Translations under genes and position numbers: made by a program
Shown here: piece by piece, positions 1 through 64,000 of the stretch
Position numbering within the stretch: position 1 is the first letter of the stretch
Layout of the letters: every line of letters starts with the position of its first letter
From: Asterias amurensis
Taxonomy: Eukaryota
DNA: 64,000 nt
Assembly (NCBI RefSeq): GCF_032118995.1
Contig: NC_092652.1
Coordinates: 27,299,339 to 27,363,338, forward strand
Direction of reading: 5' to 3'
The notes under the pieces: generated by a model
Seen by the model: the letters and a program-made list of their open reading frames with translations, nothing else
What the model was told of the DNA's origin: nothing
Databases searched by the model: none

Positions 1-2115
1 CGGCGGGGTTGAGTCCTCTGCTTGCGTAAGCGATGACTCTCTCTGTTCCATTTTGGACTTGGCTGAGGACAGCTCCGAGCCCTACTCCTGATGCATCGGT
101 CTGGAGTATAAACGGGAGTGAATAGTCGGCGTAGGCGAGGATCGGTGGAGATGTCAAGTACTGCTTTAACATGTCCATCGCGTTCTGACACTCTTCTGTC
201 CAGATGAAAGGTGGGGTTACAGATGGAGAGGTGTTTTTGGTATTCTTCTTCTTTCGTCTTGGGTCACCAGCAGTGAGCTTGTAGAGAGGTGAGACAACGT
301 GTGAGTATCCTTTAATAAATCTTCTATAGTAGCCAGTGAAGCCGAGGAAGCGTTGTAGTTCCTTGCGATTAGTGGGGGTTGGCCAGTGCTCTACTTGTTG
401 CGTCTTCTCTGGATCAGTACTAATGCCTTTGTTCGAAACGATGTGTCCGAGGTATCTAACTTCTTCTTGGAGGAGGTTACACTTGGACGGCTTCAGTTTC
501 AGACCGTGTTGCCTCAAACAGGAGAACACTTTAGAGAGGCGGTCGAGATGGTCTTCGAAGTTGGCAGAGAATATGATGATGTCATCGAGGTAGAGAAGAC
601 ACGTGACGTAGTTTTGCTCTCCGAGACAAGTCATCATCAGACGTTGGAATGTAGCTGGGGCATTTGCTAAGCCGAAGGGCATCCGATTACATTCAAATAG
701 TCCCATGGGGGTAGTGAACGCTGTCTTAGGTATGTCTTCGTCTTCCATTTGAACCTGCCAGTAGCCTGATGTGAGATCTAGAGTGGTGAAGAGTTGAGCA
801 TTTCCAAGAGCGTCCAGTGCTTCATCGATGCGAGGGAGAGGATATGCATCACGTACAGTTTTGCTGTTCAGGCGACGATAGTCAATACATATCCGCAGTG
901 AACCATCCTTCTTATGGGCTATCACTATCGGTGAGGCGAATGGACTGTTACTTCTGCGGATGACACCTGCTTCTTCCATGGCCTTGAGATGATCTTTGAC
1001 AGCTTGGTATTGTGAAGGAGGAATTCGGCGGTGAGGAAGTCGAAAGGGTTGATTGTCTATGAGTGGGATGGAGTGCTTCATCGTCGACGTACATCCAAAG
1101 TCCAGGGGACTGGATGAGAATACGTCAGAGTAATTCTGAAGGAGACTCTCTAGCTGCTGCTTTTGTGACTCGCTGTCTAACTTCGCTTTGGATAGGTCAA
1201 CAAGTGGTGTATGTTTAACATCTCCTGGACTTTCATGGACTTGGCTCAGCTGATAAGAAGGAGAAACATCTTCGTCTTCCTGTCTAGCTTGTAACGTTTC
1301 GTAGTCTTCATTGAGTGGTAGATCATCAATGCGCTGGATGTATGCTAGCTGTGCGAGTTTGCAGTTGCGTTTGATGGTTATGGGCTTGGCGGAGATGTTG
1401 CAAAGTCTCACGGGTACTTGGCAGTTAGATTCAACATCTGTGACCAGGTTGCTAACTTTTAAAGATGAAGAGCTTCGAGGAAAGTTTTCAACTACTGCAG
1501 TGTACGGACCTTTGCCAGGGGGTGCCTGACAAATGATGTCTACTTCTTGGCCTGCTGGTATCACTCGGGGGTATCGGCCGATGTACCTAGCGTAGCCGAT
1601 GGTACCGTCGCTGTGGCTACCAGGTTCTGAAGCAGAAATACTGTTGAAGGCTGCATACCATGCAGAGCTCTTCGGAGGCAGGAACTTATTACTCTTTGTC
1701 ACTTGATGGTCTCTCTTCACTGCTCTGATGACATTAGTACCAATGAGGACTGGAACGTTTCTACGGTAACTGTCTGCTTGTACAACAAATGTAGGAACAT
1801 CCTTGTAGACGACGTCCATTATAGTGATGGTTAAAGGGATGACACCTCGGTGAGGAACGCTGTGCCCACTAGCACTTTCGATGGAGACTTCTGAAGGAGA
1901 AATTTCCATGTTCTGGAGCTCAGGGTTTTGCCTCAAGATATCTTCCGTTATCGACGTGATCTGGGAGCCAGAGTCTATTAGGGCAGTGTAGTTCACACCA
2001 TTAACGTTGACGACGTCTTCGTTTGTTGGACCGATCAATTGCTGGTGATGGAGAGGTATGTTACCACCGTGGCATATTGAAGACAGACGTGGTGCAGTGT
2101 TTGAAGGAGAACTTA
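1..2115 (-). CDS. retrotransposon Pol (protease-RT-RNaseH), partial; runs off window; other frame than gag
   Basis: Manual minus-strand translation is free of stops through PR (..YTALIDSGSQITSI..), RT (..MPFGLANAPATFQRLMMTCLGEQNYVTCLLYLDDIIIFSANFEDHL..) and the start of RNase H (..FILQTDASGVGLGAVLSQ..). Confidence 0.8.
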
Positions 2116-3504
2116 CTACTGGGCTCGCTGATTCCCGGCCTCTGACGGCTTGCCCATTGGCCGTGGGCCGTTGGAGTTTAAAGGGGCACTTCTGCATCCT
2201 TTGGCAATATGACCTTCATTGCCGCATCTGTGGCAGTAGAACACTCGTTGACCAGAGGCATGTTGGTCTGTTCTTGGTTGCTGAGGTCCACGTGGAGTTT
2301 GATGAGAGATATGATCTACCCTCAGAGCTAGTTGATGGACAGTGGCGAGAAGTTCTTGTAACACATCATGATCGGTAGTTGGTTTGGGGCTCTTGACATC
2401 TGGCACTTTCGGTGAGGATTGCTGATATGGAGGACGAATCTGCTGCAATTGTTGAGCTTGAAGCTTGGTTCCTGTCTTTGCAGCTGCTGCAATCCTAGAC
2501 TCTCGTTCCAGTTGACGAAGTTCAATTTGAAGTTCCCGAAACGTCATATCTCTGGGCTTCATCGGTGCGAGTCTCTGTGTAACTTTCTCGTCTTTGACGC
2601 CTCTCATAAATTGTTGCGTCAGCATACTGTTTCTATTAGGAAAAGGGCGACTTAGGGTTGACTTTTCCTCTATGGTTCTCAGCGTTGCCTCTAGTTCGAC
2701 GGCGTAGATGCTCGGTAGTTCGGTGGGATGTTTCACACGCTCATAGAAGCTGGCTAATGGATCACCAGTCAGGAATACATCTCCGAACTGTGCTTTGAGT
2801 TCTGCAAAGGCGTGGCTTGGGGTCTGATGTGTTGGATGGAGATTGAGTACAAGTTTTCTTGCAGCGCCACCAAGATATCTCACGATGGTAGAAAACTGGA
2901 TTTCTTCAGGCATCGAAGTAGTTTCGATGAGATAATTCACGTCTCGGACCCAATCTTCAATGGCGATTGTTGCACCTTGGTCACGCCCTGTAAACATAGG
3001 TACACTTTTCACTTGATGTGATGGAAGTAAACGGTGATGAGATGAAAGCGTAGTGGAGTTGCGGTCAGGTAGGTGGTGATTCTGAGGTGTGAGAACTGGA
3101 TAGTCGGTTGAAGAAGAACCTTGCCTCGGCGCTTGGCTAGACCTCAAAGGATAGTCATTTGAAGAAGACCCTTGCCTTGGCAATGTGGTAGACATCATTG
3201 GAGTTGACCGTTGTGCATGAGTACCTGGAACTGATTGATGCAGTGAGCCTCGGGATAGTCTTCGCTCGATGTTTCCCAGTTGCGAAAGCATGCGATCGGT
3301 TGTTTGCTGGATGTCGCCTAGTTCTTCTTGGAAGGGAGAGGTATGTTGAGGTCTGTTCGGAAGAGTTCGACGAGATGATCTGTGACCAAATGCTGCTGTG
3401 GACGATGGGAATTCTTCCTCGTCAGACATGCTTCCAAGAACACAGTCCAAAGATAAAATACAGAGTGACAAAGTATGCAAAAGAACACAATTCAAAAGTA
3501 TCAA
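2116..3504 (-). CDS. retrotransposon Gag polyprotein with CCHC zinc knuckle
   Basis: 462-aa ORF in the track. C-terminal CHRCGNEGHIAKGC zinc-knuckle motif; basic/Pro-rich upstream region. Confidence 0.85.
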   Translation of the reverse strand: MILLNCVLLHTLSLCILSLDCVLGSMSDEEEFPSSTAAFGHRSSRRTLPNRPQHTSPFQEELGDIQQTTDRMLSQLGNIERRLSRGSLHQSVPGTHAQRSTPMMSTTLPRQGSSSNDYPLRSSQAPRQGSSSTDYPVLTPQNHHLPDRNSTTLSSHHRLLPSHQVKSVPMFTGRDQGATIAIEDWVRDVNYLIETTSMPEEIQFSTIVRYLGGAARKLVLNLHPTHQTPSHAFAELKAQFGDVFLTGDPLASFYERVKHPTELPSIYAVELEATLRTIEEKSTLSRPFPNRNSMLTQQFMRGVKDEKVTQRLAPMKPRDMTFRELQIELRQLERESRIAAAAKTGTKLQAQQLQQIRPPYQQSSPKVPDVKSPKPTTDHDVLQELLATVHQLALRVDHISHQTPRGPQQPRTDQHASGQRVFYCHRCGNEGHIAKGCRSAPLNSNGPRPMGKPSEAGNQRAQ

Positions 3505-4399
3505 AAATGGTCATCAATGCAATACCTTCACAAAATGTAAAATGGCTGTCAGAAAAAATGATAATATCAATCCAACTGAAGCAATCATGAAATGCAATCA
3601 ATGTAACCAATGCAAAAACAAATCAGCAATAGCAAAATATAATCTTTGAATGCAAATTGGAACACATCAATATTCAGAAGAAGAAAAAATTCTGTACGCA
3701 ATTGAAGTACCAGAAACAATGGAATTTTCGTGCGACAATTCTGAAGGAAATGACTTCAATTATCTCTACCCAATTGAGGTAATAAAGAGAAACTTTCACA
3801 CAGCTGGACAATCAAAATGTCTCAAATACAATACAAAAGAATTTACAGGTGTTCTTTTACACCCCAGGAATTTAGCATCGCCAAAGGCAAACAACAATGT
3901 ATGGATTAAAGTTCTTTTCAGCTGAATGAGAACTTTAAGTACCTACTCCCATTAAGTGGACACCTGTCTAAATGCCAGACAAGATTAATGACTCCTAACA
4001 ATACCAACAATACCAAATCCGAATCCAAAATACAATTGAGACTTGATTCAATCAAATTCCAATAATGTCAATGTTCATAATGGGAATTGTTCATCAGCTG
4101 CTTGTCTGGTGGTAACAACCGAACGCACTCTTAATCGGCACAGTGGAAGAGTACAAAGGAGGTCTTTAGTCCGTGTGACAATGCTATTGTGTTTATTGTC
4201 CTGATGATGGTGCTTTCCCGATCGTATGAGTTTAAACAACTATGAGTTTGTCCAAAATGGAGGCGATCGAATTCTTTGCGAGAGTTCGTGAAATCTGCAA
4301 ATTTTTATTATTGGCAAAATGTTCAAGAACACCGCGATAAACTTGTTCTTGATGTTGGCGAAAATGTTCAACAGTTCCGATCGTGAAGAAAAAACATCC

Positions 4400-4740
4400 G
4401 GCACTCAGGGGCGTTGAAGAGGCTGGATAAGGTTGCTCAATCACGGGTGATCCAAGTCCGATGGTAAGGATACGGCGGTCCAAAATTCTTCACGTCTGGA
4501 GTGTTGAGGGTCTCTCCGATCCGCGGGGCAGGGTTCAGGGGGGAAGGCCGCTCTGCCCGCTGGAACCCGGCTGTCCTGGCTGGGGATGCCTTCAACGTCT
4601 TGATGGGGTAATCTGTACCGGTCACAAGATTGACGGGTATAATGTACTCTGACGATCAAGTGATGCTTGATGCCGTCGTCGATATGCCCGTACCCGGATT
4701 CTCCACCAAATGTGACCCTTGGAATAAGTACGGGCATGAA
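4400..4740 (-). other. GC-rich island with decayed coding fragments (three minus-strand frames), inside the retrotransposon leader region
   Basis: Sharp rise in GC content relative to AT-rich flanks. Overlapping minus ORFs (4232-4483, 4437-4625, 4441-4737) read like one frameshifted protein fragment (..RVTFGGESGYGHIDDGIKHHLIV..). Identity unknown. Confidence 0.35.
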
Positions 4741-4793
4741 ACGGCAAGTCTGATCATATAGTAGCTCTTTAGTTTTATTGAGATCTGTAAACG

Positions 4794-5355
4794 GTGAATC
4801 TGTTGGGTGAAGACACGCAAAGACGTCAGTTAAGGTCTTCGGCCCAAAACAGAATGCTCATACAAAATATACAATAATAATTACATAAACTAAACTTTAA
4901 AAGAATAAACAATGAAACGATAAAACAATACTCGCGGTTCGCGCCAAAATTAAGGACGCGACCGCCATCTTGGATTTAAGGCAAATTAACGGTGAAATGC
5001 AATATAAACAGGTTATTTCCAATCCCAGAAGCAATGATAAAATAAACTAAAGGATCTCCAAAATGTTACATTCAGTAACACTGCTAAGATTATTAGGAAA
5101 GGCTCTAGAGGTAATAAATATATCTAAACACCGCAAATCAATAAATAGCTAGCGTGATGTTGCAAAAGCAACCAGATATCCACTAAAGTCAACAACATTC
5201 TATAAACAAATTGAGACTTGAGGATAGTGCTTATTACATACTATTTAATCTAAGTAGTAATTAGGAAAACATTTAAATGCAAAATATAACAAGATCTTTA
5301 CCTGTTGGGTGAAGACACGCAAAGACGTCAGTTAAGGTCTTCGGCCCAAAACAGA
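4794..5355. repeat. pair of ~55-bp direct repeats (4794-4860 and 5298-5355) flanking a 440-bp AT-rich spacer
   Basis: Near-identical copies of tgttgggtgaagacacgcaaagacgtcagttaaggtcttcggcccaaaacagaatgctc seen directly. Confidence 0.6.
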
Positions 5356-6320
5356 ATGCTCTTGAACCGGAAAGCAGCCCGCAGAGGGCGCTAGCCATGC
5401 AAGTAAAGCAAATGATTACGTAACATAAAAATAAACGTAGGGGGGGGGGGTTGCATCGCACCCGTGACACTTATACAAACCACTCTCACCATTCCAATGT
5501 GCTGAGCCTTCAGCCATCCACACACATGGTGTCTGGTCACACCCAAATAGCCAACTCACCCTAGCCTTAGCTTTCACTGGCCAGGGCTGGAAAACTAAGA
5601 ACTAGGAATGTCATTGTATAGAAAGTCTTTCTTCTTGACCATGCTGCTAAACAAAGAGAGCTGGACTGAATGGGTGTTACCCAAAGGAATGTAGTCCTAC
5701 TGGATGTGAACTGATAAAACTCAAATGAATGTGTTAATCTCTTCTTCACAAGTCACTGACTTGTGAAGGGTGAACCCTGGACCAAACTACAAATAAAAAG
5801 GGGAATTTTCACGGCAGGGTTTGTGGTAACACAATGTACATGAAATATCTCTCCATGAGATGTTGTGGTTCTGAAAAGAACTGGTGATGATACACAACTC
5901 TGTGTTTCAATGAGCATGTTCAACTGTTCTTTGATGTTCATGAAATTATACTTTCAATTAAAACAATTTGTCTTTTAAATAATTAACCTTTTTTAAAATT
6001 AATTAAACAAAAATACATCAATTATTTCAAAGCACATTCCTTACAACAAAACTTAACCATTCAATTAGATTTCCCAGGCAAATTTGTTGCAAATTTCATA
6101 TCATATAAATAAATAAAAATAAAAGAAAAAATGAGGGTGTAAATCCGTATTTGTAATCATGTTGCAAATCCTAATTCCCACAATAAATAATTAAGTGAAG
6201 GGTGTAAAATTTGTTAAATATCAGTTCTATATTTGAATATAACCTGACGATGTGATATCTAGAGTTGAGTTTTGGTAGAGTCACATGAAACACTAATTAT
6301 GACTACTATGCTCTCCATCA

Positions 6321-6533
6321 GGTGCCAAAGATTTAATTGATCATCTATTGGTAGTCAGTCGAAGGAAACGCTATACGGCAAAACAAGTCATGAAACATCC
6401 ATGGATCACCAGCGGAGGAGGAAAGCTTAAAGAAGCGCTCCCCAATCTACAGAGAGAGGTTTCCATGAATCTGGAAAAGAACTTTGAAGGCAGGAAGAGT
6501 GGAAGGCGTAAAGGAGGAGGAGGGGTTCGATAG
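6321..6533 (+). CDS. terminal coding exon of a CaMKI/DCLK-like Ser/Thr protein kinase (kinase subdomain XI plus start of regulatory tail)
   Basis: Acceptor ctctccatcag|GTGCC. Encodes GAKDLIDHLLVVSRRKRYTAKQVMKHPWITSGGGKLKEALPNLQREVSMNLEKNFEGRKS.., resembling CaMKI [49 protein letters not shown]. In-frame stop at 6531-6533. The 3' end (stop versus a possible GC|GTAAAG donor near 6510) is not resolved. Confidence 0.55.
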   Translation, partial: GAKDLIDHLLVVSRRKRYTAKQVMKHPWITSGGGKLKEALPNLQREVSMNLEKNFEGRKSGRRKGGGGVR

Positions 6534-9485
6534 AAGAGTGGGGGAGGGAGGGGGATCCGTCTTGTACCTCAAGCTGGACATCTTCAGAGCCTAACTTCAT
6601 GGCTGTGCTGACCGCCGAATTCTGCACTTACAATCACTGTTCTCGCTTACTATGCAAGGGCCAAATTTCTGCGCTAGCTGTGTAAGCCTAGTAACGTGGA
6701 GTACCCACACACAAGCAGAATAAACTCCTGCTAGCCTGTAAATTACACTTGACGTAAGTGCGGAATTCCATGCTTCCACAAGCGCCGATTCCTTTCTATG
6801 AAATTGGTGCCTGTAGGGTAGAGTGGAACAGGCTCAATAGAAAAAAGCTAAGTCAAGAAAGTAAAGTTAATGGTGGTAGTTCTTCAAATCCATTTATACT
6901 TAAAGCAGTTTTGTAATCACAAAGGCACACTAGTACTTAATAATACATGTATTCAATTAAAGTTTGCATATGGGTTAAACCAAAATGAATATACGCAATA
7001 ATAGTTTTACAAAATATAAAACCAAAGGGGAAATCCACTGCCTTCCATGGTAAATAACCAATGCCAAATGTAAAATTGATTCATTCATGCCAACCTCTGC
7101 AAATGAAGTACACTCTATGGTAGAGTAGAATCTTATGACAGCTAGTGTTAAATATTCAGCCCAGTATGGTAAGCCTTAGTCTTATTGCTGTCTGGTTCCC
7201 TGTTCACCCACTAGTACTGATCCTCAGTGTATATCAGGAGCCTGACTATTTTCTCATGTGTGATCATTCCATCCTTATATAAAAATTTTGAGTTTTTATA
7301 CGTATTCGTCAAGGTTAGAAGTTCAAATATGACACAAAAAGAACATATTTGTTCCTTCAGGGTAAATCTTAACAGTTAGGTGATGATATTGATAGGTATG
7401 CCACTGAAATTAGCGACGGCATGAATAGTAAGGGGGAGACGTTGACCAATAGCACTAGATAAGAAGACGTTTGCCAAAGATATACAGATAGAAACTTCTA
7501 CAGATTTCAAATGTTTTTTTCTGGTGATGTTGTATTTTGTATTTTCACTTCCCTGTTATAATCTTCCACATTGCACCTTGGTGGTTGTAATTGTACAAAA
7601 TGCAAATGTTAGGGTTGTATTCCGTATTTGTGGTGTTTTTATTTTACACTTAAATTTGTCGATGAAATTAAACAGTCTTCCACAACATTCCAAATTTGCT
7701 TTAAGTCATGGTGTTCTTGTGGCATGTTTTCATGATGTCCAAAATTTGAAAATTTTGTTTTGATCAGCCAAATTAATAGATGCATCTTTTCATGTTGATA
7801 CTTTTGAATTAATAACAAATACTTCAAAGTTTACCAAAAATACTTTAACAAACATTGTTTGTATCATTTAGTCTTTTATGACTTAAAAGGAAATATTCCG
7901 TAGAAATCTTCGCTTCAAGTCTATGGAAATGCTTTGCCCGACAACTTTTCATAAACAAACAAATTATATTTAAACTTCATTTTTTGAATTATAAATTATT
8001 GTATTAAATGTAAATTTCAAACCAGTGAACCGCTTTAGTTTCCAAAAAAATATATTTATAAATGTAAATATATTATTTGCTAAAGGACAACCGGGTTAAA
8101 ATATAGTTTTGACAAAAGTAATTTCTCAAGTACAAACTACTTATATAATAGTTTACTGTTTTGCTGCAGATAGTCATGTTCATGTATAATATTATTTATG
8201 TCCATTGTAGATTTCTTGTTATTTTCTTCAATTCCAATAGTAAGAAATTAAGAGATAGTTAATACTTTTTATAAAGGTCAGCACAAGTCACCATGTCATC
8301 CTTTGAGCTTAACTGCCACACTTTATGTTGAGAATATCACAAACCACTGCAATGTAGAATGTACAGACAGCAATGTTGCTATGGCAAATGTGATGTCACA
8401 TATAAAGCATCCAATCACAGAGGAGTCTAGTCCTTGAGATATATGTGATGTTATGGCAACATTTGATTCAATCTTTGGGGTCTAACAAATAGAGTTCGGT
8501 TTGGATAATTACAAATGTCAAATAAATCACTATGGTTTAATTTTTGTAATTTTTGAAGGCGTTCTGCACACGACAGTTTATATGGAAGCAACTTCAATGT
8601 TTCACATTTTAAAAATTTTAAATATGCAAAGTGTGTTTTTATAAATAGTGGACGTAGCCTGTACCTTGTCAAGTGTAGGCATTTTGTAGTTTACTTTTTA
8701 AAGCTTTTCTGAAGCAAAAACCTTGCAAAAAGATTGATCAAGATGAAGAGGTCTTCAAGAAGTCTGGCTACAAATTCACATTTCTGAGGAAAATATCTTT
8801 TATTTTGGCGTGTATGTTACCCTTACATGTACACTATAACCTACTAAAAGAAACACAGTACATAATGTAATTAACAAAATCAGAATTTGTAAGTATATAC
8901 CCAGTGTACATATTTTTCTTCTGAACAAAACTTAGCATGCATGATATGTAAGAAATAAAACTATTACAAGTACAGAAGACAATGAGTAAAAAATTGTGTC
9001 TGTTTTTTTGGTACAATCAACTTGAACAAGTGACAGAAACTAAATGCTTGGCTAGGAAAACCTCTCTAAACTCGAATTGAACACCTACCTTACCCTCAAC
9101 TCTCCTGAATCCCAAAACTATCCCTTGCCTGACCCCAAATCTAACCCTGTCCCTTTCCTTAATCGTAACAGACCAAACTTTATGACATTTCTATTTTAAA
9201 TCTTATCAATGTTATGTACTCCATCCTACAATCTAGATTGTTTGAAGAGGAATATCAATTCCTACTTCCTGCTCACCCCGAGTTATTTTCATCTTTAAAA
9301 TTATTCTTACCAAGAGTTGCTTTAAGCCTTATTTGGGGCAAGTTTGCATAAAATTGGAAAAAGAAAAAAAAAACTGTGATGAAATCGTCTTAAATGAATA
9401 CAATAAGCCTAAAGTATCTTTACTGTCGGGAACTAGCATAATTAACTACATCTCTATCCTGAAAAAATAACAAAATACTTTGAAT

Positions 9486-9790
9486 ATCAATATAAACCAC
9501 AAGGGAAACTGACTGGGTAAATTGAAATGATTTTTGGGGTTGAACAAAGGTGATCCCCTGGCTGCCGCTTCCCAGATTGTATCGTAATTTGGGTGTGATC
9601 CCTGGCTACACGGCAGAATGGTTGAATGGCTTCTGACTGGCACCCCGAACAAAGATATTGACAACATAGGGACACTGCCATATAGGACTAGATAGCTCAG
9701 TTGGTAGAGCGCCGGCACGTTAATCTGGTTGTCGTTGGTTCGAATCCCACTCTAGTCAATTCTTTGTTCACCCCCAAAATACTTTGAAAT
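9486..9790 (+). mobile_element. tRNA-Asn(GTT)-derived SINE, inverted dimer (left unit truncated to its tail, right unit with complete tRNA-like head)
   Basis: tRNA-like 9686-9758: acceptor GACTAGA/TCTAGTC, D-arm GCTC-AGTTGGTA-GAGC, anticodon loop ACGTTAA, T-arm GGTTCGAATCC. Shared non-tRNA tail TCTTTGTTCACCCC, and its reverse complement GGGGTTGAACAAAG at 9521-9540. The central 140 bp is inverted relative to the copy at 26505-26830. Confidence 0.7.
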
Positions 9791-10390
9791 TACGATCCAA
9801 TGAGAGGGGTTGTGTATAGGCAGTTTGTATAAACATATATTGAAAGAGCGTCTACAGTTACACTGTTAACTAATGGAGGTTTATGTACAAAAATAAACTA
9901 CTTTCTGGAGGTCATATACTTTTAGTGTACATTGTGATAAATGTTTCTAGTTTTGAAATGGCATTTCTTACCGCCAACTTCTGTGCTTACTGCCCGAAGA
10001 ATCACGCCCTCAGGGTATCGTAAGAGCAGAATTGGGTGGTAAGTAGCGCCATCTTTGTTTTGGCTTTGAGCTGCATCAGCGTTCTAACATTCCTATGCAG
10101 CTAAGAGGTTCAACAACATGCAAGGAATTTGATAAAACTCCTTCCATCGCACACACCATAAAAATTATATAAAAACAAACTGTGAGTTACAAAAATAATA
10201 ATCACAAATCATAGCTTGTTAAGATGCCCTTCAACTTAACGATAATAATATAAATTTAATGTATAAATTTATCATCTTGATGTAATGGTTTTTAAAGTTC
10301 TATCAATCATAACAGTTTCAAAAGATTAACCGTGAAATATAAATAATACAGTTGCTAATATAGCAAACTAAAACTCACAGGCTCAATAAC

Positions 10391-10600
10391 CAGTCATCAA
10401 TTAAGCCAGCCAACAGTTAAACCGGTCAACTATTAAACCAGTCAACTGTTATTAGCAGCCAAACATTAAACTAGTCACCTGTTAAACCAGTCAACAACTT
10501 AACCAGTCAACAGTTTAACCAGTCAACAGTTAAACCAGTCAACTGTTAAACCAGTCGGCAGTCAACCAGTCGGTAGTTAAACCGGTAAACAGTTAAACAA
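10391..10600. repeat. minisatellite, ~16-bp unit (AACCAGTCAACAGTTA)n, about 13 degenerate copies
   Basis: Tandem units visible directly. Confidence 0.85.
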
Positions 10601-10782
10601 TATTTGTGTAATTTTATCAGATTTAGTATCAGATTTGTCAGCAATCGATTCGTCCTAATTTGGACATGCTTATCAAAACTTATTTATTCCCAATTTGAGA
10701 TCAAACAAAAACATTTAATTATTAACTGGGAACCGTCTGAAAAACCGGCCACCCCTAACTAACAGAGTATTTTGAACTCATG

Positions 10783-10893
10783 CTAGCTTTTTCATCTGTT
10801 TTGAAAAATGTATTACAAATTTTCTTTACTTTTCCTAGCTTTTTCATCTGTTTTGAAAAATGTATTACAAATTTTCTTTACTTTTCCCCAAAA
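10783..10893. repeat. tandem duplication of a ~54-bp unit
   Basis: ctagctttttcatctgttttgaaaaatgtattacaaattttctttacttttcc occurs twice back to back. Confidence 0.85.
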
Positions 10894-11159
10894 ATTATTT
10901 TGAACAGATTTACAACTTAATATCACACAGCAAGATAACAGAGATGTAAAACATTTTTCAGATTTGTGTACAATTTGAACTGATTTGTGGAGATTTGTAA
11001 AGAACTTAATTCAACTCGTGAAGTTCTAACAAAACCATATATTTGACATTCTGGATTGTATTCTTTTTAAACATTTAGTCAAAGAGTTGTGTCCAACAAG
11101 TCTCTCTTCTCTAAAATACTGATATCTCGGAGCTTTGTAAGTGCCATGTAACTTTTTGA

Positions 11160-11600
11160 AATTGTGGGATAATTTACTGCAGTTAGATGAAGACATCCTG
11201 AGAAAATTGAACTTGGGATGACGCAGTCTTGAATGTCTTGAGAATTGAGATCAATTTTCTCAGGATGTCATCATCTAACTGCAGTAAATTGATCTTGGGA
11301 TGATGACGTCTTGAGAATGTTTTCTTCCCAAAGATAATTTATCTTGGGTTCTTGACATCTTCAGGATGATTGTTACAATCCCATAATGGATTATCTCGGG
11401 AAGTAGATGTCTTACGCTCAGGAAGACAACATCCTGATATAATAATATTGGAAAGTAATCATCTTACTTCATGATGTCAACATCCTTATATAAAATATAT
11501 CGGAAAGATGTCATCTTACTTTAGGATGTTGTCATCTTGAGATATACCATCTCAGGATGTCGTCATCTTTCGTTTTTGATGTTACCATCTTCAAGGAAAT
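11160..11600. repeat. cluster of short inverted and tandem repeats built on a CATCTTGAGA / TCAGGATG motif
   Basis: Inverted pair ctgcagttagatgaagacatcctgagaaaatt (11181-11212) versus aattttctcaggatgtcatcatctaactgcag (11257-11288). At least 8 further GATGTCATCTT-like units follow. Possibly a decayed MITE. Confidence 0.6.
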
Positions 11601-12116
11601 TATCTCAGGATTTCAACATGTCAGATGGCACTTCCAATGCTCCATAGATTTCTTATTTCTGGGGAGGAATGAAAAGACTACATATCTAAAGAAAACCATG
11701 ACTTGTAATGTTAACTATCTGCTTGATCAAATTGAGCTTGGAATTGGTAATTGATTTCTAAGACAATACCTGGATGATCAAATTGAGATTGGAATTAGTA
11801 TTTGAATGTTCAGAAATGTTCCTGCTAATTTCACAGACCATGTTATTTGAGAAACAAGATTTTTTTACAACAGAGTCATAGAGTCAGATTTCCTGCAGGC
11901 ACAACAAAAACCTTTAAAATTCTACAGTGGATATTAGCACACTGTTTTCTTCACTGTTTCAGACGTTATTTTATATTGAGTTACAACACAAAATCTGAAA
12001 TTGTGTGTACGTGTATGTATATCAACAGTGTAGTATCTTGCCTGCCCCAAAATGTTTTGGATTGCACAAGTTTAGCCTTTTTAAAATTGGGCAACATGAT
12101 CACTAGTAATTCAAAA

Positions 12117-12210
12117 CTCCTGATTGGTTAAGGGATTTACCGTTCATGCACTCTGATTGGCTGCCACTTGCTGTCAATCAGTCATTGTGAAAGCTGATTG
12201 GCTCTTCTCA
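12117..12210. promoter_or_regulatory. cluster of three inverted CCAAT (Y-box, NF-Y-type) motifs, CTGATTGGYT; orphan promoter-like element
   Basis: cctgattggttaa (12121), tctgattggctgc (12154) and gctgattggctct (12193) lie within 80 bp. No linked gene identified. Confidence 0.35.
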
Positions 12211-13794
12211 GGATGACGGCTCCACCCCTTTTTTACCATCACTGCACAAATCAGACAAGAAATAAATTTCACGTAGAAGGAAAGATCACACTCCAAATAC
12301 AACACAAAGTCTTATTCTTCAGTTAGTGCCATTATTTCTTAAGTTTTATTGAACAAAACAAAACTCATTCCACTCATGATTTCTTCATGGACGTTTTGTA
12401 TAATAGATGATAAATATTATTTACAACTTCAAACTTACTGTTTAGCATGTTTGGTTTCTATACAGCAATCATGCCAGCATTTTAATAACCAATACAGGGA
12501 GGTTAGATACCGAAAAGGAGAAGGAAAAAAAGCAATTACATGCACAGAAGGAAAAATATACAATCATTGAGTTTTAGTATCACATAAATACATACAAAAG
12601 CTAACACGATCACATTAGTTACTTATTAATAAGCCACAGTTTGAAAAGAATCATGTTTATCCAGCACACGCCTCAAATGGGAAGGAAATCAAATAATACC
12701 ATATAAAATGACGGCGAATCCTAGTTTAAATAATATTTCTCAAACCTGCATTTTATTCTTGGCAATATGTTAAATACTGTAAAGTTATTTTCAATATGAA
12801 AAAGTAAATCAGGGTTTTGGCTAGAATGACAAAGAAAAATTTCACCAAAATCATTTGAATAAAATATAAAAAAGTCGCCCCACACTAGAAGAACTCTGTA
12901 AACAGGCAATATTAAGCAACATTTTAATTTGTCTTGTTTGCCATGCTAGGGCATGAAAAATGATACATTCTTGGTTTGCTCTATTTGGTACATTTTTTCC
13001 TTTTTTGTTTTATTTGATTTCACAAAAAACATCAAGATTAACACTTCATGACAAACTTACGGGCCTTATTTCTAGTATTAAAAGAGTACAATTAATAAAG
13101 CAGTAAATAAAATCTGATATCGCCTCAAATGATCAGTTTTCAAAGGAAACCGGAATACAATAGAAATGAGCTCAAATCTTCATGGACAGTTACTCCTTGA
13201 CGGGACTGATTTACAAGAAATGTGCATTGTAAATGATGTATTGTTATCACTTTGATCTGTGTATGTTAGTCTACTAGTTTACACTAAATAAACCCAGTTA
13301 TTGGTCCAATTTCTGAATAGCAGTTAAAAGATGTAATAATTTGCAATGGTGCAAATTACTTCATGACAAATTGCACTTAACACGTCTGGAATCGGCGTGG
13401 TTGCTAACCGCCATTTTCGGCCCAAATGCAGCCCAGTGGGCAGATCAAGTCTGGCACCAAGAATCCACCCATGCTTTTCTTTTACACAAAATGGCTTCTA
13501 CTCGCAAGCTGTTGCAACTCTTAGTTTTTATGGCTGCAACTCAATAGCTTGGGGGCGCCCTCTTGTGTTTTGATTTAGAATCTGTGGTAGCAAGATATGT
13601 AGAGATTTATGCTTGCATGTCTTAATGCTGTGTGTCTAAACCAACATGCGTTAAAACCAAGGGCTTTAAGGAAGAGGGATATGGGTGTTTGACAGGGCAA
13701 GGCCTTTGCTTTTATGTACAAAACTAACTGGGACATCGCTACAAAACATTGGGAGAACACAGAGAAGTCCTGGATTAGCAGGATTCACTGTGTG

Positions 13795-14170
13795 TGTGTA
13801 TTTAAAGGGAAGGTACATGTTTTGTAGACAACACAAATATTAACTAAAAAACTGACTTGGTAACAAGCATTGGAGAGCTGTTGATAGTATAAAACATTGT
13901 GGGAAACGACTCCCCCTGAAGTAATGTAGTTTTTGAGAAAGAGGTAATTTCTCACTAAAAAATTAAAAGAATTCTAGCTAGAAGTCTTTTATTCCTCTCT
14001 GAAAGCACACAAATTCGTCCAACAAGTGTGTGTTTTCTTTCATCGTTTTCTCGCAACTTCGATGACCAATTGAGCCCAAATTTTCACAGGTTTGTTATTT
14101 TATGCATATGTTGAGATACACCAAGTGAGAAGACTGGTCTTTGGCAATTACCAATAGTGTCAAGAGTCTT
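13795..14170 (+). mobile_element. MITE family A copy (TTAA-flanked nonautonomous DNA element, variant 5' end)
   Basis: More than 85% identical over ~330 bp to copies at 18930-19295 and 37293-37675. 3' terminus caattaccaatagtgtcaagagtc. Confidence 0.7.
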
Positions 14171-15904
14171 CAAGCAATAGACACAAAATGTGGACCTGAG
14201 AGAACAAAAGAATTTAAAATATTGTGCAGACATGAAACACTATTTGGACTTACACAGGACTACACAATTGTTTTTGACAGTGTTGAAGAATACTTTTTGT
14301 CAGTGCACAGATAGAACAACAAAAGGTCCCCAGATCGGCTGTAACACTGAGCTGTGTGCACTATTGTGTCATTGTGTGTGTATGTATACATCTATCCAAT
14401 CAAATAAAAAGGGACCGGTTTAGTGTTTTCAACCATCCCAAATTAGACAAAGCAGCTTTTAGAATTAAAAAATTAACCAAAATTAATATTCACAATTTTT
14501 ACAATTTCAATTTACAACTAAAATTAGGTTTGGTAAGTTTGACAACACAATGTCTCAGCAACTTACACAATTCAGAAATGCCATCAAAATGTAGACAAAC
14601 TTTTAGCTTTTGTGTAAGGTATTTCCAAAAACCATCACATTCTAGCAAAGGTCAGACAAGTTCTTACGGCAAATTAAAAGACAACTTCTCTGAAAAATGT
14701 TTTTCTACTGTAATGCAGTGGAATACTCTTCACCTTTCCAGCAAGGTTTTAGCCAGGATTTGGTAAAAGGGTGTCCAAATTTGCTGGAAATTTTAAAACT
14801 GGGTGTCCAAATTGTTCACCTACAATAAATTTACATGTAAATGACAGATGAAACAGGGTGTCCAAATTAAAAACAGGGTGTCCAAAAGACACCCAGACAC
14901 CCCTCTGGCTAACACTATGCTTTCCAGTGATTTTAATTCCATCAAACTTATCTTTTCTCATCTTTATGCTAAGTTTTACCGTCAGCATTGGATTCAGCAT
15001 AGTGTTTTAAAAACACAGCCTGGGCAATGCATTTTAAATGACTTAACTTTGGCGTTAAAACGAGATGAACGCCTTTTTGAAAGGACCTTATCATTGCTCT
15101 GGAAGGAGCACAACAATTCTGAATCGGGCATTTCTATGGGAATAAAGTTACTTTGTATTGGCAAAGGGCACCAAAGAAAAAACACAGGGCAGCATGTGTG
15201 TCATGGGTTAGTTGGAGACCTGCAGTTTGTTAGTATGCTACTTTGATCAAGCAGTTTATTTCAGCGATAAGAAATGTTAACATGCAACAAATTGTAAGAT
15301 AAGTAGCTCTATGAAATCACTACCAACCACAAGAAATGAAACCAACTTTAGGTGTAGTAAACCTGACATTACACTCGACTTTGTTACAACCTAAGACATG
15401 TGGTAAGCATTTTGGTACTACATTTGAACAATTCCTCTTATGACAATTCCTCTTAAGATTTTTCATCTTTTGAACTTTCTCAAAAATGTTTGGTTTAAAA
15501 AGGGATGCTGCTGGTTGACAAAATAACAGAGCATTGTGTGCTGCACATGCTCTGTAAACTGAAAGAAAAGACAATTTCTTGTAGAGATATCTACATGTAC
15601 CTCATCGATATGACAAATATCAAAAAGACCAGCATCTAAACGCTATAAACCTTACCCCCCCCCCCCCCCCCCCCGGATTAATGTCAACTACAGGTAATCT
15701 AGCTGCATTAAGGGAAGCAACAATAACTTAATTTTCTTTTAGTAATGTGGGAGGTACATTGTTAGTGGCAACATATTTCAAAGCTAGCATCTTTAGGAAA
15801 CCTGGTACAAAAGAATCGTCAAAATCATGGCACTTACAAAAAAGGTGACAATCAAATTGCAAAGTAAACTGAACGATGAATCATAAGTTTGAACAATGAC
15901 AAAA

Positions 15905-15980
15905 CTAAGCAATACGTTAATCCGGAGGTCGTTGGTTCGAATCCCACTCTAGTCAAGTCTTTGTTCAACCTCAAAAATCA
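15905..15980 (+). mobile_element. 5'-truncated copy of the tRNA-Asn-derived SINE (anticodon arm to tail)
   Basis: cgttaatccggaggtcgttggttcgaatcccactctagtcaagtctttgttcaacc matches the SINE consensus and is preceded by a poly-C tract. Confidence 0.65.
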
Positions 15981-17001
15981 ATATTAAAAGTCTTAAGGTT
16001 TAACGCTTTGAGTTTTAGTTTGATTTAGCCAAAGGAGGTAATGATCTATTAATAATAATTGTAATAAAAAGATATTTATAAAGCGCCAAATTGCCAAAAA
16101 GGCCTCAAAGCGCTAGATACAAAGGTAAAAAGCAAAGTATTTGGCACAAGATGCCCCATCACTGGTAACAACTTAAAGGAAACTAATAAAGATACATGTC
16201 TTATCACTAAATATGCCAAATAATAACAGCCTTTTAAGCATGTAAAACAGTGTTATTTATGTAACCATATTAGTATCGTTTCCTGAATTTAATTTAAGCA
16301 TGTGCTGAATGAAAGGTTTCCCAGGTTTGATTGTTGAGAGTAAGAATTTACTAGCTTTAAAATGTTTGTATGCAAGTTGCCTGACACACAAGGCCTCAAG
16401 GCCACTACAAGGTGTGGTCTACAATCAACTATTTTTCGAGGGGTCAATGCCACCTACTCTTGGGGCTGAAACAGGGTTACCCCCTTTACAGACCATAAGA
16501 ATGTAGGCTTGGGTATCATCAATCCGAAGCCTGGCTGGTAGAGCAGAAAGCACTACCTCCTCAAGCTATCCTTATCATGTGAAACTGAGTCCTGGTTTAT
16601 GAATGATGGGAAACATCCTTTAGTGCACTGAATAGACTGGGGTTTAATGCCTTAATGGTACTTTATTGCAGATGGGTTACAGCCGGCGAAGCCAAAGCAA
16701 AATAATCAAGGTTGAAATAGCTGCCAATTATAGAAAACAAATCACTGTCATTAGTGGAAATTGCATGTTGTATAAGTTTGAACTTTACATCTGTGAAATA
16801 CCCACCGCAGCAGGGAAGGTTTTGCAGTGCAAAGAACTTTGGAACTTTGATGCATTACAAAACAAAATTAACAAAAAACTTGCATGAACTCCCCCCTAAA
16901 CAAGGTATTTGTGTTTCTTATTTTTCGTAATTGTTTACAGGGAAATTTACATTTTAGTGCACATTTCCTCAATTGGTTTGAAGATAAAGTTACTAAGAAT
17001 A

Positions 17002-17122
17002 CATGAAGTCCTCTTTGATTAGCTCCATAGATTTGACTTTGGCAGAGTTTACTGATTAAAGCGTACAGTCTTTGATTAGCTCCATAGATTTGACTTTGGC
17101 AGAGTTTACTGATTTAAGCGTA
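17002..17122. repeat. tandem duplication of a ~59-bp unit
   Basis: tctttgattagctccatagatttgactttggcagagtttactgattWaagcgtacag occurs twice. Confidence 0.85.
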
Positions 17123-17379
17123 CAGTCTTTGAAGGTTAACTCTAATGCGTTAGTTCATTAAACATGATGATGTTAGAAGCCCATTGTCTGCATACTTATC
17201 AGTCATTCAAGAAGCTGTTAAATCTTCCGATAACACTCATGACTTGCCGTTAGTTCACAATTATCATAAGCTGGCCCCTGTATTTGCTGAGATGTCATTG
17301 ATGAAAAGCAAATAGGTTCAGATCTTGGCAAACAGGTGTTAGTGTCCGACCATCCTAATGAGGAATCAGACTTCTTGTC

Positions 17380-17698
17380 TCACAACCAACATTGCTCATC
17401 CCCTTCTGCAAACTCTCCATCACCTACCGACGATGCCCCAACATTTTCTGCCTCTTCATCACTATGGAGTATCGTCATGGCAACAGCTCCTTCCCTGACT
17501 GGGCTGGATAATTCTTGAAGCCCCTCGAGGGATCCTTCCGATAGATCTGCCGTCTTACGAGGTGATGATTCACTCTGGGTGTCGATGGTACTGCTACCGC
17601 TGTAGGTACGAGGGGTGGATAGGGAGGGAGGAGTCATTGTAGGGGATGTTGTTGGGGTTGTGGTTGGGGTCGTTGGGAACATGGTGGTCAGTGTGGGC
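17380..17698 (-). CDS. PIP5K1: PIP5K1-like gene, exon 13 (C-terminal tail; terminal if read through to the stop at 17380-17382; alternative GTAGGT donor would end it at 17428)
   Basis: Acceptor ttctcgcatcacag|G, phase-compatible with exon 12 (AG+G = Arg). Encodes PTLTTMFPTTPTTTPTTSPTMTPPSLSTPRTYSGSS...LHSDEEAENVGASS(VGDGEFAEGDEQCWL*). DRPTL matches the vertebrate PIP5K1B tail. Confidence 0.7.
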
Positions 17699-17910
17699 CT
17701 GTGATGCGAGAAAGATGGAAGGCAAGCAGCAGGCAATGTACATTAGTTATGACTAGTGTTAGTATAAACGATGATTTCACTAAATGAATACAAAATGAGT
17801 TACCAGGGCAACTATTTTACATAACATGTAATGAGTCTAGTAAAGTACAAATGAAACTAACTGTGAGCTAAATTCTAATCAACTACAGTTGATCCTTTTC
17901 ATCAATCCTA

Positions 17911-18565
17911 GTTTGGAGTGGGTAGCTATAGGGTTGAGAGTGGGTAGCTATAGGGTTGAGAGTGGGTAGCTATGGGGTCGAGAGTGGGTAGCTATGGGGT
18001 TGAGAGTGGGTAGCTAAGGGGTTGAGAGTGGGTAGCTAGGGGGTTGAGAGTGGGTAGCTAGGGGGTTGAGAGTGGGTAGCTAGGGGGTTGAGAGTGGGTA
18101 GCTATGGGGTTGAGAGTGGGTAGCTAGGGGATTGAGAGTGGGTAGCTATGGGGTTCAGAGTGGGTAGCTAGGGGGTTGAGAGTGGGTAGTTAGGGGGTTG
18201 AGAGTGGGTAGCTACGGGGTCGAGAGTGGGTAGGTATGGGGTCGAGAGTGGGTAGCTATGGGGTTGAGAGTGGGTAGCTACGGGGTCGAGAGTGGGTAGG
18301 TATGGGGTCGAGAGTGGGTAGCTATGGGGTTGAGAGTGGGTAGCTATGGGGTCAAGAGTGGGTACCTATTGGGTTGAGAGTGGGTACCAATGGGGCTGAG
18401 AGTGGATAGCTATATGGGTTGAGAGCGGGTAAATTTGTGGTTTAGACTAAGTAGCTAAGGGGTTGATATTAAGTAGTTATGGGGGTGAGAAAGGGTAGCT
18501 GAGGTATTGAGAGTTGGTAGCTATTGGGATAAGAGAGGGTAGCTGAGTGGTCTAGAGTGCGTAGT
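17911..18565. repeat. 24-bp minisatellite (GAGTGGGTAGCTATGGGGTTGAGA)n, ~27 units, degenerating at the 3' end
   Basis: Tandem array visible directly; intronic to PIP5K1. Confidence 0.9.
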
Positions 18566-18929
18566 ATAACGGCAACAATGACGTTGACAGCTCAGAGATA
18601 AAACATCCCTTTTCAGAGAATTTCAGAAATATCATCTTTGAAATTTGGAGCTCCTTGAAAAATGGACTGCACTGTTCGATTATTTTAGAAAGTTTGGTAT
18701 GGTTAGAAAACACTTAAGATTTCATATGGTAGTAACAAACTGTGATTATTTAATCTATGTTTTTGAGCACGTACTGTGAATGAGGATGTTTCAGATCTGA
18801 GTAAATGAAGTTTGGATTCTACTAATCAACTTAGTAACTAGACATATTGACATCATGCCATAAACACAGACCACACATACATACACTGTGTGATTAGCTA
18901 TGAACTATATATCAGTTATTTCAATGTAA

Positions 18930-19295
18930 AGGTAAGGTACACGTTTAATAGTTACTCAAAACAAATATTAATTTAAAAACTGACTTGGGAACAAGCATTG
19001 GAGAGCTGTTGATAGTATCAAACATTGTGGGAAACGACTCCCTCTGAAGTGATATAGTTTTTGAGAAAGAGGTAATTTCTCACTAAAATATTAAAAGACT
19101 TAGAAGTTTTAATCCTTTCTGAAAGCACACAATTAAGTCCAACAAAGGTGTTTTTTCTTTCATCATTTTCTCGCAACATCGATGACCAATTGAGCTCAAA
19201 TTTTCACAGGTTTGTTATTTTATGCTTATGCTGGGATACACCAAGTAAGAACACTGGTCTTTGACAATTACCAAATGTGTACAGTGCCTTTAATT
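18930..19295 (+). mobile_element. MITE family A copy
   Basis: Termini aaaggtaaggtacacg... and ...gacaattaccaaatgtgtacagtgcctttaat are inverted relative to each other. Internal sequence matches copies at 13795 and 37293. Confidence 0.7.
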
Positions 19296-19742
19296 AACTT
19301 TCACACAAGTTTGGCCTAATAAGCATCAAGTGGTTCAGGGTTAGTTAACTTACCGTTATTTATGGTTATTATTGATGAGTTAATTTGCAAATGAGCATGA
19401 ATGGAATGTGCGCCATTTGAAAGTGCGATTTAGAGTGCTACACATTGAACCAAAATTGCAACAAATAATATGTTGAGGCATCGCAGTTCATCAAAGCGGA
19501 ATTACACTGCACTAAGATTTGAAATAAATTTTAAGTGAAAACTAAATCCGGAAATTTTTCCTTCATTTTTTGTGTATAGTTTTCTAAATAGATTTGAGTT
19601 TATGTAACACAAACATAGTGACATATTTCATGGCCAAGTCTTTATAGCTTTTCCAACCGGCAGGGTAACTGTGTTCCCATATTATTTGGTTAAGCAGACT
19701 TTCTTGCTAATTAAAACAGACTTTCTTGCTAAGCATTCTCAC

Positions 19743-20025
19743 CTCTGGTTGTAGTCAAACTTTACATCCATCTCCCTTAGTTTCTGCTTAAGTTCTTCCG
19801 TAGCAAAAGGATCTTCTATCGTCTCCGTTCTTATCGTAATATCTTCAATTTCTACAACACCCCCGTCAGATGAGCTGTGAGTTGGACTCTCAAATTTAAC
19901 GATGGCTTCTTGACGCTTGCTGTTGCCGGTTTTCCGGTGTGCACTCTCCATTTCTAGGGCCTCACCATAATTTGGTGGAGTACTTGGAACGAGATCAGGT
20001 CTACCGAACTTGGGCTTTGCACCAC
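19743..20025 (-). CDS. PIP5K1: PIP5K1-like gene, exon 12
   Basis: Acceptor aaaactacag|GT, donor CAGAG|GTGAGA. Encodes GAKPKFGRPDLVPSTPPNYGEALEMESAHRKTGNSKRQEAIVKFESPTHSSSDGGVVEIEDITIRTETIEDPFATEELKQKLREMDVKFDYNQ. PDLVPSTP matches PIP5K1B. Phases match both neighbouring exons. Confidence 0.85.
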
Positions 20026-20354
20026 CTGTAGTTTTTACACACAGGTTAAAAAATAATAGAAGGAAATCCTTGATGTGTTCTTTTCATTTCTTTCGAGACA
20101 TTTATTTTTTCTTGGTTTTTGTCAACGCAATGCAGATTTATAAGCGAAATTGTCAAGAGAGAATAAAAGTCACTTGTGAAAGTTTCAGTTGAATAGGGTG
20201 CATACTTATACTTAAGGACGAGTTCCAGCCCTGCACTGTAGCATGTAAACCTTAAGATTAATCCCAAGTTAGGACGAGATAAGATTAATCCTAGCGTTTC
20301 GTGAAAGCAGCTGCAGTGCCTTTAAGATGATAGGCATGACCTTTTGAGACTTAC

Positions 20355-20537
20355 CTTGGCTGCCTTGTGGTAATGACCCGCCAGCTTCTAGCGTTGCTGT
20401 CATACTGCCCCCGTGTGTCCGATTAGCTTGCTGATTATCAGCCAGTTCTGCTGGGACGGTGCGCGCTCTCGGTCTACTGCCCCCTACTGATGGAGTATAA
20501 TTAAAACCTCTTCGTTTAGAGGGAGAATGTTTGGAAG
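20355..20537 (-). CDS. PIP5K1: PIP5K1-like gene, exon 11
   Basis: Acceptor ttgtctttcctccacag|C, donor CAAG|GTAAGT. Encodes SKHSPSKRRGFNYTPSVGGSRPRARTVPAELADNQQANRTHGGSMTATLEAGGSLPQGSQ. Phases match exons 10 and 12. Confidence 0.85.
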
Positions 20538-21089
20538 CTGTGGAGGAAAGACAAGGGAAAATTAGAAAACTTGATAAATGCAAAATTAATCCCTGAATCT
20601 ACACTTGATTGTTTTTCCTAACACTATAAGCTTAACCTTCAAGAAAGACTCTGCTAAGATGGAAACATCAGGCCATTAACTATTTTAAAAACAAAAATCA
20701 ACTAATTCTACTTGCTATAGAGTTACATGGACTACAAACCAGTAATAAAGATCTCATTTCAATATGGTTCACATTTTGAGAGAGAGATAAACAATTCTTT
20801 TACAGCAAGTTCTTTTTTATACAAACAAACTTTAAAGATGGTTTTGAATGCATTCTAATAACAGTGTCAACTTTTGTCAACATCTTGCACTGTTCTTGAA
20901 GATTGGATAAAATTAACCTCTTGTCAGAACCAGTATCATCCCTTTAAAGAAACAAGTGTTTGAAATACGATACTCAAGACAAATATTGCAAACCATTAGG
21001 GGAAGGGAGATTAACATATCGAAATGCCAAGCGAACTCATCCTAATAAAGATGCACTTTTCTACGTTTGATGAACCTCAGTAAGAATGC

Positions 21090-21190
21090 ACTTCTTTACA
21101 GTTCATGATTCTTACTTCTCTACAGTTCATGATTCTTACTTCTCTACAGTTCACGATTCTAAAGATTTACTTCGCTACAGTTTGTGAAAC
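21090..21190. repeat. ~24-bp tandem repeat, 3-4 units (TTCTCTACAGTTCATGATTCTTAC)
   Basis: Seen directly. Confidence 0.8.
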
Positions 21191-22719
21191 TGAGTGTAAA
21201 CTCAAAAGAATATAACCAAGTGCTAAACAAAAACCAACAACACAAAAATCAATTCCCAAAAGAAACAAAGAGGAAACAATATAGACCTTTCTATTGCAAC
21301 GTCATACATTCATCGCTGCAATAACCTATCTTTCTGAAAGTTTGTATATACTTAGCGTCTTGAGTACCTTGTTCAGAAGATACTTGCGCTATAATTGGAC
21401 TTCGATATTATTATGTTATGTAGTCAAATGTAGTCAAAAGTTTTTGTCATTCAAAATTGGAAAAATAAATGCAAAGCAAAAACAGATACAACAGTTTCTA
21501 ACAATGTTACTCAATTATTCAAAAATCATATTGTATTTTTTGTGGTTGAAAGTTTGCCGCAATGTTGACTTTGGTCAAAACATCTGCTAACATGATTGAG
21601 TGTTTTACTATCATCCGGCTGTCCATGGCAACCAGTGCAGTTTGTTTATCAACAATAAAAAGGTCTATAAAAGTCAACATCATTATAACCCCATAAAGTG
21701 ACTTAAAAATTACAAAATTTGTACTGAGAGAAAAGTAAGAAAAAACGTGCAATGATTTTGTTTTCAAAAACCAAGCCACTATTAAAGTGCTCAAAGAAAT
21801 TAATTACAAGTACATTACAGTCTTCTTAATTTAGGTAAAAAAGGGTGCACTTTAAAAATTAACAAACTTAATAAATAGAAACTACATAAATTTATGGGTA
21901 AAATTTGTTATTTATGTCAATGGTAACCATTAGTCGGTGGATTGTGTCGGTTAGATTGATTAACAATGTCATTCAAATTATTATGTACGTGGTTTAGTAA
22001 TGGTGGCCATGTTTTTTAGGTTATACTCGGATCACATGACTACTGATGACATCATCTGAAAAAACAACCTCTGACCAGGTCAAAGGTCAATGAGTTAGAG
22101 CTCTATTCATTCTCTGTGTATTTGGCATATTAAAGAGATTGCCCAATTAATTTTGGTACTGAAACTTTGTGGGGTGCGAGTATAATTAGGTGAGGTTTGC
22201 AGTAGCACCGTGTGTTAATCTCTTTGGGTATAGTGTTGAGTTGTCAACCACCGGTTCTTCTCAGAGACAGCACTACTCAAAGACATTGGACTTGTGCGAC
22301 CACTAACATCACTAAATAATTTTTGTTTATTGCCAGGGTTTTTTGGGGGTCAAAAATCATCCTACATTAGCAGAAACGTGATCATCTTTTACAGTTCTTC
22401 CAAGTTGGCTGTGGTCGCAGTCTAATGAATATGCTACAGACAGACATTTCACTAAAAAGTCCTCTGAGTAGATGATCATCACTTGTGCAAACCAAACTCC
22501 AGGATTTCTTATTGAGTTGTTAATTAATCCCTGTATTATGAAGTTGAACCAATCTGGATCCAAAGTGGAGGTTTCCTCTATTGATACATTACTGAAGAGC
22601 GCCCTCTATTGTTAAGCTACATCAATGAACAATCTACTACAGCCATGTCTGAATGAAGCCACTTTGGTTATGGCTACTGGCTATTGACTGCAGAACAATG
22701 TTGTAGAATGGGGTTCATG

Positions 22720-23110
22720 CATTACCCATAGCCAAAGCCGCTGATTAGGGTGTGGTTTAAAATACACCAAGATAAAGTATGCTCAATCGGTAAGGATTGT
22801 AAATGATTTGGGAGGCTAATCATCTTTACTACCAGCTGAGAATCTGAATTGCGAAGATTGGGGTCTACAACAAGTTTGCGCCCCAGGCATGCAAGGCTGC
22901 CCTTTGTCAGCCAGCCCGGCAACCCATATACGACCACAGAGCATGGCTAGAGATAAAAAGTGATTGGTATTTCCTGAGGGAGGAGAAACAGGGTGTCTCG
23001 AGAAAAAACCCTTGCTGCAGAGCAACATTGCACAACTCTACTCACAAATGGCCCCAGCCGGGATTTGAACTAGGGCGAGAGTGGTGAGAGGCGAGGACTT
23101 TATACACTAG
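22720..23110 (-). mobile_element. possible tRNA-related SINE fragment (minus orientation)
   Basis: Reverse complement contains ..gccctagttcaaatcccggctggggcca.. (tRNA 3'-half-like, T-arm GTTCAAATCC). No intact cloverleaf. Confidence 0.3.
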
Positions 23111-24635
23111 CCACCCATGCAACCCATTATATTGTCTTATTGTGAAACACGAGAACAAGTTTTGCTAAATAGAAAACAAAGGCCTTTAGTTTGTGATCCA
23201 GTTAAAAGTAAAGTAATGACAAAGTGAGTCAAGATGAACAACCGCCATTGTCTTCATAGAGAGAGCTAATCAAACCGATATAAAGAAGACCTTAAATACG
23301 CCGCAAAAAAGGAAGCAATGCAACATTTGCTTTCAAAAGAATGAGCTATTCAGTCAGAGCAGATACAGGCTTGATTATATCATTCTGTGAAATTAATATC
23401 AGCTTAAAAAAACATTTCACCAACGAAAATATGATGGAAAGTGATAAATGAGGGGGAACATACAAATGGATGAAAATGATACAGCTTTCTTGAAGATATT
23501 ACCATGTAATAGACTGGTATTAGTCACTCATCAATCATGCAAGGTCAGTAGCATCAAAAAGAGGATAAAAAATAAAACAGAAAAGAAAGAATAAAGCAAC
23601 ACACGCAAAAATGAGGTGAAAATCAAGTCACTCATGCGCAGGAGAACACAACACTCAAAGCTCAACCAATCAAGCTGTTTACAGTTTGTAAAAAACATGG
23701 ATATAAGAATCAGCAACAAACATTGAAGAATTGTTAAGCACTTCAAAATATATCACACTTTGTATTTTTAAATGTAAAACAAAAGCAAACACACTGGCCA
23801 TCTTAATGCCATCTTTTTGTTAAAAGTAAGATAAGGAATGAATTTTTAACCCTAGCAGTGTTCTGAACAGAATTTTTGGACTACATGTATGTATTGGTAG
23901 GGCTGATCAATTACCCTGTTTATAATGCATTTCTTATAGTCACACCAAGACCAGAAAATAACCTTTTTAAAAGTTCTTGTTGTGACCAAAATGAAGGTTT
24001 GAAGTCAGCTTTAGAACTTGTGCATGCCCTGACTGCAGTCATTGAATCAAGAATTTGTATCTGTATTTTCTAAAATATAGTTGAAATTAAAAGAGTAAAA
24101 TGCATGCCATAAAGGCACTGCTAGGGTTAGTTTCACACAGCAATCTGGTTGATTCTCAAGACAAATTAATATCCCCTTACACCCCCCCCCATGGCCAACA
24201 AGGAATCTGAGGCTGTGTTCGGATGTGTGACTGTGGCTTGGTGAACATGTGCTGAAGCATAGGATAACCATAGCAACAGCAATAGCCGTAGCCAACAACC
24301 CGCACACAGCCTTTTCATCTTCTCTTGACTCTGATAAAAAAATTGAGTCTAGCCCAAAGTAATAGGTGGCTGGTACCAAAGGTCAACAATTTTTATTTCT
24401 TTTTTGTTCTGCAAAACAGCAGACAGTCTTTGGTTAGTGTTAAACCATACAAAAACGGTCACTAGAAGAGTGCATTGGGCACAAGAAAAGAGAAACTTCC
24501 AATGTCACAATAAAAATTAAAGATTGTCTTTCAATCAACACTCATCAGCTGATAAAAATATCTGTTATCAATATACTGATTGACAGTTTTACTGGTTGAA
24601 TCCTAATCATCTTTTGGTATCTACTCTTGACTTAC

Positions 24636-37292: not shown

Positions 37293-37675
37293 AGGCAGTG
37301 GACACTATTGGTAATTACTCAAAATAGTTATCAGCATAAAACCTTACTCTGTAACAAGTTATAGGAAGAGGTTGATAGTATAAAACATTGCGAGAAATGG
37401 CTCCCTCTGAAGTGATGTAGTTTTCGGGAAAGAATTAGTTTTCCACGAATTTGATTTCGAGACCTCAGGTTTAGAATTTGAGGTCTCCAAAATCATGCAT
37501 CTGAAAGCACACACACAAAATTTGTGTGACAAGGGTGTTTTTTCATTCATTTTATCTCGCAACTTCGACGACCAATTGAGTTCAAATTTTCACAGGTTTG
37601 TTATTTTATGCACATGTTGAGAAACACCAAGTGGGAAGACTGGTCTGTGACAATCACCAATAGTGTCCAGTGTCT
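37293..37675 (+). mobile_element. MITE family A, complete copy with terminal inverted repeats and TTAA flanks
   Basis: 5' ttaa|AGGCAGTGGACACTATTGGTAATTAC...; 3' ...GTGACAATCACCAATAGTGTCCAGTGTCT|ttaa. No coding capacity. Confidence 0.75.
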
Positions 37676-37849
37676 TTAACCATAAGTTCCTTCTCATCAC
37701 CTGCATGTACAATATAGTGTATAAATAGGGATAGTTTTGTGTACTATTGAAAATGTGAAAAACACAGCCAAACATGCAAAGCATAAAACAATTGCAGCTA
37801 TGAGTGTGCTAAATTTGCTAATATTGCGCGATAGGTCTGAGCATGTGCC

Positions 37850-38000
37850 AAGAACTGTTAAAGACAGTGGACACTATTGGTAATTGTCAAAGACCAGTCT
37901 TCTCACTAGGTGTGTCTCAACCAGTTAGTCTCAACATATACAAGCCTGTTAAAATTTTAGCTCAATCAGTCATCGAAGTTACGAGATAATAATGAAAGAA
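37850..38000 (-). mobile_element. MITE family A fragment (minus orientation)
   Basis: ..aagacagtggacactattggtaattgtcaaagaccagtcttctcactaggtgtgtctcaacc.. Confidence 0.55.
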
Positions 38001-38339
38001 ACTGGCTATACATGTAGGTAGGTTATGCATACTTCAGCCTCAGATTCCCGCCATACAAATGAGTTGTCTGAACAATCCCATGAGGTAATACTTTTTAGTT
38101 AGCACACAGGCTGGAGTTGAATGCTGAAAACATAGTTTGTCTGCGGCCAAAATTTAATCAGTAATGGGACGCAGAGACACTATGTTTTTCAATATTCCAC
38201 TCGCGATTGTCAATAGCAAGTTTATCTTTATGCAAGCTTGATGCGTAGCTTACAATCGTGTAATTCAAGAAAGTATGACATTGTGAGAATAAATGTGCCA
38301 CTCCCAATGTAAATAAATCACTGACAGCAATTTTCCCTC

Positions 38340-39250
38340 TTGCCCTCTACCCATCCACCCAACAACCCTCCCTCCACTGAATTGATTCAAATGCAACTTT
38401 CTCCTTCCTCCACCATTTAATCACCCACCCATTTATCCACCCATCCTGTGGTACTGTAGTTTTGCCATCCCTCAGCCCTGCCCTATACCCAGTGATACCC
38501 ACCCACCGCTTCATCCAACCATCCTAATGCAATCCTCATTCCTCAACCTTACCCTATACCTGCCCACCCCTTCATCCACCCATCCTGATGCAATTTTCCC
38601 CTTCCTCAACCTTACCTATACCCACCTACATCTACCCCTTCATCCACCCATCCTGATGCAATTTTCCCCTTCCTCAACCTTGCCCTGTACCCACAAACCT
38701 TTCATCCACCCATCCAAATGCAAACCCACTCCTCAACCTTACCCTTTATTCACCCATTCTAAGATGCAGTGTTCCACCCTCGACATTACTCATACCCCCT
38801 ACCCATTCATCCACCCATCCAAATGCAAACCCATTCCTCAACCTTACCCTTTATTCACCCATTCTAAGATGCAGTGTTCCACCCTCGACATTACTCATAC
38901 CCCCTACCCATTCATCCACCCATCCAAATGCAAACCCATTCCTCAACCTTACCCTTTATTCACCCATTCTAAGATGCAGTGTTCCACCCTCGACATTACT
39001 CATACCCCCTACCCATTCATCCACCCATCCAAATGCAAACCCATTCCTCAACCTTACCCTTTATTCACCCATTCTAAGATGCAGTGTTCCACCCTCGACC
39101 TTACTCATACCCCCTACCCTTTCATCCACCCATCCTAATGCATTCCCACGAGTACCTCTTCACTCAACCCATCCAATGCAATCCCATTTCTCAACCTTTC
39201 CCTATACCCACCCACCCCTTCATCCACCCATTCTAATCTAATTGAATAGC
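38340..39250. repeat. satellite array: ~60-70-bp units grading into four near-identical 120-bp units (38700-39130)
   Basis: A CATCCACCCATCC(W)AATGCAA core recurs. The 203-aa ORF at 38527-39138 is only the periodic translation of this repeat. Confidence 0.9.
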
Positions 39251-39778
39251 AACCTACATTTCATTTTATTCCTGGATTTCTTTCCCACTCCGACATGGTT
39301 TCAATCTAAAGTAACACAAGGCGTGTGCCGTAGTAATGATGACATACAGATTGAAATCAAATGAGAAAACGCTGACCAAATGTATGCCAGCTGAAGACAC
39401 TGTCTGTAACAACATGTCGTACAACCCACTGAAGTCTTAGACTTGTGTTTTCTTGCGATGAGTAACCAGATTTGGTTTATGTCAGGCACCACTAAGCAGA
39501 GCGCTCGGGCGTGGCTTTTCTCAGCTAGCTCAGACTACACCCACAAGAGATGATGAAAATGCCACTTTGGACGGTCCCCTCCCTAAAGAATCAATACATC
39601 ATGTCGGTAAACCAGTTGAGAGAAGTATGCATGAGGAATTCAAAGCAATGTAGGTTGAGATGCAGTTTAACTCGAGGGACTTGGGTGAAGTCTATTTTTA
39701 AAACTGAAAATTTCTAGCTGAATGTGTGAGAGGCTATTATTTTGATACATTTAGAATACATCCTTTAAATCTTCTATC

Positions 39779-40566
39779 ATTGTTTAGGTTGGATTTATCT
39801 GACCATCCTTTTGTTATTTACTTTAGCACCTTTCCTCTTCGTGGTTGTGCTGGATTATATAATGAGGCACGCTTTACGAGGTATTCAGCAGGAAACAGGA
39901 ATTGTGCTTAAAGAAAGATAGAGCAGTCGTTATCCAGAGATCCGTCTCCATGATGTAGCACTCTTGTCAACATCAGTTGACACTGCAGAATCATTACTTC
40001 ATAGTACTGAGGAGGCTTCCAATTGTGTCGGTCTTCATCTAAACACAGGAAAAACGAAGACTCTCCTCGTGAACATTCCTCCAACATCCAGTATACAGAC
40101 TCTTGATGGTACGAAACTTAAAACTGTTTCAGATCTCAAATACCTCGGCTCATCACTACCTGACTCATTCCAAGATTTCAAATGCAGGAAAGCGCAAGCA
40201 TGGTCAGCATGTAACCAATTAGATAAGATCTGGAAGTCTGATCTTGACAGAGCTATCAAAATCAAGTTCTTCAGGGCCTGTGTTGAAAGCATCTTGCTAT
40301 ATGGAGCCGAAACATGGACAACAACACAAAAAGTGTATGACCGCATCAACGTTTGCTACACTCAACTGCTGCGTAGAGTTATCAACATCCACTGGCGGGA
40401 CCATACTACAAACGGGAAGGTTTATGGCAATCTACCACCACTTTCCGAGACCATAATGCAGAGACGTCTCCAGTTTGCTGGCCACTGTTTGCAAACAGCG
40501 GATCAACCTGATATATATCATTGTTTAGGTCGGATTTATCTGACCATCCTTTAGTTATTTACTATT
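39779..40566 (+). mobile_element. non-LTR retrotransposon RT fragment (RTE/jockey-like), truncated at both ends and degenerate, bounded by 48-bp direct repeats
   Basis: Encodes ..FLFVVVLDYIMRHALRG.., LHDVALLS (degenerate FADD box), ..GLHLNTGKTKTLLVN.., ..KIKFFRACVESILLYGAETWTT.., ..RRLQFAGHCLQ... The repeat atcattgtttaggtYggatttatctgaccatcctttWgttatttact occurs at 39776-39823 and 40513-40560. Confidence 0.7.
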
Positions 40567-41030
40567 GTACATAATGTGTCCTTTCAACATCTAACCTTGG
40601 TGATTCAATTATTAAATTATTCTACAAACAACGTGATTTTCTTTTTGACCCACTCAGCCACAATTTTGTAAAGCAACCAACATTTAAATTGGCCAACTAC
40701 AATGTACAGGTACTGTATGCCTCCCATTGAATGCTATACCGGCATGTTCTCATAAGATGAGCGTTGACGGCGCATGATTTCAAAGTCGGTTCAAAGCTTT
40801 TTATGAGTTGTATACGGTATTACACAGTTAAATTTAAATTGTACATTTTGAAAATTGAAATTTGCATTTTTAATACCTTACATGTAGGTCCTTTTGGTTT
40901 GTGAGCATTTTGCAATTAGGTACATTACTGTACATGTAGCTAATTATATTTTCTCAATTAATAATGCCGTTACTGAGAAACTGTAGCATGGAGGAACAGT
41001 AAATTTTAAAGTGAAGTTGCGAACAACAAT

Positions 41031-41776
41031 TCCCTCCATAGCCTTGCTCAAGGCAGTCGCATTATTCGCTCCGAAAAGACGCAGCTGTAAACCCACCCGC
41101 CGTATACCCTGTGCATGGTGTGTGCGATCACACCGAATGACCCACCCGTATACATACTGTCACATCGCACGAATACTGTTCACACAAGTCATCGCACTCG
41201 TACACCACTAACCGCATGCGGAGGCCGTCAGGCCGACAGCCTTGTCGGATCTGTATCTTCCCGTTTTAATGTGTTGTATTGAAAAAATTCCAATAGTGGA
41301 CGAAATTGGGGGGGCTCTAGGATATGCTAGTATGCAGCTCATGAATATGTATATCGTTCGTCAGACCTATCAGACAACACAGGATGTGAGGCAAATGAAT
41401 TATTCATTTTGACGTCCAATCACGCACTTCCCTTATCACGACCTTTGGACCCTATTATGTGGCCGTGGTGGTGGTGTGTGAGGTAAACATGTCTCGTCTT
41501 TCGCGGGCATTATGGTAATGAGCTGACCGTGGGAACTCTTCGCTTATTATAGTAATGAGGTCAGTGGCTTCAACACAGATCCTACAAGGCTGTCGGCCTA
41601 ACGGCCTCCGCATGCGGATAGTGTACGGGGGCATCGTGTCGTGCGATGTTACGCACAGTGAATACGGGTGGGTTTTACGCACAGTGAATACGGGTGGGTT
41701 TTTATACAGCGGCGGTCTTTTTTCGGAGTGAATAATTCGACTGCCTTGAGCAAGGCTATTCCCTCCATGATTATAT
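41031..41776. mobile_element. hAT-like nonautonomous foldback element: ~215-bp terminal inverted repeats, ~300-bp spacer, ~8-bp target-site duplication (TTCCCTCC)
   Basis: Left arm 41031-41260 (atagccttgctcaaggcagtcgcattattcgctccgaaaagacgc..) mirrors right arm 41560-41776 (..gcggtcttttttcggagtgaataattcgactgccttgagcaaggctat). Flanks ttccctccat on both sides. The two short ORFs inside are mirror images of each other. Confidence 0.7.
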
Positions 41777-44700
41777 TACCTTCATGGCATTTTCAAGACA
41801 TAAGTGTACCATCACCAGTGGAAGTGCACTGTAGCTGACACCAACAGAAACAAAAACAAGTAAAAGACGTCTCCACAAATATCCTAATTATGAATCTTGG
41901 TCAATCTAGCCTGTGGTTATTTGAACTGTATTGGCTAATAGGAAAATCAGCCTGCACTCCATACCTTGACATATTATGTTAACCCTCAAGGGTATAGACA
42001 GTCTGACCACACTGCTACACAGTGTGTGTTTAGAACGGAAACATAAGTTAGAGCAACGATGTACCTTTGCTGCAGACCATTCTATTATGTCACAACAATC
42101 ACAGAAATAAACCGATGGTAATTTTAATTCAATAACTGCTGTGCTTTACGATTGATTTTTGCTCGTTTTTTATTTTCAGTGTGTACACTAACAGTCTATG
42201 TGTGACATAGACAGGCAATGGAACACACAGCAGCTGTTTGAAGGGCAAAGCACATTAAGTCTAGCACTGCAAAAAATGCATTAATTCGCTAATTTGTTTT
42301 ATTTGTTTACTATTTTTGTTAAGTTTTTTATGCTAAATCAAGGCAAACTTGACTCTGTAATAGCCTGGCTAGTAGTGTACGTAAAACACTAGTATCCCAC
42401 CAATTTGAAATAATGATTTTATGTATGATTTTCAAGATACATTGAAGGTACTGTCATCAGTGACAACATGTCAGATTTGACACTGGCTAGACAACTGCCT
42501 GGCTGACTAGTCAAAAGAAAAAGTTAGCGTAATGTCTACGGTTTTTGCATGTCCTTCACTAACCGCTTGTAATTGTATCATACACAAAATACAATGATAC
42601 AGTACAATTAATGAAGATTGGTTCCCTCATGCTAAGAATAATAGTATTTGAAGTTAATGATTCAGTACACGGTATACGTATGTTGTACAGTGTAGTGCGT
42701 GAGGCATCAATAGTTAAGTACTGTAAATGACACAATAACTTTTGATGTAATAAAGCAAGCGCAATTAAATTAAAACTATCTCAATCAAAAAACTTTGTTT
42801 TGATCGTCAAGTGTAATGTAAAAGGGAAGTATTCTGCAATTAACATTTGGAATTAAAACCAAAACCCATCAAGTTGTTTGTTTAAAATTACTGAATGGTT
42901 TCTTTAGTTTACAAACCAACAAAGTCACTTGGCAAATTCACATCCTCACAGTGAATAAGACCTGAACAGAACCATCTAACAATTCGCCACTAGTGATTGG
43001 TTTTCATAATGCCAGTATAATGTTATCAGTCATGTTATGTTTCTGAACGGTGTAGATGGATTGGTCATAATCTAACCCTAAGGCTGGCTATTGACATGAG
43101 CACTGTATAGATCTGTCATACCCTGTCTGCATTTATAATCACATGTCACTCAGTATACTTTCTTATGGGACTGGTCCCAACAACTAGGGTAGAAACACCA
43201 TGTATGATGTATACAAATGTAGGCACTTAAATGTTCATCCATTTTCCCTCCCCATTTCTGATAAAGATTGAGAAAGCCCAAAATGTGCCAGCTACAATGT
43301 AAATGACAGTGTACATTTACTCAGTATGTAATTGTTGAAAAGAATGGTTATTTTAGAATGCAATGTCTGCACAAAAGAACCCATAACCCCTACATACAAT
43401 AAAAACTAAAATATAAATCATGACTTTTAAACCCTTTCATGCCTCGTTTATTTTAAGGATAAAATGATCACTTGTACACAACAATTTTTTACTTAATTCT
43501 CTTGCAAATTCATTTACCCAGGTACATTTACATGTGGACCAAACTGGCGTTTGGGTCCACTTGGAGCAAGGGTGTGGTATGCATCGTGTGACTGCCCTTT
43601 AAGGATGACTAGTTTTTAACCAGCAGACTGCATTTCTACTCAAGCCTGGTGTTATTTCTTATCAATCCATCTTCATATAATTTACTTGTAAATCATACAG
43701 ACAGGCCTTGAACTTTATTCATGAAGCATGTGAATAACACTGGTAATTTGTCATAGACCAATGCCCACATTGTACATGTATGTGCCACAACATACATGAA
43801 AGAAAGCTTGTGAAAATTTACAACAAAGGCTCTATCAGTCTATGAAGACAGGTAAAGGTTGTGTCACTGTTTTCGACCAGCTTTGATCTCGCAAGATCAA
43901 AGCTGTTTTCAAGAAAAATATTTAAAAGGAAATTTTCTACCGTGGCAATCTTTATACTGTGTGGAACTCTGGTGACATTTATATTGTTAATCTTATATTG
44001 TTAATGTTGTGCAAACCCACAGATCTATTCTTAAACAATAATTCTATCGATTTGTAAATGGTATAGCCTTGGAAAAATAGACTCTGCTACGTACATGTAA
44101 ACGTAGGGTCGCAACATCTAATCAGGCTGTTAACCATTTTCCTTTTGGTTTTAAAAGCAACTGGCAAACTTGCTAAATCTATATTCTGATTTATAAACAA
44201 AATTCTTTAAAAGCACATAAATTTGGTCTAAACAATGAAAATGAGCTACCAAGGCTTTTAAATGCTCAGCCTTTCAAGCACTTCTGCCTAAAAATATCGA
44301 CCTCCCACGCTAGCATCAGAACGATGGATGAGAGATGATTTAGACTGGTCCCTTTTCATCCCCTATGACTCATCACTTTTAATGTACTGTATGCAGTCAG
44401 GGAATAAGTTCAAAGATGATGACTTGAGAATAGACAGTTGATGAGTGGTTTACATCCGCAATGCCAGATGGCTGAAGTTAAATGACTATAAAACAACCTT
44501 GATTTAACCCCAAAACATTATTAATTAATAACAAATAGAAACTCCTAATTTGCATAATATTACAGTTAGGCCTATATACATGTATTATTGGCTGCAGTCA
44601 ACAACAAAAACTGTTTCTGTCTTTAGAGATGGTTAGAAAATGGATAATAGTGTTTTTGTTTTGTAGCATACATGTAGGAAGTTACTTTAACACAGTTCTC

Positions 44701-46169
44701 GGCTTCCCAAAACGAATTGCAGTATATTTTTAAGCTGGCACTTATGAATGTTATAGGCTAATAATTTACACATGCAAACCTGTAGTGACATGAACTACCG
44801 TTATGCGGGGTTCTAAATTTGTATCTCACAATGAATTATTAAATTAATTACTTTATAATGTTTATTACATACGTATACACTGTACATGTATTTATTTGGT
44901 TCCAAAATGAATCATCCTTGGAATGATGTGAGTTATCTTTTATTTTCTTCAATGCCTGAGGTACATTTATCATTGGGAAGTAATAGATTACTGCACATAC
45001 ATGTAGTAATCACTATGAATACAATGTACAATGTACATGACCATCATCCATAAGGCATTAAATCTTGTCTAATGCTGCATGCAAATCAAATGACTTTGGC
45101 TTCAGCTTTGTCTATCAATGACAACATTGAAGGTGGGCAGTCATAGCCACATTGGAAACCATTAAATCCAACCAGGCCCAACAGCTCCAGCGGCAAATGT
45201 GTAATAATCTCATGACCTGTATTGCCTACACCATATGGCCAACTTTAATTAACATAGGATTCACACGGCTACTATAATAACAACTATATGAACCTATGTT
45301 ATTAATTAAATTGCAAGGTGTTCAAGTTATAAACAACCTTGCTTCTGCAGCCCTTAATAAAATTGTAAAAACCTGAACAACTGAGAGATGAACAATTGAT
45401 CTATAAATAACTCACTTTCCTTCAAAAAATAAAAGTATTGATTTTTAGAGAAATTGACAGATTTAAATATCGGTTTTCAACAAAATGATGACATATTGAA
45501 AACATCATGTGAATACTAAAGACAAAATGACAATTTTTAATGTATGATTAATTTAAAGGGACTATTGTCATTATCAAAACATGCCTGTGGCTGTATATGG
45601 AATTATAAACTCTTGCTCAGTTACCGCACAAATTCGCGCCCTCTCAAAAGCATTATTCAGAGGGAGCAGGTCCCGCATGTGCAGTTTATTATTTCATGAA
45701 CCACCACAGGACTGCTTTGATCAAGATGACACAGTCCCTTTAACGAGAATTCCCCAGCTTCATTGTAGAGAGAATGTCAAACTGTAAATTGAAGAGCAGC
45801 AATTACTTGGATTTTCTACTTTTTCAATTATTGAACGGTTCAATAAATGAAAAAATAGAAACCATTTCACCCGACATGACCACCTTTGATTAATCGTGGT
45901 TGCGCAATTGTGTAGTTAGTGCATTTAACTATAGCAACGCATGTGAGATAGATGCACACAATGGCCAATTTTTAAAGCACTGCTTAACAGTAAGCAGAGT
46001 AATTTTGCACACTATTTCTATTGACTCTAAAAATGACGTTCAATGGGCAGAAATCAAGGGGTCAATACTTAGTAATGGAAAATAAACATTGAACAGGCAC
46101 GCCTTACAGCCAAAACAACAGACACTAACAATAAATCTTGTTATCATTCCTAGGAGAAAAAGAACTTAC

Positions 46170-46259
46170 CTTCTTATATGTTGTTTCCCCTAAGGTGTCA
46201 ACCCTCCTGTGACCAATCTTCTTCTGTCTTGGGGTAGTTGGTCCATCAAGAACAGGACT
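46170..46259 (-). CDS. PIP5K1: PIP5K1-like gene, exon 2
   Basis: Acceptor ctgtttttttctccctttag|A, donor AAGAAG|GTAAGT. Encodes SPVLDGPTTPRQKKIGHRRVDTLGETTYKK; PIP5K1 has ..IKKIGHRxVDSxGETTYKK. Confidence 0.9.
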
Positions 46260-46335
46260 CTAAAGGGAGAAAAAAACAGCAGATAGACAAAGATTGAGAC
46301 TGAGCTTTTCAAATGTAATGCACTGCTAGCCAGCA

Positions 46336-46580
46336 AATAAAAGACACTGGACACTATTGGTAACTGTCAAAGACCAGTCTTCTCACTTAGTGTATCCATT
46401 TCAATATGCATAAAATAACAAACCTGAGATAATAATGAAAGAAAAAACACCTGTGTCACACGAAGTTGTGTGCTTTCAGATCCTTTCAAATTTCAAATTC
46501 GTTGGAAATAACTTCTTTCTCAAAAACTAAGTTTCTCCACTGGGAGCGATTTCTCACAATGTTTTATACTATCACCAGCA
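46336..46580 (-). mobile_element. MITE family A fragment (minus orientation)
   Basis: agacactggacactattggtaactgtcaaagaccagtcttctcacttagtg... The spurious + ORF at 46466-46690 includes ERFLTMFYTIT, the same motif seen in other copies. Confidence 0.6.
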
Positions 46581-46889
46581 ACCCTTACAATAGAACAATG
46601 AATAGAAGAAAAGATAAAGAAACAAGATTGGTCAGTGTTCACCAGGCCAGTTCCCAAACTACAACTTGTGACAGACCAGTAGGCCAATAACATGATTTTT
46701 GTTTCAGACAATAGACCGATCCATTAAGCTCCGCCCCATTGCGTATTGACCAATCACAACGCAAAGAAGGTCCGACACTAAGGTCTGACATGCGTGCAAC
46801 ACCAGGATTTCAATGTGATACCAACTGTTATCTGATTAGGATGTTATTATTATTTTATTTGCCAAAACGTACAAAACAATATACAAGAA

Positions 46890-47340
46890 AATATACCTCA
46901 AGATGGGCGAGGGAAAACAAAAGTTACCAGAGTAACATGCCTGTGATAGTTTTTCACAGGAATCGGGAAAGTACTGAGTATACAGTGCTAACACACATCG
47001 GTGTATGGGTAAAAAACTAAAATTAATATTCTTTATCCCTGATGCAAATTCAACATCTATTATATCGTTGCGGTACCCGCTGCCAAAACATAGGATTCGA
47101 ACTGCCTCTAGCTGCCGGGCAACCTCGGTGGTCTAGTTGGTATGACACTGCTCTAGAATTGCAAGGGTCGTTCGTGGGTTCGAATCCCACCCGAGTAACA
47201 TGCCTGTGATATTTTTTTTCTTTTTTCACAGGACTCGGGAAAGTACTGAGTATACAGTGCTAACACACATCGGTGTATGGGTAAAAACCAAAATTAATAT
47301 TCTTTATCCCCGATGCAAATTTAACATCTATTATAAAAGC
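46890..47340 (+). mobile_element. cluster of tRNA-related SINE family 3: a tail-only copy (46921-47045), tRNA-like heads (47046-47200), then a full tail (47195-47335)
   Basis: Direct ~130-bp repeats gagtaacatgcctgtgat...cacaggaMtcgggaaagtactgagtatacagtgctaacacacatcggtgtatgggtaaaaaMYaaaattaatattctttatccc. Between them ..ggtggtctagttggtatgacactgctctagaattgcaagggtcgttcgtgggttcgaatcccacccgagta (T-arm GTGGG-TTCGAAT-CCCAC). Confidence 0.6.
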
Positions 47341-48354
47341 AAATACATACTATGATCCGTAGATCTGTTGCCCCACATCTTTGAGGTTTGTTATAAATAA
47401 TGAATACCATACATTACATACCATCATGTACATGTACATAAAGTCCAATTGCAATAAGAATAAAGTATTGGCTGCATTGGGGAAAAAAATCACAGTGAAA
47501 TGTCTCTCAAAGTCAAAGTACGAAAAAGTTTTCATAAAGATCAGAGAATCACCAGATCGTAAACCCCCTTTTAATGGACCTGAGAGGATTCTGTCCGATA
47601 AAGAACCAACCAAAGTCACCCACAAATTAGATCGATCATCATTCAGAGCTTAGGATTAGGGCTGCCAATGAGGCCTTCTTCCTGACCCAAAGGTAATTCT
47701 CCTTCTGATCATGCCAGTAAGTTTTGGGGTGTCATGGCCCTTCTGTCTAGGGGCGGTGGCCTCATGTTTTGTAATTTACAGAAATGTGGGTTCGGATCCT
47801 GACATGATCAGTCACAACACTTCTGTCCTTGAGCAAGGCACTATATCATAATTACTTCTCTCCATCCAGGAGTATAAATGAGTGTCGGTGAGAAATATTC
47901 TGCGATAGACTGACATCATGTCCGGGGGGATACAAATATTTTCATTTGCCAAGGAAACCAGACATTGGCCTGATAGTCACACAGGCTTGGAACATACTTG
48001 TTTTTTATTACCTTGATAACACATTCTTCAATTCTTTACTTTTAGGTACACAAAAATAGTACAGGTTCCATGAATTCAAATCAAATGAAAAACTTCCCAT
48101 TTCCGCTGAAAACTTTTGTTTCACTAAAATGTACAAAGATTGAGTGATTCAGGCGATGCACATAAATGGTTTACTGTTAATTTCAATTTCCTTGTACACC
48201 TGGTCAAAATTGCTTACACCACAACTGTACTCAAGTGGAGCTTCAGGTGAGAGTATGTTTGGAATCTCATCTAAGCCTGTGGTAAAGCTGTAAAGATATC
48301 GATTAAAACATTGACAACTTATTAACTATGAACAACCCACTTATTAGATGGAAA

Positions 48355-48480
48355 TTTGCATCGGGATAAAGAATTTTAATTTTGGTTTTACCCATTACAT
48401 TACATACATGTACACAGATGTGTGTGAGCACTGTATACTCGGTACTTTCTTGAGCTATGTGAAAAAAATCACTGGCATAT
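48355..48480 (-). mobile_element. SINE family 3 tail copy (minus orientation)
   Basis: Reverse complement reads ..cagtgatttttttcacatagctcaagaaagtaccgagtatacagtgctcacacacatctgtgtacatgtatgtaatgtaatgggtaaaaccaaaattaaaattctttatccc. Confidence 0.6.
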
Positions 48481-51455
48481 TCCTCGAGCAACCTAATCTC
48501 TTGAGTAAATCTGAACCTCAAATGCCTAAAAATTTGCCAACTCGATTAGAATTTAAGGCACTTACACTTCCATCCATAGTTGATGCTCGACTTTTATACT
48601 TCATGGATGATCCTTTATCTGAGAAGGAAAAGGAAAACATCAAAACAAAACAAAAACCTGTTAGATTAGTTGACATTGAAATGCAATTAATGCCATTTTC
48701 CTTTCTGATGTGCAAATTAAGTCAAACAAATTTAACAAAACAAACAGTTGATGTCACATTCTTGGTGTACATTACTTGGTCACACCCAATATTCCAACCC
48801 TAAATCTGTCAACTACAGTGTGTTGTGTACAGTTACAAAGTAGCAGTATGCTAAAATTAGATATTTGATCCGATATTTTGGAAATTTATACGTGTTAAAG
48901 ACTTTAATTGTACAGCGAACTAAAACGATTTTCCTCATATAGCAGAGAACAATGCTATCCAAAATGTATCCAGTGCTACCCCAAAACCACCATTTGCCAC
49001 TCAATTATAAACATTCAGTGTGCACAAAACTTGTTCAGTCTAAACATATTGCTAAACAAAATTGCTGGACGAAGTATGTGCCTGATATATAGTACATTTA
49101 GGCTGGGGGACTAGTGAAATCAGTGGAAGCTACACAACTGGTCCTCCTGGCTAGTCACCAACAGTTCAGGACAAACTCCAGACTACATGTATTGCCAGTA
49201 AACTTGCTTTAAACACCAACTTTCCATTTTCCTAGACAGACGGTACCAAAATATGAAAGCATTCATCCCACGATGGACAGTGAACTGTATCTACCTGGTC
49301 AGTCTTGCATGAGTGCCCATGGAATTTCTATTGACCTTCAAAATGCCAAAATGGTTTCTCAAATAAGGTCAGATTCACAAATGATGACATTGTGCTCACC
49401 ATTGTGCTCACCTACAATCAGTGTTGTGTTGGAAAGTGACTGGGCACAAAACAGCACGTACATTGTAATAAAAAAAATCGCATACACCTACATGTACATG
49501 TACAGTTACACTTGTAAACATTTATACTCATCTTGACATAACTAATTAATAACAAGAAATATCAAAACAAAAACAATGTACCTACTGCCACTTTATTACA
49601 TATTACATGAAGATAAAAACAGACTGTGTGAAAAAAATAATATGCTACAGTATGTGTGTGTATCTTGTCTGTGTGGTATTTGTTTACTTCTGGGGTCATT
49701 CATAAAAAAAAGGGGAAAAAAGAGACTAATGGGAAAAGCCCCTGGTACTTTACAAAAGTCTACAAGGCATGTTTTTTCCATTTTCTTTTCCTCAAACGTT
49801 AAGAGCCATTTCAAAATTACCATAACTTAAGAACCTCAAAACCAATTTTTGCCAACAAAATGGACCATTGGGACCTTCAAATTTGAGTTGTTTTAACGGC
49901 CAGAATATTGATATCATGCCCTATTTAAAGATAACACATTCTTGTCCTAGCAGGCCCTTCTCACTACTGTACAGATAACTTTGAGATTACAGACCGGATT
50001 GTAATTTTTTATAGAATCTCCTATTAGATCAACACAAATACTGACTTTGGACTGCCACATGATCAACAAGAGGGGGTGTCACCGTGTCTAATAAAATGCA
50101 GTGGGTGAACATGACAGGTCCATTAAAACACTAAACAGTACACCCATGAGCGAATTATTGGGATACTTCCTCACTGTAACAAAAAAGTTAACACCATGGA
50201 CTTTTTCGCAATACTCAGGTGCGCATTAGGCGTGAAATAAGGTGCATTCTGGGATAACAAGGGATCAAATTGGATCCATAGCTATCCCAGAATGCACCTC
50301 ATTCAACAGGTGAGCTTGCGCAACACGCCCAAACAAAACATGGTGCTTGATTTTGAATTGTTGGGGTGGTAAGCGTCAAACTCAACAATGCAAAACACAC
50401 TGTGTTCAAAACCTTAAATCGCAAAAACCATGATTTATCACATAAAAACATCAGAAAGTAACAAAATTACAAACTATAGGAAGACCTCATAATAAATAAT
50501 ACTCATACAAAAATTGGTCTAGAATTTTCAAAATTTTGGTTGATACCTTTTAAAGGGTTTTGATACTTTATCCGAAAATTTGCCTTTTGCCCTGGTTTTG
50601 AAACTCGTTCTTAGTCTTTTAGGAGAACTAGTGCACATGTGGGAAGGTGGTCTGTTTTTTTGCCCATAATATGTGCAGATAATTTCCATTAAATATAAAT
50701 CTGTGCACCATAAAACTGCTATCGACACGGACCAGTATCAACTCAAACCACAGGAAAACCAAACTATCACTAGGAAATCATCATAAATTGCGTTCACCCA
50801 CCCTTCAACCATTAAAGACTGTTACAAATTCTCTTTTGTTCCAAGATCACTCGTTGAATGGAACCGCCTACCAGTATGTATAAGAGAAGCTCCTTCAATA
50901 GACTCATTCAAAACTAGGCTAGATAAAATCCAAATGACCACTTTCATGAGGGGAGCTCACCACTAATGTTTTCCACTTGCCACACCACACCTGCAACTTC
51001 CCTGTGAGGAGTTTGTTGCAGTTATTCGACATATAGGCACACAGTAATAGACGTAATTTTACAAGCAACTTGGGTTTTGGCTTGAATGAGCCGCATAAAG
51101 CCGCACTCTAATGCTGCTATACGACCATGTGTGGTTCACTGAAGAATGATGCAAAAAGTTTATGTACAAGTCTGTGCCGCATGCAGTATTTATGAGAAGA
51201 AAACAAATTGTTTTGTGCATTCAAAACATTAAATTTTAAAGTGTGAACAGCACCTCAGGTGGAAACTAATCTATAGACTGTACAAAACATTGAATGCGAG
51301 ACAAATTACTGAGTTCAAGTTGAACAATATAAAAAAGTTGAAAAACTATACAAAAATAAAATGCTATTTGATTCACATCACGATTTGTGAATGAATGTTT
51401 TGAATGCAGCTTGATACACACACATAATAATCGCACCTTCACAGCGCATAGATGC

Positions 51456-51608
51456 GATAACGAAACCCTCCTCCCGACAGCAGAGACAGTGGGTTACGAG
51501 CCAAATTCAAATGTAAAGGGCGAAATGGTCTAATTAATCAATCAACAGATTTGCTCAATTTTTACCACTGACACAAATTCTAGGAGGGGGGTTACATTAT
51601 CGCAACTA
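51456..51608. mobile_element. MITE family C (~150 bp) with GCGATAACG-type terminal inverted repeats
   Basis: 5' gatgcgataacgaaaccctcctcccgac ... 3' ggaggggggttacattatcgcaac. Same termini as the palindrome at 55595-55668. Confidence 0.6.
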
Positions 51609-52629
51609 CCAGAATAATGAGGCATATTCAACGTTGTGCATTTTATTACTACTTAATATAATTATCTCGAAGTGTTGATACTAATTGAAAAGGGAAAAGT
51701 TTCCGCATGCCGCCACCGTTTTTCATTTCATATGAAATAATATTTCAATTCATTTACCTTTCTTTTTAATGAGATAGGGGAAAAAGTGGTGGCGCTATAC
51801 AGAAAGTTACCCATAAAAAGTATACACAAAATTCCATCATGAAAACCTTGACCCAGTAAACATTGACCTTTGACCTGGGTCGGTACTAATAAAAATTGTT
51901 ACAAACAATAGACTTTGCAAACATTTTCTTTTTTGCACCACTCCGTAGTCCGACTGACTTTCACACATTGTTAATTGTTTTCAAGTACTTACTACTATTT
52001 CCTGATAAGGTTCGTTCTCTTTCCCTTTCCTGCCCTAATCTAGTCGCTGCTGGAGTGTCGGCGTCTGCCATTTTGTCACCCGTTTAGAAAAGAACACAGC
52101 AATTTCTACAAAATTGTTACATTCACATACGCAGCACACACAGTCTTTTTTTGTGTACAAAATACGGCCTCCGCCCGTCGCCTCACGTGTGTGTTGAACT
52201 ATTAAACTTCATAACATTTCCGTCTGAACATTCAGTTCACTCTCATGGAATTCACAGCAATAAAGATTCCTTCAGGTCGCCGACTTTCATTATTTTCACA
52301 TCTTTTCTGCTAAAATGTTGTATTTTTATCCCGATATTCCTCGGTTCTCTACTTGTCAATTACCGGAAACTAAACCTGTAAATGTTGGCTGGTTTCCATG
52401 TGTGCTGTATATTCCAATACATTATTGAATGGTTTATCGAGTACCAGTTTAGTACCGGCCTCTTTCTTGCCCGAACATCTGACGTCATTACTTTGAAGCT
52501 CGTATGATAAAGACAGGGGACCAGTCTAATAACAAAGACGGTCAAAGCAGTGTTCTTTCAGCGCCCTCAACGATGTAAATAACTTTATTTGATGCTGACT
52601 CAAGTCAATGTTCAGTGATTTTCCACTTA

Positions 52630-52659
52630 CGCTGAGTTTGACCCCCGGATTGGAGCACA
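52630..52659 (-). CDS. PIP5K1: PIP5K1-like gene, exon 1 coding part (ATG plus 9 codons); 5' UTR extent unknown
   Basis: ATG in aaaaATGt context preceded by an in-frame TGA two codons upstream. Encodes MCSNPGVKLS, then donor CAGC|GTAAGTGG. Phase 0 join to exon 2. A short N-terminus is consistent with PIP5K1B-like proteins. Confidence 0.6.
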
Positions 52660-53419
52660 TTTTTCAACCCCGTGTTTCCATGGAGGTAAAAATATGATGT
52701 TTCTAACATCAAACGGAGCCCAAAGCCGCAGACGGAAACGAAGTTCAGGTTTGGAAAAAAGCCTCTCTGCTGGGGACTCCAAAAGCGACGGCTTAGAAAG
52801 GGGCAAACAATATAAAAATTTCAGTTCAGACCTTTCAAGATCAAGTAAATAGATATACACAACAAAGTAGAAAATGAAAGATATTCTTTGCACTTCAGTA
52901 CTGTTGAATTTCTCAACCCCTTACATAAACTTTGACTTCATTCTTCTTCTTATCGTATCCACCAAACACTTAGATGAGTTTCAGCCAGAACTCTTACACA
53001 GTTCCTATTGCAATATCACTGTACTCTGGGTGCAAGGTCCTCGATTTTGCAGTCTCGCTCCAAATAGGTGTTCCATTATAGTTTGTGGCTCTGTCCCACA
53101 TTATGCATGTCACGTCTTCAAGAGAGTCCAGATAAAAGTCACTTCTTCTTGCGAGACACCTTGCACAGGCCAGTTGGAGGGGGCACCTCCATTCGTTCCA
53201 TCAATTGATTCAGCACCGGGTGGGGTGGGGGATCTCTTCTGCCATTGAAAAACACTTGTTTTTATATCAGATATTATGTATCCAATTATAGTAGTTTGTT
53301 TAGGCGTGGCCCTCTAAGTAAACTTTCCTATTGACTTTGAGTATCAAATCATGATTTCGTTATTAAATTTACCCGAATCACATTGAACGTTCTCATAAGC
53401 AATTTTAGTAGCACCAGTG

Positions 53420-53900
53420 GGAACGTCAATGTCCCGGTGTGTGAAGGCAGTGGCGCTTTTGTTCACGAGACTGCGTTCACGAGACTGTGAGCAAAAGGGG
53501 CACGTGAGCTACAATGCCTTTCTGCCATTTCTGCACAACTCTGCCGCGCGCGCCAAGCATACGCGCACGCATCGGGCTTTATTTCGATGCAATGGATCGG
53601 TCTATTGGTCGTTGCGCAACGCGTGAAGTTGAACGCCCTCCCGGCGCCCGCAAAGCGCTGACCAGCAACGCGTACAATAATACCGCGCGCACACACACAC
53701 ACACACATGCATTTTTTAAAAACTAACGTACGACGTCGTCGTCACACATGCCCCGACAACACTCTCTGAACACATCTCTCTACACGATCGACGAGACACT
53801 GTGCACAGCAGTAGGCCTACTTACTAACCGACGACTAGCAGACGATCAACCTGCTGAAGAAAACAAAATTCGGTGTCGCCGGGACTGATCGTAGCAATAA
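53420..53900. promoter_or_regulatory. CpG-rich island between the divergent PIP5K1-like (minus) and membrane-protein (plus) genes; candidate shared or bidirectional promoter region
   Basis: Dense CG dinucleotides (gccgcgcgcgccaagcatacgcgcacgcatcgggc..cgcaacgcgtgaag..cccggcgcccgcaaagcgctgaccagcaacgcg..) within an otherwise CpG-poor AT-rich window. Contains a (CA)8 tract and a tandem cacgagactg x2. Confidence 0.5.
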
Positions 53901-54264
53901 CTATGAGTTGTCTTGTGAAATGTTGTGATTATTGCATACCAGGTAAGTTTAAATTGACGAATCAATTGCAGAAGCAAAATAAATACATTCACACGACTAA
54001 AAAAAACATGACCGGTGCGCACGGACTGTGACACTCTCGGTTGGCGGAAAGTTTGAACGAATCCAATTAAAATCGTGGTATGATTGGTTCATAACCTTCA
54101 CCGGACCTGTAGCTAGCTATATCCCTGCCGTAGGACAAACAAAATTGTGATGCAGAAACTTATGTTTACTTAGCCTAACTTTTATAAAACGAAAATCAGT
54201 GGTTAGGACCTAACTTGTTTTGTTTTTTTAATTTAGTAGGCTTCGTTTGACAACCCTGTTTTTG

Positions 54265-55185
54265 CACGTCCATCGATTTCACCCTACACGCAACTGCTCT
54301 TCAAAACAATCTTGACACCATGGGCTGAAACATGGAACATGAAGTTTAACCAAGACAAATGCCACACCATGCGCTTCACCTTGCTACGTAAAACCATAAA
54401 CACTGAGTACAATCTCGGTAGTAGTGCTCTTACTACAGTTTCTGAACATCCCTATCTTGGCCTAACTCTTACAAGTAACCTGTCATGGCAATCCCATATA
54501 GACATCATAACTGCAAAAGCTAACAGGATGCTTGGACTCATCAGACGTAACCTCAGAGGCTGCTCCCAGAAGCTACGGCAACAAGCATATCTTTCTCTTG
54601 TCCGTCCACATCTCGAATACTATAGTACAGTTTGGAACCCGCACACCAAGAAAAACATCACCAAAATAGAAAAAACCCAGCGCCAAGCTGCCAGATTCAT
54701 CTTCAACAACTACCACAGCAGGGACAGCGTCTCCAAAATGATAGATGATCTTCAATGGGACTCTCTTGAAAAACGCAGACAGTCTGCTAGTATCTCCTTG
54801 ATGTACAAGATCCGCTATCGGCTAGTAGCCATCAATCCAACCCAATACCTCATACCCATGATCCCAAGCAGTACTCGATCCTACCACAAATGTAAATACC
54901 TAACCATCCCAGCACGTCTCCAGCTCTACAAATATTCGTTTTTTCCACGAACAGTTTTGAGGTGGAATGCCCTCCCCAGCCAGATCCTCGAGCTCCCATC
55001 CATCGGGGTCTTTAAGGGGGCGGTTGGAGCAACCATTTAGCTACCTCCCAACTTTTTACTCACACCTTGTACAATAAAATGCACCTGCAACACTTGGCAC
55101 CGCACATAAGCAGCTATCCTTGGCGTTTATATCCTGACTGAAGGACTATGCCAAGTATCGAAGTAGAAGTAGAAGTAGAAGCAAC
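54265..55185 (+). mobile_element. CR1/L2-like non-LTR retrotransposon, 5'-truncated 3' fragment (RT C-terminal domain plus 3' UTR ending in a (GTAGAA)3 microsatellite)
   Basis: ORF ..WAETWNMKFNQDKCHTMRF...ANRMLGLIRRNL...LVRPHLEYYSTVWNPHTKKNITKIEKTQRQAARFI...LSLEKRRQSASISLMYKI...FFPRTVLRWNALPSQI.. matches the CR1-family RT C-terminus. The track start at 54312 is a TTG alternative start, not a true initiator. Confidence 0.8.
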
Positions 55186-55594
55186 GTTTATCATGTTTAT
55201 GGCGTAAAGTTGCGCCATAAACGTTGTGCAAAAAACTGCAAGTGGAATTACGGCGTTGCAAGTTTACGCAGTTGCGTAAAGTTTCGTGAAATCGGCTCCC
55301 TGCACAAAGAGCTAATTGATCTTTAACTTAATGCGAATCAATCTTATTTCGATAGTGTGATTTCAAAATCATCACTAAAACATTTTTTTTTTTTTTTTTT
55401 TTTCCTTTTTTAACTTGTGCGAGCAAAGTAATTTCTTCTAAGTTCTAGTGGTGGACTACTTTGGAGATTATTAAAGTTTTCTTATGTCATGTATGTATTT
55501 ATGTCTTCTCATCTTTAGTTAAATGACTCTTAGTTCGTTTTTAGAATCGAACCACTGAACCACTGACAAAAGTAGGAGAGCATTTTGTAGACTA

Positions 55595-55668
55595 GTTGCG
55601 ATAACGTAACCCTCCTCCCGACGGCCGTCAGCTGGCGGCCGTCGGGAGGAGGGTTACGTTATCGCAAC
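55595..55668. repeat. 74-bp perfect palindrome (two abutting MITE-C termini)
   Basis: gttgcgataacgtaaccctcctcccgacggccgtcagctggcggccgtcgggaggagggttacgttatcgcaac. Confidence 0.85.
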
Positions 55669-55715
55669 TATTTGTAGATATTTTTTTATCATGATTTTTG
55701 TTTAATTCTATCCAG

Positions 55716-55851
55716 CTGTAAAGGGGTATCTTGAATGTATCTGTCCGTGGATTTACCGCATATTCTTTGGCACTGGTCGATGTGAATGTGTGGCCGTAAG
55801 AACAGTGTTGGGTCTCGCCTTCGGTGGTCTGCTTGGTGCAGGTAATAATTC
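55716..55851 (+). CDS. multi-pass membrane protein gene (possibly DC-STAMP-domain family), first recognisable coding exon; 5' boundary uncertain
   Basis: Open frame ..CECVAVRTVLGLAFGGLLGAG (hydrophobic) ending at donor GTGCAG|GTAATA. The 1-nt overhang fits the 2-nt start of the next exon. No in-frame ATG, so an upstream coding exon is missing or unrecognised. Confidence 0.45.
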
Positions 55852-56235
55852 GTTAATTGTTTTACCTTTTCCAAAGACAAAGTCCCGTTTGAAATGTGTT
55901 TTCTCTGAATTAAAACCACTTACTTTTGGGCGTTTTGGCAGGACTATAAGGCAAACCCCATTTATTTCGATGGCATTATAGGCCCATATATAAGCCTACC
56001 ATCTTGCCAGTTCCGGAAAAAAAAGATCAAAAACATGAAAGAAAAAGTAACTTAATTTGGAGGTTATAATGTCTATGGATGTGATACTACAGTATAATAG
56101 CAACAGATTGTAGTGTTTTATAATTAAATGCATTACAACTTTAAGTTAACAAAAGAACACACAATTTTCCAAATGGAAGAGACTTCATGACATTTTCCTA
56201 AACTAAAACCATTTCATTTCCCCTCCAAACTGCAG

Positions 56236-56439
56236 GCCTTTATGTCAGTATTGTAGACAAACTCAATTATCCAGAAAAAGAGCGTCAATTATTTGGCGGA
56301 GTTCTAACCCTGCTTTTAGCTGTTGGATTTGCCTGCTCAGTTCAGGTTCGATGTATTGTTCTACTTAGTGTGCCAACTTTCTTTGGGCGGTTTGGGCGAA
56401 GTCTCATCACAAGTTATGCCATATTTTTATTGGTAACTG
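56236..56439 (+). CDS. membrane protein gene, exon 2
   Basis: Acceptor ccctccaaactgcag|GC, donor AACTG|GTAAGT. Encodes LYVSIVDKLNYPEKERQLFGGVLTLLLAVGFACSVQVRCIVLLSVPTFFGRFGRSLITSYAIFLLVT (two predicted TM helices; an RC..LL..P....GR......LL..GP pattern reminiscent of DC-STAMP-like proteins). Confidence 0.7.
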
Positions 56440-56529
56440 GTAAGTATATCATACACTTCCAATTAATATATCAAATATTTTTAACCACAAGGCAAACTGT
56501 CTTCGTAAATTTTAAATTGAATAGAGAGC

Positions 56530-56640
56530 CCGCCAAAATAGGGCTATAGATAGTTCAGCTGGTAGAGCGCTGGCATGTTAATCCAGAGGTCTTTGGTTCG
56601 AGTCCCACTCAAAATTTTCTTTGTTCAACCCCATTTCCAA
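56530..56640 (+). mobile_element. tRNA-Asn(GTT)-derived SINE monomer (intronic)
   Basis: gggctatagatagttcagctggtagagcgctggcatgttaatccagaggtctttggttcgagtcccactc + tail ttctttgttcaacccc. Anticodon loop ATGTTAA (GTT). Degenerate acceptor stem, so not a functional tRNA. Confidence 0.65.
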
Positions 56641-57704
56641 TTTATCATGTAGTTATCAAAGCTGGGAAATGCAGATTTCCTTGATACCTCAAAGAAATAT
56701 GTATGTTTAAGAAATATGTATGTTTCCTTTGAAACAAAGGGCATCGGGGCAACAACCTGGGGGGGGGGGCACAGAGGCAATAGACCCTTCCCATGATGAT
56801 GTAAATTGCACGTAGCGCGTGCGCACTAACGTTTTGGTTGGCAAAATGAGGGAACATCGTGCTGTTTTGTACACGGCTAATGGGTGCGCGACGCAGACGC
56901 GACTGCGCGTCTGCTTAGTGCACAACTCCATGGCGTTTGCCAACCAACAGGGTCTGTACGCATGCGTGAATGTAATTAGCATATTTCATGGGAAGGGTCC
57001 ATTGCCTCATGTGGTGGGAGCTATTTAGATTGAAGGGATCCAATGGAGCCATTCAAAGGTTTGGAGGTGCTAATAAAGTTGGCAGCCAACCATGCCGAAA
57101 TATCAGGAGACTTTCTCAAGTGTATTTGGACCTCAGCTACAAGTCCATGATCGTTTTTTTATTTAACATAAACATCTGAAGAACAAGGCAGTTGTGCCAT
57201 GAAGAGTATACTATATTTAAGCAAAGATTTGAATGGTCAACTGGAGATTCGTTATTTGAATGTTAGGCATGGGTGCCATTCTGTGGGAAGCAAATGTTTT
57301 GTTATAGCACTGATAGCAGGGGGTCAATGTCTGCTCTGATCTATTGTTGCATAAAAAAAAGTTGCTTACTCAAAATGGTGTCTAGTGTGAATAAGAAACC
57401 TTCCTATGTGCTTGACACAAGCAGGTTTATATTCTGATGGTCTTCTATTGTTGTACTAATTTGTAGTAGTCTTTATACATATACAATAATGTGAATCTGT
57501 AAAACTCAATTTATGACATGGCGTAACCTCAAACCTTTAGCCCAAAAATTGTTCCACATAGCATGGAATACAAGAAAGTTCGAAACCATGTCCTTCCACA
57601 TACTACATAGCATGGAATAGTAGAGTTCGAAACCATGTCCTTATTTTAACTTCTTTTTGAAAGATTGGATTATAACCTTTTTTTGGCATAATATCTGTCC
57701 GCAG

Positions 57705-57844
57705 GTCCGATGAATAATATTATGCTGAACGCAGATGAGTCATCTCGGGCTATATCATGTACAACCGATCTAACATTCAACCACAGTAAAGAAATCTTCA
57801 AGTTACTCTACAAACCCTTCCATGATGCCTTCATAGATGCTGGG
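57705..57844 (+). CDS. membrane protein gene, exon 3
   Basis: Acceptor atatctgtccgcag|GT, donor GCTGGG|GTACGT. Encodes PMNNIMLNADESSRAISCTTDLTFNHSKEIFKLLYKPFHDAFIDAG. Phases match exons 2 and 4. Confidence 0.7.
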
Positions 57845-57908
57845 GTACGTCTTGGAAATCTTTACATCATATCGTGGCTCAATTTCATAGAGCTGCTTAA
57901 TAAAAATA

Positions 57909-58665
57909 AAGGCAGATGGACACTATTGGTATTTACTCAAAATAATTATTAGCATAAAACCTTACTTGGTAACGAATAATGGGGAGAGGTTGACAGTATA
58001 AAAAATTGTGAGAAACAGCTCCCTCTGAAGTAATGTAGTTTTCGAGAAAGAAGTAATTTTCCACGAATTTGATTTCGAGACCTCTAGATTTAGAATGTGA
58101 GGTCTCGAAATCAAGCATCTGAACGCACACAACTTCATGTGACAAGGGTGTTTTTAAAGGAACACGTTGCCTTGGATCGGTCGAGTTGGTCCTTGAAAAG
58201 CGTTCTGCAACCGTTTGTTATAAAATCTGTATGGTTAGAAAGATGTTGTAAAAGTAGAATACAATGATCTACACAAATATGCCTCGAAATTGCGTGGTTT
58301 TCTTTTTACTTCGTCGACTAACACTGTCGGCCATTATGGTAGTCAAATTTTTGACTCCCATAAATGGCCGACCGTGTTAGTTCGCGACGTACAATGAAAA
58401 CCGTGAAATTTTGAGTGATACTTGTGTTGATAATTATATTCTACTTTTAAAACATCTTTCTAACCATATGCATTTCATAACAAATGGTTTAAACGCTTTT
58501 TATAGACCAACTCGTCCGATCCAAGGCAACGTGTTCCTTTAATTTCATTATTATCTTGCAACTTCGACGACCGATTGAGCTCAAATTTTCACAAGTTTTT
58601 TATTTTTATGCATGTTGAGATACACCAAGTGAGAAGATTGGATTTTGACAATTACACAAATATTT
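57909..58665 (+). mobile_element. MITE family A copy interrupted by a nested MITE family B insertion (58158-58538) with TTAA target-site duplication
   Basis: Family A 5' end ggcagatggacactattggtatttactc.. and 3' part ..ttttcacaagttttttatttttatgcatgttgagatacaccaagtgagaag... Insert TIRs aggaacacgttgccttggatcggtcgagttggtcc / ggaccaactcgtccgatccaaggcaacgtgttcct, flanked by ttaa on both sides. Confidence 0.75.
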
Positions 58666-58859
58666 GCTACAGTAAGCACGAAAATTTGCTTATCGTTAGG
58701 CAGCACTATGAAATTGGGCCCTGGTTGGCACAATTTTACGTGCTTATTGTTTGTGTTTAAGCAAACTCTACGAAATTGGTCATGTGTGCTTAAAATGTGT
58801 GTAATCTGTACAATTATCCTTTCAGCTTTTTTTCAATTTTTATCTCAATCTTGGCATAG

Positions 58860-59034
58860 ATTCGACAGGATGCAATTGATGACGATGCTGAGACAATGAA
58901 AAGTCGATTTCGCTATTATGTTGAGGAGATTGAAGGGGATCGTTTTGAAAAACTGCGAAAGTTTAACGAGGAAGAGAAAACTAGTGACTCAATCAAACAA
59001 GGCTTCAACCTAAAGAGCCTCAGAAGATGTAAAG
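58860..59034 (+). CDS. membrane protein gene, exon 4
   Basis: Acceptor ctcaatcttggcatag|A, donor TGTAAAG|GTAAAA. Encodes IRQDAIDDDAETMKSRFRYYVEEIEGDRFEKLRKFNEEEKTSDSIKQGFNLKSLRRCK. Confidence 0.65.
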
Positions 59035-59768
59035 GTAAAAATAATATGAAAATAATTACACAGAACTTTCTAGCTTTTAAACAATTGCATATTCAACGAA
59101 TAAAAAACATTTGGTTAAGTGTATATATACAAAAAAACATGGTGTGACTTTGATTGAAGCTTTGATCTAGCTCAAATAGGAAAGGAGAGAGTATTTGAGA
59201 AACAGTGGCTTGAGTTGGTGTGATGTTATAACATCACTGATGCATGCTAGGCCCCCACCAACCCCTATCAACCACAGAATCATCTAAAAGTTCTGTGGTC
59301 AGTCCACTTTCCAGTAGTTACCAAAGAAAAAGAAGATGTAATAAAAAAAGTCCAGGAGACCTATCGATTACATATCCCCATATGGTTACAATAAAAAGAC
59401 AACAAAAAAACAACCCAAAACAGAAAAAGAAAATACACAGTTTCTGTTGAAGAATTAGCAACAAGTGAACTTTACTGGTGGCAAAGTAACAAAGTAGAAG
59501 TTTACAAAAACTACTGATAAACAAATGAAGAAAAGAGATTTCACAAAGATTGCCATAATAAGTCCTCTTTACCTTGTTTAATGTAAGTGCTGTGATTTAA
59601 TTTACTAAGCAGAGCGTCTTTAAATGCTGTTCATTAGTATTTTTCTGGATTTCTTATTTTCACTCATTTGGCAATATAGGATAAGAAGTGTAAATTACTT
59701 TGGCCCACCCCGTCAAATGAAGGCATGTGTCATTATCATGGGAAATTCTGTTTCTGTTTTGTTTTCAG

Positions 59769-59906
59769 ATGTTTTTGTAGAAGGTTTAGCAGAATGTGAA
59801 CCAGCTTATCATAGAGTATGGGCTACGTGCAAAGAACGTTACCCCGTGTGGCACTTGATTGTCTGTCTGCCATTGCATGCATTTACCGTCTGCTCACTGC
59901 TTAGAT
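59769..59906 (+). CDS. membrane protein gene, exon 5
   Basis: Acceptor ctgttttgttttcag|AT, donor TTAGAT|GTAAGT. Encodes (D)VFVEGLAECEPAYHRVWATCKERYPVWHLIVCLPLHAFTVCSLLR. Confidence 0.7.
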
Positions 59907-60320
59907 GTAAGTTAACCTAAAATCAGATTGGAGATCGATTAAGACTTATCCAGGAAAGCACAAAATTAGTTTCAATTTTATACAGGCTTACATTAGGGTA
60001 CACAAACTTGTTCCTTTTGGGCCCAATTAGGTTAAACCTAATTATTATTTTGTAATATTTTGGCAACGTTTGTTTAAAAAAAAGTTTCTTTGAGGCAATC
60101 CCTCAAGCTGGGAGTAGTTTCAAAACAAACTTCAACTTGTACTATTTAGTAGCACCAGAAATGAAACAGAAAATGAAGATGAAATTAGTAATGACAGAAA
60201 ATTAAATATTACCAGGTTCATCCCGATAGTCACATGATGCTTAACAATGAAAAAAGAAAGACAGTATGCGTTATTGGAAGATCTCTAAACAAATGTCATT
60301 TGAATCTTGATTAATCACAG

Positions 60321-60442
60321 TGCTGGAGGGATTTTGTCCGTCATTACCCAATCAACCAAAGAAAACCATTGAGATGTTTATGAGAGTCAAGAATGGATTT
60401 AGATCATTGACCAAAAACTTCAAAGTCAAGCTCAAATGGAAA
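60321..60442 (+). CDS. membrane protein gene, exon 6
   Basis: Acceptor gattaatcacag|TG, donor TGGAAA|GTAAGA. Encodes (L)LEGFCPSLPNQPKKTIEMFMRVKNGFRSLTKNFKVKLKWK. Confidence 0.65.
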
Positions 60443-60908
60443 GTAAGACGGATGCATGTTGTTGACTTTTGTCTCTTGCCGTTGTTAAATGCATGCTGCT
60501 ACCTTTGTTGTTGCTTTTGTGTCAGTTGTTGTATTGTTGTGAAATTTCTTGATCTAATAATTGACTATAAAGTGAAAAAATAAATGAAAAATGACTAATG
60601 GTTACATAGATACATTGCATGTTAAGTTATTTATCCAATGCATACAAATTTATTGTTTTCTAGTCATGAAGCTATATAGGACTATGTTCTTCTTATACAA
60701 TTTTAATTAAATTCTTAAAAACAAAACAGACCGAATATTGTCAGGCCTAATACTTCACTGAGGCAACAAAGGTGATAATTTATATTCCATACAATATTGG
60801 TGTTCCCTGATAAAAGATTCCCTGAAACAAGAACCAAAGAATCAAACCTGCATTATCGTTGACCTTAACCAAAGTTGTATTAAACACAAACCACTTTTTC
60901 TTCAACAG

Positions 60909-61066
60909 TCAATCCACTTTCCAGTACACCTTTTGAACACTACAGCAATTGAAGCCGTTGTTCGTAAAATGAACCATGAGATTCACATAAAGAAGCAATG
61001 GCTGGATGCTTTGGTTTTCATTGTTGAGGTTCTGCTCTCCTTCGCATTTGTTTTGGTGTTCATCAG
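60909..61066 (+). CDS. membrane protein gene, exon 7
   Basis: Acceptor ccactttttcttcaacag|T, donor CATCAG|GTAGGT. Encodes SIHFPVHLLNTTAIEAVVRKMNHEIHIKKQWLDALVFIVEVLLSFAFVLVFI (TM helix). Confidence 0.75.
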
Positions 61067-61204
61067 GTAGGTTGAGAATGACATGGCTGTTTATTTATAT
61101 GGGGAAAAGGGGCTTGATTTTCTCAAATTTTACACAAATAAAATTATCCAAATACCAATAGCGGATAAAAGTCTATTGCTTTCTCTGTCCAATTGTTTGG
61201 AAAG

Positions 61205-61367
61205 GTGGGGGATACTGCTTACATGTTTAAACTCAGCTATGAATTTCTTTTCTTGGCATACATTCAGTGCTAGCGGTTACAACACCAAGTACCTTAAAGA
61301 CATTGACTTTGATAATGTATACATGACGGCCTACTTCAGGAGGATTGATGCCCGTAGAAAAAAACAG
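61205..61367 (+). CDS. membrane protein gene, exon 8 (acceptor chosen to keep phase; a stronger-looking AG at 61235-61236 is phase-incompatible)
   Basis: Acceptor ttgtttggaaag|G (weak polypyrimidine tract), donor AAACAG|GTGAGT. Encodes (R)WGILLTCLNSAMNFFSWHTFSASGYNTKYLKDIDFDNVYMTAYFRRIDARRKKQ. Confidence 0.55.
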
Positions 61368-61451
61368 GTGAGTGGAAATAGAGAAGTGTAAAAATACAGC
61401 AACTTGAAATAATGTTTTGAAATTAAGAGCATATTATTCCTCTGCTTACAG

Positions 61452-61547
61452 AACAAGAGAACATTGCTTCCTTTGAAGAAAGCACAGAAATCAGACATCA
61501 TTGAGACAGTTCGTTGGAAGTTGAGAAAAGAAGAAAAAAAATCATCG
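61452..61547 (+). CDS. membrane protein gene, exon 9
   Basis: Acceptor ttcctctgcttacag|A, donor CATCG|GTCAGT; 84-bp intron upstream. Encodes NKRTLLPLKKAQKSDIIETVRWKLRKEEKKSS. Confidence 0.7.
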
Positions 61548-61600
61548 GTCAGTGTCATCTCTCAGAGTAGAGTTTCTCTTCAAGTTTCAATCAAGATTAA

Positions 61601-61985
61601 AGGAACACGTTGCTTAGGATCGGATGAGTTGGTCTTTGAAAAGCGTTTGTAACCCTTTTTTATAAAATGCATATGGTTGGAAAGATGTTTTAAAAGTAGA
61701 ATATAATGATCCACACAAGTTTGCCTCGAAATTGCATGGTTTTCCTTATACTGTGCGAACTATAAACACGGTCGGCCATTTATGGGAGTCTAAAATTTGA
61801 CTCCCATAAATGGCCGACCATGTTAATCGACGAGGTAAAAGGAGAACCGTGCAATTTCGAGGCATGTTTGTGTGGATCATTTTATTTTACTTTTACAACA
61901 TCTTTCTACCCACATGCATTTTATAAAAAACGATTACAAACGCTTTTCAAAGACCAACTCGACCGATCCAAGGCAACGTGTTTCT
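61601..61985. mobile_element. MITE family B copy with TTAA target-site duplication and an internal palindrome
   Basis: ttaa|AGGAACACGTTGCTTAGGATCGGATGAGTTGGTC ... GACCAACTCGACCGATCCAAGGCAACGTGTTTCT|ttaa. Internal ggccatttatgggagtctaaaatttgactcccataaatggccgacc. Confidence 0.75.
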
Positions 61986-62257
61986 TTAATATCAACTCAT
62001 TACTTTATAGATGACATAATTATTAAGATACTAACAAAACCTTGCTGTAAGCAAAGAAAGCCACAACATTCTGCAATAAAGATATATTGACGGCATCACT
62101 CGTAGAAAACAGTCTAATAAAATCATCAAAATTTATCTTCAGTGTTAAACCAATAACATGATTTGGTCAACTACAAACAAATATCCCAAGTAATTGCCTT
62201 TACTGTGGATAAACCCTTGTTGAGATATTGGATGTCAAGCTGTCGATTTAACAAAGA

Positions 62258-62570
62258 CTTAGGACTCGTCCTGCAGATGGATTTTGTGAAATCGATCCTA
62301 TGATGGGTCTTACAGAGGATCCAAAGGCTAAGGCACGGTCCCACTGCAGCGATAACGATAACGATAACGATAAAAAGAGAACGCATTCCATTGGTTGAAT
62401 GAGCGTGTGCGTATTCTGCGGGGAGCAATTCAACCAATAGAATGCGTTCTCTTTGCTTTGTGATCGTTATCGTTTTCGTTATCGCTGCAGTGTGACTCGG
62501 CCTTTAGACTCGTCCTAAAATCTAGGATGGATTCTAAGTTAGGAAGAGTTTTGTGAAATCAACTCCAGGT
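62258..62570. repeat. hairpin-forming inverted repeat (about 65-bp arms with (CGATAA)n and CCAAT motifs) flanked by ~40-bp direct repeats
   Basis: ctgcagcgataacgataacgataacgataaaaagagaacgcattccattggttgaat...attcaaccaatagaatgcgttctctttgctttgtgatcgttatcgttttcgttatcgctgcag. Flanks gactcgtcctgcagatggattttgtgaaatc / gactcgtcctaaaatctaggatggattctaagttaggaagagttttgtgaaatc. Confidence 0.75.
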
Positions 62571-62774
62571 CTTGAATCACTTACTCTGCATTTATCCAGT
62601 CAGACTTGAAATGCAACACACAAGTTAATAGTATGGTTGAACATGTCCTCCGCGGTACCCTCAAATACCATGCACTTGAGAGTATGATCTTTCTACAGTT
62701 TACCCCAGTTTTGAGAGACCCGTTCTGGAGTATATGTGTCATTATTGTACAATGAACCTCAATTTCTCCAACAG

Positions 62775-62901
62775 TTAATGGGTTTCATGAGACTCACCAT
62801 GCGATTAGTTGTGACCGTTGCCATGGTATTCTTTGACCATCTCTTCTTTCTCATGCTGGATCTAATTGCAAGAAATAGTCAATTGGACTACAAATTCAAA
62901 G
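62775..62901 (+). CDS. membrane protein gene, exon 10
   Basis: Acceptor caatttctccaacag|T, donor TTCAAAG|GTAGGT. Encodes LMGFMRLTMRLVVTVAMVFFDHLFFLMLDLIARNSQLDYKFK (TM helix). Confidence 0.75.
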
Positions 62902-63487
62902 GTAGGTGTACATACTGCCCCTAGTCTAAGAAGTGGCGAAGCAGACGGTTGTTATTGGGGGTGGGGGTGGGGGTGGGGGAGACATAATGTTGTTTTGGGG
63001 GTGGTGGTTGTTATTTAATTAGTTGAATTCATTTGTGCATAATGTACTCTAAAGCCTGGTTCATACTTCCTGCGAATGCGAAGCGAATGTTGACCCCACA
63101 AATTCGTAACAAATAATTCGCAGCAGTTGAACTCTGCTCGACTCGCTTGTGAATATCGCCGCAAAAGGAGGGTTGTGACGTCAAATTCAACCTCTCCCCA
63201 TTACTCGTCATCAAGAAAGGATTTATGCTAATAATTATTTTGAGTATTACCAATAGTATCCACTGCCTTCAACCAATGTTACAATGTATCAAAAAAAAAT
63301 CACATAAGTGTAGGGGCCTATCTCGCATATCAAATTATCAAGATAAAGTGATCTCAACAAAAATAAAAAAGAAGTAGATGACACATCTGAGATGTTGCTC
63401 ACGATGTAAAAATGAACAACAGCTTTACATCAACGCTAACTTCCCTCTATCAGGTTGGTTTTACTCGTCACATTTATTTTATTGCAG

Positions 63488-63604
63488 GGGAGCATAGACT
63501 AGAAGTAAAAGTTGAAGGAACAGGAATCGTTGCCCAAATGTTTAGAAAAGTTCTCTCATCATTTAGCCAGCAACACAGCATATCTACAATTGCAACAAAC
63601 AAAC
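63488..63604 (+). CDS. membrane protein gene, exon 11; gene continues or terminates shortly after
   Basis: Acceptor tttattttattgcag|GG, donor ACAAAC|GTAAGG. Encodes (G)EHRLEVKVEGTGIVAQMFRKVLSSFSQQHSISTIATNK. A phase-compatible acceptor at 63691 would give a short terminal exon ending ..NSLEAETTKSNTGDQALHSEMEI*, with low confidence. Confidence 0.65.
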
Positions 63605-64000
63605 GTAAGGGATTGTGTTTATTAGATTGATTGAACACAAAGATTTTGCCACAACACATTGTAAACCATTACAACGTGCTCTGTATAGACAACAGTCTTG
63701 AAGCCGAGACTACCAAGTCCAATACCGGAGACCAAGCTCTCCACTCTGAGATGGAGATTTAGACCTCAATCTAAGGGGGAGACCGGGATTGACACCTTCT
63801 CATCGAGACCAAGACAGGGGACCAACACCTCAGACAGTACTGTGAAAAAAAAGGGGAACAAAATCAAAACTAACTTTCTTGATTTTGTTTAATGCTGAAC
63901 TGCTGAAAGCTTGGCTCAGTCTTCACTACGATTGTAACATGGCCACTAATTGGACTTTGGACTAAACAAAAATAAGGCCTTGACACAAAACCCCCCCGAG

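Follow-up and report, generated by a model that had tools for sequence, protein, structure and literature searches.

Alternative C-terminal exons are a feature of vertebrate PIP5K1C, whose splice tail (...ERSWVYSPLHY) binds talin and AP-2, and the Glu of the KKLEH motif is said, from work by Kunz et al. in 2002, to be a determinant of substrate specificity. Studies on type I enzymes have identified the Lys of IIK, the Asp of MDYSL and the Asp of IID as catalytic residues, together with the DLKGS motif, and have established that type I kinases carry a basic or neutral residue at +4 from the Arg of DLKGSxxxR, while the PIP4K2s carry Asp or Glu (PMC4570271). In addition, the Leu and Trp of an amphipathic helix in the activation loop have been shown to be critical (PMC5262455).

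We analysed a 64,000-nucleotide stretch of Asterias amurensis DNA (the window) and conclude from its sequence that the minus strand at 17380-52071, together with 12208-12241, almost certainly represents the Asterias gene for type I phosphatidylinositol-4-phosphate 5-kinase (PIP5K). The locus is already known, as RefSeq annotates a PIP5K1 gene in two Asterias species. Our 760-aa and 727-aa models are identical, letter for letter, to XP_071787883.1 and XP_071787886.1 ("PIP5K type-1 alpha-like", isoforms X1 and X4), and all five RefSeq isoforms, themselves computational models (XP_ accessions), can be rebuilt residue for residue from window coordinates. The name "alpha-like" is a best-hit label and not a statement of orthology. 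The match to Pfam family PF01504 spans positions 4-287 of the 288-position profile, at E=1.4e-92 with the core as query and 1.2e-97 with the whole protein; with matches in the PDB, this bears out the original prediction of a type I PIP5K gene on this strand, whose kinase landmarks are all present. It is an ordinary, intact echinoderm gene, and not a vertebrate PIP5K1A/B.

Exon structure and the 5' end

The coding model comprises 14 constitutive coding exons between 52071 and 17380 and, at 12241-12208, an alternative terminal exon, with canonical splice sites, consistent phases and no stops or frameshifts over 2,283 coding nt:

51993..52071, minus: coding exon 1 (CDS part), MADADTPAATRLGQERERERTLSGNS plus 1 nt, starting MADADTPAATRLGQERERER; in five of five RefSeq isoforms
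48566..48618, minus: coding exon 2, KGSSMKYKSRASTMD, read as (N)KGSSMKYKSRASTMDGS; exact in RefSeq isoforms
46170..46259, minus: coding exon 3 (exon 2 of the original prediction), the SPVLDG exon, SPVLDGPTTPRQKKIGHRRVDTLGETTYKK
36563..36693, minus: coding exon 4, ending ...FFP(S); donor AAG/gttaaa weak but canonical
36098..36215, minus: coding exon 5, beginning (S); junction to exon 6 seen in the intron-less copy L002
29206..29358, minus: coding exon 6, FIIKTV...GYYM; G-loop and ATP-binding Lys of IIK
27816..28115, minus: coding exon 7, 300 nt in one unbroken frame; DLKGS...LQRDCR
27024..27101, minus: coding exon 8, catalytic Asp of MDYSL
26160..26437, minus: coding exon 9 (variable "insert"), RNENNSTDG...AFSTTREAIQG...EDEEEP; exact in RefSeq
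25583..25666, minus: coding exon 10, NGGIPGKNFKGERIELFIGIIDILQCF(K); Mg-binding Asp of IID
24636..24769, minus: coding exon 11, activation/specificity loop
20355..20537, minus: coding exon 12, PSKHSPSKRRGFNYTPSVGGSRPRART...GSQ(G)
19743..20025, minus: coding exon 13, GAKPKFGRPDLVPSTPPNYGE...KFDYNQ; donor GAG/gtgaga, phase 2
17380..17698, minus: terminal coding exon 14, ending ...GDEQCWL*
12208..12241, minus: alternative terminal coding exon of isoforms X5 and X2

The original prediction had chained 13 exons, 12 of which are correct: in its exons 2-13 the splice sites are canonical AG/GT and the phases agree, and the peptides that it quoted all lie on the minus strand where they had been placed. 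DYNQRPTL is not found in one piece, as it spans a splice junction. The gene had also been called complete, but its 5' end was wrong, with two real 5' coding exons missed and the 44 authentic N-terminal residues replaced by 10 spurious ones, and its 3' limit was too small to take in the alternative terminal exon at 12241-12208. The supposed frameshift is absent, since both peptides flanking it are contiguous, in one frame, within exon 7.

The real first coding exon starts in the Kozak context gacaaaATGG, ends at an AGTA/gtaagta donor in phase 1, and resembles Diadema exon 1 (MADTTTENAKQRERERHSSESS), with identical donor context and phase. Exon 2, with a pyrimidine fraction of 0.9 before its acceptor and an AGT/gtaagt donor in phase 0, matches Saccoglossus KKGSSIKKKERPPPID and Diadema KNASIKLPSRTRPLD, and both exons are conserved in Diadema, Saccoglossus and Glandiceps. 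By comparison, the first exon proposed originally, MCSNPGVKLS (52631-52660, minus; the A of its ATG is at 52660, not 52659), has no homologue, and protein models built on this start found no exact match in the protein collection searched. The segment, 560 bp 5' of the true initiator ATG, would lie in the 5' UTR or promoter and is outside every supported coding model. It could be argued that the 13-exon chain is a genuine extra isoform, in which the ATG at 52660 is spliced straight to the SPVLDG exon: this ATG has an A at -3, is followed by a GTAAGT donor in phase 0 that fits the acceptor at 46259, and sits inside a CpG-rich zone (51-56.5 kb). We consider such an isoform very improbable, given that, among the 75 pairs of an ATG with a phase-0 GT that precede the next exon, this one comes about 40th in donor score, with a C at donor -1; that its peptide resembles the N-terminus of no orthologue and occurs in none of the five annotated isoforms; that its ATG is closely preceded by a 5-codon upstream ORF whose Kozak context is strong; and that the transcript would skip two conserved coding exons. 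As promoter evidence, the CpG-rich zone fits the real exon 1 at 52071, yet it is not decisive because an unclassified 242-aa ORF (54312-55040) sits within it. Another candidate for a missing 5' exon, RPPPLD at 47762-47745, was ruled out by the lack of an in-frame donor after it.

Phase agreement at the junctions had been put forward as a strong internal check. Phases are indeed consistent in exons 2-13 of that chain, but this is weaker proof than claimed because several in-phase alternatives exist: three acceptors for exon 9 (the one used is 26437, as seen in an L002 junction, the further in-phase AGs being 26380 and 26368), two for the last exon, and dozens of candidates for the first. In this regard, chaining exons by eye got the conserved core right, while an ATG and a GT in matching phase cannot pin down a short, poorly conserved first exon, and phase agreement does not discriminate among tandem in-phase splice sites.

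The introns were correctly described as reaching 9.5 kb (the longest has 9,476 bp) and as rich in repeats. They carry interspersed repeat families and hairpin elements, as well as the following:

17916-18544: satellite, 22 bp x 28, in an intron
38701-39142: satellite, 105 bp x 4, in an intron
39964-40554: reverse-transcriptase fragment in intron 3; this retrotransposon ORF shares 91-93% identity with A. amurensis proteins
47122-47198: tRNA-like SINE head, in an intron

Other long ORFs had no Pfam match except weak ones to PNMA and DUF6451. A scan for bacterial promoters and terminators, irrelevant to a eukaryote, gave no enrichment over shuffles.

Relationship to other PIP5K1 genes

The orthologue in the sister species Asterias rubens (XP_033624185.1, isoform X4, 760 aa) has the same architecture and is identical at 759 of 760 residues, the sole substitution being SDKEAEN vs SDEEAEN. 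Diadema PIP5K1A-like X1 (P0165), Saccoglossus (P0001) and Glandiceps (P0166) proteins are 54-68% identical overall and collinear with Asterias from exon 1 to the C-terminal ...WL, the Saccoglossus RefSeq model being without the tail. Motifs common to Asterias, Diadema and the hemichordates include ERER and KxxS[IM]K...[LIM]D at the N-terminus, and KHSPSK, [RK]PD[LI][LV]P[SN]TPP and SGSSTxDTxSESSPRK; exon 13 has its counterparts in Diadema GARPKEPRPDLVPSTPP and Saccoglossus KPDILPSTPP. Nine consecutive introns are identical in position and phase between Asterias and Saccoglossus (the intron 3' of exon 3 agrees with Saccoglossus in both respects), and the exon 1 donor and last-intron acceptor are common to Asterias and Diadema. 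Taken with the exact Asterias RefSeq match, these introns and collinear terminal motifs identify the locus as orthologous to the ambulacrarian PIP5K1 gene. There are also differences: two single Asterias exons are each divided in Diadema, and in both Diadema and Saccoglossus the ...RK(I/M)P exon is followed by a small additional one, which a sequence search did not find in the 4.1-kb Asterias intron. Among the proteins listed, the best match of the core was Saccoglossus (83%); Asterias proteins are absent from that list because the listing is apparently restricted to proteins no longer than ~1.75x query length (maxima 604 aa and 336 aa). The Saccoglossus match had pointed to a hemichordate source, a reading overturned by the similarity of the intron 3 retrotransposon to A. 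amurensis proteins and by the exact protein match to Asterias. Within the same apparent limit, the 266-aa tail had no match among the listed proteins.

The comparison also bears on whether the locus might be a non-functional pseudogene or a decaying PIP5K1 duplicate, a reading that we regard as even less probable than the extra isoform. Nothing specific speaks for it beyond the weak exon 4 donor (gttaaa) and the many transposable-element insertions in introns. Against it, the reading frame is open throughout, the position of the weak donor is conserved in Saccoglossus, A. rubens differs at a single residue, the catalytic residues are all intact, and divergence from Saccoglossus is far greater at the third codon position than at the other two (identity 0.81/0.91/0.46 by codon position over 332 codons), the pattern of purifying selection. 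As for the exon model itself, L002, a copy without introns from another assembly (~91% nucleotide identity), has four junctions exactly as modelled here.

The original prediction had likened the product to vertebrate PIP5K1A/B. The resemblance stands at the level of the family: the zebrafish PIP5K1A catalytic domain (PDB 4TZ7; PMC4570271) and vertebrate PIP5K1A/B/C show 67-71% core identity, with the catalytic motifs, DLKGS and activation loop as in Asterias, and GRPDLVPSTPP is similar to GRPDVLPQTPP (alpha) and GRPDLLPCTPP (gamma). A specific affinity to alpha or beta does not hold, as the DNA is echinoderm and the best vertebrate matches of the core in the protein search are gamma-type (70-71%, versus 67% for alpha). 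Short motifs excepted, the insert and tail are unrelated to vertebrate PIP5K1 sequence, and the talin-binding WVYSPL of the vertebrate tail is absent. Each echinoderm or hemichordate species has one PIP5K1 locus among the search matches; therefore, Asterias PIP5K1 is probably pro-orthologous to the vertebrate alpha, beta and gamma paralogues alike.

Catalytic features and proposed function

From a short basic N-terminus, the protein proceeds through the PIPK catalytic core, the variable insert encoded by exon 9 and the activation/specificity loop to a long, disordered tail rich in Ser, Thr, Pro and acidic residues. K189, D317, D449 and D254/K256/G257/S258 are invariant in our alignment (A1), as are loop residue 460, E461 and H462; W464 is present, and the loop as a whole is of type I (KKLEHTWK), with the critical Leu and Trp. 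That the kinase instead belongs to type II (PIP4K) or type III (PIKfyve-like) can be virtually dismissed: the PF01504 fold and motifs are in common, and PIP4K2A/B/C have the same catalytic residues, but the PDB search places the protein nearer type I than type II or III (zebrafish PIP5K1A, 4tz7, 518 bits, E=8e-155; PIP4K2B 171 bits; PIKfyve 62 bits), the PIP4Ks have another activation loop, and the residue at +4 from the arginine of DLKGSTYKR is Lys, as expected of type I, where PIP4K2s have Asp or Glu (PMC4570271). By analogy with the known biochemistry of the type I family, we infer that the Asterias protein has PI4P 5-kinase activity. It would phosphorylate PI4P at the 5-position to yield PI(4,5)P2 at the plasma membrane, and the amphipathic helix of its activation loop may act as a membrane and substrate sensor.

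Isoforms and the C-terminal tail

The five annotated isoforms (665-760 aa) differ only in the tail, through alternative 3' splice sites and terminal exons. X1 uses the exon 14 acceptor at 17698, also chosen in the original prediction, and X4 the one at 17599, which matches the Diadema intron position; X3 has an alternative exon 12 acceptor with first base 20486. An internal donor after 17428 in exon 14 leads X2 to an immediate TGA in the 12208-12241 exon, which X5 reads as (S)DGKKGVEPSS*.

Where the optional terminal exon is included, the protein closes with an acidic stretch and then CWL (Asterias), VWL (Diadema) or TWL (Glandiceps). It is conceivable, though rather unlikely for a two-residue motif in three sequences, that the terminal Trp-Leu is a conserved C-terminal docking motif; the likeness might also reflect chance, or plain common descent without function.

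As a housekeeping phosphoinositide kinase gene, the locus carries small biological weight of its own. Should the docking motif prove real, the WL end would correspond, in ambulacrarians, to the splice tail of vertebrate PIP5K1C, and partner binding might be switched by whether it is included (X1, X3, X4) or left out (X2, X5).

Identity and exon structure of the gene

We show that the minus strand of the window encodes a type I PIP5K, as the original prediction had proposed. Pfam PF01504 (PIP5K) matches the catalytic core with E=1.4e-92 and is the sole Pfam domain of the full protein (E=1.2e-97), and the zebrafish PIP5K1A crystal chain 4tz7 matches the core at E=8e-155 (518 bits), whereas PIP4K2B reaches 171 bits and PIKfyve 62 bits. 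When the core was compared with the protein database, all matches listed were PIP5K1, the top one among them from Saccoglossus (83%). Moreover, the 14-exon model is identical to RefSeq proteins in both of its forms: the 760-aa product is exactly XP_071787883.1 (isoform X1), and the 727-aa product, made with another terminal acceptor, is exactly XP_071787886.1 (isoform X4). The A. rubens orthologue, XP_033624185.1, differs from the window protein at a single residue. This is an ordinary gene with an existing, computational RefSeq annotation, and it belongs to an echinoderm, most likely A. amurensis judging in part by the reverse-transcriptase fragment in intron 3, although the prediction had described it through vertebrate PIP5K1A/B.

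All peptides quoted in the prediction were found on the minus strand at their proposed places, DYNQRPTL in two pieces, since a splice junction interrupts it. Extending the segments to the flanking stops and reading their splice contexts gave a first 13-exon model, an open frame of 2,112 nt with AG/GT at every junction, and tblastn with several homologues placed predicted exons 2-10 and 12 at the same positions. In all, 12 of the 13 proposed exons were correctly placed, while the first proved spurious. The proposed frameshift is absent, since the two flanking peptides, the second being FYGLY, are adjacent in one frame within a single 300-nt exon (27816-28115).

Mapping the Saccoglossus protein onto its own locus (L001) revealed nine consecutive introns that coincide with window introns in both position and phase. 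They include one with a weak window donor, AAG|gttaaa, where Saccoglossus has AAG|gtacag. Over 332 gap-free aligned codons, identity to Saccoglossus by codon position is 0.81/0.91/0.46, a pattern characteristic of purifying selection. A 1.7-kb contig of another assembly (L002; JACSEG010016447.1, GCA_014845345.1), with ~91% nucleotide identity to the gene, carries coding exons 5-9 fused without introns (184-1111, corresponding to window 36294-26235); its four successive exon junctions fall exactly where modelled, and it sets the start of the variable-insert exon at 26437, against two other in-phase AGs.

Upstream of the joined exons, L002 retains ~79 nt of the intron preceding exon 5, and its match stops in the middle of exon 9, followed by unrelated sequence. 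The contig may represent a partly processed retrocopy, contaminating cDNA or a chimeric assembly.

The two ends of the gene

The prediction overlooked three genuine exons, two coding exons at the 5' end and an alternative one at the 3' end. The proposed first exon contributes only 10 coding residues, MCSNPGVKLS, which occur in none of the five RefSeq isoforms (X1-X5). Between the SPVLDG exon (46170-46259, coding exon 3) and the window end, 75 candidates combine an ATG start, phase 0, a GT end and a positive donor score, and by that score it ranks ~40th; a short ORF with a strong Kozak context lies upstream of it. The exon 7 peptide, used as query in a full HMMER search, retrieved long echinoderm and hemichordate orthologues, from Diadema (P0165) and Glandiceps (P0166), and aligning orthologue N-termini to the upstream region located the first of the two exons below.

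52071-51993, minus strand: first coding exon, MADADTPAATRLGQERERERTLSGNS
48618-48566, minus strand: second coding exon, (N)KGSSMKYKSRASTMDGS

The first opens with gacaaaATGG, and its donor, AGTA|gtaagta (phase 1), agrees in both context and phase with that of the Diadema first exon (MADTTTENAKQRERERHSSESS). The second ranked top in both similarity and splice quality in a scan for phase-1-in, phase-0-out exons, and its peptide has counterparts in Saccoglossus (KKGSSIKKKERPPPID) and Diadema (KNASIKLPSRTRPLD).

At the 3' end, the last three predicted exons are real, because the window product and the Diadema protein run collinear across KHSPSK, GA[KR]PK..RPDLVPSTPP and SGSST[IL]DT[QN]SESSPRK and both proteins terminate in WL. 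The last Diadema intron is in phase 2 and lies immediately 5' of S-GSST; its counterpart in the window ends at another acceptor, 17599 (cctacag|C GGT AGC AGT), 99 nt within the last predicted exon. All five isoforms were rebuilt exactly from window coordinates, and their differences are confined to the disordered tail.

Isoform differences relative to X1
X2: donor after 17428, joined to the terminal exon at 12241, immediate TGA
X3: acceptor 20486, exon 12
X4: last-exon acceptor 17599
X5: exon 13 joined to terminal exon 12241-12208 (SDGKKGVEPSS*)

An acidic stretch followed by Trp-Leu-stop closes the PIP5K1 tails of Asterias (17380-17430, minus strand), Diadema and Glandiceps in the last columns of the PIP5K1 alignment (A1), and is missing from X2 and X5. 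The Saccoglossus RefSeq-type model (P0001) ends in ...TPYTN*, its last splice running out of frame into an exon whose in-frame reading is VKPDILPSTPP... (107 open codons; L001 = GL015958.1, 90848-91910). Because the tails of Glandiceps, Diadema and Asterias are all long and end in WL, a modelling mistake or an assembly error seems to have affected the 3' end in Saccoglossus. Further along L001, an N gap lies at about 92.4 kb.

Repeats and neighbouring sequences

The description of the introns as long and rich in repeats holds in substance. The longest spans 9,476 bp, and at least one interspersed family of ~400 bp, with copies across several introns, and short hairpin elements occur alongside the following.

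Repeats in the introns
17916-18544: satellite, 22 bp x 28
38701-39142: satellite, 105 bp x 4
39964-40554: reverse-transcriptase fragment, intron 3, 91-93% identity to A. amurensis proteins
47122-47198: tRNA-like element

The longest ORF of the gene region (203 aa, 38527-39138, plus strand) arises from the 105-bp tandem repeat and does not represent a gene.

Elsewhere in the window, an intact ORF of 462 aa (2116-3504, minus strand) lies in a GC- and CpG-rich block (1-5.5 kb). It contains a CCHC zinc knuckle (YCHRCGNEGHIAKGC) and has a weak PNMA/gag-like Pfam match (E=1.5e-4, under the curated cut-off), and an LTR retrotransposon gag is its probable identity. A tRNA-Asn(GTT)-like sequence (9686-9758, plus strand; Rfam 51 bits) shares its 3' half and downstream sequence with 15914-15976 and 56575-56637 (repeat family D9), and this recurrence suggests a tRNA-derived SINE family, instead of or besides a real tRNA gene. 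Upstream of the PIP5K1 gene, a CpG-rich zone holds a 242-aa ORF (54312-55040, plus strand) with no Pfam match; it is only marginally similar to the reverse-transcriptase fragment of intron 3 and, by eye, looks like the C-terminal region of a non-LTR retrotransposon ORF2.

Catalytic residues and function

Work by Kunz and colleagues in 2002 reportedly identified an activation-loop Glu as a determinant of type I specificity. The window activation loop keeps this Glu. It also keeps the Leu and Trp of the loop that were found to be critical (PMC5262455). The catalytic residues of the PIPK family, namely the Lys of IIK, the Asp of MDYSL and the Asp of IID, together with the DLKGS motif (PMC4570271), are unchanged across the aligned proteins of sea urchin, hemichordate and vertebrate (primate and bovid) origin. 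By analogy with the family, the enzyme would convert PI4P to PI(4,5)P2 at the membrane, and its activation-loop helix may serve as the sensor of membrane and substrate.

What the first reader, a model, noticed from the sequence alone, without database searches (positions are those of the whole stretch)
55716..63800. Second hidden gene: an 11+-exon multi-pass membrane protein (DC-STAMP-like?) on the plus strand
Eleven plus-strand segments with canonical splice sites and fully consistent phases encode a protein with at least five strongly hydrophobic helices: VAVRTVLGLAFGGLLGAG, LFGGVLTLLLAVGFACSVQV, ITSYAIFLLVTG, WLDALVFIVEVLLSFAFVLVFI and LTMRLVVTVAMVFFDHLFFLMLDLIA. These are separated by charged loops. 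The segment RCIVLLSVPTFFGRFGRSLITSYAIFLLVTGP recalls the RC..LL.LP..GS..GR...LL..GP signature I associate with the DC-STAMP/OC-STAMP/DCST family, but I cannot verify this. The initiator exon and the 3' end are not captured. Exon 8 requires a weak acceptor to stay in phase.
Basis: partly seen in the sequence, partly recalled or inferred. Interest (0 to 1): 0.55.

Follow-up and report, generated by a model that had tools for sequence, protein, structure and literature searches.

The report
Sea star DCST1 sperm-fusion gene
The flagged stretch is the first three-quarters of the sea star (Asterias amurensis) DCST1 gene, a multi-pass membrane protein whose relatives in mice, fish, flies and worms are needed in sperm for fertilization; it is real, but already annotated in public databases and ordinary.

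Summary
All eleven plus-strand segments exist, have AG/GT splice sites and join in one frame.

The 12 exons translate to 514 aa, identical to residues 1-514 of the 686-aa NCBI model 'E3 ubiquitin-protein ligase DCST1-like [Asterias amurensis]'. The product hits Pfam DC_STAMP (PF07782) at E=8.8e-34. That match is cut off only by the window end.

Exon lengths and splice sites are the same in the A. rubens ortholog, and the Acanthaster planci ortholog aligns as a matching series of exon-sized blocks. A tree with named DCST2 proteins puts the sea star protein on the DCST1/Sneaky side (100% bootstrap split).

The last ~4 exons (final membrane helix and cysteine-rich RING finger) lie about 0.4-2.5 kb past the window end.

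By homology, the likely function is a sperm-membrane partner of DCST2 needed for sperm-egg binding or fusion. This is inferred, not shown.

Two of its details are wrong: the 'weak acceptor' and the 'initiator not captured'.

Novelty: already known. One small side note: in sea stars the gene sits head-to-head with PIP5K, not with DCST2 as in chordates.

The parts
53903..53942 (+). Coding exon 1 (initiator): ATG, MSCLVKCCDYCIP plus the first base of the next codon; donor CAG|gtaagt.
   Evidence: The exact peptide is found at 53903 and the sequence was read directly. The exon is 40/40 identical to A. rubens L001:10001-10040.
55716..55841 (+). Coding exon 2 (residues 14-55); holds the first hydrophobic helix, VAVRTVLGLAFGGLLGAG.
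   Evidence: DCST1 profile hit E=3.9e-7.
56236..56439 (+). Coding exon 3 (residues 56-123); hydrophobic helices and the invariant RC..LL..P..G..GR motif.
   Evidence: DCST1 profile hit E=4e-27.
57705..57844 (+). Coding exon 4 (residues 124-170); GP..N...N..E...C motif and the start of the long ectodomain helix.
   Evidence: DCST1 profile hit E=4e-18.
58860..59034 (+). Coding exon 5 (residues 171-228); charged far end of the predicted stalk. It is the most divergent exon between the two Asterias species.
   Evidence: 7 of the 21 amino-acid differences. Low pLDDT at residues 198-210.
59769..59906 (+). Coding exon 6 (residues 229-274); conserved cysteines C238, C249, C261 and C270.
60321..60442 (+). 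Coding exon 7 (residues 275-315); donor AAA|gtaaga.
   Evidence: Reading through the following intron meets a stop at 60581-60583.
60909..61066 (+). Coding exon 8 (residues 316-367); membrane helix WLDALVFIVEVLLSFAFVLVFI.
   Evidence: strongest hydropathy peak, 2.93. Profile hit.
61268..61367 (+). Coding exon 9 (residues 368-401); start of the Pfam DC_STAMP domain, with the DNVY.T.YFRRIDARRKK motif.
61452..61547 (+). Coding exon 10 (residues 402-433); TLLPLKK motif and a basic loop.
62775..62901 (+). Coding exon 11 (residues 434-475); membrane helix LTMRLVVTVAMVFFDHLFFLMLDLIA.
   Evidence: 127/127 identical to A. rubens.
63488..63604 (+). Coding exon 12 (residues 476-514); last coding exon in the window. 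The Pfam DC_STAMP match stops here at profile position 130 of 191.
   Evidence: In A. rubens the next exon lies at L001:19878-20036, which is about 0.4 kb beyond the window end.
52072..53902 (.). 1.83-kb region between the divergently oriented PIP5K start codon (52071, minus strand) and the DCST1 start codon (53903). It presumably holds the promoters and 5' UTRs of both genes; that is inferred.
   Evidence: for the PIP5K start. for the same arrangement in A. rubens and Acanthaster.

Best explanation
Window 53903-63604 (+) carries the first 12 coding exons (residues 1-514 of 686) of the Asterias amurensis ortholog of DCST1 (DC-STAMP domain-containing protein 1; Drosophila Sneaky).

Shown here:
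- The exon chain, the Pfam DC_STAMP domain and placement on the DCST1 side of the DCST1/DCST2 split.
- Exon lengths and splice sites identical in A. rubens; matching exon-sized alignment blocks in Acanthaster planci.
- An intact reading frame under purifying selection.

Inferred from hydropathy, the AlphaFold model and the literature: a protein with about six membrane helices. It has a long helical, cysteine-rich extracellular stalk (about residues 126-344), a conserved basic cytoplasmic loop (DNVY.T.YFRRIDARRKK...TLLPLKK) and a cytoplasmic C-terminal eight-cysteine (C4C4) RING-like finger. The finger is encoded just past the window end.

Inferred from mouse, zebrafish, fly and worm genetics: it is made in male germ cells and pairs with DCST2 in the sperm membrane. 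It is needed at the last step of fertilization, stable sperm-egg binding and/or membrane fusion. I put the gene identity at about 0.97 and this fertilization role in sea stars at about 0.65.
For: Gene model and family:
- The 12-exon chain translates exactly to residues 1-514 of P0001, 'E3 ubiquitin-protein ligase DCST1-like [Asterias amurensis]'.
- Pfam DC_STAMP: 117.5 bits for the window product, truncated at profile position 130/191. The full model scores 199.8 bits over 1-191/191.
- Collinear per-exon profile hits, and none elsewhere in the window.

Conservation:
- A. rubens has the same 12 exon lengths with AG/GT sites. tblastn of the Acanthaster protein against its own locus gives a matching series of exon-sized blocks.
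- dN/dS is 0.47 against A. rubens; the excess of synonymous changes has p=0.017. There are no amino-acid changes in exons 9-11.

DCST1 rather than DCST2:
- BLASTP against falcon DCST1 gives 297 bits/28% identity, against falcon DCST2 209 bits/25%.
- In an NJ tree the DCST2 clade splits from the rest at 100% bootstrap, with the sea star protein on the DCST1 side.

Structure:
- Hydropathy peaks at residues 38-63, 73-106, 254-277, 345-374 and 433-466.
- The AF2 model (pLDDT 75) has long stalk helices at 107-195, 211-252 and 326-378.

Function, from papers:
- DCST1/2 are testis-expressed and required in sperm in mouse and zebrafish. They have 5-6 membrane helices and a non-canonical RING, and each stabilises the other (PMC8989947; PMC8055269).
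- They are proposed as the core of the sperm SPARK complex (PMC13192892).
Against: - P0001 is a computer-made gene model from the same genome. Its 100% identity therefore does not independently confirm the splice junctions.
- No RNA-seq or expression data were available, so testis or sperm expression in sea stars is untested.
- No DCST2 partner was found near the gene. The genome-wide presence of DCST2 in Asterias was not checked.
- dN/dS rests on only 37 substitutions.
- The tree has DCST2 only from sauropsids plus a partial amphioxus sequence, and no DCSTAMP/OCSTAMP outgroup.
- The membrane topology is from a crude hydropathy scan and a medium-confidence model, not a dedicated predictor.
Confidence: 0.9

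Rival explanations
1. The gene is the DCST2 (SPE-42-type) paralog rather than DCST1.
For: Both paralogs share the same Pfam families (PF26039, PF07782, PF26037). A DCST2-only profile also hits four of the window's exons weakly.
Against: All named hits are DCST1/Sneaky. The protein scores 297 bits against falcon DCST1 and 209 bits against falcon DCST2. The tree places it on the DCST1 side of a split with 100% bootstrap.
Confidence: 0.03
2. The locus is a decaying pseudogene or a gene-prediction artefact: open exons with no function.
For: No expression data were available. dN/dS of 0.47 is not very low. The A. rubens model differs by 98 residues taken from an intron.
Against: - The reading frame is intact over 514 codons, and all 11 introns are GT-AG.
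- Exon lengths are identical in A. rubens.
- Every column that is invariant across 30 DCST1 homologs is kept.
- Substitutions avoid the DC_STAMP core and cluster in the ectodomain, the pattern expected of a working gamete protein.
Confidence: 0.03
3. Its main role is as a membrane-bound RING E3 ubiquitin ligase in signalling (human DCST1 is reported to target STAT2), not in gamete fusion.
For: The NCBI name, and the Nair et al. 2016 paper as cited in PMC8055269 and PMC8830517. The full model keeps eight cysteines in the C-terminal finger: C630, C633, C644, C649, C654, C657, C665 and C668.
Against: Loss-of-function phenotypes in mouse, zebrafish, fly and worm are male-fertility defects. The RING is non-canonical. 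The two roles are not mutually exclusive, and nothing here tests ligase activity.
Confidence: 0.1

Closest known systems
DCST1 (vertebrates) / Sneaky (Drosophila) / SPE-49 (C. elegans, orthology as given in PMC8055269)
   Same: - Pfam DC_STAMP domain.
- N-terminal RC..LL..P..G..GR...GP..N motif.
- Cysteine-rich helical ectodomain.
- DNVY.T.YF..ID.RR...TLLPL loop.
- C-terminal eight-cysteine (C4C4) finger, present in the full model.
- 27-37% identity over the whole length, and placement on the DCST1 side of the tree.
   Different: - In mouse and zebrafish (PMC8989947), and in falcon and amphioxus, DCST1 lies head-to-head with DCST2. In the three sea star genomes examined its head-to-head neighbour is PIP5K, and no DCST2 exon is nearby.
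- The N-terminus is short (14 aa before the first conserved block), without the basic extension seen in molluscs and vertebrates.
- Function in echinoderms is untested.
DCST2 (vertebrates) / SPE-42 (C. elegans)
   Same: Same domain set and overall architecture; about 21-24% identity. It is the presumed heterodimer partner.
   Different: It forms a separate clade (100% bootstrap) and scores lower in pairwise comparison (209 vs 297 bits).
DC-STAMP / OC-STAMP (vertebrate osteoclast and giant-cell fusion proteins)
   Same: Same Pfam DC_STAMP family; multi-pass membrane proteins with a cytoplasmic C-terminal tail; implicated in cell-cell fusion (PMC8989947).
   Different: They form a vertebrate-only branch; invertebrates are reported to have only DCST1/2 (PMC8989947). 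They were not compared by sequence here.

Membership tests
DC-STAMP-like proteins (Pfam PF07782) | Match to the DC_STAMP profile above Pfam's gathering score | tested here: met
   The window-encoded 500 aa score 117.5 bits against a cut-off of 25, E=8.8e-34, over profile positions 1-130/191; the window end cuts the match. The full gene model P0001 scores 199.8 bits over 1-191/191.
DC-STAMP-like proteins (Pfam PF07782) | Multi-pass membrane protein (5-6 predicted membrane helices; PMC8989947) | tested here: met
   Kyte-Doolittle peaks of at least 1.5 (19-residue window) at residues 38-63, 73-106, 254-277, 345-374 and 433-466. The AF2 model has helices at the same places plus 525-559. This is a crude method; no dedicated topology predictor was run.
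DC-STAMP-like proteins (Pfam PF07782) | Cytoplasmic C-terminal non-canonical RING finger with invariant cysteines | tested here: met
   It is not encoded in the window. In the full model P0001, C630, C633, C644, C649, C654, C657, C665 and C668 fall in invariant or nearly invariant columns. The exons are seen in the A. rubens locus at L001:21115-21489.
DCST1 orthologous group (as opposed to DCST2) | Groups with named DCST1/Sneaky proteins and apart from DCST2 in a phylogeny | tested here: met
   NJ tree on 634 columns with 200 bootstraps: sauropsid DCST2 plus the amphioxus DCST2 neighbour split from all others at 100%, with the sea star protein on the other side alongside the named DCST1/Sneaky proteins. 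Pairwise scores are 297 bits against DCST1 and 209 against DCST2. Limits: a distance method, few DCST2 taxa and no outgroup.
DCST1 orthologous group (as opposed to DCST2) | Male germ-line expression and requirement in sperm for fertilization | not testable with these tools
   No expression or genetic data for sea stars were available. A literature search for DCST1 together with echinoderm terms listed no paper that mentions DCST1 among its top results.
RING-type E3 ubiquitin ligases (the NCBI product name) | Ubiquitin-ligase activity of the RING domain | not testable with these tools
   The name is carried over from human DCST1 (Nair et al. 2016, as cited in PMC8055269). Only the cysteine pattern could be checked.
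DC-STAMP / OC-STAMP subfamily | Groups with vertebrate DCSTAMP/OCSTAMP rather than DCST1/2 | not tested
   No DCSTAMP or OCSTAMP sequence was retrieved. PMC8989947 states that invertebrates have only DCST1/2.

The most novel reading that the evidence does not exclude
The head-to-head DCST1-DCST2 gene pair is shared by amphioxus, birds, fish and mammals, but it is broken in sea stars. There DCST1 instead shares a 1.8-kb divergent intergenic region with PIP5K.

If DCST2 has moved far away or been lost in asteroids, co-regulation and mutual stabilisation of the two partners would have to work differently. Echinoderms are the classical model of fertilization, and their sperm-egg fusion machinery is still unknown.
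Probability: 0.25. Interest if true: 0.3.

Novelty: already known. Interest (0 to 1): 0.1.

Why it matters
It matters little as a discovery. The gene is already in NCBI's annotation of this genome, and it belongs to a well-studied family.

Its modest value is as a confirmed echinoderm DCST1 locus. DCST1/2 are the only sperm fertilization factors known to be shared by vertebrates and invertebrates. Sea stars and sea urchins are easy systems for fertilization experiments, yet no study of DCST1 in echinoderms turned up.

Two small leads could guide such work. First, substitutions between the two Asterias species cluster in the predicted ectodomain. Second, the adjacency to DCST2 is lost.

Tried and rejected
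Searches that returned nothing useful:
- Fetching the A. amurensis locus itself to see the missing 3' exons: the protein is 'not on record'. I used the A. rubens and Acanthaster loci instead.
- A profile search with a DCST1 alignment to reach DCST2: only 10 hits, all DCST1-type.
- Looking for DCST2 sequences in the supplements of PMC8989947: none are held as text. I got round this by fetching the falcon and amphioxus DCST1 loci, assembling the neighbouring DCST2 exons and searching with those.
- The afdb50 fold library was not available.
- Foldseek against the PDB gave only generic coiled-coil matches at E>=0.57. A sequence search of the PDB found nothing relevant. So no solved DC-STAMP-family structure was found to compare with.
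- A literature search for DCST1 in echinoderms listed no paper mentioning DCST1.

Ideas considered and rejected:
- Chance open frames: rejected by the per-exon profile hits.
- Pseudogene: rejected.
- DCST2 identity: rejected.
- A second DC-STAMP gene elsewhere in the window: none found.
Full report
**What is in the sequence**

Eleven plus-strand segments are each preceded by AG and followed by GT:

- 55716-55841
- 56236-56439
- 57705-57844
- 58860-59034
- 59769-59906
- 60321-60442
- 60909-61066
- 61268-61367
- 61452-61547
- 62775-62901
- 63488-63604

The only adjustment concerned the seventh segment: my first trial boundary was one base too long, and the donor is AAA|gtaaga at 60442.

Acceptor tracts are 60-85% pyrimidine.

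**Is it more than chance?**

A profile built from DCST1 homologs hits each of the eleven stop-free segments on its own, with domain E-values from 1.4e-4 to 4e-27. The hits run in collinear order along the profile. Nothing else in the 64 kb scores below E=1 on either strand.

**What it is**

- The 500-aa product matches Pfam DC_STAMP (PF07782) at 117.5 bits (cut-off 25), E=8.8e-34. The match covers profile positions 1-130 of 191 and stops at the last exon in the window.
- A protein search returned a 686-aa entry named 'E3 ubiquitin-protein ligase DCST1-like [Asterias amurensis]', 100% identical over the whole query. Next came A. rubens 'protein sneaky-like' (95%) and Acanthaster planci 'DC-STAMP domain-containing protein 1-like' (46%). 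After those came DCST1/Sneaky proteins of amphioxus, bees, molluscs, a brachiopod, birds and mammals.
- The window therefore comes from the sea star Asterias amurensis, and the gene is already annotated.
- That entry is a computed model from the same genome, so the identity does not independently prove the junctions.

**The missing ends**

The model starts with MSCLVKCCDYCIPA. With it, the 12-exon chain translates exactly to residues 1-514.

The remaining 172 residues are not in the window. In the A. rubens locus they lie in about four further exons (L001:19878-21489). The window end corresponds to about L001:19490. So the gene ends roughly 2.5 kb beyond the window.

The full model gives a complete DC_STAMP match (199.8 bits, positions 1-191/191). 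It also has eight cysteines in conserved columns of the C-terminal finger.

**Independent support from other species**

- I fetched the orthologous loci of A. rubens (L001) and Acanthaster planci (L002). All 12 exons have identical lengths and AG/GT sites in A. rubens.
- tblastn of the Acanthaster protein against its own locus gives a matching series of exon-sized blocks. I did not check Acanthaster exon boundaries or splice sites base by base.
- Between the two Asterias species the coding sequence differs at 37 sites, and dN/dS is 0.47. Synonymous changes are in excess (p=0.017).
- Of the 21 amino-acid differences, 16 fall in the predicted ectodomain (residues 126-344; Fisher p=0.0025). None fall in exons 9-11, the DC_STAMP core.
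- This pattern argues against a pseudogene. A fast-changing ectodomain is what one would expect of a gamete-surface protein.

**DCST1 or DCST2?**

The word-indexed searches returned only DCST1-type proteins, but they are not exhaustive. I therefore obtained DCST2 sequences indirectly:

- The loci of falcon and amphioxus DCST1 each carry a second DC_STAMP gene head-to-head.
- I assembled its exon matches and searched with them. This returned named DCST2 proteins of birds, turtles and alligator.
- The sea star protein scores 297 bits (28% identity) against falcon DCST1 and 209 bits (25%) against falcon DCST2.
- In a neighbour-joining tree (634 columns, 200 bootstraps) the DCST2 sequences split from all others at 100%. 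The sea star protein lies on the DCST1 side, next to Acanthaster.
- Limits: a distance method, few DCST2 taxa and no DCSTAMP/OCSTAMP outgroup.

**Architecture and likely mechanism**

- Hydropathy peaks lie at residues 38-63, 73-106, 254-277, 345-374 and 433-466.
- An AlphaFold2 model built on 30 homologs (mean pLDDT 75) shows long helices at 107-195, 211-252 and 326-378. They form a stalk-like domain between membrane helices. Further elements are a helix at 427-467, a small beta unit at 471-512, a helix at 525-559 and the C-terminal finger.
- No solved structure resembles it.
- These features fit published descriptions of DCST1/2. Those report five or six membrane helices, a cytoplasmic non-canonical RING and testis-specific expression. 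They also report a requirement in sperm for egg binding or fusion in mouse and zebrafish, and mutual stabilisation of the two paralogs (PMC8989947; PMC8055269).
- A 2026 preprint places a DCST1/2 heterodimer with a stalk-like ectodomain at the core of a sperm complex called SPARK (PMC13192892).
- By homology, the sea star protein most likely acts the same way. This step is inference: no sea star expression or genetic data were available, and a literature search for DCST1 in echinoderms listed no paper that mentions DCST1.

**Surroundings**

- Upstream on the minus strand is a PIP5K gene. Its exons at 27798-28115 and 29149-29358 hit Pfam PIP5K, and its start codon is at 52071.
- The two genes are divergent, with start codons 1831 bp apart. 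The order PIP5K(-) | DCST1(+) | DUF4210-family gene(-) is the same in A. rubens and Acanthaster.
- In mouse and zebrafish, and in falcon and amphioxus, the head-to-head neighbour is DCST2.
- A DCST2-only profile finds no DCST2 exon in the window or in the sea star flanks, although it strongly detects falcon DCST2 as a positive control.
- Whether sea stars have DCST2 elsewhere was not tested.

**Verdict**

The gene is a new sighting of something already annotated, from a well-known family. Interest is low.

Noticed in passing
Its start codon is at 52071, and exons at 29149-29358 and 27798-28115 hit Pfam PIP5K (E=1.5e-18 and 1.8e-34). It is head-to-head with DCST1, with start codons 1831 bp apart. 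The same arrangement is seen in A. rubens and Acanthaster.
   Followed up: partly
window 1-53900; L001 and L002 flanks; L003 1-9640; L004 5591-9323: In falcon and amphioxus (and, per PMC8989947, mouse and zebrafish) DCST1 lies head-to-head with DCST2. In the three sea star loci no DCST2-like exon lies in the 10-kb flanks, nor in the 54 kb upstream in the window. The pair is therefore not adjacent in sea stars. Whether DCST2 exists elsewhere in these genomes was not checked.
   Followed up: partly
window 56544-56616 (+), intron 3 of DCST1: A tRNA-like relic. It matches the Rfam tRNA model at 29.7 bits, just above the gathering score of 29, but ARAGORN does not call it. It matches the tRNA-Asn(GTT) gene at 9686-9758 through most of the tRNA body but not at the two ends that form the acceptor stem. 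It is likely a tRNA-Asn pseudogene or the head of a tRNA-derived repeat.
   Followed up: partly
window 58154-58542 and 61596-61990; also 55593-55670 and 62320-62508: Palindromic elements inside DCST1 introns that look like miniature inverted-repeat transposons. Two ~390-bp copies of one family have long inverted arms starting TTAAAGGAACACGTTGC. Copies of the same family occur in the A. rubens locus at 16539-16949 and 24353-24657. There is also a near-perfect 39+39-bp palindrome and an 81-bp-arm inverted repeat.
   Followed up: no
window 54240-55037 (+), intron 1 of DCST1; also 39922-40551 (+): Open frames of 266 aa and 210 aa. From memory, they resemble the C-terminal part of non-LTR retrotransposon reverse transcriptases. 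Pfam gave no hit for the first and only a weak DUF6451 hit for the second.
   Followed up: no
window 60443-60908 (intron 7); P0002 residues ~316-413: The A. rubens gene model (784 aa) carries 98 extra residues translated from sequence that is intron 7 here. In the window, reading through that intron meets a stop at 60581-60583, and Acanthaster and the other homologs lack the insert. This is probably an annotation artefact in A. rubens.
   Followed up: partly
window exons 4-8 (57705-61066), protein residues 126-344: Amino-acid differences between A. amurensis and A. rubens cluster in the predicted extracellular stalk: 16 of 21 (Fisher p=0.0025), seven of them in exon 5 alone. The DC_STAMP core exons 9-11 are identical between the two species.
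   Followed up: yes
window 2-3510 (-): An LTR-retrotransposon-like gag-pol open frame at the window start. It has aspartyl protease, reverse transcriptase (RVT_1, E=1.1e-38) and RNase H domains, plus a weak PNMA/gag-like hit.
   Followed up: no
window 38386-39238 (+): Proline- and histidine-rich open frames of 194-250 aa that repeat internally (units such as PYPFIHPSKCKPIPQPYPLFTHSKMQCSTLDITHT). They lie in a stretch with strongly negative GC skew (-0.38). The nature of this stretch is unknown.
   Followed up: no
window 9686-9758 (+) and 47122-47199 (+): Two tRNA genes called by ARAGORN: tRNA-Asn(GTT) and tRNA-Ser(AGA).
   Followed up: no
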